From: an uncultured delta proteobacterium
GTDB taxonomy: Bacteria; Desulfobacterota; Binatia; UBA9968
DNA length: 64,000 nt
Assembly (NCBI GenBank): GCA_963804165.1
Contig: CAWDPO010000033.1
Span: 43,846-107,845 of the forward strand
Direction of reading: 5' to 3'
Shown: one piece after another, positions 1 to 64,000 of the stretch
How positions within the stretch are numbered: the stretch's first letter is position 1
How the letters are laid out: the number at the start of each line of letters is the position of its first letter
Position numbers and translations under genes: made by a program
The notes under the pieces: generated by a model
What the model was told of the DNA's origin: nothing
What the model saw: the letters and a program-made list of their open reading frames with translations, nothing else
Database searches by the model: none

Positions 1-6
1 GGCGCC

Positions 7-882
7 ATGTTTTTGCCGGCTTATATCGCCGAGGACAAGGGTTTTTTTAAGAGAAAAGAACTTGATTCCAAGATCGTAACCTTCAGCCGCAGCAACGACA
101 TCAATGCGCTGGTCTCGGGCGACATTCAGTTCGACCAAACCTCACCGGATAAGGTCATCCACAGCGCTCTCGGCGGCTTCCCTGTTAAAATGGTCATGGC
201 CACCACCAGCGGACTGAATCTCGCCCTAGTGGTACACCCATCGATTAAGTCGGCATCGGATCTAAAAGGGAAGTCGGTTGCGATCACCAGCTTTTCCGGA
301 ATGCCGTACACCGGCCTTCTTCTCTGCTTGAAGGAACTCGGCATGACCAAGGAGCAGGTGGTACCGCTCAACATCGGCGGCAAGGCAGCTCGTTTCGAAA
401 CTCTGCTCAACGGCAAAGTGGCCGCCGCGATTCTCGATCCGCCTTACACGACCATGGCTGCCAAGGAAGGATTCAAACTGCTGGTCGATCTCACGCCTCT
501 CGAAGTGCCCTATCTCCGAAATGTCGTTGCGGTGTCCGAGAGATCTCTGCGCGAGGATCAACGCACGGTCGCGAAGTTTGTCGAAGCTCTCGCGGAAGGC
601 ATGCAGTTCTATCGTAACAAAGCGAACAAAGAAGAAAACCTGAGGATCCTGGCCAAGTATCTTCGCGTTCCAATGGACAAGAATCGCGCGATGATCGAAG
701 AGGGATACGAGACTTATAGGGAGATGCTTCTCAGCAAACCGTACGCCGATCCCAAGGCCATGAAGATTCTCGTGGACGTAATTGCCGAATCGAACCCGAA
801 GGTGAAAAATTTGAACCTGGCCACTCTCATCGATTCTTCTTTCGTCGATCGAATGGATCGGCAAGGGATTTTCGGCAAATAG
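7..882 (+). CDS. NMT1/SsuA/TauA-type ABC substrate-binding protein (probably 5'-truncated by the window edge)
   Basis: P-YIAEDKGFF, ALVSGDIQF, IKSASDLKGKSVAIT and the C-terminal IDSSFVDRMDRQG are typical of the family. The frame is open to the window start. Confidence 0.8.
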   Translation: MFLPAYIAEDKGFFKRKELDSKIVTFSRSNDINALVSGDIQFDQTSPDKVIHSALGGFPVKMVMATTSGLNLALVVHPSIKSASDLKGKSVAITSFSGMPYTGLLLCLKELGMTKEQVVPLNIGGKAARFETLLNGKVAAAILDPPYTTMAAKEGFKLLVDLTPLEVPYLRNVVAVSERSLREDQRTVAKFVEALAEGMQFYRNKANKEENLRILAKYLRVPMDKNRAMIEEGYETYREMLLSKPYADPKAMKILVDVIAESNPKVKNLNLATLIDSSFVDRMDRQGIFGK

Positions 883-1037
883 GAAAACGCCGCAGTCAAT
901 CTCGCGCTCGCATCTCGTCGTTATCGTCGAAGTCGAACCATTCATCTTCGTTTTTATCTGCCACGCAACACTCAATAGTACCTTCAACACGTCTCGGTGC
1001 TCCTTCGAAATTCGTTAAGGTCTAAACGAACTTCGTC

Positions 1038-1066
1038 TTGACGCGCCAACACCCGCAGCATATACG
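1038..1066 (+). promoter_or_regulatory. Putative sigma70-type promoter TTGACG-17bp-TATACG upstream of the cupin-UbiD unit
   Basis: Hexamers at 1038-1043 and 1061-1066 in an intergenic region. The -10 is imperfect. Confidence 0.35.
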
Positions 1067-1139
1067 GAGTGCTGTGAAGCAGCCTTTGCGGTTGCCTTGT
1101 CACAGAGCCGCGAACAGGACTAAACGGAGCAAATATTTC

Positions 1140-2177
1140 ATGAGACTGCCGCACCGCGATCCGATTCAACTGGGTCCAACGCCCTACGAGGCGTTCCAAG
1201 CAAAGGAGGGGATTCCTTCCGTTACCGGATTTTTTGTCGAAGACTTGATGGACGTTGAGGTCAAACCGTGGGCACGGATGGGGGCGCTGGGTTCGTATCT
1301 GAACATGGGCGAGCAGCAGGAGAACGACGCTTACATTTGTGAAATTCCCGCCGGCAAACAGACCGAGCCTCAGCATCATATGTTCGAGACGCTCGTGTAC
1401 ATACACAAAGGCCGCGGCGCCACCACGGTTTGGTTCGAGGGCGATGCGAAGCAGACTTTCGAGTGGGCCGCCGGGGCGATTTTCGCGATTCCTTTGAACG
1501 TTTCATATCAGCACTTCAATGCTTCCAACGAGCCGGTGCGTTTTCTTGCCGGCACCAACGCCCCGCACGTGATCAATCTATTTCACAACGAAGACTTTAT
1601 TTTTCGCAATCCGTTTCAGTTTCGCGACCGCTTCAGACCGGATCGTGAATTTTTCAACGAGAACAAAAAACTGACGATCCGTTCGTGGGAAAGCAACTTA
1701 GTGCCGGATGTGAATGAATTCGCCCTCGACGACTACCCGATGAAGGGCAAAGGCGTGAAGATCATGCGCTTCGGGCTCGCCGGCACGACCTACGGGTGCC
1801 ATATTCAAGAATTTCCCGCCGGAAGCCGGAGCACGTTTCATCGCCACGGCCCCGGCGCGATCGTTTGCGTGACCAAAGGCGAAGGATTCGCGATGGTGTG
1901 GCGTGAGGGCGGGGAACGCACGCGCTTCGAGATCAAATCCGGCTCGATCTATTCGCCCGGCGATTTGATGTACCACGGACACTTCAACACCGGTCACGGT
2001 GTACTGCGCCATTTTGCCATGCGCGGGCGCAGCCCAAAGTTCAGCCAAGACCGCTTTCGCACCAAACTGCACGAGATGATTCCGTTCGACGAGGAGCCGG
2101 CGGATATTCATCCGATGTTTTTGGGAGAGTTGAAGAGGAAGTGTGTGAAGTCGGAAATATCGGTGGTGCAAGAATAA
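1140..2177 (+). CDS. Bicupin protein (gentisate 1,2-dioxygenase-like fold)
   Basis: Two cupin motifs, QHHMFE...YQHFN and HRHGPG...HGHFN. ATG 1140 with GGAG upstream is preferred over TTG 1038. Confidence 0.8.
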   Translation: MRLPHRDPIQLGPTPYEAFQAKEGIPSVTGFFVEDLMDVEVKPWARMGALGSYLNMGEQQENDAYICEIPAGKQTEPQHHMFETLVYIHKGRGATTVWFEGDAKQTFEWAAGAIFAIPLNVSYQHFNASNEPVRFLAGTNAPHVINLFHNEDFIFRNPFQFRDRFRPDREFFNENKKLTIRSWESNLVPDVNEFALDDYPMKGKGVKIMRFGLAGTTYGCHIQEFPAGSRSTFHRHGPGAIVCVTKGEGFAMVWREGGERTRFEIKSGSIYSPGDLMYHGHFNTGHGVLRHFAMRGRSPKFSQDRFRTKLHEMIPFDEEPADIHPMFLGELKRKCVKSEISVVQE

Positions 2178-2211
2178 GAGTCGTTCAAGGTTCAAGGTTG
2201 GGAGAAAAAAA

Positions 2212-3669
2212 ATGTCCGAGCTTGCTTATCACGATTTTAGGAGTTTCGTCGAAGAAGCGAAGAAGATTAGCGATTACCGGATCATTGAAGGCGCCGATTG
2301 GGACGCCGAGATCGGCGCGCTGGTCGAATCGACGGCCGAGCTGGTGCCGCAGCCACCGATGTTGATCTTCGACAAGGTGAAAGGTTATCCGGCGGGATAT
2401 CGAGTTTGCAGCTTGCCTTACGCGGCCTATCGCCGGGTTGCGCTCGCGTTGGGATTACCCACCGACAAACCGAAGTTGGAAATACTCCGGCTGGCGGCGC
2501 GCAAGGTGAAAAACGCAGAGCCGATCGCGCCGAAGGAAGTCAGCACGTCACCTCTGTTCGAAAACAAGTTTACGGGTAGCGACGTTAACCTGCTTAAATT
2601 TCCCGCCCTGCGTTTTCATGAGAACGACGGCGGGCGTTACTTCGGTCCGGGCGGCGGGTTGATCAACCGCGATCCGGATTCCGGTTACATCAACACCGGC
2701 ACTTATCGCATGCAACTCCACGATCGGAATACGCTTGGTTTATGGATGAGTCCGGGGCAAAACGGCCGGCAAATTTGCTCGAAGTATTGGGAGCAGGGAA
2801 AGAGCTGCCCGGTAGTGGCAAGCTACGGGCAACATCCGCTGGTCTTCATGCCCTCGTACACGAAGTTCCCGTATGGCCGCTCCGAGATGGAAATATCCGG
2901 TGGACTGATCGGTAAGCCGCTGGAAGTTTTGCGCGGGCCGATTACCGGACTGCCGATTCCCGCGTCGTCCGAAATTGCCATCGAGGGCGAGATTCCGCCG
3001 CCGTCCGAAGAAGCGCGGCCCGAAGGACCGTTCGGCGAATGGCCGGGCTATTATTCCGGTGGCACGGGCGGCACGGGAGAAAATCAGCCGATCATTCGAG
3101 TCAAGGCGATTTATCACCGCGACGATCCGATTCTCGAAGATGAGGCGCCGCTCTGGCCGGGCGCGGTGAAAATGGATTTGCATATCTCGGCGGGCGTGCT
3201 CTGGGATCAACTGGAAAGCGCCGGCATTCAGGACATCGTCGGGGTGTACAATCACACTTCCTATCTCACCGTCGTTTCGATCAAGCAAAAATACGCCGGG
3301 CATGCCAAGCAAGCGGGTACGGCCGCGCTCAGCTGCGCCGCGGCAAATCGCAACGGCCGCTACGTCGTCGTGGTCGATGAAGATATCGACCCGACCAACG
3401 TGAAGGAAGTGCTGTGGGCGATGATGACGCGGGTCGATCCGCCGACCAATATCGATATCATCGACGGCTGCTGGAGCACGCCGCTCGATCCGCGCATGCC
3501 GCCGGAAAAGAGAGACAACAAGGACCACACCAACGGCCGGGCGATCTTCTATGCGGTGCGCCCGTTTGCTTGGAAGGACAAGTTTCCTAAAGTCAGCCGC
3601 TCGAGCCGCGAGCTGCGCGAGAAAACTATCGCAAAGTTTAAGGGCATTATTCCGTTTCCGGGGGCATGA
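2212..3669 (+). CDS. UbiD-family (prFMN-dependent) decarboxylase
   Basis: GADWDAEIGAL, NTGTYRMQ, EGPFGEWPGYY, VVVDEDIDP..EVLWAMMTR and WSTPLDP motifs. Confidence 0.92.
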   Translation: MSELAYHDFRSFVEEAKKISDYRIIEGADWDAEIGALVESTAELVPQPPMLIFDKVKGYPAGYRVCSLPYAAYRRVALALGLPTDKPKLEILRLAARKVKNAEPIAPKEVSTSPLFENKFTGSDVNLLKFPALRFHENDGGRYFGPGGGLINRDPDSGYINTGTYRMQLHDRNTLGLWMSPGQNGRQICSKYWEQGKSCPVVASYGQHPLVFMPSYTKFPYGRSEMEISGGLIGKPLEVLRGPITGLPIPASSEIAIEGEIPPPSEEARPEGPFGEWPGYYSGGTGGTGENQPIIRVKAIYHRDDPILEDEAPLWPGAVKMDLHISAGVLWDQLESAGIQDIVGVYNHTSYLTVVSIKQKYAGHAKQAGTAALSCAAANRNGRYVVVVDEDIDPTNVKEVLWAMMTRVDPPTNIDIIDGCWSTPLDPRMPPEKRDNKDHTNGRAIFYAVRPFAWKDKFPKVSRSSRELREKTIAKFKGIIPFPGA

Positions 3670-3684
3670 GGACTGGCGCAAGTC

Positions 3685-3777
3685 GAGATTCTTCGCTTCG
3701 CTCAGAATGACAATCCTGATGAGCCATACCGAAACTTTAGTTTTTAGGTGTCATCCTGAGCGTCAGCGAAGGATCTC
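3685..3777. repeat. REP-like inverted doublet, family A (TGTCATYCTGAGC..CGAAGRATCT)
   Basis: gagattcttcgcttcgctcagaatgaca (3685-3712) and tgtcatcctgagcgtcagcgaaggatctc (3749-3777). The same family occurs at 27065, 32314 and 44519. Confidence 0.85.
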
Positions 3778-3844
3778 TTCCGAAAAAGAGTTCTTGTAGT
3801 GCAATGACCTGACAATATACCCACGATTTGCGAGGAAAGTTTCC

Positions 3845-5122
3845 ATGATCAGCAAAGAAGAGAACGATCTTCTAACTCAAACCGGCCCGGGCACACCGGC
3901 GGGCGAGTTGATTCGCCGTTATTGGCAACCCGTGGCGCTCGCCGAAGAGTTGCCTGCGGGTGGCGCGCCTTTGAGCGTGCGGATTTTGGGTGAAGATCTG
4001 GTCCTGTTTCGCGATCAACACGGACGAGTAGGATTGCTAGGGATTCACTGCTCGCATCGCGGCACGGATCTTAGCTACGGGCGGATCGAGGACGGCGGTT
4101 TGCGCTGTCTCTATCACGGTTGGCTTTACGATATTAACGGCCGCTGTCTCGAACAGCCCGGCGAGCCCGGCGGCGGCGAACATCGCGATCAGATTCGCCA
4201 TCGCGCCTATCCGTGCAAAGAAGTAGCGGGAGCGATCTTTACTTACATGGGCCCGGGAGAGCCGCCGCTCCTCCCCAATTATGATTTTCTCAAAGCGTCG
4301 CCCGATCATCTTTACGTGTGCAAAATTTTTCACGAGTGCAATTATCTCCAAGCCAACGAAGGCAACATCGATCCCGTTCATCTTTCCTTTCTCCATCGAT
4401 TTCTTGAGAAGCGCGACGAGAGTTATCGCGGAGTACGCGGCGCCGAGGAGTCGCACTATAACCTGGTGGCGAGAAATTCGGCGCCGATAGTGGACGTCGA
4501 GCTGGCGGATTTCGGCGTGCGCATTTACACGGTGCGAACCCTCGAAGACGACAAATCGTATTTGCGGGTTTCGTACTTCATTCTGCCGAACTTCAGCGCT
4601 TTCCCGGGACAGACCGGCGGCGAAGGCTACTCGGTCAATTGGCATGTGCCGATCGACGACACGCATCACTGGAAGTACACGTTTGTCTATAGCGCGGGCG
4701 CGCCGCTGCGCAAGGATTTGGTCAACCGCGAGCGCTCGGAGCTCGGTCCGGATTACCGCTTGGTCCGCAACGGGGCCAACCGCTTCATGCAGGACCGTGA
4801 CGCAATGCGGGACAAAACTTACGCGGGAATGGGCTCGGGCTTTCAGGCTCATGACGCGTTCGCCACGGCGAGCCAAGGCCGGATCCAAGACCGCGGCGAG
4901 GAGCGGTTGGTGTCATCGGACAAGGCGATCGTCGCAGCGCGCAAGCTGATGGAGAAAGCGATTCGCGACGTGCAGGACGGCAAAGATCCGCCGCATGTCA
5001 TTAGGAACGCCAACGAAAATCGTTTTCCTCATTTTATGGTGCTCTCCGACATGATCCCGAGCAGCAGCGATTGGCGGCAGTACGCCAAAAATCTCGAAAC
5101 CCAAGCGAGGGCAAAAGTCTGA
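3845..5122 (+). CDS. Rieske non-heme iron oxygenase alpha subunit (phthalate 4,5-dioxygenase/LigX-like)
   Basis: CSH...CLYH Rieske motif, EGNIDPVHLSFLH mononuclear Fe motif, QAHDAFA and SSDKAIVAARK. Confidence 0.92.
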   Translation: MISKEENDLLTQTGPGTPAGELIRRYWQPVALAEELPAGGAPLSVRILGEDLVLFRDQHGRVGLLGIHCSHRGTDLSYGRIEDGGLRCLYHGWLYDINGRCLEQPGEPGGGEHRDQIRHRAYPCKEVAGAIFTYMGPGEPPLLPNYDFLKASPDHLYVCKIFHECNYLQANEGNIDPVHLSFLHRFLEKRDESYRGVRGAEESHYNLVARNSAPIVDVELADFGVRIYTVRTLEDDKSYLRVSYFILPNFSAFPGQTGGEGYSVNWHVPIDDTHHWKYTFVYSAGAPLRKDLVNRERSELGPDYRLVRNGANRFMQDRDAMRDKTYAGMGSGFQAHDAFATASQGRIQDRGEERLVSSDKAIVAARKLMEKAIRDVQDGKDPPHVIRNANENRFPHFMVLSDMIPSSSDWRQYAKNLETQARAKV

Positions 5123-6306
5123 CTCAGATTCTTCGTGTGGGCATGGCCGGCCTCGGCGTGGCGAGCACGCAGATCATGCCGCCGATCGCCGCGTTGCCCT
5201 ATATTAAAATTACCGCCGCCGCGGACACGCGCACCGATGCACTGGCGAAATTTCGCGAGACTTACCACGGCGAAGCATTTGCGAGCGTCGAAGCGATGTG
5301 CGAGAGCGCCGACGTCGACGCGGTTTACGTCGCCACGCCGAACCAGTTGCACGTCAAGCATGTGATCGCGGCAGCCGAGCGCGGGAAGCACGTCATCGTC
5401 GAAAAGCCGATGGCGACGTCGATCGCGGAGTGCGACGCCATGAACGAAGCGGCTGAGAAATATGGCGTCAAGCTGCTGTGCGGCCATACGCACAGCTTCG
5501 ATCCGCCGATCCGAAAGATCCGCGAGATCGTCAAGAGCGGCGAGCTCGGCAAGCTCTGCATGATCAATACCTGGAACTACAACGAGTTCATGTACCGGCC
5601 ACGCATGAAACACGAATTGGCCATGAGCCGCGGCGTGGTGCTCAACCAAGGGCCGCATCACGTCGACATCGTGCGCCTGATCGGCGGTGGCAAGGTGCGG
5701 AGCGTGCGTGCCATGACCGGCGTCTGGGACAAGGCGCGTGAGTGGGAGGGCAGCTATACCTGTTATCTCGAATTTCAAGACGGCACGCCCGCGACGCTGG
5801 TTTATAGCGGTTACGGTTTCTTCGATACGGCAGAGTTATTCAACTGGGTCGGCGAGGGCGGACAGTACCGAGCGCCGGAAACCAATCTCGACGTCAGAAA
5901 AAAGCTGCGCGAAGTGCGCACGGTCGAGGAAGAAGAACAGCTCAAAGAAGGCATGCGCTTCGGCGGCAAGCGCGAGGGCGAGTTCAGTCATGTCTGGAAC
6001 GGCGAGCGAAAACAGCCGTTTTTCGGATTCACGATGGTCAGTTGCGAGAAAGGGGATATTCGCCAGACACCCGACGGGCTTCGCATCTATGGCGAAACCG
6101 AGCAGCGCGAAGTTTCCTTGCCTGCGGGCGCACGCGGACGCGAAGCCGAAGTCGAAGAGCTCTACAACGCCGTCGTGCACAAGCGACCCGTGTTCCACGA
6201 CGGGCGCTGGGGCGCAGCGACGTTGGAAGTGTGCCTAGCGATGCTCGAGTCGGCGGAGAAGCGCAAAGAAATTTTCCTCTCGCATCAGGTGCCGAGTCCG
6301 GCGTAA
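5119..6306 (+). CDS. Gfo/Idh/MocA oxidoreductase, cis-dihydrodiol dehydrogenase (OphB)-like
   Basis: VGMAGLG, VYVATPNQLH, EKPMA, GHTHSFDPPI, RGVVLNQGPHHVD and HDGRWGAATLEVC. Start uncertain (CTG 5119 overlapping the Rieske stop, or GTG/ATG slightly downstream). Confidence 0.85.
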   Translation: MTQILRVGMAGLGVASTQIMPPIAALPYIKITAAADTRTDALAKFRETYHGEAFASVEAMCESADVDAVYVATPNQLHVKHVIAAAERGKHVIVEKPMATSIAECDAMNEAAEKYGVKLLCGHTHSFDPPIRKIREIVKSGELGKLCMINTWNYNEFMYRPRMKHELAMSRGVVLNQGPHHVDIVRLIGGGKVRSVRAMTGVWDKAREWEGSYTCYLEFQDGTPATLVYSGYGFFDTAELFNWVGEGGQYRAPETNLDVRKKLREVRTVEEEEQLKEGMRFGGKREGEFSHVWNGERKQPFFGFTMVSCEKGDIRQTPDGLRIYGETEQREVSLPAGARGREAEVEELYNAVVHKRPVFHDGRWGAATLEVCLAMLESAEKRKEIFLSHQVPSPA

Positions 6307-6362
6307 GGCAATGTCTAGCGTTTCGTGTCTAGCGTTTGGGGGTTGATCCGAATTACATTGCG

Positions 6363-7499
6363 ATGAACATGTTCGTCGGGCATTTACTTGTCAGTTTCGC
6401 AATTTGCTTGGCTTTCGGCGTTGCGGCGGATGGTGCTGAGTCACCGCCGGCGTGGCAAACGGAGTGGGAGCGGACGGTCAAAGCGGCGGAAGCGGAAGGA
6501 CAGCTGACTGTTTATATGTCCGGCTATAGCTCGGTCATCGAAGCGGGGGTGTTTCAAAAGGCTTTTCCGAAGATCAAAGTCACCATCGTTCCGGGAACGG
6601 GCTCGCAGCTGGCGCCGCGAATCGTCGCCGAACGCCGCGGTGAAAAATTTCTCGCCGATGTCTACAACGGCGGCGGGACTTCGCTGTATCAGGTCCTCTA
6701 TTTGGGCAAGATGCTCGATCCGATACGGCCGGCGCTCATGCTTCCCGAGGTCACGGATACCTCGAAGTGGTGGGAAGGCAAACATAAATACGTCGATCGA
6801 GAAGGTAGCTACATGTTTGTCTACGAGGGCAACGTGTCGTCGGGCGGCTCGCCGGCTTACAATACCCAGCTGATCAGTCCAAAAGATTATCGATCCTATT
6901 GGGATTTTCTCAATCCCAAACTCAAGGGCAAGATCGGTTCAATCGATATTCGCAAAGTCCGTGGGATCGGACCCTCGATGCAGTATCTGTACTATCACCC
7001 GGAAATCGGCGTAGAATTTCTCCGCCGATTTTATCAGGAGATGGACGTCAGCATGAGTGGCGACTTTCGACAGGCTATGGACTGGCTGGCGGCCGGCAAG
7101 GTCGCAGTCCTCCTACCGATGCAGAGTTCAGGGACGGCGAAGGCGAAGGCGCAGGGATTGCCAGTGGATGAATTCGCTACAAATCAGTTCAAAGAGGGCG
7201 TGAACATTTCGTCCGCCTTCGGCCAGGTGGCGCTCATGAACCGGGCGCCGCATCCCAATGCCGCCAAAGTCTTCGTCAATTGGCTGCTGTCGCGCGAGGG
7301 CCAGGCCACGTTGCAAAAAACTATGAGCACGCCCGGCGATCCCAAGAACTCACGCCGCGTGGACGTTCCTAAGGATCACATTCCAACCGCGGAACGGCGC
7401 CGTGATGGCATGAAGTACTTTGACATCGACGACCGCGAAACCAAGGATATCAATCCGGCAATCAAGTTAATCGACGAGATTTTTGCCGGGACGAAATAG
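6363..7499 (+). CDS. AfuA/FbpA-fold extracellular solute-binding protein, paralog 1
   Basis: Signal peptide, WQTEWERTVKAAEAEG, AERRGEKFLADV, SYWDFLNPKLKGK and APHPNAAKVFVNWLLSREGQ. Confidence 0.85.
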   Translation: MNMFVGHLLVSFAICLAFGVAADGAESPPAWQTEWERTVKAAEAEGQLTVYMSGYSSVIEAGVFQKAFPKIKVTIVPGTGSQLAPRIVAERRGEKFLADVYNGGGTSLYQVLYLGKMLDPIRPALMLPEVTDTSKWWEGKHKYVDREGSYMFVYEGNVSSGGSPAYNTQLISPKDYRSYWDFLNPKLKGKIGSIDIRKVRGIGPSMQYLYYHPEIGVEFLRRFYQEMDVSMSGDFRQAMDWLAAGKVAVLLPMQSSGTAKAKAQGLPVDEFATNQFKEGVNISSAFGQVALMNRAPHPNAAKVFVNWLLSREGQATLQKTMSTPGDPKNSRRVDVPKDHIPTAERRRDGMKYFDIDDRETKDINPAIKLIDEIFAGTK

Positions 7500-7568
7500 C
7501 CGAGGATAGAGGATGGAGTATTAAGGATGGCATGAGTACCGGAGATAGCCATAGAAGAGGAGCGTAAA

Positions 7569-8738
7569 ATGTTGACCGCAGAAGAAAACGAAATGCTCAC
7601 AAGGGTCGGCCCGGGAACGCCGGCGGGCGAATTGCTGCGCCGTTATTGGCATCCTGTCGCGATTGCCGCCGACTTGACGCCGGAAAATCCGACTAAGTTC
7701 GTCCGTATCTTGGACGAGAATTTAGTATTGTTCGTGACGCCCAAAGGCGAGCCTGGCCTGCTCCACGATCGCTGTTCGCACCGTGGCGCCTCGTTGTCGT
7801 ATGGTCGTGTCGAAGAGCGGGGCCTCGCGTGCGCTTATCACGGCTGGCTTTATGACCCGAAAGGCAACTGTTTGGAAACGCCGGCGGAGCCTGCCGACAG
7901 TAAGTTTTGCCTCACCGTCAAACATAAAGCTTATCCGGTGCAAAAATTGGCCGGTCTGTATTGGGCCTATTTCGGACCTCAGCCCGCCCCGGTCATTCCG
8001 AAATATGATGTTTGGGCGCGTACCGACGGCTGGCACTGGCTGCGCGCACTGCCGCAGCTCGACTGCAACTGGTTGCAAGCGATGGAAAACTCCGTGGACA
8101 CGGCCCATCTGCACATCCTCCATCAGGAGCTGGTGACCGACGGTTTCAAGGTCGAGAGCACGACCCGCGGCACGATCGACAATCTGGTCAAGTATGAGAT
8201 GGAGGAGTTTACCCACGGCATTCTCAAGCGGCGGGTTTTCCGCGACGGCAAGGTGGAGGAACATCCGCTGCTTTTCCCCACGGTCTTGCGTCAAGCTAAC
8301 CGCACACAGATCCGCGTGCCGATCGATGATACCCATACTTGGATCGTCTACGTTCACTTTGTGCCCGATTCGGCCGAGCCGCGAGCGAACAAAGACGAAG
8401 TGCCGGTTAATTACCGCAAGCCTTTCAAAAATCCACTCGGTGCGCGCCATCCTTTTACCAAGTTCCGCCTTGATGAAGTCGACGCTCAGGATTTCATGGC
8501 ATGGGAAACACAGGGGCCGATTCTCGACCGCACGCGCGAAAGGCTGGCTGCGTCAGACCGCGGCGTGGTGATGTATCGCGAGATGCTGGCACGGGAGATT
8601 AAGAAAGTGCAGCAGGGAGTCGATCCAATGAACGTTTTTCGCGATCCCGATCACGCGATCATCGACACCCAAATGGAAAGCTCCCTGGAAGTCGGGAAGG
8701 CGGGATCGGTGCGCTACCACGTGCCGCCGGCACTATAG
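7569..8738 (+). CDS. Rieske oxygenase alpha subunit
   Basis: CSH...CAYH, ENSVDTAHLHILH and QDFMAWETQG. Confidence 0.92.
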   Translation: MLTAEENEMLTRVGPGTPAGELLRRYWHPVAIAADLTPENPTKFVRILDENLVLFVTPKGEPGLLHDRCSHRGASLSYGRVEERGLACAYHGWLYDPKGNCLETPAEPADSKFCLTVKHKAYPVQKLAGLYWAYFGPQPAPVIPKYDVWARTDGWHWLRALPQLDCNWLQAMENSVDTAHLHILHQELVTDGFKVESTTRGTIDNLVKYEMEEFTHGILKRRVFRDGKVEEHPLLFPTVLRQANRTQIRVPIDDTHTWIVYVHFVPDSAEPRANKDEVPVNYRKPFKNPLGARHPFTKFRLDEVDAQDFMAWETQGPILDRTRERLAASDRGVVMYREMLAREIKKVQQGVDPMNVFRDPDHAIIDTQMESSLEVGKAGSVRYHVPPAL

Positions 8739-8797
8739 AGGAAAACTAAGTTGCAGTCGTGGAAACCGTGCCTTCACCGTCGCTGCCAGGATAGATT

Positions 8798-9925
8798 GTG
8801 AAGCGATCGGGTCAATTCATTATCATTACATTGGTGCTCGGACTCATCGGAGTTGCCAATGCCGCCGAATCCCAACCCAATTGGCAACGCGAATGGGAGA
8901 AGGTCCTCGAAGGCGCGAAGCGGGAAGGCGAGGTGCGACTCTGGGGTGAACAAGAAATCACGCATCTCGACATCATTGCGGCATTTACCAAAGAATTTCC
9001 TTTCATCAAAGCCGTCAGCGTAAGCGGGCGGGTTGGGGATTTGATGCCGCGCATCGTCGCCGAGCGGCGTGCCGCGAAATTTCTGGCCGACATTTACAGC
9101 GGCGGTTTGGGCGGACGATCGTTTTTTGATTTCCACAAAGCCGGCGTGCTCGATCCACTCAAGCCGGTGTTGCTTCTTCCCGAAGTCGTCGACGGCTCGA
9201 AGTGGCTGAACGGCGAGCATTACTATGCCGACGGAGAAAAGCAGTTTGTCTTTATGTATGAGGGCAGCGTCGCTGGCGTTGGACTGCACTACAACACGGG
9301 TCTCGTCGATCCCAAGGAATTCAAGTCCTACTGGGATCTGCTCAATCCAAAGTGGAAGGGCAAGCTTCTGCTCTTCGAACGACCCGGGGTGGGCTCGCCG
9401 AGTGTGATTCGCTACTTTTACAACACGCAGCTGGGGCCGGATTTCGTCAAGCGCTTATTCAGCGAGATGGAGGTTACGGTTTCGCAGGACCGACGCCAAT
9501 CGAGCGACTGGTTGGCGTCAGGTAAATTTTCCATCTGCATCGACTGCGGCGACACCGACCGGGCAAAGCAGCAAGGATTGCCCGTCGATGAATTTCCCCA
9601 TGCGAACCTCAAAGAAGCGAGCTATGAAATCAGCACAAGCGGCAACAGCGGTTTGGCGCTCATCAACAATCCGCCGAATCCCAATGCGGCGCGGGCATTT
9701 ATCAACTGGTTTCTTTCGCGCAACGGCCAGACGGTGTGGCAGAGCGTCATGAACACCAAGGTGCAGGAGCCTTCCGATTCCATGCGCGTCGATATTCCCA
9801 AGGACAAAGTTGGCGCGCCGGCAAAGCGCGAAGAGGGCAAGAAATATCGCGTCAGCGGATTTCTCGATCCCGATCCGCCGACGAAATTGTTTAGAGAACT
9901 AGTGAGTAAAGAGAAGCGCAAATGA
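8798..9925 (+). CDS. AfuA/FbpA-fold solute-binding protein, paralog 2 (CIDC motif)
   Basis: Signal peptide, WQREWEKV, SYWDLLNPKWKGK and PPNPNAARAFINWFLS. Confidence 0.85.
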   Translation: MKRSGQFIIITLVLGLIGVANAAESQPNWQREWEKVLEGAKREGEVRLWGEQEITHLDIIAAFTKEFPFIKAVSVSGRVGDLMPRIVAERRAAKFLADIYSGGLGGRSFFDFHKAGVLDPLKPVLLLPEVVDGSKWLNGEHYYADGEKQFVFMYEGSVAGVGLHYNTGLVDPKEFKSYWDLLNPKWKGKLLLFERPGVGSPSVIRYFYNTQLGPDFVKRLFSEMEVTVSQDRRQSSDWLASGKFSICIDCGDTDRAKQQGLPVDEFPHANLKEASYEISTSGNSGLALINNPPNPNAARAFINWFLSRNGQTVWQSVMNTKVQEPSDSMRVDIPKDKVGAPAKREEGKKYRVSGFLDPDPPTKLFRELVSKEKRK

Positions 9926-9960
9926 CCCCAACAAAGTATTGCACTGTGGCAGTGTAGAGA

Positions 9961-10044
9961 TGTCATTCCGGCGGAATCCAGATCCCCATCCCCGCCTGGA
10001 TTCCGGGTCGCCCCCGGCCTTCGCCGGGGTTGCCCGGAATGACG
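9961..10044. repeat. REP-like doublet, family B (GTCATTCC..GGAATCCAG / CTGGATTCC..GGAATGAC)
   Basis: tgtcattccggcggaatccag ... ctggattccggg...cccggaatgacg. Related copies at 22089, 28399 and 36304/37389. Confidence 0.75.
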
Positions 10045-10094
10045 GCTAATCATGTAACGATTGAATAGACGAGCAGACCTTTTGGGAGTCAGTA

Positions 10095-11049
10095 ATGGCA
10101 GCGACGACTAACTACGAACCCATCGAGATCAACGCATACTTCCGTTCACATACACACCTGCCGCTTTGGGAGATACTCGACAAGGCTGGTTTCTGGAAAC
10201 AGGTCGCGATCAAGGTCAATTTTACGTACTGCGATAGTTCTTCCGAGGCAGAGGCGGGATTGTTTAGCGGGAAAATCGATTTGATTTCCGGTAACCATAT
10301 TTCGCCTTACGCGCTCGTCGCGCGCGGCAAGCCGATCGTCTCGTTGGCTTCGCCGACCAACGGTGTGACCGATCGCGTGGTGTCACGCGAGCCGATCAAG
10401 TCGCTGGCGGAAATCCGCGGCAAGCGCGTCGTCGACACGACGATTCTCGATAACGGTGGCGGCTATAATCACATCCGCGGCAACCATATGCTTTATATAC
10501 TGGAAGCCGGATTAGAGCTTAGCGACGTCAAATGGATCGAGATCACCGACAAAATGTCGAGCGAGTTTCGCGCCGCGCAATACGAAGCGATGAAAGCCGG
10601 CGAGGGTGATGTGACCTTGGTGACCGGAGATACAAAAAGATATGAGCAGGCTGGTTTTCACGTTCTACAATTACCGCGACTGCCGATGATCAACGGGCCG
10701 ACGCTCACAACTACCGTTACGGCGCTCAATAAGTACGATCGATTTGGCGAGCGGCTGGTGCTCGCGCAAGTGCTCGGCATTCACTTCGCGCGCACGCGTA
10801 GGGAAGAGACTGAAAAAATTCTCGAAGGATTGAAGAAACGCGAGCCCGAAGCGCGCGGCGTGTCGTACAACAGCGTGGCCAAGCTGGCGATAAAACCGTA
10901 CCCGGATCATTCAAGCGGTCGCCAACGCGTATCGGCTCTGCTGCATGAAGGCGCCGGAAGCGAATGAAATGAGTCCGCTGGCGATGTGGGATTTGCATTA
11001 CTTGCGCCAACTGGATCATTCCGGGTTTATCGATCGATTGTATGAGTGA
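10095..11049 (+). CDS. Signal-less NMT1/PBP2-fold protein with His motifs (frameshift near 10911)
   Basis: Collinear with the 23533-24474 paralog. The C-terminal AVANAYRLCC...WDLHYLRQLDHSGFIDRLYE continues in another frame to TGA 11049. Confidence 0.7.
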
Positions 11050-11101
11050 AGTGAACGAGAATACATGCACATGCGCACTAATTGAGACTCGTGTTTCCGA
11101 G

Positions 11102-11220
11102 CTTCTTCCCCCTCGACGGGGGAAGAATGAGATGGGGGTGAGTCTGAAAATCAAGACTATCCCTTCCTTGTTCCTTCGATATTAGCTCTCCCAGTCGAGG
11201 GGGAGGATGGGGAAAAGGGA
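11102..11220. repeat. REP-like elements, family C (CTYCCCC..GGGGRAG hairpins)
   Basis: cttcttcccctcgacgggggaagaatgagatgggggtga and ctctcccagtcgagggggagg. Similar at 23391-23491, 32244-32299 and 38900-38948. Confidence 0.65.
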
Positions 11221-12347
11221 AACTGTTCACGGGAATTTCAGGCTTCCTTCTGGTTGCCTTTTGGGTTGCGACGGCCAACGCCGCGGAATCCAAACCCAAT
11301 TGGCAAACCGAATGGGAGCGGACGGTTAAGGCGGCCGAGGAGGAAGGGCAGTTGACGGTCTATGTCTCGGGCTACGGCGCGTTGATCGATTCCGGGATCT
11401 TCCAGAAGGCCTACCCGAAAATCAAAGTGACCAGTGTCACGGGCTCCGGCACTCAGCTCGCGCCGCGCATCGTCGCCGAGCGGCGCGGCGAAAAGTATCT
11501 TGCCGATGTTTACAGCGGTGGCGGCACTTCGCTCTATCAGAATCTTTACCTCGGCAAGATGCTCGATCCGATCAAGTCGGCGCTGATCTTGCCCGAAGTC
11601 GTCGATCCGTCGAAGTGGTGGGAGGGCAAACAAAAATACGTCGACCGCGAGGGGCGCTATATTTTTGTTTTCGAAGGCAACGTGGCGGCCGGTGCGAGTC
11701 CGGCGTACAACACCAATCTGATCAATCCCAAGGACTACAAGTCGCTATGGGACTTTTTGAATCCCAAGTTGAAAGGCAAGATCGTTTCCCCTGACATTCG
11801 CAAAGTGCGCGGTTCCGGTTTATCGGTGCAGTATCTTTACTATCACAAGGACCTTGGACCTGAGTTCATTCGGCGTTTTTACGGAGAAATGGACGTGACT
11901 TTGACCGCCGACGTGCGCCAGGCGGTGGATTGGCTCGCGGTGGGCAAGTTTGCGCTGTCGATGCCGACGCAGAGTTCTTACACCGCCAAAGCCAAGGCGC
12001 AGGGATTACCGGTGGACGAATTCGATCCGCATCATATGAAAGAGGGCGCCAGCCTCGCCGTGGCGTTCGGCCAACTCGCGCTCATGAACCGCGCGCCTCA
12101 TCCCAACGCGGCCAAGGTGTTTGTCAATTGGTTGCTTTCGCGCGAAGGGCAAAGCGCCTTCCAACGCGTCATCAGCACACCGGGAGACGCGAAAAATTCG
12201 CGGCGTATCGACGTGCCGAAGGATCACATTCCGACGTCCGAACGGCGCGGCGAAGGCGTCAAGTATTTTGACGCTGACGACCCGGATACCAAGGATATTA
12301 CGCCGGCGATGAAATTAATGGACGAAATCTTTGCCGGGAAGAAGTGA
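11207..12347 (+). CDS. AfuA/FbpA-fold solute-binding protein, paralog 3 (close to paralog 1; start codon out of frame by one base)
   Basis: The in-frame signal peptide KLFTGISGFLLVAFWVATANA-AESKPNWQTEW lies upstream of TTG 11352. GGAGG-ATG at 11207 is shifted by one base in a G/A run. Confidence 0.8.
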
Positions 12348-12352
12348 CGGCT

Positions 12353-13501
12353 ATGAGTCGAGGATTTATGAATCTTCTTACGCGAGCCTTCAGCCTTCTC
12401 GTCGTTACCTTCTGGACTAGCGCGTCTTACGCCGCCGAAGCCAAACCCAATTGGCAAGCCGAATGGGAGCGGACGGTGCAGGCGGCGAAAAAGGAAGGCT
12501 CGCTGTCGCTCTATCTTTTCCAGGGCGAGGGCGAGCTTAGCGCTGTGGCGCAGCTGTTCCAGAAAAAGTATCCCGAGATCAACGTGGCGGTGACCCCGGG
12601 GCGGGGTAACACGTTTGCGCCCAAGATCATGGCAGAGCGGCGCGCAGGCAAGTATCTCGTCGATGCTTATATCGCCGGGGCGACGACTGCCTATGAAGTT
12701 CTTTATCGCGCGAAAATCTTGGACAGTGTGCGCGCGACGCTGATCCTGCCCGAGGTCATCGATGAGTCCAAATGGTGGCTCGGGCAGCATCACTACATCG
12801 ATCCCGAGAGTCGATATATCTTCGTCTATTTGGGCAACGTCGGCGAGTATGTGTCCTACCATACCAAGTCACTGGACGCGGGTGAGATTCGTTCCTATTG
12901 GGATTTTCTCCAGCCTAAGTGGAAAGGAAAAATTCTCTCACGTGATCCGAAGATTTCCGGCAGCCAGCGCATTGGTCTTCGAGGATTTTATCATACACCG
13001 GAGCTGGGCGCCGAGTTCATTCGCCGTCTTTACGGCGAGATGGATGTGACGCTGACTCAAGAAATCCGTCAAGCAACCGATTGGCTAGCGCACGGGAAAT
13101 TCGCCATCTGCTTTTTTTGCTCTGAGATTCTGAAAGTCAAGGCACAAGGGCTTCCCGTGGATGAATTTCGCACGGCGCAATGGAAAGAGAGCCGGGTGAT
13201 TTCCGCGGGCAACATGGGTTCTATAGCTCTGCCGAGCCAGCCGCCTCACCCGAACGCCGCGCGCGTATTCGTCAATTGGTTGCTCTCACGCGAAGGCCAA
13301 ATGGCGCTCCAGCGCACGACCAATACGCCGTACAATTCCGAGGAATCGCTGCGCACCGATGTCCCCAAGGACGTGGTGCGGAGCGAAGTACGCCGCATCG
13401 ACGGCGTGAAGTATTTGCTGGTGGATAAGCCGGAATATATCGACATGGCGCCGATCTATGACATCGTCGAAAAAGCATTGGTGCAGGCGAAAAAGAAGTA
13501 G
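12353..13501 (+). CDS. AfuA/FbpA-fold solute-binding protein, paralog 4 (CFFC)
   Basis: Signal peptide, WQAEWERTVQAAKKEG and PPHPNAARVFVNWLLSREGQ. Confidence 0.85.
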   Translation: MSRGFMNLLTRAFSLLVVTFWTSASYAAEAKPNWQAEWERTVQAAKKEGSLSLYLFQGEGELSAVAQLFQKKYPEINVAVTPGRGNTFAPKIMAERRAGKYLVDAYIAGATTAYEVLYRAKILDSVRATLILPEVIDESKWWLGQHHYIDPESRYIFVYLGNVGEYVSYHTKSLDAGEIRSYWDFLQPKWKGKILSRDPKISGSQRIGLRGFYHTPELGAEFIRRLYGEMDVTLTQEIRQATDWLAHGKFAICFFCSEILKVKAQGLPVDEFRTAQWKESRVISAGNMGSIALPSQPPHPNAARVFVNWLLSREGQMALQRTTNTPYNSEESLRTDVPKDVVRSEVRRIDGVKYLLVDKPEYIDMAPIYDIVEKALVQAKKK

Positions 13502-13557
13502 GGGCAACCCCCTGTGGTTGCCTCTTTCGGAGGGCAGGCACAGGGGCCTGCCCCTAC
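13498..13557. repeat. GTAG-family REP doublet overlapping the upstream stop codon
   Basis: gtaggggcaaccccctgtggttgcctct ... agggcaggcacaggggcctgcccctac. Confidence 0.85.
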
Positions 13558-13610
13558 AAGAAACACGATGGATGATAAATTGGCGCTAACGAAACCTGAC
13601 GGAGTCAAAC

Positions 13611-14738
13611 GTGGGTAGATCGACGGCGAATTTTTGGGACAACAAGACGGCCTATGAATACTGGATCGAATCGACCGGCGCGCCGATTCATCGCGGTTAT
13701 TACATCGAAGACTGCCGCACGTTGGAGCTTGGCTATTGGGCGGAGCGTGAGTGCGACGCGGCGTTTATTCAGCTCGTCGGTCAGGAAGGTGTGACCGGCG
13801 CTTACGTCACGGAGATTCCACCGGGAAAGACCTTGCCGTCGTTTCGCGTCGCGGTGGACGAGGTTGTTTACGTCTTAAAAGGCCGTGGCGTGGCGAGCAT
13901 CTGGGCCGGCGAGCGCGCCAAGAAGATCTTTGAATGGCAAAGCCACGCGATGTTTTTGATTCCGGGCAACTACCATTGCCAGTTGAGCAACATGCAAGGC
14001 GACCAATCGGTGAAGCTGTTGCATTGCAGCTACTTGCCGCTGGCGATGTCGGTGCTGCCCGATCCGGACTATTTCTTCAACAATCCGCTGGTCGATTACA
14101 ATTTGCTTTACGGGCAAGGATCGCGCGAGGTTTACTCCGAAGCTAAAGTCGTGACGCTGAACGAGCCCGGCACCGCGCGTGACGGGCGAAACATCTGGTT
14201 CGGCAATTTCTTTGCCGATATGAGGGCGTGGGACCGGCTCGATCATTTCGAGCGGCGCGGCGCCGGCGGCCACGTCGTGTGGGTGGGATTTCCCAGCTCG
14301 CCGATCTCTGCCCATATGTCGGTCTTTCCCGCGCGCACCTACAAGAAAGCCCATCGCCATGGCCCCGGCTATCTGATCGTTATCCCCGCCGGTGAGGGCT
14401 ACTCGATCATGTGGCCGGAGGGCGGCGAGAAAATTATCATCCCGTGGCACGAAGCGAGTTTGTTCGTGCCGCCCAATCGTTGGTTTCATCAGCACTTCAA
14501 CATCGGCGGCGCGCCGGCGCGTTATCTGGCGATTCATCCGCCGCGGGGGCTCAACGGCATTAGCGAGAAAGTCGAAGACCGCGCGCGCGATCAGATCGAG
14601 TATACCGACGAGGACCCGATGATTCGCGAGAAATTCGAGTCCGAGCTGTCGCGCAAAGGATTGGAATCGGTGATGCCGGATGAGGCGTACCGAAATCGTG
14701 ACTACGAGTGGAGCTACACGCAGAAAAAAGCGAGCTAA
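13611..14738 (+). CDS. Bicupin protein
   Basis: The C-domain carries YKKAHRHGPG...WFHQHFN. The N-domain is homologous to the other cupins but lacks the His ligands. Confidence 0.8.
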   Translation: MGRSTANFWDNKTAYEYWIESTGAPIHRGYYIEDCRTLELGYWAERECDAAFIQLVGQEGVTGAYVTEIPPGKTLPSFRVAVDEVVYVLKGRGVASIWAGERAKKIFEWQSHAMFLIPGNYHCQLSNMQGDQSVKLLHCSYLPLAMSVLPDPDYFFNNPLVDYNLLYGQGSREVYSEAKVVTLNEPGTARDGRNIWFGNFFADMRAWDRLDHFERRGAGGHVVWVGFPSSPISAHMSVFPARTYKKAHRHGPGYLIVIPAGEGYSIMWPEGGEKIIIPWHEASLFVPPNRWFHQHFNIGGAPARYLAIHPPRGLNGISEKVEDRARDQIEYTDEDPMIREKFESELSRKGLESVMPDEAYRNRDYEWSYTQKKAS

Positions 14739-14750
14739 GGTGAGCGAAAG

Positions 14751-15908
14751 ATGATTTGCCTAGACTGGAAAACGCGAATGACAGTTACGATAGCTTGGGT
14801 TGCTGGTTTTGTGGCGATCGCCGCAATCGGCACTTGTCCGCGCGCCACACATGCCGCCGACGCTAAACCGGCGTGGCAAGGCGAATGGGAAAAAGTTTTA
14901 GCCGCTGCGAAGAAGGAAGGCCAAGTCGCCGTTTATATTAGCGGCTACGAGGAAGTGCTGCCGGATTTTCAAAAGGAGTATCCGGAAATCAAGGTCAACG
15001 CTGTAACCGGCCGCGGCTCCCAGGTCGGCCAGCGTTTGCTCGCCGAGCGGCGCGCGGAGAAATTCATCGCCGACGTGGTCAGCGCGGGCGGCGTGACGAC
15101 GTTTCAACAGTTACATCCCGCCAAGGTATTCGACCCGATCAAGCCGGCATTGATTCTTCCCGAAATCACCGACCCCGCCAAGTGGTTTGAGAGTAGGCAT
15201 CACTATGCCGACCCGGAGAAGCAATACATTTTCAGTTACGTCGGTACCGCGACTTATGGCTCGGTGAGCTACAACACTAAGTTGGTCGACGTGAAAGACT
15301 TCAAATCTTATTGGGACCTGCTCAATCCCAAGTGGAAAGGGAAAATAATTTCTCGGGATGTTCGAGTGCCGGGCCCCGGTTCGGGTAACGCGCGCTTGTT
15401 CTACTACCTGTCGGATGTCGGGCCATCGTTTATTCGCAAGCTCTACGGCGAAATGGACACAACTTTGTTTCGCGACTACCGCCAGGGAAGTGACTGGCTT
15501 GCGGTTGGCAAGGCGGCGATCTGCTTTTTTTGCGAAGTCGATGTGTCCAAGCAGCAGGGCCTGCCAGTGGACACCTTTGGCCCAGGAGTGTTTAAGGAAG
15601 GCGCCGGCCTAGTGCAGCAATTCGGTACCCTCGGGCTAGTAAACCGCGCGCCCCATCCCAACGCTGCGAAAGTTTTTATCAACTGGTTGTTGTCGCGCAA
15701 AGGCCAGATCGCCCTGCAAAAAAATATGCTCAAAACCGAGAATCCCACCGATTCGCTGCGTATCGACGTTCCTAAAGACGAGATACCGACTTTGCAACGC
15801 CGCTTCGAGGGTGTGAAATACCTCGACACCAGTAGGCCAGAGTGGCAGGAGATGAAACCGATTTTAGATGTCATGAACGAAGCGCTCAAGGCGGCGGGGA
15901 AGAATTAA
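14751..15908 (+). CDS. AfuA/FbpA-fold solute-binding protein, paralog 5 (CFFC)
   Basis: Family motifs as above; tandem partner of 16030-17172. Confidence 0.85.
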   Translation: MICLDWKTRMTVTIAWVAGFVAIAAIGTCPRATHAADAKPAWQGEWEKVLAAAKKEGQVAVYISGYEEVLPDFQKEYPEIKVNAVTGRGSQVGQRLLAERRAEKFIADVVSAGGVTTFQQLHPAKVFDPIKPALILPEITDPAKWFESRHHYADPEKQYIFSYVGTATYGSVSYNTKLVDVKDFKSYWDLLNPKWKGKIISRDVRVPGPGSGNARLFYYLSDVGPSFIRKLYGEMDTTLFRDYRQGSDWLAVGKAAICFFCEVDVSKQQGLPVDTFGPGVFKEGAGLVQQFGTLGLVNRAPHPNAAKVFINWLLSRKGQIALQKNMLKTENPTDSLRIDVPKDEIPTLQRRFEGVKYLDTSRPEWQEMKPILDVMNEALKAAGKN

Positions 15909-16029
15909 ATGGCGTGCTCGTCTCTCGTGCTCGTGATCGGATGAGGACGGAGGCGGGACAAAGGCCGGATGCACAGAGGGCCGATCTTCGGCGGGCGCGC
16001 TAGGCTATCCAACTTAACAAAAGACTAAA

Positions 16030-17172
16030 ATGAAGTTTAAATGTCGGTCCCCGCTGTTGGAACAGCTTTTCTTTGCCGCGGGGATAATTCTTTTGTGCGC
16101 CGGTCATCCAACCACTGCCGCTCAGCTCAAGCCGGTGTGGCAACAGGAATGGGAGAAAATTCTCGAAGCCGCCAAGAAAGAAGGACAAGTTGTTGTCTAC
16201 ATTAGCGGTTATGAGGCGGTGTTACCATATTTCGAAAAGGAATTTCCCGAGATCAAAGTTATCGCCGTTACCGGGCGCGGCAATCAGCTCGGGCCGCGCT
16301 TGCTGTCGGAGCGGCGCGCGGAAAAATTCATCGCCGACGTTTCCAGTACCGGCGCCAACCCGAACTATCAACAGTTTTACACCGCCAAAGCACTCGATCC
16401 GATCAAGCCGTCGTTGATTTTGCCCGAAGTGACCGATTTATCGAAGTGGTACCAGAATAAACATCAGTACTCCGACCCCGAAGCGCAATACGTTTTCAAT
16501 TACGTCGGCTCTGCAACATACGGCGCGATCCACTACAACACCAACCTTGTCGACGAGAAGGAATTCAAATCCTATTGGGACTTGCTCAATCCAAAGTGGA
16601 AAGGCAAGATCGAAGCGCGAGACATCCGAGAAGCTGGACCTGGAGCGGGTAATACGCGGTTTTTCTACTATCACACAGAGCTAGGGCCAGCGTTCATTCG
16701 CAAGTTGTTCGGCGAGACGGATGCGACCCTCTTTCGCGATTTCCGTCAGGGTCCGGATTGGCTGGCCGCGGGGAGGTTCGCGATCTGTTTTTTTTGCGAC
16801 GCAGACACGTTGAAGAAGCAAGGATTGCCCGTGAATGCTTTCGGCCCGCGGGTCTTTAAGGAAGGCGGCGGATTGGTGCAGCAATTCGGTACCGCCGCGA
16901 TCGTCAATCGCGCGCCGCACCCGAATGCGGCCAAGGTTTTTATCAATTGGCTCTTATCTCGCCGTGGCCAAATCGCGTTGCAAAAAAGCCAGGCCAACGC
17001 AGAAAGCCCCGCTGATTCACTGCGCGTCGATGTTCCAAAGGATGAAGTGCCGGTTCTCAACCGGCGCTTAGACGGGATCAAGTATCTCGATACCGGAAAG
17101 CCGGAATGGATCGAGATGAAACCGATCCTCGATGTGGTCAATGAAGCGCTGAAGGCGGCGGGGAAGAACTAA
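16030..17172 (+). CDS. AfuA/FbpA-fold solute-binding protein, paralog 6 (CFFC)
   Basis: Shares YISGYE, SATYG/TATYG, GLVQQFGT and the EMKPILDV.NEALKAAGKN end with paralog 5. Confidence 0.85.
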   Translation: MKFKCRSPLLEQLFFAAGIILLCAGHPTTAAQLKPVWQQEWEKILEAAKKEGQVVVYISGYEAVLPYFEKEFPEIKVIAVTGRGNQLGPRLLSERRAEKFIADVSSTGANPNYQQFYTAKALDPIKPSLILPEVTDLSKWYQNKHQYSDPEAQYVFNYVGSATYGAIHYNTNLVDEKEFKSYWDLLNPKWKGKIEARDIREAGPGAGNTRFFYYHTELGPAFIRKLFGETDATLFRDFRQGPDWLAAGRFAICFFCDADTLKKQGLPVNAFGPRVFKEGGGLVQQFGTAAIVNRAPHPNAAKVFINWLLSRRGQIALQKSQANAESPADSLRVDVPKDEVPVLNRRLDGIKYLDTGKPEWIEMKPILDVVNEALKAAGKN

Positions 17173-17261
17173 AATCGTGTTCGTGACTCGTGCTCGTGAG
17201 CGGGTGCGCATGAGTGCGACCAAGCGAAAAGCGCAGCGCTCGCGCGAAACGGAGAGATAAG

Positions 17262-18697
17262 ATGCCGACAACTTCATCGCTAGTGTACAAAGATCTGCGC
17301 GGCTACCTCGATGCGGCCGGCAGACTCGGTGAATTGCGCAAAGTTGACGGCGCGGACTGGGATTTGGAGATTGGCGCGATTACCGAAGTGGCGGCGCGGG
17401 CGGCTAATCCCAAAGTGGTTTTGTTCGATAACATCAAAGATTACCCCAAAGGATTTCGCGTCGTGACCAATCCGGTCTGTTCGCCGCCGACGACGGCGTT
17501 GGCTTTTGGTCTCGATCCGAAGCTCGCCGGCCTCGATATCATTCGCGCTTGGAAGGAAAAACTCGGCAGTCAGAAGCCGCTCAAACCGGCGCAGGTTTCG
17601 CTGGGCCCGATTACGGAAAATGTCGACAGTGGTGACAAAGTGGATTTGCTCAAATTTCCGACGCCGCGTTGGCACGCGGATGATGGCGGTCGCTATATCG
17701 GCACGGGCTGCATGGTGATCATGGAAGACCCTGACGAAAAGTGGACGAACGTCGGCACGTATCGTGTTTGCGTGCATGATAAGAATACACTCGGTATCTG
17801 GATTTCTCCCGGCAAACACGGCCGGCTCATTCGTGAAAAATATTGGGCGCAAGGAAAACCTTGTCCGGTCGTGATCAGCTTCGGTCAGGATCCGATTCTC
17901 GCCAAAGTGGCCAGTTGGTACGAAGCCTGGGGCGTGTCGGAGTTGGAAATCGCCGGTTGGCTGTTCGGCGAGCCGGTCAAAGTTATTCGCGGCGAGCAAA
18001 CCGGCTTGGCGATTCCCGCAACATCAGAGTTGGCGGTCGAAGGCTTTATTGTGCCGCCGAGTGAAGACAGCCGCGCGGAAGGGCCATTTGGCGAATGGAC
18101 TGGCTATTATGCTTCGGGCACTCGCAACGAACCCGTAGTGAAAGTCAAAAACGTTTTTTATCGAAACGACCCGATCATATTCGGCATGCCGCCTGGTATC
18201 TCCGGCAAGTCGGTGCCGCTCAGCGCCGCGAATGTCTGGCTTGCGCTGGAGAAAGCGGGCGTGACCGACGTGCAAGGCGTGTGGGAGTACTGACGCGCTA
18301 TATCACGGTTATCTCGATCAAGCAGAAATACGGCGGGCATGTGAAGCGCGCGGCGATGGCGATGCTCGGCTCAACTTACGGGTATCACCGGCGCTTCGTC
18401 ATCATCGTCGACGACGATGTCGATCCTTCGAATATCGATGACGTGCTGTGGGCGCTGGCGACGCGCTGTGACCCCGCGACGGCGATCAACGTGATCAACG
18501 AAGCCTGGAGCACGCCGCTCGACCCGCGCATCACGCCGGACGCGCGCGCGGCGCGCAACTTTACCAATTCGGTTGCGATCATCAACGCGTGCCAGCCGTA
18601 CCATTGGAAAGACCAGTACGCTAAGACTTGCTACTTCCCGGAGGAGACGCGCAAGAAGACGTACGACAAGTGGAAAGATGTACTAAGGTTGGAGTGA
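17262..18697 (+). CDS. UbiD-family decarboxylase (frameshift near 18290)
   Basis: GADWDLEIGAI, RYIGTG, NVGTYR and EGPFGEWTGYY in one frame; ISIKQKYGGH, VDDDVDP..DVLWALATRCDP and WSTPLDP in the next frame. Confidence 0.88.
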
Positions 18698-18746
18698 TGG
18701 AGTGATTGGGGAATGGAGTACTGGAGTATTGGAGTGATGGGTGATG
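18690..18746 (+). repeat. Degenerate 8-mer tandem array (GGAGTRAT/GGAGTAYT)
   Basis: ggagtgat ggagtgat tggggaat ggagtact ggagtatt ggagtgat gggtgatg. Confidence 0.75.
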
Positions 18747-19907
18747 AAAAACAGAAAGCTTACACCGTGGAATCGTAGCGTCTGGTTCGTGATCGTGTTC
18801 GTGGGCGTGTTGGTGGCTCATCGGCTACCATTGGCTGTTGCGGCCGTGGCGGAGTCTTGGAAAGCGGATTGGGAACAAACTTTGGCCGCGGCGAGAAAGG
18901 AAGGGCAGCTTACGCTTTATGGCAGCCCGGATTTCGAGGGGCTATTCGGCGAGCTTCACAAGAAGTATCCGGAGATCAAGATCACCGGGGTGTTCAATCG
19001 AGGCGCCGATGTGGCGAAGCGTCTGATGGCCGAGCGGCGCGCGGACAAATATCTTGCCGACTTATACGTCAACGGGATGACGACCGGGTACAATGTTTTT
19101 TACAAAGCGAAAGCGCTCGATCCGATTCCACCACAGCTCGTGCTTCCTGAAGTTAGCGACGCGTCGAAGTGGTGGCGCGGCAAGCTTCATTACGTCGATC
19201 CGGAGAACCAGTATCTACTCAACATCAACGGTGAAAATCGGATGGTCGTTGCCTTCAATACCAAGCTGGTTAACCCCGCCGAAATCAAATCGTACTGGGA
19301 TCTGCTCAATCCCAAGTGGAAAGGCAAGATCGTTGCCTACGATCCGACGCTTGGTGGCTCGGGCGACGCCATGCGTTTTTTCTATCACAGCAAGAGTCTA
19401 GGGCCGGAGTTCATCAGACGGATTCTCACGGCGACGGATATTGTGATCAGCACCGATACGCGCCAGATGGGCGACTGGTTGGCAGGTGGAAAGTTCGCGT
19501 TTTCAATATTTGGGCCGGTCTCGCGCATGGACTTGGACTTGATGCAAATCCAGGGACTTCCGGTCGGTTGGTTCAGACCCGATCAATTGAAGGAGGGAAC
19601 GTATATCACCGGCGGATCCGGCGGCGTGGCGCTGATCAATAAAGCGCCGCACCCGAACGCGGCCAAGATCGGGCTTAACTGGCTGCTTTCGCGCGACGGA
19701 CAGATTGCCTATCAGAGATTGTTTACCCAGGGCAATGATGGCCCAGATTCGTTGCGCATCGACATTCCGAAAGACAATGTGCCGCGCGGCAATCGCCGTC
19801 CGGAAGGCGATGAGAGTCGCTATCCCTTCGTCGATCGTGCCGAGTGGATGGATCAGGCGCCGATCAGTAAGTTTGTAAAGGAAGTGCTGGAGCAGCGGAA
19901 AAAATAA
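18741..19907 (+). CDS. AfuA/FbpA-fold solute-binding protein, paralog 7
   Basis: WKADWEQTLAAARKEG, AERRADKYLAD and APHPNAAKIGLNWLLSRDGQ. Confidence 0.85.
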   Translation: MMKNRKLTPWNRSVWFVIVFVGVLVAHRLPLAVAAVAESWKADWEQTLAAARKEGQLTLYGSPDFEGLFGELHKKYPEIKITGVFNRGADVAKRLMAERRADKYLADLYVNGMTTGYNVFYKAKALDPIPPQLVLPEVSDASKWWRGKLHYVDPENQYLLNINGENRMVVAFNTKLVNPAEIKSYWDLLNPKWKGKIVAYDPTLGGSGDAMRFFYHSKSLGPEFIRRILTATDIVISTDTRQMGDWLAGGKFAFSIFGPVSRMDLDLMQIQGLPVGWFRPDQLKEGTYITGGSGGVALINKAPHPNAAKIGLNWLLSRDGQIAYQRLFTQGNDGPDSLRIDIPKDNVPRGNRRPEGDESRYPFVDRAEWMDQAPISKFVKEVLEQRKK

Positions 19908-20020
19908 TTTTAGATTTTCGATTTTGGATTGGAGCAACAAAACATGAATGTGCAATTTCAGGTTCGATGGCTGGATTCTATTTCCCGCAATCGAAAATCG
20001 AGAATCCAAAATCTAAAATC
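19907..20020. repeat. Inverted pair of heptamer arrays (AATCYAA/AATCGAA)
   Basis: attttagattttcgattttggatt (19907-19930) and aatcgaaaatcgagaatccaaaatctaaaatc (19989-20020). Confidence 0.75.
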
Positions 20021-20987
20021 GGCAGGAAGCGTTGTTCTCGTTGTCACCCTCGCAATGTGCGGAGCGGTCGCCGAGGCGCAGCAGTCGCGAAAGCTTCCCA
20101 CCATCGGGATGCTCTACCCCGACTCGAAGCCTGGGGTTTGTCCCGACGGATTCGTACAAGGAATGCGGGAACTAGGCTATGTGGATGGGCAGAACATCGT
20201 CATCAAATTCCACTCCGGTGAGTCGAAGCCCGAGCGGTTCCGGGAGGTCGCTGCCGATGTAGTCCGAAATGCGCCCGATGTGATCTGGACGCACGGAATC
20301 GCCACTCTTCTCGCGGCTAAACAGGCGACCACGACGATTCCCATCGTCGCTGGAGTTTCCCGCGATCTGGTTGAACAAGGGATTGTGTCCAGTTTAGCGC
20401 GTCCTGGCGGCAACATCACCGGGATGGAGTTGCGGGACCTAGAGATCATCGGAAAACGGCTGGAGATCCAAAAGGAAACGGTACCCAAGGCCGCCCGCGT
20501 GGCGGTGCTAATTGATACCAACGATCCTAGCCACGCCAGTATCCTAAAAAAAATCGAGCCGGAAGCCCACGCATTGAACGTACGTCTTCAGCGCGTGGAG
20601 GCGAACTCTGATAAGGCCTTGGACAAGGCATTCTCAACCATGATGCAAGGCGGCGCCGGCGCGCTTTTAATCCCGGAAAATGCCATGTTTTCGGCAAACC
20701 GACAACGCATCGCTGAGCTGGCGATCAGCAAGCGACTGCCAGCCGCAGGCGGTGGTTCGCATTTTGCCGACGCCGGAAGCTTGCTGTCTTACGGCGCCAA
20801 CGTTGGCGACCTGTGCCGGCGCTCCGCTACTATTGTGGACAAGATCCTGAAAGGCAGAAAGCCGGCAGATCTGCCGTTGGAACGGGCCGAGAAGTTCGAG
20901 CTCGTCGTCAATTTGAAAACGGCAAGGCAAATCGGCGTAACGATTCCGCCGACTGTACTGGCGCGGGCGGATCGAGTCATTAGATGA
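19944..20987 (+). CDS. ABC_sub_bind (PF04392-like) substrate-binding protein
   Basis: AEAQQ..., GMRELGYVDGQNI, SSLARPGGNITG, KILKGRKPADLPLE and IPPTVLARADRVIR. Confidence 0.88.
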   Translation: MNVQFQVRWLDSISRNRKSRIQNLKSAGSVVLVVTLAMCGAVAEAQQSRKLPTIGMLYPDSKPGVCPDGFVQGMRELGYVDGQNIVIKFHSGESKPERFREVAADVVRNAPDVIWTHGIATLLAAKQATTTIPIVAGVSRDLVEQGIVSSLARPGGNITGMELRDLEIIGKRLEIQKETVPKAARVAVLIDTNDPSHASILKKIEPEAHALNVRLQRVEANSDKALDKAFSTMMQGGAGALLIPENAMFSANRQRIAELAISKRLPAAGGGSHFADAGSLLSYGANVGDLCRRSATIVDKILKGRKPADLPLERAEKFELVVNLKTARQIGVTIPPTVLARADRVIR

Positions 20988-21033
20988 CAGTGGTCAGTTA
21001 TCAGTTACCGGCTGACAACACGGGAGCGAACTA

Positions 21034-22017
21034 ATGGGCGGAAAAATCATAGTCTGGCTACTGACAACTGTCTTGCTGAACGCCGCTCTTTTCGCCGAGG
21101 CGCAGCAGCCAGCTAAGATCCCGCGGATCGGAATCCTAATTGGCAGTTCACCTTCCGCCAACGCAGCCCGCATCGAGGCATTCCGGCAGGGTCTGCGCGA
21201 GCTTGGATACGTGGAAGGAAAAAATATTTTCATTGAATTTCGGTCGGCGGAGGGAAAATTCGATCGGCTGCCCGACCTTGCAGCCGAACTGGTGCGTCTC
21301 AAGGTAGACGTCATAGTCACGACAGGTCCGATTATTAACCGTCCTGCCAAGGAAGCAACTTCTATGATTCCCATTGTCATGGGGTTTGATAATGACCCCG
21401 TTAGCAATGGGTTCGTCGCCAGCCTTGCACGGCCCGGCGGTAACATGACTGGATTGTCCACCCTCGCCCCGGAGATAACCGGAAAACAACTGGAGCTTCT
21501 GAAGGAGGTAGTCCCCAGACTTTCCCGCGTGGCTGTCTTCGGAAACTCGAAAGAACCGGCGACCGCGCAAATACTAAAGGAGATCGACCTCACCGCCGGA
21601 GCGTTGGAAATGAATTCTCAACACCTAGACGTGCTAAGTCCCAAGGATATCGAGACCGCATTCCGCGCTGCAAGAAAGGGACGTGCGGAGGCAGTTCTCG
21701 TCCTGGGAGCCTTTTTTTTCAATCCTCACCGTGCGCAGATTGCCGAACTCGCGGTGGGGAGCCGGCTTCCGGCCATATACAACGCGGTAGAATGGGTGGA
21801 AGCCGGAGGGCTCATGAGCTATGGCACCAGCTTCCCGGACTTGTTTCGGCGCGCCGCCACCTATGTAGATAAGATTTTAAAAGGCGCCAAGCCCGCCGAT
21901 CTCCCCGTGGAGCAGCCGAAGAAGTTCGAGTTGATCATCAATCTGAAAGCGGCAAAGCAGATCGGCCTGACGATTCCGCCGAACGTGCTGGCCCGGGCGG
22001 ATAGAGTGATCAAATGA
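21034..22017 (+). CDS. ABC_sub_bind (PF04392-like) substrate-binding protein
   Basis: AFRQGLRELGYVEGKNI, ASLARPGGNMTG, YVDKILKGAKPADLPVEQP and IPPNVLARADRVIK. Confidence 0.9.
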   Translation: MGGKIIVWLLTTVLLNAALFAEAQQPAKIPRIGILIGSSPSANAARIEAFRQGLRELGYVEGKNIFIEFRSAEGKFDRLPDLAAELVRLKVDVIVTTGPIINRPAKEATSMIPIVMGFDNDPVSNGFVASLARPGGNMTGLSTLAPEITGKQLELLKEVVPRLSRVAVFGNSKEPATAQILKEIDLTAGALEMNSQHLDVLSPKDIETAFRAARKGRAEAVLVLGAFFFNPHRAQIAELAVGSRLPAIYNAVEWVEAGGLMSYGTSFPDLFRRAATYVDKILKGAKPADLPVEQPKKFELIINLKAAKQIGLTIPPNVLARADRVIK

Positions 22018-23264
22018 TTTTTGATTGGAGAAGAGAGCGCACGCAGCGATATTCGCTTGACGATCTTAGGTTCAATGCTCGTTCTAATCGTCATTCCGGC
22101 CAAGCTGGCAATAGCTGGCGAGAGCCGGGATCCAGACGATTTCTCAGAACCTGGATTCCCGCGCGCGCGCAAATGACATTGCTGGCGTACGCGATTCTTC
22201 CACTGCTCCATGTGATTGCAATTGCCGCTGAGGTGCCCAAGTGGAAAGAAGAATGGACGCGGGTGGTGGATGGCGCCAAGAAAGAAGGGCAGCTGTCGCT
22301 TTACGGCGGACAAGAGATCACGCATCCAGATATCACGTCCGCCTTCAACAAAGAATTTCCGTTCATTAAGATTACCTCCGCGAGCGGACGTGCCGCGGAT
22401 ATGATGACGCGGATCGTCGCCGAGCGTCGCGCGGACAAATATCTCGCCGATCTGACTGCCAGTGGGCCCAATGGACCGCGCATGCTTTATTTGAACAAGA
22501 TGCTCGATCCGATCACGCCAGCCTTTATCCTTCCGGAGGTTACGGATACGTCGAAATGGTATGGCGGGAGACATTGGTACGCGGACCCGGAGAACAAATA
22601 TATCTTCATGTTCGAAGGCACGATCGTGACCACGGGCCTCTCTGTGAATACCAAGTTGTTGAATGCTGACGAGATCAAGTCCTATTGGGACTTGCTTCAG
22701 CCCAAATGGAAAGGAAAACTTCTCGGCCAAGACCCTCGCGGGGCGGCTTTGCTGACACCGGTGCTGATTCTCTATCATCGCGCCGGACTCGGTGTCGATT
22801 TCGTCCGGCGGCTTTACACGGAGACCGACATCACTCTGTTTCGCGATCGGCGCCAGGGAACCAATTGGCTGGCCACGGGCAAATTCCCGGTGTGTCACTT
22901 GTGCCGCGAGATCGACAAGGCGGCGCAGCAAGGTCTGCCGGTCGAAGATATTCCTCCTGAAAAATTGAAGGAGGGTGGAACCATCGGGGGCGGCGGCAGC
23001 AGCGTTTTGGCGCTGATCAATCGTGCGCCGCATCCGAACGCGGCGAAGGTTTTCATCAATTGGTACTTGTCGCGCCAAGGACAAATGGTTTGGCAGAACG
23101 TGATGAACAAGAAGGAAGTCGAAGCGTCGGATTCGATGCGCATCGATATTCCGAAGGATGACGTGTTGGCCGACGGCAAGCGAGTGGCGGGCCGGGAGTA
23201 TCAAGTGATCGGTTTTCTCGATCCCGAGCCGGTGCAGAAACTGTTGCAGGAGATTTTGAGGTAG
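22014..23264 (+). CDS. AfuA/FbpA-fold solute-binding protein, paralog 8 (CHLC); start 22014 or 22173
   Basis: WKEEWTRVVDGAKKEG, GQEITH (shared with paralog 2) and APHPNAAKVFINWYLS. Confidence 0.83.
   Translation: MIFDWRRERTQRYSLDDLRFNARSNRHSGQAGNSWREPGSRRFLRTWIPARAQMTLLAYAILPLLHVIAIAAEVPKWKEEWTRVVDGAKKEGQLSLYGGQEITHPDITSAFNKEFPFIKITSASGRAADMMTRIVAERRADKYLADLTASGPNGPRMLYLNKMLDPITPAFILPEVTDTSKWYGGRHWYADPENKYIFMFEGTIVTTGLSVNTKLLNADEIKSYWDLLQPKWKGKLLGQDPRGAALLTPVLILYHRAGLGVDFVRRLYTETDITLFRDRRQGTNWLATGKFPVCHLCREIDKAAQQGLPVEDIPPEKLKEGGTIGGGGSSVLALINRAPHPNAAKVFINWYLSRQGQMVWQNVMNKKEVEASDSMRIDIPKDDVLADGKRVAGREYQVIGFLDPEPVQKLLQEILR
22089..22178. repeat. REP family B doublet within the 5' end of SBP paralog 8
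   Basis: cgtcattccggccaagctggcaatagctggcgagagccgggatccag...ctggattcccgcgcgcgcgcaaatgaca. A near-copy lies at 28399-28473. Confidence 0.8.
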
Positions 23265-23276
23265 TCATTGGCGTTG

Positions 23277-23491
23277 ACCACGAAGCGCACGAAGGTCACG
23301 AAGTTAAAAAATTCGGATCGGAATTTTGCCGCAGAGACCGTATGCAAAGTCGGGATCGAGTACCGCGATGTTCGAAATCGATTTCCAGTTCCTTCCCCCA
23401 TCGATGGGGGAAGGTTAGGATAGGGGTGATCCGTTGATCACGACCGATGCGCTGCACCCCCACTCTAACTCTCCGCCGTCGAGGGGGAGAG
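23277..23491. repeat. Composite spacer: CACGAAG repeat plus REP family C doublet
   Basis: cacgaagcgcacgaaggtcacgaag; ccttcccccatcgatgggggaaggttaggataggggtga ... cacccccactctaactctccgccgtcgagggggagag. Confidence 0.7.
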
Positions 23492-23532
23492 AATAAGATT
23501 CTGGACGCGGAAATTCGCAGAAGGAGACTCAT

Positions 23533-24474
23533 ATGTCGGAACAAGAAACGATGGAGATTCGCGGTTTGTTCCGCTCTCACTCTCACCTGCCAATTTGGGA
23601 AGTGATGGAGAAAGCGGGGATCTGGGAACAAAACGGTCTCAAAGTCAGCTTTGAATTTTGCGATAGCTCGGAGGCGGCGGAGAAGGCGCTTTTCGGCGGC
23701 GATGTCGATTTCGTTTCCGGCAATCACATTTCGCCGTATCTTTTGGTCAAACGCGGCAAGCCGATTGTATGTCTCAGCTCGCCCTCGAATTCCGTAAACG
23801 ACCGGTTGGTGACGCGCTCGCCGGTGAAGCAAGTTTCGGAGCTGCGCGGCAAGCGGATCGGCGACACGACGCTCGTCGACTCCATCGGCGGTTATCATCA
23901 TCCGCGCGGCAATCACATGCTCTATGTAATGCGCGGCGGATTGAAATTAGACGAAGTAGAGTGGGTCGAACTGTCTGAATCGAACAACGAGTTCAAAGCG
24001 ATGCAAATGGACGCCCTCAAATCCGCCAAAGTCGATGCCATCTTCGTTACCGGTAACACGGACAAGTTCGAGCAAGCCGGATTACATGCGCTGGCGTTGG
24101 ATCGGCTGCCGATGATCAACGGTCCAACATTGACTTCAACATTGACCACACTGGAGAAGAAAGAAGGTTTGGCGGAACGGCTGGTTAAAGCGCAGTTAAT
24201 GGGTATTCATTTTGCGCGCACCCGCAGAGGAGAAACCGAACAAATTCTCGAAGGCCTGCGGCAGCGCGAACCGGAATGCAAAAGCGTCCAATACCGAAGC
24301 GTATCAAAGCTGTTGCCAAAACCTTATCCGGATCATGAAGCGGTGGCGAACGCCTACAGATTGTGCTGCTTGAAAAATCCCGAGACGGAAGAGCAAAGCC
24401 CGATGGCGTTGTGGGACTTGCATTATCTCAGGCGCTTGGACAACTCGGGATTTATCGACGATTTATATAAATAG
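23533..24474 (+). CDS. Signal-less NMT1/PBP2-fold protein with His motifs (possible cytoplasmic enzyme)
   Basis: ALFGGDVDFVSG, VSELRGKRIG and LDNSGFIDDLYK indicate the NMT1/SsuA fold. No hydrophobic N-terminus. Carries FRSHSHLP, GNHISPY and HHPRGNH. Confidence 0.72.
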   Translation: MSEQETMEIRGLFRSHSHLPIWEVMEKAGIWEQNGLKVSFEFCDSSEAAEKALFGGDVDFVSGNHISPYLLVKRGKPIVCLSSPSNSVNDRLVTRSPVKQVSELRGKRIGDTTLVDSIGGYHHPRGNHMLYVMRGGLKLDEVEWVELSESNNEFKAMQMDALKSAKVDAIFVTGNTDKFEQAGLHALALDRLPMINGPTLTSTLTTLEKKEGLAERLVKAQLMGIHFARTRRGETEQILEGLRQREPECKSVQYRSVSKLLPKPYPDHEAVANAYRLCCLKNPETEEQSPMALWDLHYLRRLDNSGFIDDLYK

Positions 24475-24611
24475 ATTCATTGTTTAACCATTAAGTATCG
24501 CGGCGCTAACATGTGGATTTTGGGTTGACTTCAATCTTCCTATGAGGAAATATCCAAATGCTTCGGGCGGGTCGATGTTGCTAAAGTGACGCGAGAACGT
24601 TGGGAGACTCG

Positions 24612-25745
24612 ATGATTGGCTTTTCAAAAACAGCGAAGCTCTGGTTCGCGCTGCTTACCGTTGCGAGCGTCTTGTCATTGGCAGCGACGGTTAACGCGGC
24701 ACAAGCCGAGTAGAGTAAAGAGTGGGAGCAGACACTTGCTGCAGCGAAAAAAGAAGGACAAGTCACCATCTACATTTACCGCTACGAAGGTCTGCTGCAC
24801 GATTTCAAGCGCGAATACCCCGGCATCAATGTCGTATGCGGTTACCGGCAGGGGTAACGACTTGACGACTCGCATCATGGCGGAGCGGCGCGCGGGGAAG
24901 TTCATCGCCGACGTTTATAGCGGCGGGACCAACAGTCTCTTCAACATCCTATATAAAGGTAAAGCGCTCGATCCGATCAAACCGCTTCTGCTGCTTCCCG
25001 AGGTGACGGATCTTCTAAGTGGTATGGCAACGAACATCGCTACGCCGACCCGGAAGGCAAATTTATCTTCGCCTTCATCGGTTCTGCGAGCAATGCGCAG
25101 CTGGCGTACCATACTAAGATGGTCGATCCGAAGGAATTTAAATCTTACTGGGACGTCACCAATCCGAAATGGAAAGGCAAAATCGTTTCCCTCGACCCGA
25201 GAGATACGGGACTGGGCGCGACGATGCAGTTTTATTATTATAGCCCGGAGATCGGTCCAGAGTATCATGAAGAAGTTTTTGGCGGCATGGATATTACCTA
25301 TGTCAAGAACTTCCAGCAGATGACGAACTGGCTGGCGCAGGGAAAATTCGCTATTTGCATGGGCTGCAAAGATTCCATGCGAGCAAAAAACCAGGGATTG
25401 CCGGTGGACGATTTCGACACCAATCGATGGAAAGAAGGCTCGAGTTTCTCCGCGGGCGGCGGATCCATGGGCTATATGAATCAGGCGCCGCACCCGAACG
25501 CGGCGAAAGTATTTATCAACTGGTTTTTATCGCGCAAAGGACAGATGGCCCTCCAAAGGCTGGGCGACGTGGACGACCCTGCCAACTCGCGGCGGATCGA
25601 TATTCCGAAGGATGATATACCGCCGGACAGTCGGTTGCAGTCGGGAATTAAATATTTCGACGTTGTCAAGCCGGAGTATGGCGACATGAAGCCAATTTTC
25701 GATCTAGCAAAAGAGATTATGGCCACGGCGGAGAAAGGGAAGTAA
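24612..25745 (+). pseudogene. AfuA/FbpA-fold solute-binding protein, paralog 9 (CMGC), disrupted
   Basis: In-frame TAG at 24711 where paralogs have Trp (E-*-S-K-E-W), plus indels near 24839, 25013 and 25265-25280. May be partly sequencing error. Confidence 0.7.
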
Positions 25746-25849
25746 AAGAGATTGCCGTTCATGTTCTAGGTTCAGGGTTCAAAGTTTGCCCGGAAAGTAG
25801 CTGAGCCTTGAGCCTTAAACTTTGAAAGCGGAACAGCGAGGGAGTTTAT

Positions 25850-27016
25850 ATGCTCACACGGGAAGAAAATGACATGCTCACCCAAGTCGGTCGTGGCAAA
25901 CCGGCCGGCGAAATGCTGCGGCGGTACTGGATGCCGGTTGCGTGCGCCGGCGAGCTCACCGACGAGAAGCCGATCAAGGCATTTCGGCTGCTGGGTGAAG
26001 ATCTCGTCGTCTATCGCGACAGGAGGGGGCGTTACGGAGTTGTCGGTGAACAGTGCCCGCATCGCAGCGCCTCGCTGGCGTTCGGCCGTGTCGACGAAGA
26101 AGGCATTCGCTGCCCGTATCATGGCTGGAAGTATGACTGCACCGGAAGATGCATTGAGCAACCCGCAGAGCCCGAAGCGGGTGGATTCAAAGACAAGATC
26201 AAGCATATTGCGTATCCGGTTGAAAAAATGGGCGGCTTGTTATGGGCGTATCTGGGACCGGAGCCGAGGCCGTTGTTGCCGCGCTGGGACGTATTGTGCT
26301 GGGAAAACGGCAAGCGCTGGATCGAAAAGCACGAAGTTTATAACTGCAACTGGCTCCAGCCGATGGAAAACTCGGTGGATCCATCGCATCTGTTCTGGCT
26401 GCATGGCGAGACGGCGCACCTGGTCGGCGTCGTCGATAAATATGAGGAAGAGCACAACTTCATCCCGTTCGAATATGGAATTCTAAAGCAGCGCCGAACC
26501 CCCGGCAGGAAGCCCGGCGAAGGTCCGCAACTCGATCAACATCCTTTACTCTTTCCAATCACCCTGCGCCACGTGTTTCGCACTTTGAAGACGGACGGGC
26601 TGCTGCGCCATAACGTGCAGATCCGCGTGCCGGTGGACGACGCACATACACAGGTCTTCGTCGTATTTTTCACGCCCACTGATACGGACCACTCACCGGC
26701 GGACGGCGACACGCCGTGGGAGTATTTTCCCATTAGGGATGACAAGGGCGAGTACCGGCTCGAGCATGTGCTCGTGCAAGACGCGATGGCGTGGGAAACC
26801 CAGGGAGCTCCCACGGATCGCACGCGGGAGCATCTCGGAGTTGGCGATGAAGGCATCATTCTACTGAGAAAACTCGTGCGCGAGCAGATCGAGATCGTCA
26901 GAAAAGGCGGCGAGCCGTTGGGCGTGGTGCGCGACCCCAGCAAGAATGGGCTGATTGAGTTCGACGTGATTAACGAGCGTGTGGGGCTATTCGGCAAGCA
27001 GCAGAAGGTGGCGTAG
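25850..27016 (+). CDS. Rieske oxygenase alpha subunit
   Basis: CPH...CPYH, ENSVDPSHLFWLH and QDAMAWETQG. Confidence 0.92.
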   Translation: MLTREENDMLTQVGRGKPAGEMLRRYWMPVACAGELTDEKPIKAFRLLGEDLVVYRDRRGRYGVVGEQCPHRSASLAFGRVDEEGIRCPYHGWKYDCTGRCIEQPAEPEAGGFKDKIKHIAYPVEKMGGLLWAYLGPEPRPLLPRWDVLCWENGKRWIEKHEVYNCNWLQPMENSVDPSHLFWLHGETAHLVGVVDKYEEEHNFIPFEYGILKQRRTPGRKPGEGPQLDQHPLLFPITLRHVFRTLKTDGLLRHNVQIRVPVDDAHTQVFVVFFTPTDTDHSPADGDTPWEYFPIRDDKGEYRLEHVLVQDAMAWETQGAPTDRTREHLGVGDEGIILLRKLVREQIEIVRKGGEPLGVVRDPSKNGLIEFDVINERVGLFGKQQKVA

Positions 27017-27064
27017 TCTCGAGAGAAAGACTGGAGATTTTCTTAGCTCCCATTGACTCGCTGT

Positions 27065-27157
27065 TGTCATTCTAAGGCCCTTCGCTGTGCTCAGCATAAA
27101 CTCCGCCGGAGAATCTGGACCGATAAGACGAGATCCTTCACTTTGTTCAGGATGACA
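27065..27157. repeat. REP family A doublet, left arm carrying an internal insertion
   Basis: tgtcattctaagg[cccttcgctgtgctcagcataaactcc]gccggagaatct ... gagatccttcactttgttcaggatgaca. Confidence 0.7.
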
Positions 27158-27232
27158 CCCGTAATAGGTCGCGGATTACAAGTAATTCCAGGCTATGTGA
27201 TGATCAGCTAGTATTTTCAGGAGGATTCCCCA

Positions 27233-28336
27233 ATGGCGGAAATGGTGGCACCGAGCGATCCGGGTCTGAAACCAGAGCGCATCGACACTTATAAAACTTG
27301 GCAGGCGGAGCAGAAAATTCCGGTTGTGCGCGGTTTTTTCGTCAGGGATGTGAACACGCTCGAGCTCGAACACTGGGATCTGAAGGGCGTGCCCTGTTCG
27401 ATGGTTGTGCTCGACGGCACCGGCGGCACCAATGATGCCTACGTGTGTGAAATTCCGGCCGGCGGCAAAACCAAGCCGCAGCGGCATATGTACGAAGAGA
27501 TGGTGTACATCACCAAAGGTTACGGCGCGACCAGTGTGTGGCAGCGCAACGGCAAGAAGCACACCTTCGAGTGGGGACCGGGAAGCATGTTCGCGATGCC
27601 GCTCAACGCCGACTATCAGCACTTCAACGCCAGCGGCAGCGAGACGGCGCGCTACTTTGCCGTGACCAACTGTTGCTTCGTGATGAATCTGTTTCACAAC
27701 CCGGACTACATTTTTAACAGCGACTACGCTTTTCTCGACCGCTTCGATCCGCACACCGAAGGTTATTTTAGTGGCCAGGGAGAATTGACGGGGCGGTTTT
27801 TCTTAACGACGAATTTCGTGTCCGACACCCATACCCTCAAACTCACCGACTACAGCGAGCGCGGCAAGGGCAGCACGAACATGAAATTCAACCTGGCCAA
27901 GAACACCATGGGGGCGCATATCTCCGAGTTCCCGGTGGGCACGTACAAGAAAGGACATAAGCACGGCCCCGGCGCGCATGTGATCATTCTTTCCGGCCAA
28001 GGTTATTCGGTTCTCTGGCCCGCGGGCGAAACGCCGCAACGGGTCGATTGGGGACCGGGCAGTGTGGTCGTACCGCCGGATCAATGGTTCCATCAACATT
28101 TCAATTCCGGTGCGGCGCCGGCACGCTACTTGGCGCTACGTTGGAACAACTGGCGCTACAAGTTCATGCGCTCGCAGGACGGCGAAGGAAGCACTTTCAC
28201 CAGCGTCAAACTCGGCGGCGGGCAGATCGAGTTCGAAGACGAAGATCCGCAGATCCACAAAGACTTCGAAGCGGCGATGAAAGCCGTAGGGGCGCGCTGC
28301 AACATGCCGTATCATCCAGGTTGCACGGTTGGTTGA
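27233..28336 (+). CDS. Bicupin protein (tandem copy 1)
   Basis: QRHMYEE...YQHFN and YKKGHKHGPG...WFHQHFN. Confidence 0.82.
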   Translation: MAEMVAPSDPGLKPERIDTYKTWQAEQKIPVVRGFFVRDVNTLELEHWDLKGVPCSMVVLDGTGGTNDAYVCEIPAGGKTKPQRHMYEEMVYITKGYGATSVWQRNGKKHTFEWGPGSMFAMPLNADYQHFNASGSETARYFAVTNCCFVMNLFHNPDYIFNSDYAFLDRFDPHTEGYFSGQGELTGRFFLTTNFVSDTHTLKLTDYSERGKGSTNMKFNLAKNTMGAHISEFPVGTYKKGHKHGPGAHVIILSGQGYSVLWPAGETPQRVDWGPGSVVVPPDQWFHQHFNSGAAPARYLALRWNNWRYKFMRSQDGEGSTFTSVKLGGGQIEFEDEDPQIHKDFEAAMKAVGARCNMPYHPGCTVG

Positions 28337-28398
28337 CGGGCAATGGTGTCCGTGAAATGAAACAAGAAGCGCGAATGTGGCCTCGCGATCGATTCGAT

Positions 28399-28473
28399 CG
28401 TCATTCCGGGCACGCTGGCTATAGCTGGCGTGACCCGGAATCCAGGCGATTCAGAATAACCTGGATTCCCGCC
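28399..28473. repeat. REP family B element
   Basis: cgtcattccgggcacgctggctatagctggcgtgacccggaatccagg...cctggattcccgcc. Confidence 0.75.
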
Positions 28474-28525
28474 TATAAGATAGTCGCTACGAATTTAAGA
28501 TTGATTCTCTAGGGAGGGCACACCA

Positions 28526-29629
28526 GTGACGGAAACTAGACAACAGCCTGCCGATCTTAAGCCGGAACGAATCGATAGTTACCGTGAATGGCAGGCGGCG
28601 CAGAAAATTCCTGTAGTCAAAGGGTTCTTCGTCGAGGATGTCAATAAAGTCGAGCTCGCGCCGTGGGATCTCAAGGGCGTGCCTTGCTCGTTCGTGGTTC
28701 TCGACGGCACCGGCGGCGTAAACGACGCCTACATCTGCGAGATTCCGCCGCAAGGCAAAACGAAACCTCAGAAACATCTCTATGAAGAGATGGTCTATGT
28801 GACCAAAGGCTACGGCGCCACTTCGGTTTGGCAGAAGGACGGGAAGAAGCATACGTTCGAGTGGGGACCGGGCAGCTTATTTGCGGTACCGATCAACGCG
28901 CACTACCAACATTTCAACGCGAGCGGCAGCGAGGCGGCGCGTTATTTCGCCGTGACTAACTCTTGCTTCATGATCAATCTATTTCACAATGTCGATTTCA
29001 TTTTTGACAACGATTATGCGTTTCTTGACCGCTTCGATCCGAGCACCGAAGGCTACTTCAGTGGTCAGGGCGAAGTCACCGGCCGCTTCTTCATGACGAC
29101 GAACTTCGTGCCGGACACCCACACCATTGGCCTGGCCGACTACAGTGAGCGCGGCAAGGGCAGCACGAATATGAAGTTCAATCTCGCCAAGCAAACCATG
29201 TGCGCGCACATCTCGGAGTTCCCCGTCGGTACTTACAAGAAAGGGCACAAGCATGGTCCCGGCGCGCACGTCATCATACTCAGCGGACAGGGTTATTCGA
29301 TTTTGTGGCCGGACGGGGAGCCGATGCAGCGTGTCGACTGGAAGCCCGGCAGCGTTGTCGTGCCGCCCGATCAGTGGTTCCACCAGCATCTGAATTCCGG
29401 CGCCAAGCCGGCGCGCTATCTAGCGCTACGCTGGGGCAGCTGGAAGTTCCGCTTCATGCGCATGCAGGACGGTGAAGGCGGCACCTACACCAGCGTGAAG
29501 CAAGGCGGCGGTCAGATCGAATTCGAAGATGAAGATCCGCAGATCCATAAAGACTTCGAGGCGGCGATGAAAGAAGTCGGCGCCGAATGCAATATGGGCT
29601 CGTATCATCCCGGCTGTACGTATAAGTAA
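28526..29629 (+). CDS. Bicupin protein (tandem copy 2)
   Basis: Collinear with and highly similar to 27233-28336. Confidence 0.82.
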   Translation: MTETRQQPADLKPERIDSYREWQAAQKIPVVKGFFVEDVNKVELAPWDLKGVPCSFVVLDGTGGVNDAYICEIPPQGKTKPQKHLYEEMVYVTKGYGATSVWQKDGKKHTFEWGPGSLFAVPINAHYQHFNASGSEAARYFAVTNSCFMINLFHNVDFIFDNDYAFLDRFDPSTEGYFSGQGEVTGRFFMTTNFVPDTHTIGLADYSERGKGSTNMKFNLAKQTMCAHISEFPVGTYKKGHKHGPGAHVIILSGQGYSILWPDGEPMQRVDWKPGSVVVPPDQWFHQHLNSGAKPARYLALRWGSWKFRFMRMQDGEGGTYTSVKQGGGQIEFEDEDPQIHKDFEAAMKEVGAECNMGSYHPGCTYK

Positions 29630-29690
29630 TTCTCGCTTCGCTAGGCGTCACCGGACGATCGTGGTGACCTTCGCTTCCATGCGGTGCTGA

Positions 29691-30800
29691 GTGAAACTGC
29701 GCGACCTGATCGGACTCTTGGTTGTCGTTCTAACTCTTGCTGGGGCCGCAAGCGGTCGGAGCGCGGAAACGACTTCCGGCTCGGAGCAAGAGTGGGAGCG
29801 CACCGTCAAGGCCGCCGAACAGGAAGGGCAGGTCGTCGTCTACAAAATCGCCCACGATGCGGAATGGCTTGCCTTTCAAAAAAGATTTCCCAAGATCAAA
29901 GTTGTTTTAATCCAAGGCAACGCGGCGCAGATCCAACAGCGGCTGCTCGCTGAACGCAGAGCGGGAAAATTTCTCGCCGACGTCGTGCGCCTCGGCGGCG
30001 GCACGTCGACGTCGCTTTACAAAGCGAAGGCGCTCGATCCCGTCGCACCCGCGTTGATGCTTTCCGAAGTCAAAGACGTTTCGAAATGGTTCGACGGCAA
30101 ACATCACTACAACGACATCGATAACCAGTATGTCTTTGTCTACGCGGCCTTCCCCTTGCACCTGCTCGGGTACAACCAAAAATCGGTGGACCCGAAAACA
30201 TTGACGAGCTATGGGGATCTCCTCGAGCCCAAGTGGAAAGGTAAGATCACTCTCAAAGACCCGAAAGAGCCCGGCGGCCAAAGCCCGTTGCTCTTTCTGT
30301 ATCACAACCCCCAGCTTGGCCCGGATTATCTTAAAAAACTATTCAGCCTGGCCGGACCCACGCTCGTGCGCGATGACCGGCAGCAAACCGACTGGCTCGC
30401 TGCCGGTAAATTCCCGCTGACGCTGACGTCCAAAGCGACCGAAGTCGAGGAGGCGAAGAATCAAGGTTTGCCGGTGGATGTCCTCGACGCTCATGCGTTC
30501 AAGAAGGACGGTGTCGGTCTTGAAGCCGGCGGTACGATGCTGGCCTTGATGAATAAGGCGCCGCATCCCAATGCAGCCAAGGTGCTGATCAACTGGTTTC
30601 TCTCCCGCGAGGGGCAAATGGCGGTTCAAAAAACCGGCGTCAACGAGCCGGGACAAAATTCGCTGCGCGAAGACATTCCCAAAGAGCAGTTGTCTGGTTC
30701 GTTGCAACGGCAGAAGGGCGTTAAGTACGTCCGTCTTTGGGGAACCGAGGTGTGGGACAGGGAATCGGTCACTAAGTTCGTCAATGAGCTGGTAAGGTGA
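29691..30800 (+). CDS. AfuA/FbpA-fold solute-binding protein, paralog 10
   Basis: EWERTVKAAEQEG, AERRAGKFLADV and APHPNAAKVLINWFLSREGQ. Confidence 0.85.
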   Translation: MKLRDLIGLLVVVLTLAGAASGRSAETTSGSEQEWERTVKAAEQEGQVVVYKIAHDAEWLAFQKRFPKIKVVLIQGNAAQIQQRLLAERRAGKFLADVVRLGGGTSTSLYKAKALDPVAPALMLSEVKDVSKWFDGKHHYNDIDNQYVFVYAAFPLHLLGYNQKSVDPKTLTSYGDLLEPKWKGKITLKDPKEPGGQSPLLFLYHNPQLGPDYLKKLFSLAGPTLVRDDRQQTDWLAAGKFPLTLTSKATEVEEAKNQGLPVDVLDAHAFKKDGVGLEAGGTMLALMNKAPHPNAAKVLINWFLSREGQMAVQKTGVNEPGQNSLREDIPKEQLSGSLQRQKGVKYVRLWGTEVWDRESVTKFVNELVR

Positions 30801-30925
30801 TCATGGCGACGATGCGACCGAGTCATAACCCCGTTCCGGCCTCGGTTCTTCACCTTCGCTCAGGACTGGTTAGGCTCAGCTCGAACGGAGGAGAATATGC
30901 GAACCGACAATAGAGGAGACATCTC

Positions 30926-32137
30926 ATGATTAAGCCGAGCGACCTTACCTGGGATCAGATCGTTCGAGTCGGAGCGGACACGCCGGGCGGGAACTATCTG
31001 CGGTGTTTTTGGTGGCCGGTGGCGCTGGCCGACGAAGTCAAAGATATACCGGTGCCGGTGAAAATCCTCGGCGAAGAGCTGGTGCTCTTCCGCGATCTCT
31101 CCGGCGAGCTGACGCTATTGGGAGCCTACTGCTCGCACCGCCGGGCGTCGCTCGAATACGGCATTATTCAGACCGAGGGGATTCGCTGTGCCTACCACGG
31201 CTGGTGCTATGACCGGCGCGGCCGGGTCGTCGACCGGCCCGCCGAGCCGATCAAGACCGCGCCCCACATTCAGCATCCGTGGTACCCGGCAAAGGAATTA
31301 GGCGGGTTTGTGTTCGCTTACATGGGAAAGGATAAAGAGAGCCCGCCGCCGCTGCCGCGATACGATGTGCTGGTTCAGGACGGCTATCGGGTCGTCGAGC
31401 GAGGCGACAGCGATACCGGCAAAGCCTACAACTGCAATTGGCTGCAGGGCGTGGAGAATACAACGGATACCACGCACCTGACTTATCTGCACAGAATTTA
31501 CGACAAGTGTCCGAGCTTTAAGGCGGTGGAAGGCGAATACGGTGTTAAATTGTATATTCTCGAGCCACGCGCAAAAGCCAATCACGTCGCGTTGAGAAAA
31601 AGAGGCACCGTGCTGCCGACCATTAACCGCAAGTCGCGCGAACTGCGTCCGAAAAATCCTGAGGAACCTCAAGTGACGCTCCAGCAGGCGATCTGGATCG
31701 TGCCCATCGACGATACGCACTGCGAGGAGATGCGCCTCACGGTTTATCCTGAAAAACCGAAGGAGCGCAGATATCACGGCGCCTTCGTGGATCAAGCCAA
31801 GGAGCGGGAGAGAAAACCGTACGACCGGCGCTTTTACGGCGAGATCAAGGGCATCGTTCCTCTGGAGGACAAAGCGATGGTGGAAAGCCAAGGACCGATC
31901 GTCGATCGCGCGCTGGAACATCCCGGCTACGGCGACAGGGCGATTCTGCTCTTACGAAAGATGATTCGCGACGGCATCGCCGAGGTCGCCAACGGCGGCG
32001 CGCCGAGAGGTGTGCTGAAAGAAGACCTGTCTATGGTCGATCTCGACATCGGTGTCGAAGAATATCCGGTGGGTCAAGTGCCTGAGCCAGCGAAAGGATT
32101 GATTGCCGAGCTACAGCAGCAGGCGGAGCACATATGA
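30926..32137 (+). CDS. Rieske oxygenase alpha subunit
   Basis: CSH...CAYH, ENTTDTTHLTYLH and EDKAMVESQG. Confidence 0.9.
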   Translation: MIKPSDLTWDQIVRVGADTPGGNYLRCFWWPVALADEVKDIPVPVKILGEELVLFRDLSGELTLLGAYCSHRRASLEYGIIQTEGIRCAYHGWCYDRRGRVVDRPAEPIKTAPHIQHPWYPAKELGGFVFAYMGKDKESPPPLPRYDVLVQDGYRVVERGDSDTGKAYNCNWLQGVENTTDTTHLTYLHRIYDKCPSFKAVEGEYGVKLYILEPRAKANHVALRKRGTVLPTINRKSRELRPKNPEEPQVTLQQAIWIVPIDDTHCEEMRLTVYPEKPKERRYHGAFVDQAKERERKPYDRRFYGEIKGIVPLEDKAMVESQGPIVDRALEHPGYGDRAILLLRKMIRDGIAEVANGGAPRGVLKEDLSMVDLDIGVEEYPVGQVPEPAKGLIAELQQQAEHI

Positions 32138-32298
32138 AAACTGAAAGCTGTTACTTCGATCGCATCGACCTCTGCGCGATATTAGTTTGGCTGCAATAGA
32201 TAGGATTCAGTTCATTGTCAAAAACAAAGAGCATCCGTAATTTGGGTAAGAGTGAGGGTGCCATTCGAATCACCCCTCATCCTTATCTTCTCCCGCAA

Positions 32299-32469
32299 GA
32301 GGTTGTGTCGCAATGTCATTCTGAGGAGTGGAGCGACGAAGAATCTGCTTTTTGGTTTTGTAGTCTCGAAACGTCAACGCCGAATCGACACGAGTGCGGA
32401 AGAAAAGCAGATCCTTCGCCAAGGCTCAGGATGACACGGGCGCAATTTTTCGGATTGCAACACAGTCAC
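32299..32469. mobile_element. Putative MITE enclosing a REP family A doublet, inserted in a family C hairpin
   Basis: Ends gaggttgtgtcgcaa and ttgcaacacagtcac match 11/15 inverted, with caa on both flanks. Internal REP A arms at 32314-32346 and 32409-32436. Confidence 0.5.
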
Positions 32470-32560
32470 CAAGCGGTGAAGGAATCTCGGAAGGACGAAT
32501 CGGTTACGGCCAGCGACTTGTCGCTGATTCAACCGATGCAAGTCTATTGGGACCAAAACG

Positions 32561-33436
32561 ATGAAAACAAATAATTCGACAGCTCCTTTTGAGCGCCTCG
32601 GCTTTATCGGCTTGGGCAATATGGGCGGCGCCATCGCGCTGCGTCTTCTGCGCGCCGGTTATCCGCTGACGGTTCTCGATCTCGACGACGAAAAGATGCA
32701 GGCGCTGAAAAAAAATGGCGCCGGCGTCGCGGCGACGCCGAAGGAAATTGCCGAGCGATCGACGATGGTCCTGGCATCGCTCCAGCCGGGCGATGTGGAA
32801 AAGGTCACCTGCGGCGAAAACGGCATCGCCGAAGCGAACAATGAAAACTTGGTCTTCGTCGATCTGAGCAGCACGGCGCCGGAGCTGGCCGTCAAAGTAT
32901 CCGACGCCCTGCGCGCGCGCGGCGTCGAGATGCTCGATGCGCCGCTGAGCGGCGCGGATATCGGCGCCACCAACGGCAACCTGACGATTTTTGTCGGTGG
33001 CAGCTATGAGGCGTATCAACGTTGTCTGCCGGTGCTGCAACATGTTGGCCGCATGGTTACGTACTTGGGCAAGAACGGCAACGGGCAGATCGGCAAACAG
33101 ATCAATCAGGTGATGCAAGCTTTGTCAGAGTTGGCGATCTACGAAGGCCTGCTGTTGGCAAAAAAATCCGGCCTCGACTTGAAAATGTTTGCCCGCGCGG
33201 CCTCCGGCGGCTGCGCGCAGTCGTGGCGCTTGGACGAGCTGGTCGACAATGTCTTCAACAAGGGCGACAAGACTTATAAACTCGGCATGCGCCCGGGCCG
33301 TACCGGGCATGCGCTGAAGATGGCCGAGAAGCTCGGGCTAGATCTGGCGGGAGCGAAGGCCGCCGAGCAAATGTTTTCGCGCCAGGGTTGGCAGGTGGAA
33401 ATCGATTTTGAGCGCAATGACGTTCCGAACCCTTAG
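32561..33436 (+). CDS. NAD(P)-dependent beta-hydroxyacid dehydrogenase (3-hydroxyisobutyrate DH/GarR family)
   Basis: GFIGLGNMG, VDLSST.P, LDAPLSG and GNGQIGKQINQ. Confidence 0.88.
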   Translation: MKTNNSTAPFERLGFIGLGNMGGAIALRLLRAGYPLTVLDLDDEKMQALKKNGAGVAATPKEIAERSTMVLASLQPGDVEKVTCGENGIAEANNENLVFVDLSSTAPELAVKVSDALRARGVEMLDAPLSGADIGATNGNLTIFVGGSYEAYQRCLPVLQHVGRMVTYLGKNGNGQIGKQINQVMQALSELAIYEGLLLAKKSGLDLKMFARAASGGCAQSWRLDELVDNVFNKGDKTYKLGMRPGRTGHALKMAEKLGLDLAGAKAAEQMFSRQGWQVEIDFERNDVPNP

Positions 33437-33437
33437 T

Positions 33438-33642
33438 CTAGTGTGGCGTCTCAGAAGTTCGTTTAAAAAGTTCAAACGATGGCAGCCACTGAAGTTGAAC
33501 TCAAATCCCCCTTTGTCCCCTTTTTCAAAGGGGGAATTTTCTCCGTGCGATTCTCACCCCTCTTTGCCAAAGAGGGGAAGGGGAGATTTTCCGACGGAAT
33601 GAGGTGGGAATTATGTCGCGAACTTCTGAGACAGGACACTAG
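33438..33642. mobile_element. 205-bp MITE with CTAG-bounded terminal inverted repeats (IS630-like), enclosing a palindrome doublet
   Basis: ctagtgtggcgtctcagaagttcg and cgaacttctgagacaggacactag match 21/24 inverted. The internal doublet is aaatccccctttgtccccttttcaaaggggg...cccctctttgccaaagaggggaaggggagattt. Confidence 0.75.
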
Positions 33643-33772
33643 CAGGGTACTGAAAAAACGTCGGAATGCTTCGACACGCTCAGCATGAACGGAAAAACAT
33701 AACCATCTTAATGTGTCCGTTCGTCCTGAGCGACGTCGAAGGAGTTATAAAAGGTGTTTTAGCGACCTGCTA
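33640..33772. mobile_element. Putative MITE with IS5-like ends enclosing a CTTCGAC..CTCAG REP doublet
   Basis: tagcagggtactgaaa and ttttagcgacctgcta match 12/16 inverted. The internal doublet is cttcgacacgctcagcatgaacgg ... ccgttcgtcctgagcgacgtcgaagg. Confidence 0.55.
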
Positions 33773-33773
33773 A

Positions 33774-34949
33774 GTGAAATTGTCGATTCGTTCAGCAAAA
33801 ATGTTCCACGCAAAAAATTTGATCGCCGCGCTGATGTTGTTCTCGACATTGGCGATCCCCATTCCGCGCGCCGGCGTTGCGGCAGAGGTTAAGGTGTCAT
33901 GGCAGGAAGAGTGGGAAAAAACGGTCAAGGCGGCGGAGCAAGAAGGACAAGTCGTTTTGTATAGCCTTTCCGAAGTCGGCGACGCGATCGCTAATACCGG
34001 TTTTCAGAAAAAGTTTCCCAAGATCAAGATTTCCGTCGTGACCGCGCGCGGCGGCGAGCATGTTTCCCGGGTCATGGCCGAGCGCAGAGCGGGAAAATTT
34101 CTCGCCGACATCGGTAACCTAGGCAATACTTCGCCTTATACCCTGTATCAGAGCAAGACGCTCGATCCGATTGCGTCGGCTTTTATTCTACCCGAAGTCA
34201 AAGACGAGTCGAAGTGGTGGCAGGGCAAGCAGCAGTTCATCGATCCCGAGGGAAAGTTCATACTCGTCTATGTCGGCGCGCCGCTTTTCCTGGTGGGGTA
34301 CAACAGTAAGATCGTCGATCCCGGCGGATTCAAATCCTACTGGGACCTCCTCGATCCCAAGTGGAAGGGAAAGATCGTCGCGTTCGATCCTAAGGCGGGG
34401 GGATTCGCAGCGACCCGTGACCGCTTTTTTTATCACAACCCGGAGTTGGGGCCGGTCTTTCTGCGCCGGTTGTTCGGCGAAATGGCGCTGACACTGTATG
34501 CCCGTTATCCTCAAGGCGAAGACTGGCTTGCCGCGGGTAAGTATTCCATTTGCCTGTGCCGCCACCAGTCGATCAGCGAAGCGAAGACGCAAGGGCTTCC
34601 GGTCGATCTGATCGAGCCGTCGTCGTTTAAAGAAGGCGTCGGCGTCGAGACGCGCGCGAAGACTTTGGTGTTGATGAATCAGCCGCCGCATCCCAATGCC
34701 GCCAAAGTATTTCTCAACTGGTTTCTTTCGCGCGAGGGGCAAAGCGATTTTCAGAAGACTTCGGCCAAGTTTATCGACGCGGGCGCGGAAGGCTCGCTCA
34801 GAATGGATATTCCCAAGGACGATATCCCGCCGCGCAACCGGTTAAATCCCGGGGTGAAATACTTGCCGCAATGGAACGCCGATTACTTTGACATGAAGCC
34901 GATTTCCAAGTTAATCAGTGAAGCGCAAAGTGAAGCGGGGAAGAAGTGA
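33774..34949 (+). CDS. AfuA/FbpA-fold solute-binding protein, paralog 11 (CLC)
   Basis: WQEEWEKTVKAAEQEG, GNTSPY and PPHPNAAKVFLNWFLSREGQ. Start may be ATG 33801. Confidence 0.85.
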   Translation: MKLSIRSAKMFHAKNLIAALMLFSTLAIPIPRAGVAAEVKVSWQEEWEKTVKAAEQEGQVVLYSLSEVGDAIANTGFQKKFPKIKISVVTARGGEHVSRVMAERRAGKFLADIGNLGNTSPYTLYQSKTLDPIASAFILPEVKDESKWWQGKQQFIDPEGKFILVYVGAPLFLVGYNSKIVDPGGFKSYWDLLDPKWKGKIVAFDPKAGGFAATRDRFFYHNPELGPVFLRRLFGEMALTLYARYPQGEDWLAAGKYSICLCRHQSISEAKTQGLPVDLIEPSSFKEGVGVETRAKTLVLMNQPPHPNAAKVFLNWFLSREGQSDFQKTSAKFIDAGAEGSLRMDIPKDDIPPRNRLNPGVKYLPQWNADYFDMKPISKLISEAQSEAGKK

Positions 34950-35086
34950 ATAGTGAATAAGGGACTTTTAACCACGAGTGATTCATGACCTCACGCTCGC
35001 CCACAGAGAATGAAAATGGAGGGATGAGCTAGCCCGGGTTTGACGGACACCAAGAAAAGGGTCAAAAGCCCTGAAGGAGGTGTTCG

Positions 35087-35380
35087 ATGACGAAGCGCAA
35101 GGGATTTAGCGGCGAGTTCAAACGAGAAGCGGTGCGGTTATTAGAGACCTCGCAGAAGCCCCCGTCAGATCTCGCCCGCGAACTGGGAGTGCGGCGCAAT
35201 CAGCTCTACAAGTGGAAAGAGCAGATGAGTAAGCGTGGCGAAGGAGCTTTCCCTGGATCAGGACGAGGATCGGGCGGCAACGATGAGGTGGCTCGACTGC
35301 GCAAGGAGCTGGAGAGAGTCAAAGAGGAGCGCGACATCTTAAAAAAGGCAGCCGCGTACTTTGCCAAGGAGCTCAAGTGA
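35087..35380 (+). CDS. IS3 transposase OrfA (HTH)
   Basis: FSGEFKREAVRL...ARELGV...LYKW...ERDILKKAAAYF. The AAAAAAG slippery site at 35341-35347 allows -1 frameshift into OrfB. Confidence 0.93.
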   Translation: MTKRKGFSGEFKREAVRLLETSQKPPSDLARELGVRRNQLYKWKEQMSKRGEGAFPGSGRGSGGNDEVARLRKELERVKEERDILKKAAAYFAKELK

Positions 35381-36243
35381 AGTACGCGTTCGTGCGAGCT
35401 AACCGCCAAGAGTTTCACGTCACACGGATGTGCCAAGTGTTACAGGTCAGCCGCAGTGGGTATTACGACTGGCAGGTGCGTAAGGAGTGTGAGCGCAGCC
35501 GCCAGGATGGTGTTCTGCTCAAAAAGATCCGCAAGATCCACCTGGAGATGAAAGAGGCTTATGGTGCAACTAAGACGTGGCGGACCTTACAGCAGTCCGG
35601 GACGATCTGTGGAAAGCATCGCGTCGCCCGGCTCAGGCGAGCGGCAGGGATAGAGGCGCGGCGCAAACGCAAATTTAGACTGGCCTATCAGGCCCGTAAC
35701 ACGGCGCCTGTACCGCCCAATCTTTTACGCTGGCCTTTCACAGCCGCTTACCCCGATCAGATCTGGGTGACCGATGTAACCTTCATCCCAACGCGCTCGG
35801 GCTGGTTATACCTGGCCGTGATGATCGACCTGCATACCCGTTTAGTGGTGGGTTGGTCCATGAAGGATCGTCCAAACCAGGAGCTAGCCAATGAGGCACT
35901 GATGATGGCGGTGGAGCAACGCCGGCCCAAGCCAGGGCTCATTCATCACAGTGACCAGGGGATTTTGTACTCCAGTGGGAGTTATGTGGATCTGCTGAAA
36001 AAACACGGGATGCTGCGCAGCATGAGCGGCAAGGGCAACTGCTATGACAACGCGGTCGCTGAAAGCTTCTTCAGTTCACTAAAGAACGAGATCGTTCACC
36101 ACCGCGACTATCACACGCGGGATCAAGCTCGATCGGAAATCTTCGAGTACATCGAACTGTTTTACAATCGCAAACGAATTCATCAGTCATTGAATTATCA
36201 AACGCCGATGCAGTACGAGTCGGTCAAACTGTCTACTAATTAA
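35377..36243 (+). CDS. IS3 transposase OrfB (DDE integrase core)
   Basis: WVTDVTFI, HHSDQG, GNCYDNAVAESFFSSLK and YIELFYNRKRIH. Confidence 0.95.
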   Translation: MKYAFVRANRQEFHVTRMCQVLQVSRSGYYDWQVRKECERSRQDGVLLKKIRKIHLEMKEAYGATKTWRTLQQSGTICGKHRVARLRRAAGIEARRKRKFRLAYQARNTAPVPPNLLRWPFTAAYPDQIWVTDVTFIPTRSGWLYLAVMIDLHTRLVVGWSMKDRPNQELANEALMMAVEQRRPKPGLIHHSDQGILYSSGSYVDLLKKHGMLRSMSGKGNCYDNAVAESFFSSLKNEIVHHRDYHTRDQARSEIFEYIELFYNRKRIHQSLNYQTPMQYESVKLSTN

Positions 36244-36303
36244 CTGTCCGTTAAACCGGGGGCACCTCAGGATGTCCCTCCACGTGATGCTCTCTCTTCG
36301 ATC

Positions 36304-37417
36304 CGTCATTCCCGCGCACGCGGGAAGGTGGATTCACATTTCAAGTGCAACAGGTTGTGGCAGAAAACCTCTGCCGGGGTTTTGTAGTTGAGACACTTTC
36401 TCGGAGTGTGATTATAACAACGAACCAAACGAGCAAACGGTTATCGGATAATGTGGCCAAGTCAGTCTTCCTCGGCAGTCCTCGGCGCATTCGTCCGATG
36501 GCGTTTTCAATACCGCCTTTTTGCCACGGCGCATGAGGATCACAGAAAAACGTGCGCATCGAGAGTTTATGGAGTCGGTAGTGATAGGCGAACTCAGTGC
36601 CGTTATCGAAGGTGATCGTCCGACGTAAGAGCTTGGGTAAAGATCTGAACAGATCCGTGAGCTTTTTAGCCACCGGCTCGGCAGCCTTGCTGGGCTGTCG
36701 ACTGACCAGGAGCAAACGAGAGCGTCTTTCATGAGTGACCAAAACAGCCTGACCGTACTTGGCAAACAACATCAAGTCCGCTTCCCAATGCCCCGGTTGT
36801 CGGCGCTTATGGATGTAGGCCGGACGCTGATTGATCGGTACTCGGTCTGGATATGATCCACTGGGCTACCGCCTTTGTGCCCACGCCAACCCCGCTTGCT
36901 TTTTCCCCGGGGAAGGTAGTGGCGCCAACTATAGTCCTGAGTACGGCGAATCTGGGAGTCGATAAAGCGATAGATCGACTCATAGCTGATCACTGTAGCT
37001 CTTTGTTCCTTTTTCAGTCGTCCGGCGACTTGAGCCGGCGACCAACCCTGTCCCAGGCCTTGGAGCACCTCTTGCTGAAGATCAGGCTTACGCAGCAACC
37101 GGCTTCCCCGCCAACGCCGGCTTTTAGTCGCTGCTCGGCGTAGGCCGGCTGATAACCGACTTGAGTGCCGCTGTTGCGTTTAAGCTCACGCGCTATAGTC
37201 GATGGCGCGCGATCCATAGCTGTCGCGATTTGGCGGATTGTTTTCCCGGCTTGGCGATGCCGGGCAATCGTGCAACGTTGTTCCAATGAAAGCTGTTCAT
37301 AGTGCTGTCCCATCGCAACACCTTATACAAAAAGTGTTGCACTTCGTTTGTGAATTTAGGGAATCCAGGTTTGCTCCAGCCGAATTAGCCTGGCTACCCG
37401 CTTTCGCGGGTATGACG
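36304..37417. repeat. dRS3-like REP family B doublet interrupted by IS30
   Basis: Removing the IS rebuilds cgtcattcccgcgcacgcgggaatccagg. The partner arm cctggctacccgctttcgcgggtatgacg is at 37389-37417. Confidence 0.8.
36327..37360 (-). mobile_element. IS30-family insertion sequence; transposase 37313-36341 broken by several indels
   Basis: YEQLSLEQR, RAPSTIARELKRN, GWSPAQVAGRL, SYESIYRFI, TFDNGTEFA and CDPHAPWQKGGIEN. TIRs match 18/26; GAA (up to GGGAA) is duplicated at the flanks. Confidence 0.9.
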
Positions 37418-37581
37418 ACCCAGGCAGCCTCTATTCGTTCTCATTTTCGAACAGGTATTTTCAAAGGAGGTCACGAAAAACACGAACTTTGATTCGATAA
37501 GTGTCGAACCCCTTCGTGTCCTTCGCGCTCTTCGTGGTGAAGATGAAGTTCCTCGATTGAGATCTCATGGAGAAATGACCT

Positions 37582-38829
37582 ATGCTGAGCCGTGAAGAAA
37601 ACGAGCTGCTGACTAAAGTCGGGCGTGGCACGCCGATGGGCGAATTGCTGCGCCGCTACTGGTATCCGATCGCTGCGTGCTCTGAACTCATTGAGAAACC
37701 AACTAAGGGTGTGCGGGTGCTCGGCGAAGACTTGGTGCTCTATCGCGACAAGCAGGGGCGGCCGGGTCTCATCGGCTCGCAGTGCGCGCACCGGCGCATG
37801 GCGTTGGTTCTGGGGATTCCGGAAAAGGACGGCTTGCGCTGTCCCTACCATGGCTGGCTGTACGATCGAAACGGTAAATGCCTCGAACAGCCTTATGAAC
37901 AGGCCGAGGATCCCGAAAGTACGTTTAAGGATCGCATCCGCATGCCGGCGTATCCGGTCGAGGAGCTAGGCGGTCTGATTTTCGCCTACCTCGGCCCGCA
38001 GCCCGCGCCGCTATTGCCGCGCTGGGAATTGTTCGTGCGCGACGGTGTACTGCGTGATATCGGCGCGGCGGTGATCCCGTGTAATTGGCTGCAGATCATG
38101 GAGAACTCCCTCGACCCGGTGCATGTCGAATGGCTGCATCAGCATTTTTTCAACTACGTGCAAGAACGGCTCGGGCGCACGGATTTCAAAGGCGAGCCGG
38201 TGCGCCACAAAAAGATCAACTTCAGAGAGTTCGAGCATGGCATCATCAAGACTCGGATGCTGGAAGGCGAGAGCGAAGACAACGAAGACTGGCAGGTGGG
38301 GCACCCGGTGCTGTTTCCGAATATTCTCCTGAGCGGGAGCACGAGCCGACCGACTTTTCAGATCCGCGTGCCGCTCGATGACACGCACACGCTGCACCTC
38401 TGGTACACTTGCTATCCGCGCGGCGATGCCAAGGGGCCGCAGGAAGTGATTCCGTTTTACAACGTGCCGGTGCCGGGCGTCGACGCCGCCGGCGAGCCAC
38501 AGTGGTCGCTGCTCGACAACAACAGCGGCGAAGACATGATCGCGTGGATTACCCAGGGCGGAGTCGCGGATCGGACGCAAGAATCGCTGGGTCTTTCCGA
38601 CAAAGGCATCATTCTCTACCGTCGCCAGCTCAAGGAGCAGCTGGAAAAAGTTCAGGCCGGGCAAGACCCGATCAACGTTCTTCGCGATCCGGCAAACAAT
38701 GTGAATATCAAGGTCCGTCTTGAAGACAGCAAGCTCAACAGCGGCAGTTTTCGCTCCGGCCCGCGCCGCCAGGGCGGTGCAACGAAATATAGTCCGATTC
38801 TTAATGAAGAGGAGCGGACGAGAAAATGA
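37582..38829 (+). CDS. Rieske oxygenase alpha subunit
   Basis: CAH...CPYH, ENSLDPVHVEWLH and EDMIAWITQG. Confidence 0.92.
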   Translation: MLSREENELLTKVGRGTPMGELLRRYWYPIAACSELIEKPTKGVRVLGEDLVLYRDKQGRPGLIGSQCAHRRMALVLGIPEKDGLRCPYHGWLYDRNGKCLEQPYEQAEDPESTFKDRIRMPAYPVEELGGLIFAYLGPQPAPLLPRWELFVRDGVLRDIGAAVIPCNWLQIMENSLDPVHVEWLHQHFFNYVQERLGRTDFKGEPVRHKKINFREFEHGIIKTRMLEGESEDNEDWQVGHPVLFPNILLSGSTSRPTFQIRVPLDDTHTLHLWYTCYPRGDAKGPQEVIPFYNVPVPGVDAAGEPQWSLLDNNSGEDMIAWITQGGVADRTQESLGLSDKGIILYRRQLKEQLEKVQAGQDPINVLRDPANNVNIKVRLEDSKLNSGSFRSGPRRQGGATKYSPILNEEERTRK

Positions 38830-38983
38830 ACGTTCAAAACGTTCAGGCCGTTCAACCGCTCCGCGGAGCCTGTCCTGAGCAAAGCCGAAGGGTTCAAATC
38901 CCCTCCTTCGTCCTCCCCCGCGTCGCAGGGGAGGAAAGAGGTGGGGGCTTGAGCGATTTGAACGGCTTGAACTACTTGAACGG
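38829..38983. repeat. Composite repeat: inverted 9-mer arrays (CGTTCAARN) enclosing two REP-like units
   Basis: cgttcaaaa cgttcaggc cgttcaacc ... gagcctgtcctgagcaaagccgaagg ... cctcccccgcgtcgcaggggagg ... ttgagcga tttgaacgg cttgaacta cttgaacgg. Confidence 0.7.
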
Positions 38984-39008
38984 AATTGATGTCTGGAGGT
39001 AGCGACAG

Positions 39009-40185
39009 ATGGCTTTGGTTAAAATCGGCCTCGTCGGTCTCGGCACAGCGGGAAGATCGCTGCCGCAAGCGATCGCCAAGACGACGGGATTCTCCTTCGT
39101 CGCGGGAGCCGACCTTCGAGAAGAGGCGCGCGCGCAGTACCGCGCCGAGTTTGGCATTCAGACCTTCGACAGCGTCGAGTCGATGTGCGAGCTCAAAGAG
39201 CTGGACGCCGTCTACGTCGCCACGCCGAATCCCTATCACGCCGAACATGCCCTCACGGCCCTGGAACACGGCAAGCATGTGATGGCCGAGAAGCCGATGG
39301 CATTGACTCTGGAAGATTGCGACCGGATGATTGCAGCGGCGGAAAGAAATCACGTCAAGCTCATGGTCGCGCATACGCGCAGTTTCAATCCGCCGATCCG
39401 CAAGATGCGCGAGATTATCAGCAGTGGCAAGCTTGGGCGGGTAACCCAAGTTCATACGCTACGATATTCGCCCTGGCTGTTGCGGCCGCGCGAGCCGGTG
39501 GAAATTAATACTGAGTTCGGCGGCGGCGTTTGCTACCGTCAGGCGCCGCACCAGGTCGATATCGCTCGTCTATTGGGCGGCGGCATGGTGCGCAGCGTGC
39601 GCGCCCACGCGGGCCGCTGGTCGGCAGAAAATTCTACGGAAGGAAACTATTCCGCGCTCTTGGATTTCGACGGCGGTGTGACCGCAACTTTGATCTATGA
39701 CGGCTATGGCTATTTTGACGATCGCGAGTTGATTGAGGGCGACGTATTTGGCGGGGACGATCAACTTGGGCCCGGCCAGAGATTGAGAAAAGCACGCGCC
39801 GAAGGAAGGCTTAACAAAGATACCAGCCGCTCGGGCGTCAGCTTTTGACATCGAGCGCGGCGACGGCGATGGCGAGCAGGCAGGCCGCGCCAGCCGTTTT
39901 TCGGCATTACGCTTAGTCAGTTGCGAGCGCGGCGCGCTGCGGCAGTCTGCGGACGGGGTTTTCATTTACGACGAGCACGGCAGAACTGAAGTGCCATGTC
40001 CGGACTGGAGTGGTCCGCTCAAGGTGGAACTGGAAGATTTTTACCAAGCCGTGACCACTGGCGGGAGCGTCCCCCATGACGGGAAATGGGGCAAGGCGAC
40101 TCTGGAGGTTTGCCTGGCGATACTTCAGTCGAATGAGCACAAGCGCGAACAACTGGTCACCCATCAGGTGCCGAGCCCGTACTGA
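39009..40185 (+). CDS. Gfo/Idh/MocA oxidoreductase, OphB-like (frameshifts at about 39845-39915)
   Basis: IGLVGLG, VYVATPNPYH, EKPMA and GGGVCYRQAPHQVD. The C-terminal HDGKWGKATLEVCLAIL lies in a downstream frame. Confidence 0.83.
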
Positions 40186-40276
40186 CCGGTGGATCGTAAG
40201 ATCTGTTGCTGTTTTTTAGTCTTGAACTTCACACAGCGACGCGATAGAAACTCGCTGGCTTATAGAGGGATTCAAT

Positions 40277-42014
40277 ATGGCTAAAACCGAGACACTGAGC
40301 CCTGTATCCGTCAGCCGTTCTTGGCTCCCCCCGATGGACGGCGGCACGGCGCTCATGGCCGTGCTGATCGGCTTTATGGGCTTCTACGTGCTCTACCCAT
40401 TGACCCTGATTGTCGTCAACAGTTTCAACACCGCGACGATCGCCGAACCGCCGGTCTACGGCCTCAAGGCCTGGCGCGAAGCATTCAGCGAGTATGGGAT
40501 CTGGCGCTCGCTGTGGAACAGCGTGAAGATCGGCATCGTGCTGCAAGTCGATCGCGCTACCGCTGGGAATTTTCATTTCTTGGTTGCTCGCGCGCACCAA
40601 TATCTTCTGCGCCAACGCGTTGGAGTTCGGCTTTTGGATTTCTTTCTTTCTGCCGGGGTTGGCGACCACGTTTGGTTGGATGCTGATGCTCGATCCGAGC
40701 ACCGGATTGATAAACTCGTGGTTGCGTCAGATACCGTTTTTAAGCGGGCTTAATTTCGACATTTACACCTTCGCGGGGATTATCTGGGTTCATTTGGTTA
40801 GCAACGGTATTTCCACCAAAGTGATGTTGATGACGCCGGCGTTCCGCCGCATGGACGCATCGATGGAAGAAGCGAGCCGGATGTCCGGCGCCAGCGCGCT
40901 CACGACGATGTTGCGAATCACCGTTCCAGCGATGACTCCGGTGATCGTTGTTGTTTTCTTACTCAGCGTGATCCGCATCTTCAGCAGCTTCGAGATCGAG
41001 CTGTTGCTCGGCGTGCCGTGGAGTTTTTATGTGTACTCGACAAAAATTGTCGATCTCGCGAGGCAGGAACCGCCGTTGGTGAATCAAGCGGCGGCGCTGG
41101 GGAGCATCATTCTGCTCTTTCTCGCCGCTTTTATTCCCCTCCAGCGCAGATTAATCACGCGCCGGCAATTCACGACCGTCACGGGGCAATTCAAACCGAA
41201 GATCATCGATCTTGGCGTGTGGCGTTACCCGGCGACGGCCTTTGTTGCTTTGGTTATTTTCGTCCTGGACGTTGTGCCGCTCTTGAGTGTCTTGGGCGGC
41301 AGCTTCATGACTCGGTTCGGCTTTTTCAATCTGCCGAAAACATGGACGCTGGAGTACTGGAGGATGGCGTTTAGCGATCCGCGTATTCTCCATGGCTTGC
41401 ATAATACGCTGATCGTCGCGGTCAGCGCCGGACTAGTCGGCGCTCTGGTTTTCTCTTTGATTGGTTACGTTCTGGTGCGGACCAAACTTCCCGGCCGCTC
41501 ATTGCTCGATACTATTTGCTGGCTGCCGTCGGCGATCCCCGGCGTGTTGGCCGGGCTTGGCTTATTGTGGATGTTTCTTGGCACGCCGTTTTTCCGGCCG
41601 TTTTACGGCACAATTTTTCTCCTGGTCATCGCTCAGGTTCTCGGCGGCATCACGCTGTCGACCCAAATACTCAAAGCTAATTTCGTCCAATTCGGAAAAG
41701 AGCTGGAGGAATCATCGCGCATGTCGGGCGCGGGCTTTTGGCGCACCTATTTTCGCATCGTGTTTCCGCTGATGGCGCAAACGATGGTGTTGGTGGGCGT
41801 GATTAAATTCATGTTCGCCGCGCAGCACAATTCGGCGATCATTCTTCTCGCGACTTCGGAAACCAGAACTTTGTCGCTGCTCGCCCTTGATCAGGTGGCG
41901 GCGGGATACCGCGAAGTCGCGAGCATTACCATCATCATGGTGACGTTACTCACGCTCGGGTTGGCCATCGTCGCGCGATCGTTCGGTCTTAAAGTCGGCA
42001 TTCGAGCGGATTGA
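40277..42014 (+). CDS. ABC transporter permease, FbpB/ThiP-type with two MetI-like domains (frameshift near 40549)
   Basis: Two EAA loops (MDASMEEASRMSGAS and GKELEESSRMSGAG) and multiple TM helices. Confidence 0.88.
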
Positions 42015-42107
42015 CGACAACTCGAAGAAGAAAATTGAAAGATTGGCCAATCCTCGGTCCTCGGTAGTAATTGAGGCATTTTCAGCGGTACGGCAAGGAT
42101 AGATCAC

Positions 42108-43223
42108 GTGAGCTTTTTACGCATTGAAAATCTCTACAAAACCTTCGACCGAGTGGTGGCGGTTAATCGCATCAATCTCGAGATCAAAGAAGGCGAGTTC
42201 TTTACCCTGCTCGGCTCCAGCGGTTGCGGCAAAACGACGACGCTGCGCATGGTCGGCGGACTGGAAAAACCCGACGGCGGCGCGATTTATCTTGCCGACC
42301 GTTGTCTGGTTTCCGACGCGCAAAAACTGTTCGTCAAACCGGAAAAGCGCGACATGGGCATGGTGTTTCAATCCTACGCGCTGTGGCCGCATATGACGGT
42401 CTATGAGAACGTCTCGTATCCGCTCAAACTTCGCGGCATGAAAGGCGCCGAAGCCAGCAACAAAGTCGCCAATGTTTTGGCGCTCGTCGGTCTTTCCGGA
42501 CTGGAAGAGCGGCCGGCGCCGGCACTGAGTGGCGGGCAACAGCAGCGAGTCGCGCTCGCCCGGGCGCTGGTATTTTCGCCCAAGGTCTTGTTGCTCGACG
42601 AACCGTTGAGCAATCTCGACGCCCAATTGCGCGAAGAAATGCGTCGCGAGCTCAAGGCCCTGCAGCAGCGGATCAACGTCACAGTGATATTCGTCACCCA
42701 CGACCAGATCGAAGCGCTGAGCCTATCCGATCGAATCGCGATTATGAAATTCGGCGTGCTCGAACAGGTCGGAACCCCGGAGGAGGTTTACTATACACCG
42801 GCGACGCCGTTCGTGCGTGACTTTTTGGGTAAGACGTTTCTTCTTTCTGGAAAGGTGGTTGGCGTTTCCGATCAGCACGTGCAAGTCGAAGTCCAAGGAG
42901 TCGGCGCATCTTCGCTCACGCTGCAACGGAATAATGTGATTTCATCCGCCAACGGATTCCCCACCATCGGCCAGTCCGCGATGGTCGCCATCCGGCCTGA
43001 AAAAATGATTCTCTCGGATCGCGGCTGTGAGGGACAGGGCAACGTCGTCGAAGGAACTTTGCAAGCGACGCAATTCCTCGGCGATCGTTACGAGTACACC
43101 GTGACTCTCGGCTCAGAAACCCGGGTGATCGTGTCGCCGGAAGCCAAGCTCCTCAAGCAGGGCGGCAAAGTTTTTCTCGAGCTCAAGCCCGAGGGCGTCA
43201 CTCTCTGGCCGCGCGAACCGTAA
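42108..43223 (+). CDS. ABC transporter ATPase, FbpC/PotA-type with C-terminal TOBE domain
   Basis: Walker A GSSGCGKTT, VFQSYALWPHMTV, LSGGQQQRVALARAL, LLLDEPLSNLD and FVTHDQ. Confidence 0.95.
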   Translation: MSFLRIENLYKTFDRVVAVNRINLEIKEGEFFTLLGSSGCGKTTTLRMVGGLEKPDGGAIYLADRCLVSDAQKLFVKPEKRDMGMVFQSYALWPHMTVYENVSYPLKLRGMKGAEASNKVANVLALVGLSGLEERPAPALSGGQQQRVALARALVFSPKVLLLDEPLSNLDAQLREEMRRELKALQQRINVTVIFVTHDQIEALSLSDRIAIMKFGVLEQVGTPEEVYYTPATPFVRDFLGKTFLLSGKVVGVSDQHVQVEVQGVGASSLTLQRNNVISSANGFPTIGQSAMVAIRPEKMILSDRGCEGQGNVVEGTLQATQFLGDRYEYTVTLGSETRVIVSPEAKLLKQGGKVFLELKPEGVTLWPREP

Positions 43224-43230
43224 TTCGAAC

Positions 43231-43275
43231 CGTTCAAGCCGTTCAAATCGTTCAAACAGTTCAAGCCGTTCGAAA
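43231..43275 (+). repeat. Five-copy 9-mer tandem array
   Basis: cgttcaagc cgttcaaat cgttcaaac agttcaagc cgttcgaaa. Confidence 0.8.
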
Positions 43276-43297
43276 ATTACAGTAAAAGGTTGCCATC

Positions 43298-44432
43298 ATG
43301 GCGATGTTGGTCATGCAACGCTTTCCCTGCGCGGTAGTTGGCGCATGGCTTTGTTTGTTTGCTAGCTCGTACCTATCCGCTGCCGAAACGAAAATCGATG
43401 CGGAGTGGTCGGGCACAGTTGCGGCTGCCAGGAAAGAGGGCAAAGTCAGCGTTTTTCTTTACCAGCGGGAGAACATCGAGGCGGCGGTTAAAGCCTTCGA
43501 GAAAAAATTTCCCGATATTCAGGTCATCACAGCGAGTACGTCCGCGGCGGAGACGGGACCGCGCCTGATGGCGGAACGGCGCGCCGGCAAGTTTCTCTGG
43601 GATGTTTGTTTGTGCGGACCGACGACTCCGTTCGTAGCGCTTTACCCGGCCAAAGCTTTGGATCCGATCAAGCCGGCGTTGCTGCTGCCGGAAGTGACCG
43701 ACGCGACGAAATGGTGGGAAGGCAAGCATCAATATATGGATCCGGAAGGAAGCCATATCTTCGTATTTCATCGGCAGCGTCGATATGCCCAATCTCTTCT
43801 ATAGTAAAAATGGAGTCGACCCCAACGAATTCAAATCCTACTGGGACGTGATCAAAGCAAAATGGCGCGGCAAAATCGTCGCCGTGGACCCGCGCCAGCC
43901 CGGCCGGCCGCGGGTCGGCACACGCGTCCTTTACAATATTCCCGATCTCGGAGAAAAATTTTTGACCCGGCTGTTCTTGGAAATGGACATTGTCCTTAGC
44001 CGCGATGACCGCCAAGCGCTGGACTGGCTCGCGGTGGGAAAGTACGCGCTCTGTTTATTTTGCGGCAATATCGAAGCGGCGCGAGCGCAGGGTTTGCCCG
44101 TCGAGGAGTTTGAAACCTATCGCTGGAAAGAGACTCCGGCGATCTCCTCGGGCAGCAACGGTTCGATCGCGCTGATGAATCAGGCGCCGCATCCCAATGC
44201 CGCGCGGGTGTTTATTAATTGGCTATTATCGCGCGACGGCCAGGTCTCGTTTCAAAAGATCATGAATTCCGCCGACCTGTTGGTGGAATCGATGCGCGTC
44301 GATATCGCCAAAGATCCCATTCCCATGCCGCAGCGACGAGTGGGGGGAGTGAAGTACATCATCATGGATACTGCGGAGCGAAGCAATCAAGAGCCGGTGA
44401 ATAAGCTGTTGAAAGAGATCATCAAGAAATGA
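43298..44432 (+). CDS. AfuA/FbpA-fold solute-binding protein, paralog 12 (CLFC; frameshift near 43768)
   Basis: ORFs 43298-43804 and 43785-44432 are the N- and C-terminal halves of the family. Confidence 0.82.
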
Positions 44433-44518
44433 TCGACGCAGAGACCAAGTTCTTAGTGAGATGGGGACGTATCGTTCGCACCCAGATAGTCCTCTCCCCT
44501 CGAGCGGCTGTGCGCTGA

Positions 44519-44602
44519 TGTCATTCTGAGCGTAAGCGAAGAATCTCGCTTTTCCTGCTGTCGACGAAGGCGAGATCCTTCGCCTATTGGCTCAGGATGA
44601 CA
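44519..44602. repeat. REP family A doublet (in a degenerate copy of the 32299 composite)
   Basis: tgtcattctgagcgtaagcgaagaatctc ... gagatccttcgcctattggctcaggatgaca. Confidence 0.85.
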
Positions 44603-44656
44603 TCTATCTATGGAGTCTTGGGGTTGCGACAGAGACTTCCGTGGTGAGAAAAACAT

Positions 44657-45781
44657 ATGATCACGCGTATTCTGATTATTCCTCTTTTTGCTCTCTTGGG
44701 TTCGGTCTCCGCGGCGCCTGCCGCCCAGTTAAGTGTCGCTGCTGCCGCATGGCAAACCGAGTGGGAGCGCACGGTCAAAGCGGCGGAGCAGGAGGGCGAA
44801 GTCTCCTATTACACGGTCGGTGAGTTTAACTTTCTGACCGAGTTCGAAAAGAAATTCCCGCGCATCAAAATCAAAGTCGTGCAGGGTAGAGGCAACGAGC
44901 TGCTGGTGCGCATCATGACCGAGCGACGCGCCGGGAAATACCTCGCCGACGTGGCGCGCATCGGCAACACTTCGCCTTACGCGCTGTATCAGGCTAAAAC
45001 GCTGCAGCCCATCGCCGGCGCATTCATTTTGCCGGAAGTCAAAGACGAGTCGAAATGGTGGTCGGGGAAACATCAATACGTCGATGCCGAAGGCAGATAC
45101 ATCTTCGTTCCGGTCGGCAGCGTCTCGGTGAATATGGTCGCGCACAACAGCGAGCTGGTGGCGCCGGCGGAACTCAGCTCGTTTTGGGATCTCTTGCAGG
45201 AGCGATGGCGCGGCAAGATCGTCGTCATCGACCCGCGCGCCAGCGGCTACGGCAGGAGCGGTGCGCGCACGGCTTACTATCATCCGCAACTGGGCGAAGA
45301 GTTTTTGCGCCGGTTATTTAGTCAACAAGTCGTGATGATATCGCGGGATTACCGCCAGGCGATCGATTGGGTGGCGCAGCGGCGCTTTTCGATCCTGCTA
45401 TTCGGCAACGGCGACGATGTCCTGCAGGCGAAAGCGCGGGGCTTGCCGGTCGACGTCTTCGATAACGCTTCCTGGAAAGAGGGAGGCGCGTTGGAACCGG
45501 GCGCGTTCACATTTGCATGGTTGGATCGATCACCGCACCCCAATGCGGCCAAGGTTTTCATCAACTGGCTGCTCTCACGCGATGGGCAAATGGCGGTTCA
45601 GCGCGATGGGCAGATTCACGACTCGCTGCGCGTGGATATTCCAAAAAACGAGCTGCGCCCGATGGCCCGACGCAAAGAAGGAGCGAAATATATGGTGACA
45701 TGGAAGGCGGAGTGGATGGACGCCGAGCCCATGCAAAAAGTAGTGAGCCAGGCGCTGGCAAAGAGTGCCAAGAAGCCATAA
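44657..45781 (+). CDS. AfuA/FbpA-fold solute-binding protein, paralog 13
   Basis: WQTEWERTVKAAEQEG, GNTSPY (as in paralog 11) and SPHPNAAKVFINWLLSRDGQ. Confidence 0.85.
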   Translation: MITRILIIPLFALLGSVSAAPAAQLSVAAAAWQTEWERTVKAAEQEGEVSYYTVGEFNFLTEFEKKFPRIKIKVVQGRGNELLVRIMTERRAGKYLADVARIGNTSPYALYQAKTLQPIAGAFILPEVKDESKWWSGKHQYVDAEGRYIFVPVGSVSVNMVAHNSELVAPAELSSFWDLLQERWRGKIVVIDPRASGYGRSGARTAYYHPQLGEEFLRRLFSQQVVMISRDYRQAIDWVAQRRFSILLFGNGDDVLQAKARGLPVDVFDNASWKEGGALEPGAFTFAWLDRSPHPNAAKVFINWLLSRDGQMAVQRDGQIHDSLRVDIPKNELRPMARRKEGAKYMVTWKAEWMDAEPMQKVVSQALAKSAKKP

Positions 45782-45818
45782 CTTGTCGTCATAGGCGATC
45801 ACGAAACGGGAGTAGAGC

Positions 45819-47057
45819 ATGATCAGCAAAGAAGACAACGAACGCCTCACCCAGGTCAAAGCGGGCACGCCGGTGGGAGATCTGTTGCGCCGTTATTGGT
45901 ATCCGATAGCGGCGGTTTCGGAACTGGCGCGTCATCCGACCAAGTTCGTCAAGGCTCTCGGCGAAGAATTGGTGTTATTTAAAGACACGCAAGGAAGGCT
46001 GGGTCTGATCGACGCCCACTGCCCGCATCGCCGGGCGAATTTGGCTTACGGCATGGCGGAAGAAGATGGTTTGCGTTGCGCTTATCATGGCTGGAAATTC
46101 GATCGCACCGGGCGCTGCTTGGAGCAGCCATTTGAAGAAACCGTCAAGCCCGGCGGCTTCAAAGACAAAATTCAACTGGCGAACTATGCCGTCGAAGAAT
46201 TGGGCGGCATGATCTTCGCCTATCTCGGGCCCAAACCGGCGCCCCTCGTGCCACACTGGGATTTGCTCGTCGAAGACAATTTCTGGCGCGAAGTCGGTTA
46301 CACGATGACTGCCGCCAACTGGCTACAGACCGTCGAGAATATTATGGATCCCGTGCACGTCGAATGGTTGCACGGTGTGTTTCGCAATTACGCCGCCGAG
46401 CGGACGGGAAACGCCGACTTGAAACGCAAACGCGTGCGCCACCAGAAAATCGGTTTCGATTTGGCCGAGTACGGCATTATCAAACGGCGCATTCTGGAAG
46501 GTGAGAGCGAAGAATCCGACGATTGGAAGGTCGGTCACTGGCTAGTTTTCCCGACGATTCAAAAAGGGCCCGATATGCTGCGCTTTCGCGTGCCGGTGGA
46601 CGAGACCCACACGGCGCAATGGTATTACTCGATCCATCCATTCGGCGAAGGTGAGGGACAAACGGCGGAGGAAATGCCGCTGTATCATATGCCGTCGCCC
46701 GAGCTCGACCGCCACGGACAGCCGCAGTTTCAATTCCTCAATAACGACGTCGATCCGCAGGACAACGCCATCTTTGTTTCGCAGGGAGCGGTTTACGACC
46801 GCACGAAGGAGCTCCTCGGCGAGTCCGATCACGGTGTCGTGCTTTACCGCCACCTCCTCGACAATCAGATTAAAATTATCGCCGCGGGTAAAGATCCGAT
46901 GAATACCTTTCGCGATCCGGCGAAGAATATCCGCATCGACCTGCCGACGGAGAGCAGAGATAGATTTCTGACGGGACGGATGGGCGCGCAAGGAATGCGG
47001 CGGCGCTATTCGCAACGCTTTAAACCGCTCGGCGATAAAGACAAGCTGCTGCCCTGA
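45819..47057 (+). CDS. Rieske oxygenase alpha subunit
   Basis: CPH...CAYH, ENIMDPVHVEWLH and QDNAIFVSQG. Closest to 37582-38829. Confidence 0.92.
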   Translation: MISKEDNERLTQVKAGTPVGDLLRRYWYPIAAVSELARHPTKFVKALGEELVLFKDTQGRLGLIDAHCPHRRANLAYGMAEEDGLRCAYHGWKFDRTGRCLEQPFEETVKPGGFKDKIQLANYAVEELGGMIFAYLGPKPAPLVPHWDLLVEDNFWREVGYTMTAANWLQTVENIMDPVHVEWLHGVFRNYAAERTGNADLKRKRVRHQKIGFDLAEYGIIKRRILEGESEESDDWKVGHWLVFPTIQKGPDMLRFRVPVDETHTAQWYYSIHPFGEGEGQTAEEMPLYHMPSPELDRHGQPQFQFLNNDVDPQDNAIFVSQGAVYDRTKELLGESDHGVVLYRHLLDNQIKIIAAGKDPMNTFRDPAKNIRIDLPTESRDRFLTGRMGAQGMRRRYSQRFKPLGDKDKLLP

Positions 47058-47282
47058 CGGGTAATTTTGGGATGTTGAGTTTCTAGTTCCGGCTTGATGA
47101 AGATTCGAAAATACTGTGCTGCATTCCTTCTTCAGCCGCTGATTTTTCGCGTTAATCTGTCTGGCCGATGATTGGGGCCCTTGTCACCGATGCCGCGCTA
47201 GCGCCAGAAGTCGTAGTCACGATGCACCGGTCTCAAATTGCGATTCTCCAGACCGACAATACGCATTATCTTTGGTGTTCCG

Positions 47283-48530
47283 TTAATTTTCGTCCCAGCG
47301 AAATTTCGGAATTGCCGGAACTTTAAACGCTGTGATCAAAGTGACTGCGGATACCACCAAGCCGCCTAAGACCGTTGCCGCCGGCGCGCCGATCAAGGGA
47401 ATGATCAGGCCGGATTGAACTTGCCCGAGAGGATGGAGGCCGCGGTTGCTCAACTGAAAAACTCCCATCACCCGGCCGCGAAAACTATCGGGTGTGGTCA
47501 TCTGAAGAATAGTGCCGCGCGATGCGCCCCAAATGGTGTCTGTGGCGCCGACAAATGCCATGAGCAAGAGCGACAACAAGAACGACTGCGAAATACCGAA
47601 AAGGGCAAAAGCGCCGCCATAGAGGATCGCCGAGACAAAAAGAATTTTGCCCTGATGCGGGCGCTGCCCGATGCCGATATAAAAACTCGAGCCGATGACG
47701 GCGCCGAGGCCACGCGCGGATTGAAGAAGTCCGAAGCCGTGAGCGCCGACGCGCAAAACGTCACTGGCGAAAATGGTCAACATCGTGTGGTTTAGGCCGA
47801 ATAATGACGCCACCGCTTCCATTACCATCACGCCGAGGACGATAGGCCGCGAGACGATATAGGAAAAGCCCTCGGTAGTTTCGCTGAGCAGGCTGCGCTG
47901 CTTGGAGTTGCCCTTGGGAATTACACGCATCATCAAGATGGCGCAGACGACGACAACATAGGTCGCGGCATTGGCGTAAAAAGCGCCCGCCGTTCCCATC
48001 CAACTGATCGCAACTCCGGCGAGAAACGGACCCACGAGCGCCGATCCCTTCCACAATAGAGAATTGAGCGCCACCGCGTTCGGCAAGACGGCGCGCGGGA
48101 CTAAATTTGGAAACAGCGCCTGGCGCGCCGGCCCATCCAAGGATCCCACAGAAGCATTTAGGAATGTGAACGTATAGATATGCCACGGTTCAATACGGCC
48201 GGAATGATCCAAAACGCCAAGACCGAAGGCCAATAGTCCGGAGGCCACTTCACTCCAGAGCATGAGCTTGCGGCGATCGTAACGATCGGCGAAGGTCCCA
48301 CTGATGACGCCGAGACCGATGGCTGGAACCGCGCGGAAGATTCCATTCAAGCCCAGCAAGACGGGCGAACCGGTGAGCTGGTACAGAAGCCAGTTCGTCG
48401 CAGTCATCTGCATCCAGGTGCCGATGTTGGAAACTAATAGGCCGGTCCAGAAGAGGCGAAAATCGCGGTAGCGCAACGCCGCGAGGCGTCCTACGGCTTG
48501 TGGGTCGGGATCGTTAGCTTCGGTGGTCAT
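47283..48530 (-). CDS. MFS transporter (MFS_3/EntS-like)
   Basis: ALRYRDFRLFW.G..VSNIGTWMQ, GTFADRYDRRK, PARQAL and FRGRVMG; about 12 TM segments. Confidence 0.88.
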   Translation of the reverse strand: MTTEANDPDPQAVGRLAALRYRDFRLFWTGLLVSNIGTWMQMTATNWLLYQLTGSPVLLGLNGIFRAVPAIGLGVISGTFADRYDRRKLMLWSEVASGLLAFGLGVLDHSGRIEPWHIYTFTFLNASVGSLDGPARQALFPNLVPRAVLPNAVALNSLLWKGSALVGPFLAGVAISWMGTAGAFYANAATYVVVVCAILMMRVIPKGNSKQRSLLSETTEGFSYIVSRPIVLGVMVMEAVASLFGLNHTMLTIFASDVLRVGAHGFGLLQSARGLGAVIGSSFYIGIGQRPHQGKILFVSAILYGGAFALFGISQSFLLSLLLMAFVGATDTIWGASRGTILQMTTPDSFRGRVMGVFQLSNRGLHPLGQVQSGLIIPLIGAPAATVLGGLVVSAVTLITAFKVPAIPKFRWDEN

Positions 48531-48641
48531 TAAAAAAACTCAAGCCAACCCTCATCCTTCCTCATAAGAGAGAAGAAAGAGAAAAAGATATCTTGCTGCT
48601 TGATGGCGGCGGGGTCGATTTGAAACGAATGCAACGATTGC

Positions 48642-49546
48642 TCAGTTTAAATCCCAGTGTGCAAAACCCATGGCGCAGCCGACACCGGTGCTTGTGCGAT
48701 AGAGCGGCTGATAGTCGATCATCGTACCGGGTCGATTGGCCGCCGCGGCGGTGACGATCCAATTGCGGATTTCCGAAGTGCCTTCGACCAAAATTTCGGC
48801 GGGCATAGCGCTCATGCTATTTTAGATCGTTTTGCCGGAGTGCCTGGATGAAATCCTGATCCAGCTTTTCATCGATCTTGGTATGGCTGAGGCCGCCGGA
48901 GCCGACGATGACGACGCGTTCGTCGCCGGGTATTTGTCGTAACACTTGCGCGAGCGCGCGGCCGAAGTGCGCGCAGCGCTTCGCCGACGGCGCCGGCGGA
49001 TAGTAGGTGTTGACCATCACGGGAACTACGGCGTGCTTGGCCTGCGGGCTCACGAACTTGAGCACGCGCGCGAAGGCGTGGCCGAGCCCGCCGTCGTAGC
49101 GGGTTTTCTTGGAATAAGACGGATCGAAGCCTTCATCCATCAGGCCGTTCACAAGGCCTTCGGCGAGGTTGGCGTCGACGCGATACTTGGTGCGATTTTC
49201 CGACTTGGGCTGATTCAAATAGCGCAGGCTGAGGCTCGCTTCGACTTCCTCGCCCATGAAGATCGTAAACGGCGGCATGTTGTCGTCGACGAGATTTTCA
49301 TGCTGATCGTCGCCGACGACAACGAGAACGTCGGGATCAAAAGCTGCGATCTTTTCCCGCAGCTTGCCAATCGCCTCCATGCAGCCGTTCCATTTGGCCC
49401 ATTTGACTTCCAGAGTTTCCTTCTCCAGTCCCGGCTTATCAGGCAGGTGCTCGCTCTGCGCGCGTATTCAACAGATGCCAGTTGTCGGGATTGAGCATCA
49501 ACTGCGGCGCGTGCGACATGGCCGCGCAGCCGACTAGATTTGCCAT
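48642..49546 (-). CDS. LigB/MhpB-type (class III) extradiol ring-cleavage dioxygenase (two frameshifts, near 49452 and 48818)
   Basis: N-terminal AMSHAPQL; VVGDDQHEN, GHAF and GSGGLSH; the C-terminal GTSEIRNWI...PLYRTSTGVGCAMGFAHW is read in a shifted frame. Confidence 0.85.
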
Positions 49547-49608
49547 AGGTTTTTTCGTTCCGAGTTCAACGTTCAAAGTTCAAGGTTTGTCTCCCGCATG
49601 TGACCGGC

Positions 49609-50653
49609 CTACGCGCGCGCGGCTTTCATATCGGAAAGCTCCGGCACCGATAGGTTCAGCTTGAACCAGCTGCTGCCGCTGTCGTCGCTGCCGAACAGAT
49701 CGCCATTTCGCTGCGCGGCGTACATGCAATCGGCGTTGGCCGGATCGAAGGCGAAGCTTTCGACGAAACTCCGGTTCGCTTGGGACACCGCGCCGTCGAG
49801 TTTTTTCCAGCTTTGGCCGCTGTCGGTGGATTGAATGAGAAACGCTTCGGCGCCGGTGTTGCGCTTGCGCCATTGCCCGGGCTGGCCGTTGGCGACGGCG
49901 GAATAAAGCACGTTGTGCTTCTTTGGATGAATCGTCAGCGGCACCGAGTATTCTTCTTTGAACTCCATGGCCATCGGCGCCCAGTTTTTGCCGCCGTCGC
50001 TGCTGGAATAAAGCGCGCGGCCCGGGGCTTTACCCGCCCGGCAGTCGTGGCCGCCGGTGGCGATGAAAATTTTGTTGCTGTCTTCGGGATGGAGCACGAT
50101 GGTGTGCACGTCGCAGTCGAGGTTCTTGTTGAGCAGCTCCCAATTCTTGCCGCCGTCCGTGGTCTTGAGCATGTAGCCGACTTGCAGCGCCACGTACATA
50201 GTTTTCGGATCTTTGGGGTCGATGGTGATGTCGCGCACGTGCGGCTCGACGGTGGCGACAGGATAAGTGATCGTCGATACCCAGGGAATATTCCAAACCG
50301 AATCGAGGCGCTCCCAGCTCTTCGCTTCATCGCGGCTGACAAAGACATCGATGGGTTCGGTCCCGGCGTAGAGCGTGTTGGCATCGTGCGGATCGAAGGT
50401 CAAGCAACGCACTTTGCCCGGGCCGCGTTTGCCGTAGCAGGGCTTTTTCCAGCTCGCGCCGAAATCTTCGCTGACCCAGACGCCGTCGCCGCGCGTTCCG
50501 GCGAAAACTTTGTTCGGCGCATTCGGCGAAACCGCGACTTCCGGAATCTGCCCAATCTTTTAGCCCGTGATGTTCTTGTTTCCAGCTGTGGCCGTCTTCG
50601 CTCTTGAGCGTGACCACGCCTTCATCCGTCGCAACGTAAAGGATCGATGCCAT
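49609..50653 (-). CDS. BNR/Asp-box beta-propeller protein, no signal peptide (frameshift near 50548)
   Basis: Repeated S-x-D-x-G-x-x-W boxes (SEDGHSW, TTDGGKNW, SSDGGKNW, STDSGQSW, SDDSGSSW). Confidence 0.8.
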
Positions 50654-50819
50654 GGCTTTTTCCTCCCGTGTTTATTGATGGGTCAATATCTACTACAGAA
50701 CTATTGGGGCGACAAGGCGAAGAGAACTGCTGATCGTTGCTCACGCCGTTCCGCCACCAATATATGCACGGCCTTCGCGGATTTTAATATCGCTAAATGT
50801 TGCAGGTCTGCTGAGGTTT

Positions 50820-51772
50820 TCAGTAGCCTAGTTCTTTGTCGACAGATTTTGCAGCGGCTCGCCAGCGAGAAAGCGGCGAAGATTCTCCGCAAAGACCGGC
50901 AGCAGCGCTGACCATTTTTGGCTGGTGATGCCGGCGATGCGCGGCGTGATGATCACGTTGGGCAAGGTCCATAGTTCCGAATCCTCCGCTAGCGGCTGTT
51001 TGGCGAACGCGTCGAGCACGGCGCCGGCGATCCAGTGCTCCTTCAAGGCGCGCACGAGCAAGGGTTCTTCTATCGCGCGTCCGCCGGTGAGGTTGATCAG
51101 ATAGGCGCTTTTCTTCATCGCGCGCAATTCATTTTCGCCGATTATGTTGAACGTCGACGGTACCGATGCCAAGAGCAAGACGACAAAATCAGATTGCATG
51201 AGCAACTGCGACAGGAATTCCGCCGTGCCCAATTCGTCGACGTAATCCGGTTTTGCCGTCGCGGTTCGTTTGGTTGCGAGAACGCGCATGCCGAGAGCTT
51301 TTGCTTTACGGGCCAATTCAAGTCCGACGGTGCCGAGCCCGACGATGCCGATGGTTTTCCCTTCGATCTCGAAGGGCGCGAATTTTTGCCAACGTTTCTG
51401 CTTCTGGGCGTCGATGCACTCCGGCAATTTTTTTGCGAGCATAAAAATGCCTGCAAGGGCGAATTCTGAAAATACCGTGCCGTGGATGCCTTTGGAGCCG
51501 GTTACTTGAATCGGGCGAGACTTCACCGTTGGTGTAAGATAGGCATTGACGCCGCCGCGCGTGACATGGAGCCACTTGAGATTCGGCATTTGTTGGATCA
51601 ACGTGTCGGGCAGCGGTGCTTCGGTAAAAACGCCATTGACTTCGCTGATCCATCGGGGATCCATCGCGTCGTCGTCATCGCCTTGGCGTAGTTCACATTG
51701 CGGCGCGCTCTGCTTAAGCGCGGCTAATTCTTCATCGGGTAACTTAACTCGGAGCCAGATCTTGAACGACAT
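50820..51772 (-). CDS. D-2-hydroxyacid dehydrogenase family protein (indel in the last codons)
   Basis: GIVGLGTVG, LINLTGG, AGAVLDAF and LPNVIITP. The expected NLVDKELGY end is in a shifted frame. Confidence 0.85.
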
Positions 51773-51778
51773 ATTGGA

Positions 51779-51852
51779 GAGATAACGTGAGGCTATAAGA
51801 GTGTCAATCGAGAGATCGCTTCGTTGACGCCGATCAGAGCGCATGTTAGGTA
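51779..51852. promoter_or_regulatory. Back-to-back putative promoters (TTGACA-17-TATCTC on -, TTGACG-17-TAGGTA on +)
   Basis: Divergent intergenic region with near-consensus -35 boxes at 51802-51807(-) and 51824-51829(+). Confidence 0.4.
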
Positions 51853-51901
51853 GCGCGATAGTGTTGCGACTTGGTTCACATGTTCGAGGTTCAAAAGTTC
51901 A

Positions 51902-52654
51902 ATGCAAAGCAAGCCAAAAAATCAAAAAAGGCAGATTGAGAATTTGAAGCGCCGTCTGGTCGAGGGCATAGGCGTCATTACCGGCGAAGGCGTGCTTTCG
52001 GGATCGGGGCATTTGAGCGCACGCATTCCCGACACGGAAACTTTTTTGATTAACCCTCGTTTTGCCGGCGTGCTCGCCGATCCAAAGGATATTTGCATCG
52101 TCGGTTTCGACGGCAAGCGCATCGCCGGCGCGGGGCCGATTCCCTCGGAGACGCCGATTCACGCAGCGGTGTATCGCGCCCGCGCCGATATCGGCAGCGT
52201 GATTCACTGTCATGCGCGCGCGTCGATACTTGTCGGACTGCTCGACACCGGCCTGATTCCGTTCAACCGCGAAGCGCGCATCTTCGCCGATGGCGTGCCG
52301 ATTTTTCCCGATAGCCACGGCATCAACAGCTTCGCATTAGCCGAGCGCATGGTCGCCAATCTCGGGCCGCACTATGCGACGCTGCTGCGCGGCCATGGCG
52401 TCGTCGTCACCGGACCGGGGATCGAGGGCGCTTGTATTTCGGCGATTCAACTCGAGCGCGCCTGCCAGGATCAGCTGTTGATGATGAGCATCACCGAGCT
52501 CAAACCGATGGCCGATGCCGGGCGCGGCCGCAATAACGCGCGCCTGGAGAATCCTTACCGCGCTTGGCCGTTTCTGCTGTACAAACACAAGATCAAGTCG
52601 AAGGCGCAAATCCGCAAAGACATCCGCACATTGAAAGAAGGCGAACATTACTGA
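51902..52654 (+). CDS. Class II aldolase/adducin-family protein
   Basis: GHLSAR, PSETPIHAAVYRAR.D.GSVIHCH and LLRGHGVVV. Confidence 0.88.
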   Translation: MQSKPKNQKRQIENLKRRLVEGIGVITGEGVLSGSGHLSARIPDTETFLINPRFAGVLADPKDICIVGFDGKRIAGAGPIPSETPIHAAVYRARADIGSVIHCHARASILVGLLDTGLIPFNREARIFADGVPIFPDSHGINSFALAERMVANLGPHYATLLRGHGVVVTGPGIEGACISAIQLERACQDQLLMMSITELKPMADAGRGRNNARLENPYRAWPFLLYKHKIKSKAQIRKDIRTLKEGEHY

Positions 52655-52720
52655 GCGGAGGATCGAAAGTAGCAGGTCGAGGATAGAGCATCGAAGATCG
52701 AGCATGGATCCGGCGTCAGA

Positions 52721-53747
52721 ATGAAAAACTGTTCGGCGATGAAAAAAGGTACTTGGATATTTGCCAGCCTTGCGTTCGTGTTGATGCCCCGGATGGCTTT
52801 GGCACAAGACAAGAAACTCGATTCTTTTACGATTTCCTATGCGTCGGTCTCGGGAACACGGGCGCCGTTATGGATCGCCAAAGATCTCGGACTATTCGAA
52901 AAGTACGGCTTGGACGGCAATCTGATTTACATCGCCTCCGGCGTGACTTCGGTCAATGCCTTGCTGGGCGGCAGCGTCGATATTATCGCCGCGTCGGGAT
53001 CGTCCGCCGTCGGCGCGGCGGCGCGCGGCGCGCCGTTGGTGATCGTCGCCAGCCTCGGACATATTGCCTATAAGCTGATTGCTCACCCGTCGATTAAATC
53101 GGTGCAGGAGCTCAAGGGCAAAATCATCGGCTCGAGCCGGATCGGCGCAGGTTCCGACTTCGCTCTGCAACGCTTGATGCCGAAGCTCGGCTTGGTTCCC
53201 GGCAAAGACGTGCAATTGCTCGCTACTGGTATCAGCGAGTCGGACCGCCGGATGCTGATGCTGTTGCAAGGCAAGATCGACGCGACGTTGGGAACCGAAG
53301 ATAATCTTCTTCAATTGGCCAATCGCGGCATGAAATTTTCCGTCTTGGCGGATCTTTACGACTCCGGTGTATTTACCACGGGCAGCGATATCGCCACGAG
53401 CCGCCAGTTGCTGAAACAACGGCCGAGACAGCTCAAGGCATTTCTCATGGCGGTTACCGAGGGAACTTGGGTCGGCCGCAACAATAAAGATCTGACCATG
53501 CGCATCTACCGCAAGTATATGAAGATCGAGGATCAAAAGATTGCTGGAGTCGATGCACAAAAATTATTTGCTCGGCTCGATTCCCGTGCGGCCGTTTCCG
53601 AACGAAGAAGCGATACAAAACGACATCGAAGACTTGAGCCAATCCTTGCCGCATCTACGCGGAAAAAAAGCCGCGGAGTTTCTCGATCTCTCGCTTTTGA
53701 AAAGCATGGATGAGGAAGGGTTCTTCAAGCGGCTGCAAGGAAAATAG
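52721..53747 (+). CDS. NMT1/SsuA-type substrate-binding protein (frameshift near 53540)
   Basis: Signal peptide, PLWIAKDLGLFEKYGL and ELKGKIIG. The C-terminal FLDLSLLKSMDEEGFFK is in the next frame. Confidence 0.82.
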
Positions 53748-53756
53748 CCCTCAGGG

Positions 53757-54203
53757 TTGCGCGAGCGGCGAAATTTGACCGACTTCAAGCCACGGATTAT
53801 TTATTACGAACTTCCCGACGGTTGGACGCTGTTGGTGGGCGCGACGGACGCCGACAACGACTACTTAAGCATCAAATTGGCTGAGCCCGCCGATTGGTGG
53901 TTTCATGCCGATAAAGTTCCCGGCAGCCATGTGATTCTGCGCGCGAGACCGGATGCGGAGCCAAGCCGTGAGACTTTAAAGCAAGCCGCGGCCGTGGCGG
54001 CGTACCACAGCAAGGCGCGCAATGCCGGAATGATCCCGGTTCACTGCACGCGAGCGCGCTACGTGTCGAAACCGCGCGGCGCCAAAGCCGGCACGGTCAA
54101 CGTGGCGCACGGCAGCGTTTTGAAAGTCCGCCCCGATATTCGTTTGGCGACCCGACTGCGCGCCGGAAACAAATTCGACAAGCCTCGCAGCCCCGACTGT
54201 TAG
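53757..54203 (+). CDS. Stand-alone NFACT-R (DUF814) RNA-binding domain protein
   Basis: LVG....DND.LS, DWWFHADKVPGSHVIL, AAAVAAYHSKAR and VSKPRGAKAGTV. Confidence 0.85.
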   Translation: MRERRNLTDFKPRIIYYELPDGWTLLVGATDADNDYLSIKLAEPADWWFHADKVPGSHVILRARPDAEPSRETLKQAAAVAAYHSKARNAGMIPVHCTRARYVSKPRGAKAGTVNVAHGSVLKVRPDIRLATRLRAGNKFDKPRSPDC

Positions 54204-54215
54204 CGATAGACGATC

Positions 54216-54377
54216 ATGCCAAGCCTAACACTCGCTTGCCGTGACGACGATCGAACACCGGTGATCTTCGCCATTCGCGCAATGGCGGCGCGCTACTACG
54301 ATCTCGACGTGTGGGACGCTGGGGGCTTGGATGACGCGGGTTTTATCGACGATCTGGTGAAGCGCACAGAAGGATAG
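54216..54377 (+). pseudogene. 53-aa mini-ORF: N- and C-termini of a signal-less PBP2-fold protein, core deleted
   Basis: MPSLTLACRDDDRTPVIFAIRAMAARYYDLDV-WDAGGLDDAGFIDDLVKRTEG. The C-terminus matches WDLHYLRRLDNSGFIDDLYK of 23533-24474. Confidence 0.5.
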
Positions 54378-54468
54378 TGCCCGCTTGCCCAGCAGCCTCC
54401 CAAATAGCTATAAATAGATAAACTGGGTCGCTCGATTAGCCGACAAGCTCACATTAGAGGAACAGGTC

Positions 54469-55773
54469 ATGATTAGCACTGAAGAAAATCAACTACTCAC
54501 TCAAACCGACCCGCAGACGCCATGCGGCGAGCTTTTACGCCGCTATTGGCAGCCCGTCGCGCTTAGCGAGGAACTGCCGAAAGACGGCGCGCCGCTGAAG
54601 GTCAAAATCCTCGGCGAAGAATTAGTGCTGTTTCGAGACGATCAAGGCCGGCTGGGATTGATCGGGCTGCACTGCTCGCATCGGGGCACCGACTTGAGTT
54701 ACGGACGCATCGAAGACGGCGGGTTGCGTTGCCTCTATCACGGCTGGCTTTACGATGTCTGCGGCCGAATCCTCGATCAACCCGGCGAACCGGGCGGCGG
54801 CGCGAACAAAAACGAGATCCGCCATCGCGCTCATCCATGCCAGGAAGCCGGCGGGGTGATTTTCACTTACATGGGGCCTGGCGATCCGCCATTGCTGCCG
54901 AATTATGAATTTCTCACCGTGCCCGGAGAATACCGGACCGTGACCAAGATCTTTGAGACTTGCAACTATCTCCAGGGCAACGAAGGCAACATCGATCCTG
55001 TCCACCTTTCTTTTTTGCATCAATGTCTCGACGAAGCGCAGATCGCGCGGCGACGAACTGTACCGGGCAGCAACGCCACTGACAATAAATTGCTCGCTGA
55101 AGATATCGCGCCGACGATCGAAGTCGAAATCACGGACTATGGTCTGAGGATCTATACGCTCAGAGGCGCCGGGCGAGACAAACGTTATTTGCGGGTTACC
55201 AATTTTGTCATGCCCAATTTGTCCGTCTTCGGCGGGTCTTCCGTGGGACAAGGTTACTCGATTCACTGGCACGTGCCGATCGACGACACCAGCCACTGGA
55301 AATACATTTTCGCTTTCAGCCGCGAAAAGCCGCTAGATGATTTTATGCGAACGAGGAGCCGGGCGGAGCTGACCGCCGATTATCGATTGACGCGGAATGC
55401 TTCGAACCGCTATCAGCAAGACCGCGCCTCGATGAACACGCAGACTTTCACCGGCATGGGTTTGAACTTTCAAGCGCACGACGCGTTCGCTACGGAGAGC
55501 CAAGGCCCGGTGCAAGATCGCACGGCGGAGCATCTGGTGACTTCGGACAAGGCAATCGTCGCCGCGCGTAAATTGCTGTTGAACGCGATGAGAGACGCAA
55601 AGAACGGCCGCGACCCGCAACACGTAATTAGAGATGCCAAGACAAATCGGCTCCTGCACTTACAAGCGTTGTCGGAGGTCATTCCCCTCGCCGTGGATTT
55701 TAAGGGGCATATTCGCGAGCGGATCGCGGAAATCGACCGGGCCTACACATCACGCGGGGAAGGTCATCGATGA
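54469..55773 (+). CDS. Rieske oxygenase alpha subunit (close paralog of 3845-5122)
   Basis: CSH...CLYH, EGNIDPVHLSFLH and QAHDAFATESQG. Confidence 0.92.
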   Translation: MISTEENQLLTQTDPQTPCGELLRRYWQPVALSEELPKDGAPLKVKILGEELVLFRDDQGRLGLIGLHCSHRGTDLSYGRIEDGGLRCLYHGWLYDVCGRILDQPGEPGGGANKNEIRHRAHPCQEAGGVIFTYMGPGDPPLLPNYEFLTVPGEYRTVTKIFETCNYLQGNEGNIDPVHLSFLHQCLDEAQIARRRTVPGSNATDNKLLAEDIAPTIEVEITDYGLRIYTLRGAGRDKRYLRVTNFVMPNLSVFGGSSVGQGYSIHWHVPIDDTSHWKYIFAFSREKPLDDFMRTRSRAELTADYRLTRNASNRYQQDRASMNTQTFTGMGLNFQAHDAFATESQGPVQDRTAEHLVTSDKAIVAARKLLLNAMRDAKNGRDPQHVIRDAKTNRLLHLQALSEVIPLAVDFKGHIRERIAEIDRAYTSRGEGHR

Positions 55774-56745
55774 TGCGCAAGTTGTGGCTCGTGATTGCTT
55801 TGCTGCTGTGTGCCGGTTGGCTTGCGCGCGCAAGAGCGCTACACGATTGCTTATGCCGGGTTCGCCGGTTTTCAATCGCCACTGTGGGCGACTAAGGAGC
55901 TGGGCCTACTCGCCAAGTACGGCATTCACGGCGACTTGGTTTTAACGCCGGGCTCGACTCGTCAGATCCAGGCGCTGGTGGGCAATAGTGTTCACTTTGC
56001 TCAGGTGGACGCGGTAACGACGGTCAATGCCATCGCGCAGGGCGCGGATCTGGTCATGATCTCGGGTTCGCTCAATACGTTTCCTTTCAGCTTTGTCGCA
56101 CAAAAGGAAATCCGCAAGCCCGATGATCTTAGCGGTAAGAAAATCGGCATCGTCGGTTTCGGCGGCGCCAACGAGCTGGCGATATTGCTCGCGCTCAAAG
56201 AGTGGAATGTACAGCGCCAGGCCGTGACTCTCTTGCAGGCGGGCGGCGCGTCACAGCGTCTGGTCGCGATGAGCGCCAAAGCGCTCGACGCCACCGTGCT
56301 CGCGCAACCGGAGCTCGGCGAAGCGCAGCGCATGGGCATGAACGTGCTCGTGCACATGCGCGACATGAAAGCCGCGGCGTTTCCGATGAACGCCATCGTG
56401 GTGCGCCGGTCGTTCCTCCAGCAAAATCGCGACGTGGTCAAACGTTTCCAGGAGGCCTATGCCGAGGCGACCTATCAGTTGCTGAACAATAAAGACAAAG
56501 CGACCGCGGTATTGGCGAAATGGTTGCAGCAGAAAAATCCCAAGGCGATCGAGGAGACCTATCAGTACATCGCGACGAGTTTTTCTTTCCCGACGCGTAT
56601 CGCGGCGCAGGGGCTGCGCAACACTTTGGATATGGTCGCGCAGCGAAATCCGAAGATCGACATGAACCTTGCCAAATACGTCGATGAAAGCACGCTCGAC
56701 GAATTGGAAAAAGAGGGGTTCTTCAAGCGAATCACGGGAAAGTGA
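55770..56745 (+). CDS. NMT1/SsuA-type substrate-binding protein (indel in the signal-peptide region)
   Basis: ATGA overlap with the Rieske stop; PLWATKELGLLAKYGI, DLSGKKIGI and YVDESTLDELEKEGFFK. Confidence 0.8.
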
Positions 56746-56782
56746 CTCGCGTTCAAGGCCGTTCAAGACGAAGGCGGTTCTC

Positions 56783-57610
56783 ATGCCAACTAAAATTCAG
56801 CACGCGGCGATCGTCAGTGAAAACTTTGTGCGAGAAGCGAAATTCTATGAAGCCATATTCGGCATGAAGCGGTCGAAACCGGGCTCCGAAGAGGAACAGA
56901 AGGCGATCCGGAACAATTATGCCGTCAGCATCAGCGACGGTTACGTCGGTGTGACTGTGATCGGCAGAAAGCCGGGTTATATACCGGGCTTGCACCATTT
57001 CGGCGTCGATGTCGACGACGTCGACGAAGCGATGTCGCGTATCAAGAAAAATTATCCGGAAGTCGCGGTGCTCAAGCGGCCTTCCAACCGTCCCTTTGCG
57101 ACTTACGGCGCCCATGATCCTGAAGGTAATTATTTCGACCTCACGCAGGAAGGCATGTCGAACCGCCGCGATGTTTATGTGCAACAACAGCGTGAACAGC
57201 CGCGGCGCATACATCACCTCAAATTGCGGGTCATGAATCCGTCGAAGATTGCCGCATTCTACCGCGATTCGTTCGACCTGACCGAAGCGGAAAAGGCGCT
57301 CGAAGATCCGAACTTCTATCTCACCGACGGCAAGATGACACTGATCATCGCACCGTGGAAGATGAGCGATTTTGAAGGCGCCGGCATCGATCGACCGGGC
57401 TTGGAACATATTGGTTTTAAAGTCGAGAGCGTCGAGTCGGTGAAGACAGAATTGGCCGCATTGCGCGAAGCCAATGCCGAGATGCGCGAACGCATCATTA
57501 GCGAGCCGAGTGAAGGGGAAAGACGGCTTGCATTGATTGCGTCATGCCGCCATGGACAGCATCAATGTTCGAGTCCGGACGGGGTGTTTATCGATCTGTC
57601 GGAACGATAA
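56783..57610 (+). CDS. Two-domain VOC (glyoxalase/extradiol dioxygenase superfamily) protein
   Basis: IQHAAI, GLHHFGVDVDD, DPEGNYFDL, IHHLKL, GLEHIGFKVE and PDGVFIDL. Confidence 0.8.
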   Translation: MPTKIQHAAIVSENFVREAKFYEAIFGMKRSKPGSEEEQKAIRNNYAVSISDGYVGVTVIGRKPGYIPGLHHFGVDVDDVDEAMSRIKKNYPEVAVLKRPSNRPFATYGAHDPEGNYFDLTQEGMSNRRDVYVQQQREQPRRIHHLKLRVMNPSKIAAFYRDSFDLTEAEKALEDPNFYLTDGKMTLIIAPWKMSDFEGAGIDRPGLEHIGFKVESVESVKTELAALREANAEMRERIISEPSEGERRLALIASCRHGQHQCSSPDGVFIDLSER

Positions 57611-57724
57611 ATCGCGTTCGGATAAAAAATTACAATTGTAATCCCGATCGATAGCGCAACCTGTCGTCATGGATTTGTTATCGCGATGTCGGATCTGATG
57701 AAAAATTAGAACGGGAGACCGCCG

Positions 57725-58738
57725 ATGGTGCTAAGCAAATGTCGGGGAAAAATGCCGGCGCCGGTGGCGCTGTTGTTTGGCTTTGCGCTCGCTTTTCTTC
57801 CCTCGGGTCTAGACGCCGCCGACCGAATCTACAGTGCTTACTTCTCTCCCGCTCCCGGAGCTTCGGCGGTGATCTGGGTGGCCAAAGAAGCCCGCTTGTT
57901 CGATAAACACGGACTTGATGTCGCGCCCGTGCTCATTCCCAGCAGCGTGCGCACGCTTCAAGCGATCTTGGCGGGAGAAAGCGCTATTGCCGAGAGCGCC
58001 GGCCCCGCGGTCGTCAGCGCGCGTCTCGCCGGCGGGGACGTGGTCGCGATTGCCGGCAGCGTAAATATTCTGACCTACTATTTTGTGACGCTGCCCACGA
58101 TCAAACGGGCCGAGGATCTCAAAGGAAAAATCGGCGCCAACCAAAGCCCCGGCACGATTGCCGATTTCGCCCTGCGCGTGAGCCTGAGAAAGTTAGGTCT
58201 GGATCCGGCGAAGGATGTCAGTCTGCGCTCCATCGGCGTTCTTTACGACCGCATCGCGGCGATGCAAAAAGGCATCGTGCAGTTCACCGTGGTCACCGAA
58301 GCGGAGAAGCCGGTCGTCGACAAGCTGGGATTTCCGGTTTTGCTCGATCTGATCTCGCTCAAAATCCCATTTCCCCAGCGTGGCATCTACACGACCGGCA
58401 AGACGATCAAAGAGCAGCCGGATATGGTGCGGCGCTACGTGCGGGCCTATGTGGAGGCAATTCACTATTTCAAGACGCGCAAAGAGGAAACCATGCAGAT
58501 CATGCGCAAATATTCGCGCGTGGAAGATCGCGGCGTGCTCGAACACACGCAGTCGTGGTTCACGGAAAACATGCCGGATTATCCCTATCCGCCTATGGAA
58601 GGATATCAAGTCGTGGCGCAGGAAATGGCGTCGATCCAACCCAAAGCAGCGGGGCTCAACGTGAAAGAGTTAGTCGACGCTCGCTTCGTCAAAGAATTGG
58701 AAGATTCGGCGTTCGTCGCCAATCTGTCCAAAAAATAA
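57725..58738 (+). CDS. NMT1/SsuA-type substrate-binding protein
   Basis: Signal peptide, IWVAKEARLFDKHGL, EDLKGKIG and LVDARFVKELEDS. Confidence 0.85.
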   Translation: MVLSKCRGKMPAPVALLFGFALAFLPSGLDAADRIYSAYFSPAPGASAVIWVAKEARLFDKHGLDVAPVLIPSSVRTLQAILAGESAIAESAGPAVVSARLAGGDVVAIAGSVNILTYYFVTLPTIKRAEDLKGKIGANQSPGTIADFALRVSLRKLGLDPAKDVSLRSIGVLYDRIAAMQKGIVQFTVVTEAEKPVVDKLGFPVLLDLISLKIPFPQRGIYTTGKTIKEQPDMVRRYVRAYVEAIHYFKTRKEETMQIMRKYSRVEDRGVLEHTQSWFTENMPDYPYPPMEGYQVVAQEMASIQPKAAGLNVKELVDARFVKELEDSAFVANLSKK

Positions 58739-58886
58739 ACTGCAATTCACTTTGGTGCGCTGTGTTTCGCTCGGCGACTTAGGCTCAAATCTGGTCGCTC
58801 GCTCGACAGCGACATTGACGTGGGGTTCGCTGGAAATCAACGCTCTCTGCAAAGGCCGTTTCATCGAACCCGAAGCCGATCTGCCG

Positions 58887-59666
58887 CTATTCCATCGCGC
58901 GCCGCGAAATATTTTCCGGCGTCAGGCCGCCGGACCAGGGATAGCTTTGCAAGCTGTGACTGGTTTTACCGTTTACCAAGGTCTCCGCGTGACGAATCCC
59001 GACTAGCTTGGTATTGATCACCGGCACCTTGAGTTCGCCTTCCAATTCCAGCGGCGAAACTACGTAGGGCACAAGGCGCCCGCCCAGCGGGATGATCGCG
59101 TGCGCGCCTTGCGCGATCAATTCCCTTCCCACGGCGAGCATGCGCTCGACGAGAAGATCGTGGTAAGCCGATAGATCGCCCGTCTCGTAGGTGTTGATCG
59201 CCTGGATACCGGAGATGAATCGTCCCATCCGATAATTCTCGATGATGCGCCGCGCATAGACGGCGTGGCTATCCAAGGGCGCGATGAGGCCGAAACGATC
59301 ACAAAGGGTCGCGGCAAAATGGCAGGATGCGCGCAGCACGCCGACGACCGGAATGCGCACGGCGCAGCGCGCCACTTCCACGCCCGGATCGAACGTATTG
59401 CTCTGCACAACGGCATCGAAGCCCAAGCGTTCGGCTTCGATAACTTTCTTGACCAAAGCGGGTGTTTCCAGGGCATGGTGAAGCCCGGCTAATGCCTGGC
59501 TCTTGCGCAGGTGGCTCGTCACCTCGCTGCCGCCGAGATCTTCAGGATAGTGCACCTCGATCGTCGTGCCCGGCGAAGTATAACTCTGGAGCAGCGTCGC
59601 CACACGGGCCTCATAGGCCGGGCTTCCTTCACGTTTAGACTGGTGATTCAAGATCATGATGCGCAT
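58887..59666 (-). CDS. Asp/Glu/hydantoin racemase-superfamily protein
   Basis: AERLGFDAVV...DPGVEVARCAVRIPVVG...A.HFA, GAHAIIP and LKVPVIN. Confidence 0.78.
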   Translation of the reverse strand: MRIMILNHQSKREGSPAYEARVATLLQSYTSPGTTIEVHYPEDLGGSEVTSHLRKSQALAGLHHALETPALVKKVIEAERLGFDAVVQSNTFDPGVEVARCAVRIPVVGVLRASCHFAATLCDRFGLIAPLDSHAVYARRIIENYRMGRFISGIQAINTYETGDLSAYHDLLVERMLAVGRELIAQGAHAIIPLGGRLVPYVVSPLELEGELKVPVINTKLVGIRHAETLVNGKTSHSLQSYPWSGGLTPENISRRAME

Positions 59667-59796
59667 CGTCGTACCTCCTGGTTCCCCCTACGGAGAAATT
59701 TAAAATTGCCGATGTCAGATCGGCGATGGAAATCTTCCCTAACAATTCCAGGATTCGCGTCTCGGTAGCGGCATGGCTACTTGCCTGAAAAAATTC

Positions 59797-60831
59797 TCAC
59801 TGGCCGAATATTTCTCGCATCAGCTTGGCGTACTCGACGATGTTTTCGCCGAGCTCGGGGCTCACGGGGACCATCTGGAGCCCTCTGGCCTTAGTCATCT
59901 GTTCCTGCATCAGCTCCACGCGCGCGAGATATCGCCCCAGCTCCGCGAGAGTTTTCTGTCCCTCCAGGGACAAGACAAAATCCACGTAGAGTCGTGCCGC
60001 ATTCGGATGTACCGGCTGGGACGCGATACCGATGCCGATCAGCGAAGCGGGCGCGGGCGGAAAAGCCACCCAATCGATGGGCGCGCCGCGCTTGCGCACC
60101 CGATCCACGGACGGAGCCGGAATATCGATATCCAAGGATGCCTCGCCGGCGGCCACTAGCTGGGCGATCAAATCGTGACCGATGCGGTTCATAATTTTCT
60201 GCTTGGCCAACTCCCTCATGTACTTCAACCCCTTTTCTTTGCCCATGACCTGCAGCACGCCGCCGAACCAATCCACCTTGGTCGGCTCCATCATCATTTT
60301 TCCCTGCCACATGGGGTGAAGCAGATCTTCGTATCGACGCGGCAGATTCTCTCTGCCGACCATACGAGAATTGTAGGCAACGACGTAGGGGTTGGTATAA
60401 ACCGTCGTCCAGTACCCTTCTTCTTTGTATTCCTTGCCGTAGTAGCCGTTTTCCGCAGAAAGGTAGTGGCCCAGCTGCTGATTCTTCTTAAGCGTGTGCA
60501 TGGCGAAGCCAAGAGTCTGGATGGCATCAGCAAAGGATTTTTTAGCTCTTGCCTCGATGAGTATTTTGGTAAGGAGCTTTTCACTGTCGGTTCGGTTGAC
60601 CTTAACTTTTACAAACGGATATTTTTGCTCGAAACGCGCGATCATCGTGTTGGTTTCTTCGAGATTCATGGACGCATAGAGAATCACCTCGCCTTCCTTC
60701 TTGGCGCCTTCAATCCATTGCTCCTTGCTTGCGGCTGCGGAAAACTGCGCGGTAGGAAGAGCCGCGACGAGCAAGACCCAAGGTGTGAGGGCCTTCAGGG
60801 TTTCTAGAATCCGCCTGGCCATGTAACCCAC
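59797..60831 (-). CDS. AfuA/FbpA-fold solute-binding protein, divergent paralog 14
   Basis: GAKKEGEVILY, YEDLLHPMWQGK, LVAAGE, GAPIDW and HPNAARLYVDFVLSLEGQ. Confidence 0.85.
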   Translation of the reverse strand: MGYMARRILETLKALTPWVLLVAALPTAQFSAAASKEQWIEGAKKEGEVILYASMNLEETNTMIARFEQKYPFVKVKVNRTDSEKLLTKILIEARAKKSFADAIQTLGFAMHTLKKNQQLGHYLSAENGYYGKEYKEEGYWTTVYTNPYVVAYNSRMVGRENLPRRYEDLLHPMWQGKMMMEPTKVDWFGGVLQVMGKEKGLKYMRELAKQKIMNRIGHDLIAQLVAAGEASLDIDIPAPSVDRVRKRGAPIDWVAFPPAPASLIGIGIASQPVHPNAARLYVDFVLSLEGQKTLAELGRYLARVELMQEQMTKARGLQMVPVSPELGENIVEYAKLMREIFGQ

Positions 60832-60899
60832 TTAGTAGCGCCGAGATCGCCGTGAAACAGAGTTCTCGATTGCCACTGCCCCAGAGTGACTAAACCTTA

Positions 60900-62580
60900 T
60901 TACTTTCCGGTCGTTGCCTTGCGCCGGCCGATGGCGGCTTCGCCTCTCGGACTGATCGCGCGCTCGACGGCGACATTCAACAGCGCAGGCCGGCCGGCGG
61001 CGAAGGCTCGCTCTAGCGCGGGCGCGAGATCTTCAGGCCGCTCGACAAATTCGCCATAACCACCCAACCCCTGCACGACTTGCTCGTAGCGGGTCTGGAG
61101 CAGATCCGTTGCGACTGAGCGACCGTAGAGACCGAGCTGAATTTGCCGGTCGATGCCCCAGGCTGAATCGTTCCCGAGTATGGCCACGATATTAAGTTTG
61201 TGGCGCACCGCGGTGTCGAATTCCATGGCGTTAAATCCGAACGCGCCGTCGCCGCTGAGCATGATCACGCGCGAGTCGGGATACGCGACTTTGGCGGCGA
61301 GCGCCTGGGGCAGCGAGGAACCTAACATGCCTAAGCTCGAGACGTAGAGCCAATGTTTGGGCTTGAGCGCGGGCAACAAGGAGCGTCCGAAATGGCAAAA
61401 GTCGCCGCCGTCGAAGACGAGGCAATCGTCCGGGTCGCAAAATCGATTGAATGGTTTTGTGGACGAACAAGGCGTGCATCGGGATCTTCGGCTGCGCCAG
61501 TTTTTCTGTCCACTCGGCCTGGGCGGCGCTCACCGCGCGCAATTCTTCGATCCACGGCAGTTCTTTCCAGACGTGGTTTGATGCTTCCCTGGTCAACTGC
61601 TCCAAGACGCTGGTGACGTCGCCGACCATGCCGACAGCGACGCCGCGATTGCGGCCAATCTCCAGGGGCGACGGATCGATCTGAATGATCTTGGCATCGG
61701 CGGAAACATGAGGCGGCCGACAAAAACCAATAACGAAATCCTGCTTGCGCCCCAAGAGTACGACCACGTCGGCGTCGCGGACTTTTGCCGCGGCGCGGTT
61801 CAAGCCGCGCTCGAAAAATCCGAAAGCGTACGGATGATCGTCGGGAATAAGTCCACGCGCCTGCTCTTCGGTCACGACCGGCACGCGCGTGGTTTCGACG
61901 AAACGCCGCAGAGCGTCGCCGGACAGCGTGTAACCAGCGGCGCAGCCGGCGATTGCCAGCGGCCTGCGCGCTTCGCGCAAGAGCGCGATGGCGCGGCGCA
62001 CGAGCTCAGCGTCCGCAGTCACTGATTCTCTAGGGCGATATTCTTCGGGTTTGACGAAGGCGATTTCATTTTCCTCGACGCTTTGCTCCTGCACGTCAAT
62101 GGGTATTGTCAGATGCACCGGCCCACGCCGTCCACTGAAAGCCAGACGCATCGCGCGCGCAATGAATTCAGGAATTCTTCGCGCGTCAGGAACCATGAAC
62201 GAGCCTTTGCACATCGGCGCGGCCATGGCGACCTGATCGATTTCCTGCTGCGCGCCGCGACCCAAGTCGTGCGCGTCAGCGCAGCCGGCGATGGAAATGA
62301 CCGGTCCCTCGGTATGCATCGCGTTGGTGAGGCCGGGAATCGCGTTGGCGAAGCCCGGCGTCGTGTACATGCAAACTCCCGGCTGCTCGGTGATCCGGCT
62401 CCAGGCATCGGCCATGTGAACGGCGGCTTGCTCATGACGCGTATCGATGATGCGGAAGTCTTGGTCCGCCATGACGTCCAGCAGCGGCAAGATGTGATCG
62501 CCGGCCAAGCCGAAAATATTTTTCACGCCTTCGAGTTGGAGCGCCTTGCAGACGAGATGACTTCCTGTGATTCGTGCCAT
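60900..62580 (-). CDS. ThDP-dependent enzyme (acetolactate synthase/2-hydroxyacyl-CoA lyase-like; frameshift near 61430)
   Basis: TRHEQAAVHMADAW, GPVHLTIPIDV and the GDGAFGF...N ThDP motif in the downstream frame. Confidence 0.88.
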
Positions 62581-62639
62581 GGATCGTCTCCTGAATCGTT
62601 AAAAGTTGTATCCTCTATAACATCGCCCAAGCGGTCATT

Positions 62640-63942
62640 CTATGGACAACTTGCCGGCGCGAGCATCGCCATGCGCTTTGTCCAGGGACGGATTAGGAAC
62701 AAAACCAGTAGCGTGGCGAACAGCAGCAGAGCGAGCAAGATCCACAAGACCGCCAGGTAACTCTGGGTGCGGTCGTAAATTGCGCCGGCCATGACGGGAC
62801 CGGCAAAACTTCCCCACATGTAGAAGAAACTCATCATGCCGCGGATCGTCGCGAAATTACGCCGGCCGAAAAAATCTCCTACGGTGGCCCAGATGATGGG
62901 AAACGACGCGTCCAAAAAAGTGAACGTCGTCGTGAACAGCAAGAGTTGCCAGTAACCTGAATCGACAAAAAGCGGTGGCAGAGAAAGCGCCGGAAGAAAA
63001 TGGCAAGCGGCTAAAAGTTTGGGTTTGTTCACGCGGTCGGCGATCCAACCGAGCAGGAAATGCGCCACCAAATTGATCGACGCAAACGCTCCGAGAAGGG
63101 TCGCGGCAGCTCCTTCGGATAAGCCTTTCCAAACCATCAATGGAATAAAGTGGACCGTCGCGGTGCTGTAACAGGTCACGCGCGCAGTCATCGAAATAAC
63201 CAGCAGCCAGAAAACCCAAGTTTTCATGGCTTGGCGGCTCGTGAAGTCGGCGATGGCATTATTGTCCGTTGCCGCATCTGCGCCAGCATTGCTGGCGGAA
63301 TTCGGCGGGGTGACTTCACCGTCCGGCCGCAGCCCCATACTTTCCGGCGAGCGCTTTAACTGAAAACTCAAAGGCAAGCAGACCAGCAAGAAGATGCAGC
63401 CCGAAGCAAATGCCGCCCACCGCCAACCCAGCGAAGCGACGCCGACAGCAAGCAACGGAGAGATCAAGGCGCCGCCGATGGGCACGGCAGCGCTCACGAC
63501 CGTCATTGCGCGAGCACGATGGCGAATGAACCAACTATTGGCGACCACCATGGGCGAGTGAACGAAGCCGGCAATGAATGCCAGGCAGATCACGCCGAGG
63601 TAGACGACCATGAAGCCGGCGTAGGTAGTCACCCAGGAAAGGAGGATGTAGCCAACACCCGCAAGAAAAACCGCCGTGACGATGATCGGCCGCGGGCCGT
63701 AACGGTCGATGAGATAACCCACGAGCGGCGCTTCGATCGCGCCTTGGGCGCGCGATAATGAAAACGCCAGCGAGGTTGCCGCGCGACTGATGCCGAGATC
63801 CTGGCTGATCGGCAGAAAGAAAACCGTGAAGCCAAACTGATGCAGCCCGCCGCCGACGATGCGAATGGCCGATACCAATCCGACCATGCGCCAGCCGTAA
63901 AAAATGCGCGAGGAAAAATTGGATATAAACTTTGCGACTCAT
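62640..63942 (-). CDS. MFS transporter (OFA/MCT-like); probable start 63942 with an indel in a homopolymer
   Basis: FYGWRMV, GYLIDRYGPR, WFIRHRARA, GWIADR and FFGRRNFATIRG. Confidence 0.87.
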
Positions 63943-64000
63943 GGCGGCGCGAGAAGTCACAGCGCCGACGTTATGTGATCGAAAGGTCGGGCGTCAAGGG

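Follow-up and report, generated by a model that had tools for sequence, protein, structure and literature searches.

The DNA analysed here (64,000 nucleotides, hereafter the window) carries a real catabolic supercluster for aromatic carboxylates in a Candidatus Binatia genome. We consider it likely, with a probability of about 0.6, that this supercluster captures and oxidises various aromatic, or possibly heteroaromatic, compounds that bear carboxyl groups. Positions 1140..57610 encode seven alpha-only Rieske oxygenases, four bicupins, two UbiD decarboxylases, two Gfo-type dehydrogenases and 19 proteins with a binding-protein fold (22 across the whole window), as against a single ABC permease and a single ABC ATPase (Table 1).

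Recurring gene families

Families were assigned with Pfam and NCBIfam. The preliminary description had singled out four units built from the same families, and all four were recovered: bicupin, UbiD, Rieske, Gfo, binding protein (SBP) at 1140-7499; Rieske, SBP, 'His protein', SBP, SBP, bicupin at 7569-14738; 'His protein', SBP, Rieske, bicupin, bicupin, SBP, Rieske at 23533-32137; and Rieske, Gfo, permease, ATPase, SBP, SBP, Rieske at 37582-47057. Stretches that it did not itemise hold the same families; the one at 14751-23264 reads SBP, SBP, UbiD, SBP, PF04392, PF04392, SBP. An all-against-all BLASTP comparison of 59 ORFs grouped the seven Rieske paralogues (32-62% identity), the four bicupins (28-82%), 14 SBP_bac_1/8-type loci (23-74%), two UbiD loci, two Gfo genes, six NMT1-like genes and two PF04392 binding proteins. 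By our own tally of family assignments, seven paralogue families cover 34 of about 47 gene loci within 1140..57610. Judged by their 23-82% identity and by the lack of any DNA repeat above 77% identity, the paralogues are old duplicates. Periplasmic-type SBP genes number about 20 among some 53 loci, an excess (binomial P = 6e-13) over the upper end of a published range, in which such genes make up 0.19-5.13% of the ORFs of individual strains among 49 models (PMC9602780). Pfam searches found no reductase, ferredoxin, UbiX or regulator in the window, nor in relatives (69 and 110 ORFs scanned), and no catabolic gene of the window reached an NCBIfam equivalog cut-off.

Table 1. Features of the supercluster. 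SBP1, FbpA/MctA-like binding protein; L numbers, loci of other genomes; percentages, identity.
Position (strand)	Feature	Remarks
1140..2177 (+)	Bicupin 1	Cupin_2; 93% to L002 orthologue from Met at 1140
2212..3669 (+)	UbiD-family decarboxylase 1	Intact; UbiD_N, UbiD, UbiD_C; 96% to L002
3845..5122 (+)	Rieske oxygenase A1	PDO/IPDO-like; full LigXa_C domain; 82% to L002
5071..6306 (+)	Gfo/Idh/MocA dehydrogenase 1	82% to L001
6336..7499 (+)	SBP1	74% to SBP at 11352
7569..8738 (+)	Rieske oxygenase B1	Orthologues: 89% L001, 88% L002, 83% L076
8798..9925 (+)	SBP1	Paralogue group; signal peptide
10095..10967 (+)	Cytoplasmic NMT1/THI5-like ('His protein')	No own Pfam match; 57% (BLASTP) to 23533-24474
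11241..12347 (+)	SBP1	Open frame spans signal peptide; first canonical start codon only at 11352
12344..13501 (+)	SBP1	Pfam
13611..14738 (+)	Bicupin 2	Paralogue group
14751..15908 (+)	SBP1	70% to L002
16030..17172 (+)	SBP1	72% to L002
17214..18697 (+)	UbiD 2	Split by 1-nt deletion near 18291
18741..19907 (+)	SBP1	80% to L002 and L017
19929..22017 (+)	Two PF04392 (ABC_sub_bind, TrpX-like) binding proteins	19929-20987, 21034-22017
22014..23264 (+)	SBP1	Start probably Met 22173; 72-75% to L017 and L018
23533..24474 (+)	Cytoplasmic NMT1/THI5-like ('His protein')	Pfam NMT1, E 3.7e-7
24612..25745 (+)	SBP1	Disrupted; intact in L018, L017, L002
25850..27016 (+)	Rieske oxygenase B2	Pfam
27233..29629 (+)	Bicupins 3 and 4	27233-28336, 28526-29629; 82% mutual identity
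29691..30800 (+)	SBP1	Pfam
30926..32137 (+)	Rieske oxygenase B3	Lone long branch in tree
32561..33436 (+)	HIBADH/tartronate-semialdehyde-reductase-like dehydrogenase	Pfam, NCBIfam
33774..34949 (+)	SBP1	Pfam
35087..36243 (+)	IS3-family element	orfA + orfB; Pfam, NCBIfam
36341..37313 (-)	IS30 transposase	Broken, three reading frames; NCBIfam
37582..38829 (+)	Rieske oxygenase B4	Pfam
39009..40182 (+)	Gfo dehydrogenase 2	Frameshift near 39886-39914
40277..42014 (+)	Fused two-domain ABC permease (FbpB/PhnU2-like)	1-nt insertion near 40555
42108..43223 (+)	ABC ATPase (PhnT2/PotA-like, TOBE domain)	Pfam, NCBIfam
43298..44432 (+)	SBP1	Frameshift near 43767; paralogue group
44657..45781 (+)	SBP1	Model pLDDT 92.6; closest fold metal-citrate binder MctA
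45819..47057 (+)	Rieske oxygenase B5	73% to L073
47283..48530 (-)	MFS_3 transporter	74% to L017; family in 11/77 loci
48648..49561 (-)	LigB-type extradiol dioxygenase	Three frames, two frameshifts
49612..50653 (-)	BNR/Sortilin-like protein	Frameshift near 50548
51902..52654 (+)	Class II aldolase-like protein, candidate decarboxylase	Pfam Aldolase_II
52721..53713 (+)	NMT1/SsuA-like binding protein	Signal peptide; Pfam, NCBIfam
54469..55773 (+)	Rieske oxygenase A2	Full LigXa_C domain; 62% to A1
55795..56745 (+)	NMT1/SsuA-like binding protein	Pfam, NCBIfam
56669..57610 (+)	VOC (glyoxalase/extradiol dioxygenase superfamily) protein	Pfam

Oxygenases and ring-cleavage candidates

The catalytic motifs (Cys69, His71, Cys88 and His91; His180, His185 and Asp308) are invariant in all seven Rieske paralogues, and no beta-subunit gene was found by Pfam in the window. 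The closest solved enzymes are PDO_KF1 (phthalate dioxygenase), IPDO (isophthalate dioxygenase) and RO_CH34, and the top PDB matches, 7fjl (E 1e-69) and 9ina (E 3e-67), are phthalate or isophthalate dioxygenases. Arg207 and Arg244 were both reported to be necessary in PDO. By hand mapping, Arg207 corresponds to Leu, and Ser179 and Ser182 to Pro and Leu, in the most PDO-like paralogue of the window. The likeness to the Oph phthalate route that had been drawn extends to the kinship of the oxygenases; with Leu at Arg207, the phthalate route itself is not supported. The decarboxylase candidates are the UbiD and class II aldolase-like proteins; UbiD 1 scored 237.7 bits against TIGR00148 (cut-off 244.85), and the aldolase-like protein 81.6 bits against the PhtC model (cut-off 200). 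The domain of Gfo dehydrogenase 1 begins at residue 21, so that its true start is probably near 5131. The seven Rieske paralogues are distributed over six separate clades, which also hold orthologues from other genomes; the parallel paralogous upper pathways proposed earlier, with putatively distinct specificities, therefore fit the tree.

The bicupin family profile matches gentisate 1,2-dioxygenase (GDO; 3bu7, E 1e-9), in an alignment that covers the HRH motif. A fold search with the bicupin model (pLDDT 90) gave a TM of about 0.48, a likeness to any bicupin, with MncA, oxalate decarboxylase and vicilins ranking above GDO. A homologue on a Phyllobacterium plasmid (43% identical) is annotated as 'hypothetical protein' and lies without a nearby Rieske gene. 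For the VOC protein, no solved relative was found by sequence. Since candidates for ring cleavage are multiple (four bicupins, the VOC protein and a LigB broken by frameshifts), we abandon the idea of one shared cleavage step. The lower-pathway genes RraA-like and Amidohydro_2 occur only in relatives' loci, together with a full-length LigB, and those loci resemble protocatechuate 4,5-cleavage.

Binding proteins and conservation in relatives

The SBPs bear Sec-type signal peptides. The modelled protein at 44657..45781 matched MctA best (TM 0.6-0.73), followed by FutA, FbpA, AfuA and P5PA. The best NCBIfam partial matches of SBP, permease and ATPase belong to one transporter type, PhnS2/U2/T2. 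Because there are 13-14 SBPs of matching type to a single FbpB-type permease and ATPase, convergence on shared transport, as earlier suggested, is plausible. The 'His proteins' lie in the units where they had been placed, but Pfam and BLASTP identify them as cytoplasmic NMT1/THI5-like proteins; no signal peptide was found in either. The one at 23533..24474 has 981 relatives, the best 120 of which are 84-96% identical. A tblastn comparison of the NMT1-like cytoplasmic protein with an annotated 4,5-dihydroxyphthalate decarboxylase found no match.

The nearest relatives are Candidatus Binatia MAGs with compact syntenic versions of the cluster. The top loci are 89, 88 and 83% identical; their sources are named Candidatus Binatia or Binatus, and the Atlas clusters are commonest in Candidatus Binatota. 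Synteny is seen in L002, L017, L018 and L009, all of which keep the SBP-Rieske-bicupin order at Rieske B2. Conservation of specific SBP-Rieske pairs, suggested earlier as a check, was found for 24612/25850 (four loci) and 44657/45819 (one locus, L073), and not for 6336/7569 in the closest relatives, L001 and L002, where the 6336 SBP is missing from the interval between the Gfo and Rieske genes.

We then counted partners in 77 loci around the window's Rieske family, from several phyla. Bicupins were present in 28, SBP1 in 24, LigB in 22, Gfo in 21, permease in 16 and class II aldolase-like genes in 14. Co-directional neighbours separated by at most 400 bp were Rieske-Gfo (12/77), Rieske-bicupin (12/77), SBP1-Rieske (9/77) and permease-SBP1 (6/77); neighbourhoods in relatives are hence not random, random ones having been named as a refutation. 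In gene strings read by eye, an SBP1 gene adjoins the permease or ATPase in 14 of the 16 permease-holding loci.

Alternatives and proposed pathway

The SBPs could be unrelated to the oxygenase substrates, reflecting a lineage-wide proliferation of FbpA-like, SsuA-like and PF04392 proteins in Binatia, with iron, phosphonates, sulfonates, sugar phosphates or amino acids as ligands and positions set by duplication hot spots. Their closest solved relatives indeed include iron, sugar-phosphate, PLP and 2-aminoethylphosphonate binders, PhnS2 and SsuA are their best NCBIfam partial matches, and with 2299 cluster representatives (50% identity) at E 1e-30 or better the SBP1 subfamily is very large. An SBP directly adjoins the Rieske gene in 14 of the 77 loci, largely as a Binatia-type feature (1/33 in Chloroflexota-type loci), and the 6336 SBP was inserted in a lineage-specific manner. 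We nevertheless judge this explanation unlikely: SBP-Rieske pairs in the window are co-directional with gaps of 38-126 bp, two of them are conserved, and in the alphaproteobacterial loci L013 and L014 a transporter and three SBPs are lined up with genes for Rieske, Gfo, aldolase-like and bicupin proteins. In the alignment summary, unmapped to structure, the consensus and invariant columns of the SBPs are also unlike a classical iron-binding site. It is similarly improbable that the Rieske proteins are mainly O-/N-demethylases or monooxygenases like LigXa, VanA, DdmC, NdmA and GbcA, with methoxylated lignin fragments, alkaloids or quaternary amines as substrates, instead of forming cis-diols. 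Their catalytic domain is Pfam LigXa_C, dicamba O-demethylase, NdmA/NdmB and SxtT are among the weaker PDB matches, five of the seven have no adjoining Gfo gene, NCBIfam gives partial matches to sterol monooxygenase and GbcA, and Meth_synt_2-domain genes lie near Rieske genes in three relatives' loci. However, the demethylases reach E 1e-13 to 1e-15, far behind the dihydroxylating PDO and IPDO, and the Rieske-Gfo adjacencies also argue for diol formation. For some paralogues, demethylation would be compatible with the aromatic-acid reading.

Thirteen lesions, single-base indels outside homopolymer runs and one TGG-to-TAG change, interrupt nine genes, LigB and eight others, whose orthologues in relatives have none. 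The disrupted genes include the sole permease, one UbiD, one Gfo, two SBPs and LigB; in L017, UbiD 2 (510 aa), the permease (581 aa) and LigB (327 aa) are open in a single frame from stop to stop. The SBP gene at 24612..25745 has three lesions (TGG to TAG at 24711-24713, one nucleotide inserted near 24838 and one deleted near 25011), LigB has two, and IS3 and IS30 elements lie within the cluster. The cluster might accordingly be largely a decaying relic with non-working importer, UbiD, Gfo and LigB, or the sequence might be error-ridden, the lesions being assembly errors and the gene map better than it appears. We hold this to be quite improbable, as about 44 loci are intact, including all seven Rieske genes and all four bicupins, and lesion clustering is not significant (about 0.12 after correction; 0.03 for the lesion-free first 17 kb). 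A TPP enzyme outside the cluster is likewise frameshifted, which points to sequencing error.

In the aromatic-carboxylate supercluster that we favour, secreted FbpA/MctA-like, NMT1/SsuA-like and PF04392 proteins would capture anionic substrates in the periplasm, a different one for each protein. Those of the FbpA/MctA-like type would dock on a few FbpB-type ABC translocators, one of which is encoded in the window. In the cytoplasm, alpha-only Rieske oxygenases of the phthalate/isophthalate-dioxygenase and LigXa class would carry out the first oxidation with electrons from a reductase encoded elsewhere. A Rieske-Gfo module would dihydroxylate the ring and rearomatise the cis-diol with the Gfo-type dehydrogenase, after which UbiD or class II aldolase-like enzymes would remove a carboxyl group. 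In a Rieske-bicupin module, a gentisate-dioxygenase-like 3-His bicupin would open the ring after hydroxylation. LigB and VOC enzymes are additional candidates for ring cleavage. The multi-substrate 'funnel' of the preliminary description is partly supported: its parallel upper pathways fit and shared transport is plausible, but the phthalate route is not supported and ring cleavage is not a single step. The array may have grown by old duplications and the insertion of extra binding-protein genes, and, provided that the 13 lesions are real, some of its members are now being lost. In a soil Binatia bacterium, its purpose is probably to scavenge many different aromatic acids.

Recurring families and disrupted genes

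We scanned 59 open reading frames (ORFs) of the window with Pfam and NCBIfam and compared them all against all by BLASTP. The preliminary description had proposed that the same few families recur in shuffled units, with examples at 1140-7499, 7569-14738, 23533-32137 and 37582-47057, and these four units were recovered with exactly the coordinates and families described. By our tally of the Pfam, NCBIfam and BLASTP assignments, seven recurring families supply 34 of the approximately 47 gene loci within 1140-57610. Genes with a periplasmic-binding-protein fold number 22 in the whole window. Binding proteins make up 0.19-5.13% of ORFs in published genomes, according to an excerpt of PMC9602780; they occupy about 20 of 53 window loci, far above this range as excerpted (binomial P 6e-13 at 5.13%).

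Features of the window, with counts for the whole window and apparent lesions
Feature	Number	Coordinates	Strand	Remark
Rieske proteins with LigXa_C catalytic domain	7	starts 3845 (A1), 7569 (B1), 25850 (B2), 30926 (B3), 37582 (B4), 45819 (B5), 54469 (A2)		
Bicupins, about 370 aa	4	starts 1140, 13611, 27233, 28526		
UbiD loci	2			UbiD 2: 1-nt deletion near 18291
Gfo/Idh/MocA loci	2			Gfo 2: lesion
SBP_bac_1/8-type binding-protein loci (SBP1)	14			
SBP		24612-25745		TGG to TAG at 24711-24713, one insertion, one deletion
SBP		43298-44432		lesion
NMT1/SsuA-like proteins	6			
PF04392 binding proteins	2			
Fused ABC permease	1	40277-42014		1-nt insertion
ATPase	1	42108-43223		
LigB				two frameshifts
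BNR protein		49612-50653	-	lesion
TPP enzyme		60900-62580	-	lesion
IS30 transposase				three reading frames
IS3-family element		orfA 35087-35380, orfB 35377-36243	opposite to IS30	apparently intact

The 64 kb window has a G+C content of 0.52-0.59, is about 90% coding, and carries nearly all genes up to 47 kb on the + strand. Pairwise identities between paralogues range over 23-74% for SBP1, 32-62% for the Rieske proteins and 28-82% for the bicupins (BLASTP), and the paralogues are old. At the DNA level, no repeat pair in the window exceeds 77% identity and inverted repeats of at least 40 nt are absent. This rules out collapsed or expanded repeats as an artefactual source of the pattern, and likewise recent amplification and assembly collapse. 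In the Pfam scan of the window, neither electron-transfer partners (reductase or ferredoxin) nor a Rieske beta subunit, UbiX or a transcription regulator came up, and Rfam detected no structured RNA. The predicted orf119 (32215-32574), a low-complexity frame without family match, is probably not a gene. At 53757-54203, flanked by genes for a binding protein and a Rieske protein, lies the gene of a small stand-alone protein with an NFACT-R_1 domain (RNA-binding, ribosome-quality-control type), whose relation to the cluster is not evident.

Nine genes carry 13 apparent lesions that their orthologues in related genomes lack. The frameshifts do not lie in long homopolymer runs, which argues against homopolymer errors as their cause, and tests for clustering of the lesions were weak. 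Recoding of TAG, considered for two disrupted genes with an in-frame TAG, was rejected: TAG ends 13 of 49 tallied genes, and in LigB the TAG is followed by a frameshift. The TPP enzyme (acetolactate synthase or oxalyl-CoA decarboxylase-like) is split by a frameshift into two overlapping ORFs; as it lies outside the cluster, this hints that some lesions may be sequencing errors. The IS3-family element and the broken IS30 together occupy 35087-37313, with an SBP gene on one side and Rieske 37582 on the other.

Oxygenases, partner enzymes and binding proteins

Cys69, His71, Cys88 and His91 of the Rieske motif (CxH...CxxH) and His180, His185 and Asp308 of the mononuclear iron site (2-His-1-carboxylate) are invariant in 7/7 paralogues. 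The LigXa_C domain was matched in all seven at E 1e-5 or better (Pfam), with one paralogue below the gathering score (25.5 bits) and one at threshold (27.1 versus 27). A FastTree of 118 sequences places the seven proteins in six distinct clades, all of which have orthologues elsewhere, often in other phyla; Rieske 30926 forms a long branch of its own. Among solved structures, the closest are phthalate dioxygenase PDO_KF1 (7fjl, E 1e-69) and isophthalate dioxygenase IPDO (9ina, E 3e-67), both of Comamonas testosteroni KF1, and RO_CH34 (7fhr), an oxygenase of unknown substrate; these enzymes were identified through excerpts of PMC8649396 and PMC12445078. In PDO, Arg207 and Arg244 position phthalate, and the Ala variant of either abolished turnover (PMC8649396, excerpt). 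Hand-mapping of the printed alignment onto A1 (3845-5122) showed that the equivalents of Arg244 and Arg231 are conserved as Arg, and that Arg207 is replaced by Leu, Ser179 by Pro and Ser182 by Leu. With these replacements, A1 does not qualify as a phthalate 4,5-dioxygenase sensu stricto. For the five B paralogues, the region of the catalytic domain holding Arg207 and Arg244 aligns too poorly for residue mapping. Their alignment with PDO covers only the first ~190-210 residues, comprising the Rieske domain plus the motif of the iron ligands; this was seen for 25850, one of the five, whose best aligned stretch ends after about 190 residues.

Textbook clusters combine a Rieske oxygenase with a diol dehydrogenase, a decarboxylase and a ring-cleavage enzyme. 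The window resembles PDO_KF1, IPDO and the phthalate operons Oph/Pht in its alpha-only Rieske proteins of the same domain layout (match at E 1e-69 over residues 1-414), and it resembles Oph/Pht in having a Gfo-type dehydrogenase directly downstream of a Rieske gene, OphB/Pht4 being a member of the Gfo-type family. Unlike PDO systems, it has seven Rieske paralogues, not one, and it is without a reductase gene; FNR-type reductases and ferredoxins were also absent from the relatives' ORFs scanned with Pfam (69 + 110). A probable further difference lies in its decarboxylase candidates, UbiD and a class II aldolase-like protein. The protein at 2212-3669 contains all three UbiD Pfam domains and scores just below the cut-off of the UbiD subfamily model (237.7 versus 244.85, NCBIfam). 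The nearest model for the aldolase-like protein is the PhtC decarboxylase at 81.6 bits, with a cut-off of 200 (NCBIfam). UbiD-like enzymes are placed in anaerobic CoA-dependent phthalate routes in an excerpt of PMC13040137. The window copy of LigB is spread over three reading frames; its ORF ends shortly after the GSGGLSH motif, and the C-terminal part present in the orthologue of L017, a related locus, is out of frame. A BNR/Sortilin-Vps10-like protein adjoins LigB both in the window and in L017 (17798-18853), and its family occurs in 4/77 related loci.

The bicupins matched no specific Pfam or NCBIfam model. Their structural model (pLDDT 90.2) consists of two beta-barrels, and the top Foldseek matches are all bicupins, with MncA, oxalate decarboxylase and vicilins ranking as high as gentisate 1,2-dioxygenase (GDO; TM ~0.48). 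A 25-sequence profile matched the GDO of Silicibacter pomeroyi (3bu7) at E 1e-9. The two share the bicupin fold, and the profile search aligned the HRH motif and a later His; however, the similarity is fragmentary, being confined to three short pieces that take in the HRH motif. In comparison with this GDO, the conserved His set of the window family lies in the C-terminal cupin, where His241, His286 and His288 do not vary and His243 hardly does. In nag-type clusters gentisate dioxygenase comes after salicylate 5-hydroxylase; likewise, the window bicupin directly follows a Rieske gene. We consider the odds of a ring-cleaving role to be roughly even. A homologue with 43% identity, annotated by PGAP as 'hypothetical protein', is encoded on a plasmid of Phyllobacterium zundukense beside a TTT transporter, a TPP enzyme, an oxidoreductase, RraA, an amidohydrolase and a class II aldolase; the 25 kb region examined contains no Rieske gene.

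The SBP1 proteins (SBP_bac_1/8/11/6 matches in Pfam) carry predicted Sec-type signal peptides. A model with pLDDT 92.6 has the metal-citrate binder MctA as its best structural match (TM 0.6-0.73, ~20% identity), and MctA is also the best profile match (E 5e-18). Further structural matches, below MctA, are FutA and FbpA, AfuA (sugar phosphates), P5PA (PLP) and a binder of 2-aminoethylphosphonate. The family is one of anion binders. As in MctA/FbpA-type systems with FbpB-type fused permeases, the binding protein has a signal peptide, and the cluster contains a fused two-domain permease and a TOBE-bearing ATPase. Unlike MctA/FbpA-type systems, it has 13-14 SBP1 paralogues per translocator, the genomic context consists of oxygenases, and SBP1 forms a separate subfamily: a profile run on 1.84 billion cluster representatives retrieved at least 2299 clusters at 50% identity with E 1e-30 or better. 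Fourteen of the 16 permease-bearing related loci, as we read their gene strings, have SBP1 adjoining the permease or the ATPase. At 11241-11352, the reading frame of an SBP stays open across an ordinary signal peptide with no ATG, GTG or TTG upstream, so that its start is either non-canonical or lost.

SBP-dependent aromatic uptake by CouPSTU and TarPQM of Rhodopseudomonas palustris offers a comparison for the window SBPs. The aromatic binders of these and of the phthalate systems belong, as far as is known, to SBP families other than SBP1. Binding-protein-dependent uptake of lignin-derived aromatics is known (PMC3610893, excerpt), as is ABC uptake of phthalate by Burkholderia and Rhodococcus importers with one binding protein each (PMC13040137, excerpt). 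A further parallel is DppA1-5 of Pseudomonas aeruginosa, as several binding proteins with distinct profiles can feed one translocator (PMC12728205, excerpt). The literature searched, mostly without subscription journals, describes no SBP array of comparable number beside Rieske genes.

The two products that the preliminary description had called a 'His protein' (10095-10967 and 23533-24474) are better described as NMT1/THI5-like. They are 57% identical; the copy at 23533-24474 matches Pfam NMT1 at E 3.7e-7, and that at 10095-10967 has no Pfam match of its own. The nearest Atlas clusters of 23533-24474 are 59-100% NMT1, and only NMT1 clusters were retrieved. Unlike the other binding proteins, neither copy has a predicted signal peptide; both are thus cytoplasmic proteins of binding-protein fold and not periplasmic receptors. 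The suspicion that they are 4,5-dihydroxyphthalate decarboxylases of this fold was dropped after four checks gave no support. A PDB sequence search returned no solved relative, the literature searched contained nothing on the fold of that decarboxylase, and tblastn against 72,556 plasmids gave five weak matches, three to annotated ABC substrate-binding proteins and two unannotated. For 23533-24474 we found 981 relatives in JGI, ENA and other metagenome sources, the best 120 of 981 at 84-96% identity, from which the source lineage appears widespread in sampled environments.

Gene order in related genomes

An alignment of the seven window Rieske proteins was scanned against one genome per species, and the ORFs of the resulting 77 loci were labelled by best match to the window families. 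The best Rieske loci are labelled Candidatus Binatia (89%), Chloroflexota MAG262 (88%) and Candidatus Eisenbacteria (83%), followed by Binatia and 'delta proteobacterium' MAGs at 57-65%. Source names of NMT1-like relatives and the taxa of the nearest Atlas clusters likewise indicate Binatia or Binatota, and the window has a Binatia affinity. Three loci labelled Chloroflexota (L002), Verrucomicrobiia (L018) and Eisenbacteria (L076) share synteny with the window in blocks of 76-94% protein identity; for these labels, mis-binning seems likelier than recent transfer.

L002 is a compact version of the cluster, in the order bicupin, UbiD, Rieske, Gfo, Rieske, SBP, SBP, UbiD, SBP, SBP, SBP, Rieske, bicupin. 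L017 reads SBP, NMT1-like, UbiD, SBP, SBP, SBP, Rieske, bicupin, permease, ATPase, with MFS, LigB and BNR on the other strand; from this order, it lacks the window stretches 29.7-40.2 kb and 43.3-47.1 kb. L018 and a further locus, L009, preserve an SBP gene followed by Rieske and bicupin genes. By this synteny, the window is an expanded member of a conserved Binatia cluster. The question of whether specific SBP-Rieske pairings are conserved, which the preliminary description had raised, received a divided answer. The pair 24612/25850 recurs in four loci and 44657/45819 in one, but 6336/7569 is not kept in the two closest relatives (L001 and L002), where Gfo adjoins the orthologue of Rieske 7569 and SBP 6336-7499 is absent. 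As this SBP is also 74% identical to that at 11352, it is a lineage-specific insertion of a duplicate. Identity ranks agree across the window SBP-Rieske pairs, an agreement without weight as there are only four pairs, the fourth being 29691/30926.

The 77 loci were picked by Rieske similarity, so that frequencies among them describe the surroundings of this Rieske family and not whole genomes. Bicupins occur in 28 loci, SBP1 in 24, LigB in 22, Gfo in 21, the permease in 16, the class II aldolase-like protein in 14, the ATPase in 13, MFS_3 in 11 and UbiD in 5. Counting neighbours on the same strand no more than 400 bp apart, Rieske-Gfo and Rieske-bicupin adjacencies were each found in 12/77 loci, under six and eight taxon labels respectively, SBP1-Rieske in 9/77 (eight Binatia-type, one Alphaproteobacteria), and permease-SBP1 and SBP1-SBP1 in 6/77 each. 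SBP and Rieske genes are immediate neighbours in 14/77 loci: 7/17 from Binatia and 'delta', 3/3 doubtfully labelled, 3/12 from Alphaproteobacteria and 1/33 Chloroflexota-type. Two alphaproteobacterial loci (L013 and L014) show the order Rieske, Gfo, class II aldolase-like, bicupin, (Amidohydro_2), ATPase, permease, SBP, SBP, SBP. Genes for RraA-like, Amidohydro_2, full-length LigB, DHDPS-like and TctC proteins were found by Pfam among the relatives' ORFs (69, then 110 more). Genes of the Meth_synt_2 family (cobalamin-independent methionine-synthase-like) are found no more than 3.5 kb from the Rieske gene in L057, L072 and L074, and might reflect methyl-group handling, i.e. O-demethylation.

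A candidate system for capture and oxidation of aromatic acids

From the observed families, catalytic motifs, secretion signals, adjacencies and Binatia affinity, we propose that SBPs capture aromatic acids, that a few translocators import them and that Rieske enzymes carry out their first oxidation. We give this overall picture a probability of about 0.6, and its single steps a lower one. Periplasmic binding proteins would capture different carboxylated aromatic or heteroaromatic compounds, and SBP1 proteins would pass them to a few FbpB-type translocators. The alpha-only Rieske oxygenases would then perform the first oxidation with a reductase encoded elsewhere. In Rieske-Gfo modules, the cis-diol would be rearomatised before UbiD or the class II aldolase-like enzyme takes off a carboxyl group; in Rieske-bicupin modules, a GDO-like 3-His enzyme would open the ring of a hydroxylated product. 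LigB and VOC proteins may provide further cleavage routes.

The binding proteins could instead be functionally unrelated to the oxygenases, which we judge unlikely: the absence of one pairing from the closest relatives fits such independence, and the recurrence of SBP-Rieske neighbours in other loci speaks for a connection. About equally unlikely is that the Rieske enzymes act mainly as demethylases or monooxygenases. The Rieske-Gfo adjacencies speak against this reading; for some paralogues, such activities are compatible with the main picture. We give still less credit to the cluster being a decaying relic or error-laden sequence, a reading to which the nine disrupted genes lend themselves and with which the intactness of all seven Rieske genes sits poorly.

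A narrower version of capture followed by oxidation is tentative and, in our estimate, rather doubtful. The SBP1 subfamily would comprise dedicated aromatic-carboxylate receptors, each tuned to the substrate of the Rieske enzyme directly downstream, and an SBP-Rieske pair would be a self-contained cassette for 'capture plus first oxidation', subject to duplication, insertion and loss, with one translocator and one distant reductase serving all. If so, SBP ligand screens would reveal what hundreds of orphan Rieske oxygenases from uncultured soil phyla act on.

What differs here from known systems is the number and type of binding proteins interleaved with oxygenases, the uncharacterised bicupin family as a steady partner of the window Rieske family, the presence of UbiD in an oxygenase context, and an uncultured lineage as host. 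The literature searched, largely outside subscription journals, holds no account of aromatic-acid catabolism or binding-protein arrays in Binatia/Binatota. The bicupin and the cytoplasmic NMT1-like protein represent uncharacterised families with conserved partners. The soluble binding proteins, easily screened and each adjoining an orphan oxygenase, offer a practical route to substrates. Binatia are uncultured, and proteins of relatives at 84-96% identity are found in hundreds of metagenome clusters. For these bacteria, the cluster may represent a possible way to handle many dilute aromatic acids, by means of many high-affinity receptors, few translocators and diverged oxygenases.

Follow-up and report, generated by a model that had tools for sequence, protein, structure and literature searches.

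Thirteen substrate-binding protein (SBP) genes in the window (the whole 64,000-nucleotide stretch of DNA analysed) form an array of cassettes, with one SBP type for each enzyme type; most of the 13 adjoin a gene for an enzyme of aromatic-acid degradation. We lean towards the reading that these cassettes are units of a substrate-specific receptor and an enzyme, and that they share a few ABC translocators. A tblastn search with copy c05 (14751-15908) found 13 FbpA/MctA-like SBP copies on the + strand between 6363 and 45781 (40-70% identity, E <= 6e-82), and it also matched 59797-60831 on the - strand at 24% identity. A repeat search of the window returned a direct-repeat family, D3, whose 13 copies are in register with the array. 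Both searches bear out the preliminary description, which had counted 13 co-directional paralogs and a divergent one at 59797. The genes of the array and the divergent SBP gene are listed below with the evidence for each.

6363-7499, + strand: SBP c01 (Pfam SBP_bac_1/8/11/6; tblastn 49% to c05); the ORF opens with TTG at 6336, with an ATG at 6363; the Rieske gene 7569-8738 is next
7569-8738, + strand: Rieske/LigXa_C oxygenase (Pfam), the usual gene 3' of c01/c03-type SBPs
8798-9925, + strand: SBP c02 (tblastn 45% to c05; weak Pfam match, SBP_bac_6, E 2.6e-4); the NMT1-like gene 10095-10967 is next
10095-10967, + strand: NMT1/THI5-like protein without a signal peptide, partner of c02 (Pfam NMT1, 7.8e-5; N-terminus)
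11235-12347, + strand: SBP c03 (tblastn)
12344-13501, + strand: SBP c04 (Pfam); the bicupin gene 13611-14738 is next
13611-14738, + strand: bicupin-like protein that partners c04; it shares 28-34% identity with three cupins that have Pfam matches (at 1038, 27233 and 28526), its own Pfam Cupin_2 match being weak
14751-15908, + strand: SBP c05, the copy modelled (Pfam; model; Foldseek)
16030-17172, + strand: SBP c06 (Pfam; alignment); a UbiD decarboxylase gene is next
17214-18697, + strand: UbiD-family decarboxylase (Pfam), split into two ORFs
18741-19907, + strand: SBP c07 (Pfam; tblastn)
22014-23264, + strand: SBP c08 (Pfam; alignment); the cytoplasmic NMT1-like gene 23533-24474 is next
23533-24474, + strand: NMT1-like protein without a signal peptide, partner of c08 (Pfam; N-terminus)
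24642-25745, + strand: SBP c09, broken (tblastn; D3 repeat); next are Rieske 25850-27016 and two bicupins, 27233-28336 and 28526-29629
29691-30800, + strand: SBP c10 (Pfam); next are Rieske 30926-32137 and, at 32561-33436, a 3-hydroxyisobutyrate-dehydrogenase-like gene
33774-34949, + strand: SBP c11 (Pfam); its usual partner, Rieske 37582-38829, is split off by two insertion sequences
35087-36243, + strand: IS3-family element (ORFs; Pfam HTH_Tnp_1, rve and HTH_38 cover both insertion sequences)
36341-37313, - strand: IS30-like remnant of three ORFs (same evidence)
37582-38829, + strand: Rieske oxygenase (Pfam)
39009-40185, + strand: GFO/IDH/MocA oxidoreductase, split (Pfam)
40277-42014, + strand: fused two-domain FbpB/PhnU2-type ABC permease (Pfam BPD_transp_1), frame broken
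42108-43223, + strand: FbpC/PotA-type ABC ATPase with a TOBE_2 domain (Pfam; NCBIfam; tblastn)
43298-44432, + strand: SBP c12 (tblastn; Pfam), one frameshift
44657-45781, + strand: SBP c13 (Pfam; tblastn); Rieske 45819-47057 is next
59797-60831, - strand: divergent SBP (Pfam SBP_bac_6, 9e-19)

N-terminal hydrophobic signal sequences are visible in the SBP ORFs and the alignment, supporting the prediction that the array SBPs are exported; for c08, translation more likely starts at the Met at 22173, which directly precedes the hydrophobic signal stretch. All of the scaffold motifs named in the preliminary description (WxxEW..AA..EG, AERRxxKxxAD, SYWDxLxPKWKGK, PHPNAAKVFxNWxLS, SxRxDxPKD) and all of its variable loops (GGTSLY, GLGGRSF, GATTAY, GVTTFQ, GANPNY, GMTTGY, GPNGPR, GNTSPY, GPTTPF) were found in the alignment. 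Beyond the short loops in which that description saw sharp differences, the paralogues differ throughout (37-51% identity in most pairs, 37-74% over all pairs of the 13); the closest pairs are c01/c03 (74%) and c05/c06 (67%). The best 120 matches to c05 are 74-92% identical, and the named ones among them are proteins of Candidatus Binatia or Deltaproteobacteria MAGs; 834 representative clusters at 50% identity match c05 at E <= 1e-30. The locus, from an uncultured soil bacterium, is Binatia-like, and related MAGs keep the array. The SBP at 59797-60831 is 21-25% identical to the 13 array copies. It belongs to a separate subfamily outside the array and sits on the opposite strand among different genes. 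Its distant relatives (26-28% identity) adjoin a different 574-aa permease in loci L003, L017, and L049.

The SBPs fall into 15 orthologue groups, and within a group 0.88 of the members on average share the commonest residue, supporting the view that the SBP types are old and individually conserved. The Rieske gene at 7569 is directly 3' of 9 of the 11 c03-type and two of the three c01-type orthologues, and the cupin gene at 13611 is 3' of 9 of the 14 c04 orthologues, although gene neighbourhoods kept among related genomes can be inherited synteny. The NMT1-like genes at 23533 and 10095 follow all five c08 and three of four c02 orthologues, respectively. A Rieske gene is 3' of all three c10 orthologues, and the one at 37582 is 3' of three of the five c11 orthologues. 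The gene 3' of c05 orthologues is c06 in 15/21; c06 orthologues have UbiD 3' of them in 6/22 and a contig end or gap in 6 more. The gene order around c09 matches that in L043 and other related loci. "Combinatorial", as uptake had been called in the preliminary description, is the wrong word for an anatomy in which types are not mixed and matched. Some SBP-enzyme pairs appear to have been duplicated as units: c02 and c08 are sisters, and the NMT1 proteins paired with them share 57% identity, against <= 33% in other NMT1 pairs; c11 groups with c13, and the Rieske partners of the two likewise group (support 0.99); and the Rieske genes at 7569 and 25850 are sisters.

SBP genes outnumber permease genes, both locally and in relatives. 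In 71 related loci (983,963 bp; tblastn) there are 207 SBP, 11 permease, 8 ATPase, 68 Rieske, 34 cupin, and 31 UbiD genes; these loci were chosen for holding an SBP, which inflates the SBP:permease ratio, and without the index genes there are 136 SBPs and 11 permeases. At least two SBPs are present in 48 of the 71 loci and at least five in 15, with up to 10 per 21-kb locus, and the 26 loci of at least 20 kb contain 93 SBP genes versus 10 permease ORFs. The 412 neighbour slots of 206 SBP genes were occupied by SBP (144), Rieske (67), NMT1 (30, one on the opposite strand), cupin (22), UbiD (22), GFO (14), and permease (2) genes. Among 57 distinct unlabelled neighbour ORFs, 48 were scanned; they included Amidohydro_2 proteins, more cupins, alpha/beta-hydrolases, and Mo-hydroxylases (three each) and no permease.

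These neighbourhoods also make it improbable that the SBPs serve mainly as periplasmic sensors for regulators or chemoreceptors instead of delivering substrates. A related solved structure, 6lkg, is titled a two-component signalling protein, and a sensor role could be sought where regulation is unexplained, as no transcription factor was found among window ORFs of at least 150 aa. However, no histidine kinase, chemoreceptor, or regulator is beside the SBPs in the window, and one MerR was the only such gene among the labelled or scanned SBP neighbours of the 71 loci. Moreover, among the 150 representatives listed, the five longest have no signalling domain (one has a PKD domain), and the array contains a matching permease-ATPase.

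One permease locus and one ATPase gene match in the window (Pfam; tblastn E <= 1e-3). The single FbpB-type permease and FbpC-type ATPase of the preliminary description thus stand for the window, but relatives hold two further, distant FbpB-type permeases in their arrays, at 41-45% identity (L035/L036) and at 28-36% (L003, L009, L012, L017, L020, L049, L068), so the one importer may be several. An orthologous permease (79-93% identity) is found in L011, L013, L032, L037, and L041, always at the 3' end of the array after SBP and enzyme genes, and the SBP content differs among these five arrays. In L069, five tandem SBPs are directly 5' of a 63% identical permease and a 59% identical ATPase.

A complex predicted for c05 (residues 37-385) and the intact permease of L032 passed the ipSAE mark weakly, at 0.46 (best of three controls 0.00), in a range where passes at <= 0.60 included 18 solved complexes and both passing mismatched pairs of the benchmark. 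Of the 157 solved complexes in that benchmark, 116 reached the mark itself, as did 2 of its 215 mismatched pairs; these counts hold only roughly, as our own alignments were used. At least 85% of the contacts agree between runs, with a partner pLDDT of >= 84. For other ABC importers, solved structures of SBP-permease complexes already exist, so the pass may reflect likeness.

A fairly unlikely alternative is that the SBPs are true transport receptors of which most use permeases encoded elsewhere, only c12 and c13, which adjoin the permease-ATPase, serving the local importer. The window also has two other SBP families with no local permease (ABC_sub_bind, 19929-22017; NMT1-like proteins that carry signal peptides, at 52721 and 57725). 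SBP genes in this genome thus need not lie near a permease gene, and the FbpA-like copies might likewise be served by distant partners. The further FbpB-type permeases, of at least two types inside or beside arrays of relatives, would offer such partners, and orphan SBPs encoded away from transporter genes are described as common in one account (PMC3223731). Arguing against distant permeases are the SBP excess in the loci of at least 20 kb, the orthologous permease that closes five arrays of differing SBP content, the arrangement in L069, and the weak pass of the predicted complex.

The c05 model has a two-lobed fold (pLDDT 88.7). Its top Foldseek match is MctA (TM 0.63/0.70), which also matches the family profile (E 8.6e-18), and the best sequence and fold matches of the array SBPs are MctA of Thermus thermophilus (7f6e and mutants) and the FbpA/FutA/AfuA/P5PA cluster. 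In FbpBC systems, as in the array, the SBP goes with a fused permease and an ATPase of the TOBE type. The array SBPs differ from this cluster in several respects: identity to any solved iron binder is 16-20%, residues at MctA ligand positions differ between SBP types, no NCBIfam iron or other equivalog was reached by the SBPs (best PhnS2, 48.6 bits against a cut-off of 392.75), and a block that is invariant in this family and specific to it (about residues 127-156 of c05) has no aligned counterpart in MctA. The permease likewise scored 99 bits against NCBIfam PhnU2, far under the 593 cut-off. Two of the scaffold motifs of the preliminary description, AAxxEG and HPNAAKxFxxxLLSxxGQ, are common to the array SBPs and MctA at 18% identity; they are superfamily fold signatures and no evidence for a common dock such as the constant docking surface proposed there.

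The variable pockets proposed in the preliminary description found support: differences between SBP types concentrate at predicted cleft-lining positions. Six positions mapped from MctA ligand-site mutants in PDB titles, by an 18%-identity profile alignment accurate to about one residue, have a mean between-group entropy of 2.66 bits versus 1.47 over 340 positions (permutation p = 0.00036), and the five residues after beta-strands, at the cleft-facing ends, vary more than the five before (1.96 versus 1.25 bits; one-sided Mann-Whitney p = 3.5e-5). The ligands are probably aromatic acids and not iron, as had been proposed, judging from the catabolic gene context of Rieske, bicupin, and UbiD genes. 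The best solved relatives of the Rieske protein at 7569 are of the phthalate-dioxygenase family (7fjl/7fhr, E 2e-52), and the UbiD protein at 2212 matches solved aromatic-acid decarboxylases; no solved relative of the bicupin 13611-14738 was found by sequence search. Among the nearest solved folds are binders of organic anions as well as of iron, which we counted toward this ligand class: MctA (metal-citrate), AfuA/VcA0625 (sugar phosphates), P5PA (PLP), STM0429 (annotated as 2-aminoethylphosphonate-binding), and FutA/FbpA.

It is highly improbable that the SBPs bind ferric iron or metal chelates and that the array is an iron-acquisition locus. Relatives are publicly annotated as "iron(III) transport system substrate-binding protein", FbpA, FutA, and MctA are among the nearest folds, and the permease and ATPase are FbpB/FbpC-like. 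Besides the low identity to iron binders, the equivalog scores, and the other ligands of the fold cluster, iron is opposed by the neighbours, which are Rieske oxygenases, cupins, and UbiD decarboxylases and not siderophore or iron genes, and it leaves 13 diverged types for one ion unexplained.

At least nine single-base frame breaks or stops occur: three in c09 and others in c12, the permease, UbiD, GFO, a TPP enzyme, and near the c03 start. In c09, a TAG at 24711-24713 replaces a conserved Trp and, compared with four orthologues, the frame shifts by +1 near 24837 and by -1 near 25012; c12 has a single frameshift near 43785-43804. For c03, there is no in-frame ATG/GTG/TTG 5' of the signal peptide, and the G/A-run tract immediately upstream contains an ATG in another frame. 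The permease gene has one A too many, at 40545-40546, which breaks its frame; over 1690 aligned nucleotides, no other gap separates it from the intact L011 orthologue (orthologues are intact at 578 aa), and 3' of this break the protein is 92% identical to intact orthologues. UbiD is split by a 1-nt deletion near 18290 relative to L001, L006, L007, and L013. This UbiD gene is also broken in L001, the closest relative, but at different positions, a pattern more in keeping with assembly error than with shared decay. If real, they would leave the local system, with its sole window permease frameshifted and three SBPs broken, non-functional as written. We give very little credence to an array decaying into redundant duplicates and a dead transporter without present function; the breaks and the two insertion sequences would suit it, but 10 of the 13 SBP ORFs are intact, the paralogues are old with well-conserved orthologues, and the permease remains close to its intact orthologues.

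The array is a variant of known orphan-SBP systems, and the variant itself is new. ABC importers with several SBPs include HisJ/LAO with HisQMP2 and the OppA paralogues in Borrelia; a 2010 review by Thomas (Mol Microbiol 75:6) reportedly covers such importers, including "orphan" SBPs. As in these, SBP genes outnumber translocators and same-family SBPs, apparently of differing specificities, are presumed to work on one permease-ATPase. Unlike these, the array is larger (13 SBPs), its types are not close pairs, each SBP is tied to a catabolic enzyme gene, and the SBPs are of an FbpA/MctA-like family that would dock on a fused FbpB-type permease. Closest in working principle, as far as PMC5812351 and PMC8556258 describe them, are the Bug/TctC orphan SBPs of tripartite tricarboxylate transporters (TTT) and TphC-TpiBA. 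B. pertussis has 76-79 Bug genes versus two tctAB sets, and tphC sits in a catabolic operon beside the aromatic-acid dioxygenase gene tphA, TphC working with TpiBA for terephthalate (PMC5812351, PMC8556258). Shared with the array are the SBP excess over membrane parts, an SBP gene by an aromatic-acid dioxygenase, and carboxylate ligands, which are predicted here. Bug/TctC SBPs, however, are an unrelated family to which the array SBPs do not belong and serve a TTT secondary transporter, whereas the array contains a matching, ATP-driven ABC translocator. The aromatic-acid SBPs of Rhodopseudomonas palustris and the OphFGH phthalate ABC system are also near aromatic-degradation genes (PMC3223731), and their ligand class was likewise predicted from genome context; in that account the SBPs belong to other clusters (branched-chain-amino-acid-like; TauT/NMT1-like), and most occur singly, each with a transporter operon of its own.

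The array would then be a conserved, co-directional catabolic region of a Binatia-like bacterium, in which each cassette pairs one exported SBP of a distinct old type with one or two cytoplasmic enzymes for aromatic carboxylic acids, drawn from Rieske oxygenases of the phthalate family, bicupins, UbiD decarboxylases, and NMT1-like proteins of the cytoplasm. Every SBP would capture its own organic anion in the periplasm and pass it on to one FbpB-type permease and FbpC-type ATPase used in common, whose genes occur a single time, at the distal end of the array; a few paralogous translocators elsewhere may also take part. The imported compound would be transformed by the neighbouring enzyme. We infer the ligand class, the distinct specificities, and the docking of all SBP types on one translocator. 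On this reading, the 40-kb array looks like a modular uptake route for many related nutrients.

By ORF listing and Pfam scans, nearly all genes between positions 7 and 47057 of the window are on the + strand and are spaced -52 to 423 nt apart. Only a broken IS30-like remnant runs on the - strand. When c05 (14751-15908), one of the FbpA/MctA-like solute-binding proteins (SBPs), was used as a tblastn query, its matches were 13 + strand places (40-70% identity) and a single - strand place, 59797-60831 (24% identity). A direct-repeat search at the DNA level also gave a 13-member family, confirming the number of SBP copies. The array reported in the preliminary description is real and above chance, and all of the motifs and variable loops quoted there were found in the alignment of the copies.

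SBP copies (start position, strand, copy; from tblastn) and translocator genes of the array
6363, + strand, c01
8798, + strand, c02
11235, + strand, c03
12344, + strand, c04
14751, + strand, c05
16030, + strand, c06
18741, + strand, c07
22014, + strand, c08
24642, + strand, c09
29691, + strand, c10
33774, + strand, c11
43298, + strand, c12
44657, + strand, c13
40277-42014, + strand, permease (fused two-domain)
42108-43223, + strand, ATPase with a TOBE domain

Most pairs of copies are 37-51% identical in the alignment, and the closer pairs are c01/c03 (74%), c05/c06 (67%), and c02/c08 (51%). Pfam families SBP_bac_1/6/8/11 matched 10 of the 13 copies at E <= 1e-5 (11 of the 14 ORFs scanned). The match of c02 was weak (2.6e-4), as was that of the C-terminal piece of c12 (about 5e-5, just under the Pfam cut-offs), while the N-terminal piece of c12 matched none of the Pfam SBP models. 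Read directly from the sequence, the intact copies have an N-terminus that is basic, then hydrophobic, with an Ala-rich end before the conserved WxxEW, and such N-termini indicate that the intact copies would be exported to the periplasm. The permease and the ATPase are in the same co-directional array as the SBPs. No other ABC membrane or ATPase gene was found in the window by Pfam or by tblastn at E <= 1e-3, and thus the ratio of SBPs to translocators of the matching family in the window is 13:1.

Two further proteins inside the array (19929-20987 and 21034-22017, + strand) belong to ABC_sub_bind (PF04392) and have signal peptides; the window has no permease of their own family. A second small cluster (51902-58738, + strand) combines a class II aldolase with three more NMT1-like SBP genes (52721 and 57725, both with clear signal peptides, and 55795, with an ambiguous N-terminus), a Rieske oxygenase at 54469, and a glyoxalase-fold dioxygenase at 56669, and it has no permease. 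NMT1/SsuA-like SBPs are used by the TauT family of transporters. The phthalate ABC system OphFGH is placed in the TauT family in a passage of PMC3223731.

Over the whole window, a scan of 55 ORFs of at least 150 aa gave no transcription-factor domain, and the only helix-turn-helix matches, in small ORFs scanned separately, belong to transposases. This is unusual for a 64-kb catabolic region. A scan of 30000-49000 for operon structure was not informative: promoter-like sites were no more frequent than by chance (9 against 8.9 expected), and most of the 36 terminator-like sites (23.5 expected) were inside genes. A shared intergenic regulatory motif was not found either, as the 20 largest of the 53 direct-repeat families are coding-sequence families only. 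Tandem 9-nt repeats with the unit TTCAAGCCG, partly in opposite orientation, are present in the spacers flanking the GFO-permease-ATPase block (38842-38983 and 43224-43273). There are 7 matches, compared with 0.2 expected by chance, and the motif is present in 5 of 71 related loci from species-representative genomes. An 8-nt tandem repeat, TGGAGTGA, occurs in 7.2 copies between the UbiD gene and c07 (18690-18746). At 35087-37313, an IS3-family element and the IS30-like remnant (three ORFs) lie between c11 and the Rieske gene Rieske_37582, which are adjacent in the related loci L008, L032, and L043. A polar effect of this insertion on the downstream Rieske-GFO-permease-ATPase genes is possible.

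At least nine single-base breaks were identified in the 64 kb, including those in c03, c09, c12, and the permease. In c03, no in-frame start codon (ATG, GTG, or TTG) precedes the signal peptide, and an out-of-frame ATG is directly upstream, inside a G/A-run tract. c09 has a TAG at 24711-24713, at the site of a conserved Trp, and indels of +1 near 24837 and -1 near 25012, which are consistent against four orthologues. c12 has a single frameshift, near 43785-43804. In the permease, one extra A at 40545-40546 is the only gap over 1690 aligned bases compared with L011 (83% identity), and the orthologues of L011, L032, and L041 have an unbroken frame of 578 aa. Three other genes are also split by single-base breaks.

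Other genes split by single-base breaks
17214-18697, + strand, UbiD gene (break near 18290)
39009-40185, + strand, GFO oxidoreductase (break within 39850-39990)
60900-62580, - strand, TPP enzyme (break within 61231-61379)

The same UbiD gene is broken in the closest relative, L001, at different positions. A homopolymer origin of the frameshifts was rejected: the permease is broken within an AA dinucleotide, and long runs are absent from the other sites apart from the start region of c03, the only run-rich one. Stop-codon reassignment was also rejected, because the TAG of c09 is isolated and stands at a Trp that is encoded by TGG in the other copies shown. We lean towards assembly error over real mutation as the cause of the breaks, since the frames downstream stay conserved: the permease protein beyond its break is 92% identical to its orthologues.

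Among the best 120 database matches to c05 (74-92% identity), the named ones are proteins from MAGs of 'Candidatus Binatia bacterium' or 'Deltaproteobacteria bacterium', and a frequent label among them is iron(III) transport SBP. Binatia is a class of Candidatus Binatota. Searched against 1.84 billion representatives at 50% identity, c05 matched 834 clusters at E <= 1e-30, and the number rose to 2871 at a threshold of 1e-10. The SBPs thus form a sizeable and diverse family without a curated model: the best NCBIfam match of the SBP was PhnS2 (48.6 bits, cut-off 392.75), that of the permease was PhnU2 (99 bits, cut-off 593), and no NCBIfam iron SBP model was reached by the array SBPs. By curated score and by closeness of sequence, the SBPs do not qualify as FbpA proper, the ferric-binding protein: no NCBIfam equivalog was reached, and the identity to FbpA structures is just 17-20%. 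ESM Atlas look-alikes of c05 and of the NMT1-like protein NMT1_10095 fell in SBP/NMT1 clusters, for which Candidatus Binatota was the commonest recorded phylum. No signalling-domain fusion was found in the five longest of 150 listed representatives. One distant family member (P0254, 887 aa) has a PKD domain N-terminal to its SBP domain.

The AlphaFold model of c05, built from a 25-row alignment, has a two-lobed periplasmic-binding-protein fold (pLDDT 88.7, pTM 0.82). The first Foldseek match in the PDB was MctA, the metal-citrate SBP of an ABC transporter (E 2.9e-17, TM 0.63/0.70, 18% identity), followed by FutA1, VcA0625 and AfuA (sugar phosphates), IbpS, STM0429 (annotated as a 2-aminoethylphosphonate binder), P5PA (PLP), and FbpA. 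The Foldseek probability was 1.00 and TM 0.5-0.7 for c05 with MctA, FutA1, FbpA, and AfuA, and sequence and profile searches agree with these neighbours. Going by the ligands of these proteins, organic anions are as frequent as iron in the structural neighbourhood of c05. FbpA binds iron through His, Glu, and a Tyr-Tyr pair, and the FbpA mutants named in PDB titles are H9, Y195, and Y196. In the five alignments shown, all to MctA variants, the only conserved Tyr-Tyr/His pair of the array SBPs (Y218-Y219 in c05) aligns to positions 177-178 of the MctA chain, away from the mutated MctA ligand sites. Two of the motifs previously taken as a shared scaffold, AAxxEG and HPNAAKxFxxxLLSxxGQ, are identical in MctA in the alignment; they mark the superfamily fold and are not a sign of a dock particular to this permease. 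A block of about 30 residues, at about 127-156 in c05 (window 15129-15218) and present in every copy, is mostly conserved over 15 SBP groups and is absent from the MctA alignment. Seven of its residues are invariant (L136, P137, E138, V139, D141, W145, and D154), and it is a candidate for a family-specific surface or hinge element.

Single-linkage clustering of the SBPs at 65% identity gave 15 groups of three or more, and variability was measured over 340 mature positions in these groups. Within groups, the commonest residue is present in 0.88 of the members on average; between groups, the mean entropy is 1.47 bits, and 47 positions are invariant in all 15 groups. MctA ligand-site mutants (S26, D28, S79, S164, T199, and Y221) were taken from PDB entry titles only. 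S79, D28, and Y221 were placed by the printed mutant sequences (chain index = residue number + 2), and S26, S164, and T199 by the same numbering. These sites map to c05 S64/G65, G114, P207, Y243, and V263 in a profile alignment at 18% identity, which is good to about one residue. G114 falls within the loop singled out in the preliminary description. The mean entropy of the six mapped sites is 2.66 bits, a value reached by 36 of 100,000 random sextets (p = 0.00036).

A strand-polarity test served as an independent check on this mapping. In this fold, the C-terminal ends of strands and the N-termini of helices line the cleft between the lobes. Over the 13 modelled beta-strands, the entropy is 1.96 bits in the five residues after a strand compared with 1.25 bits in the five before (n = 65 each, one-sided Mann-Whitney p = 3.5e-5); for the six beta-alpha-beta strands, it is 1.96 compared with 0.76 bits (p = 9e-7). 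By both measures, variation among the SBP types is polarised towards the binding cleft. The proposed variable pockets fit this pattern. R244-Q245 of c05 is almost invariant beside the variable position 243, and it may anchor a group that the ligands have in common, for example a carboxylate.

The gene context points to aromatic, perhaps heteroaromatic, carboxylates as the ligands, because the SBPs have Rieske and UbiD genes, cupins, Amidohydro_2 proteins, and molybdenum hydroxylases as neighbours. Rieske_7569 matched the solved phthalate-dioxygenase family (7fjl, 2.3e-52; 7fhr, 3.9e-52, entitled 'putative phthalate 4,5-dioxygenase'), and UbiD_2212 matched UbiD decarboxylases of aromatic acids (7pda, 5.5e-112; 7ae4, 4.4e-50, entitled 'phenolic acid decarboxylase'). 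The initial proposal that the substrates are aromatic acids and not iron agrees with this enzyme context and with the iron models not being reached, and we grade it as probable: the Binatia SBPs are diversified receptors tied to aromatic-acid enzymes and are probably not iron binders.

We examined which gene is directly after each SBP type in the related loci.

SBP types and the gene directly after them (orthologues with this neighbour)
c03 type, Rieske_7569: 9 of 11
c04 type, cupin_13611: 9 of 14
c05 type, c06: 15 of 21
c06 type, UbiD: 6 of 22, and 6 others reach a contig end or gap
c08 type, NMT1_23533: 5 of 5
c02 type, NMT1_10095: 3 of 4
c10 type, a Rieske gene: 3 of 3
c11 type, Rieske_37582: 3 of 5

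In a census of about 412 slots flanking 206 SBP genes, the neighbours were SBP (144), Rieske (67), NMT1-like (30, one on the opposite strand), cupin (22), UbiD (22), GFO (14), ABC_sub_bind (9), and permease (2). The rest were 61 unlabelled ORFs, 32 locus ends, seven far neighbours (> 1 kb), and four other labelled genes. Pfam scans of 48 of the 57 distinct unlabelled ORFs identified Amidohydro_2, cupins, alpha/beta-hydrolases, molybdenum hydroxylases, and Exo_endo_phos (three each), and no permease. The organisation is thus modular, with SBP types having their own recurrent neighbour genes, and not combinatorial as originally suggested.

Inherited synteny among related genomes could explain part of this adjacency signal, but it explains the duplication pattern less easily. 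Trees built from the genes of the window place c02 and c08 as sisters (support 0.92), and the NMT1-like partners of these two share 57% identity, against at most 33% with the other NMT1-like genes. c13 falls with c11 and c10 (0.99), and Rieske_45819 and Rieske_37582 are sisters (1.00), as are Rieske_7569 and Rieske_25850 (0.89). The tree position of Rieske_30926 is out of step with its SBP, c10. These trees suggest that the cassettes, each an SBP type with its adjoining enzyme gene, were duplicated as units. NMT1_10095 (10095-10967) and NMT1_23533 (23533-24474), both on the + strand, are NMT1/THI5-like, lack a signal peptide, and are directly after c02 and c08, respectively; they could act in the cytoplasm on the imported compound, either as enzymes with an SBP fold or as its carriers. 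Sequence searches found no solved relative of cupin_13611 or NMT1_10095 at E <= 0.001.

A profile search of species-representative genomes with the SBP family matched at least 634 stretches, of which at least 611 were confirmed. The sample of 71 related loci (983,963 bp) is mostly from Binatia MAGs. By tblastn, with thresholds of at least 30% identity for the permease and at least 45% for the ATPase, these loci have 207 SBP, 11 permease, 8 ATPase, 68 Rieske, 34 cupin, 31 UbiD, 29 NMT1-like, and 25 GFO genes. All 71 loci were chosen for an SBP, and therefore the fair comparison is 136 additional SBPs with 11 permeases. There are at least two SBPs in 48 of the 71 loci and at least five in 15, with a maximum of ten, while 15 loci have any permease homologue and 6 have one of at least 60% identity. 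In the 26 loci of at least 20 kb, 93 SBP genes compare with 10 permease ORFs. L007 and L032 share part of one contig, and just 2 of the 191 aligned SBP sequences (180 of them from loci) are duplicates. SBPs thus greatly outnumber translocators in the window and in the 71 related loci.

Gene order is conserved among the relatives: L001, for instance, has the order UbiD-Rieske-c01-GFO-Rieske_7569-c02-c03-c04-cupin-c05-c06-UbiD-c07, at 81-99% identity. The orthologous permease (79-93% identity) is present in L011, L013, L032, L037, and L041, always after SBP and enzyme genes, and the preceding SBP sets differ. In L069, from an alphaproteobacterial MAG, five tandem SBPs are directly followed by a permease (63%) and an ATPase (59%). 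The genetic link of SBP, permease, and ATPase is also present in L011, L032, L037, L041, and L069. Two distant types of FbpB-type permease were also identified: one (41-45%) heads other SBP-enzyme arrays (L035 and L036), and the other (28-36%) is in seven loci, including L003, L017, and L049, where it is 574 aa long and adjoins distant relatives of the 59797 protein. Therefore, the single importer of the preliminary description holds for the window, where the translocator is the sole one, but not for the arrays of relatives.

We also predicted a complex of c05 (residues 37-385) with the intact L032 permease, in one pair run. The ipSAE was 0.46 (runs 0.47, 0.35, and 0.46), compared with 0.00 for the best of three controls, at least 85% of the contacts agreed between runs, and the partner pLDDT was at least 84. 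Of 157 solved complexes, 116 reach the ipSAE mark, and so do 2 of 215 mismatched pairs, counts that hold only roughly here since the run used its own alignments; at 0.60 or under, it is reached by just 18 of the 157 and by both passing mismatched pairs. SBP-permease complexes of other ABC importers have been solved, and therefore the pass may reflect likeness to them. The prediction lends weak support to docking of c05 on the FbpB-type permease.

That several SBPs can share one ABC transporter and that SBP genes can be orphans are already established; a passage of PMC3223731, citing Thomas 2010, calls orphan SBPs a common occurrence. The closest functional analogue of the Binatia array is the Bug/TTT system. 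Passages of PMC5812351 and PMC8556258 describe 76-79 Bug SBPs and two tctAB sets in B. pertussis, and tphC inside the terephthalate dioxygenase operon with tpiBA elsewhere. The likeness is functional only, since the Binatia array has another transporter class and another SBP family, and unlike in TTT systems, its translocator is inside the array and its SBPs are paired with enzymes cassette by cassette. Membership of Bug/TctC (TTT) was rejected because the SBPs fall in ABC-type families by Pfam and have an ABC permease-ATPase as their local partner. Literature searches on such arrays in Binatia found nothing in the collection searched.

We tentatively propose, at somewhat less than an even chance, that Binatia and some neighbours with the same family evolved an ABC-based counterpart of the Bug/TTT expansions, a cassette library with few shared FbpBC-type translocators. 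Hundreds of FbpA-like receptor types would each be hard-wired by adjacency to a cytoplasmic ring-modifying enzyme, and the cassettes would duplicate and diverge as units, all of them served by a very small set of these translocators. If so, the ligand of each SBP would predict the substrate of the adjoining oxygenase, cupin, decarboxylase, or NMT1-like protein, and the widespread label 'iron(III) transport system substrate-binding protein' would be corrected for 834 clusters at 50% identity. The array would also be an ATP-driven, FbpA-like example of the orphan-SBP principle, which is best documented in TTT systems. The substrate range of the cell would be set by its cassette library and not by whole transporter operons, and adding a substrate would take one more receptor-enzyme cassette but no further transporter. 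In this way, a soil lineage that is abundant and uncultured could take up many related aromatic acids cheaply, and this uncultured soil phylum would hold ready-made binder-enzyme pairs for lignin- or humic-derived aromatic acids.
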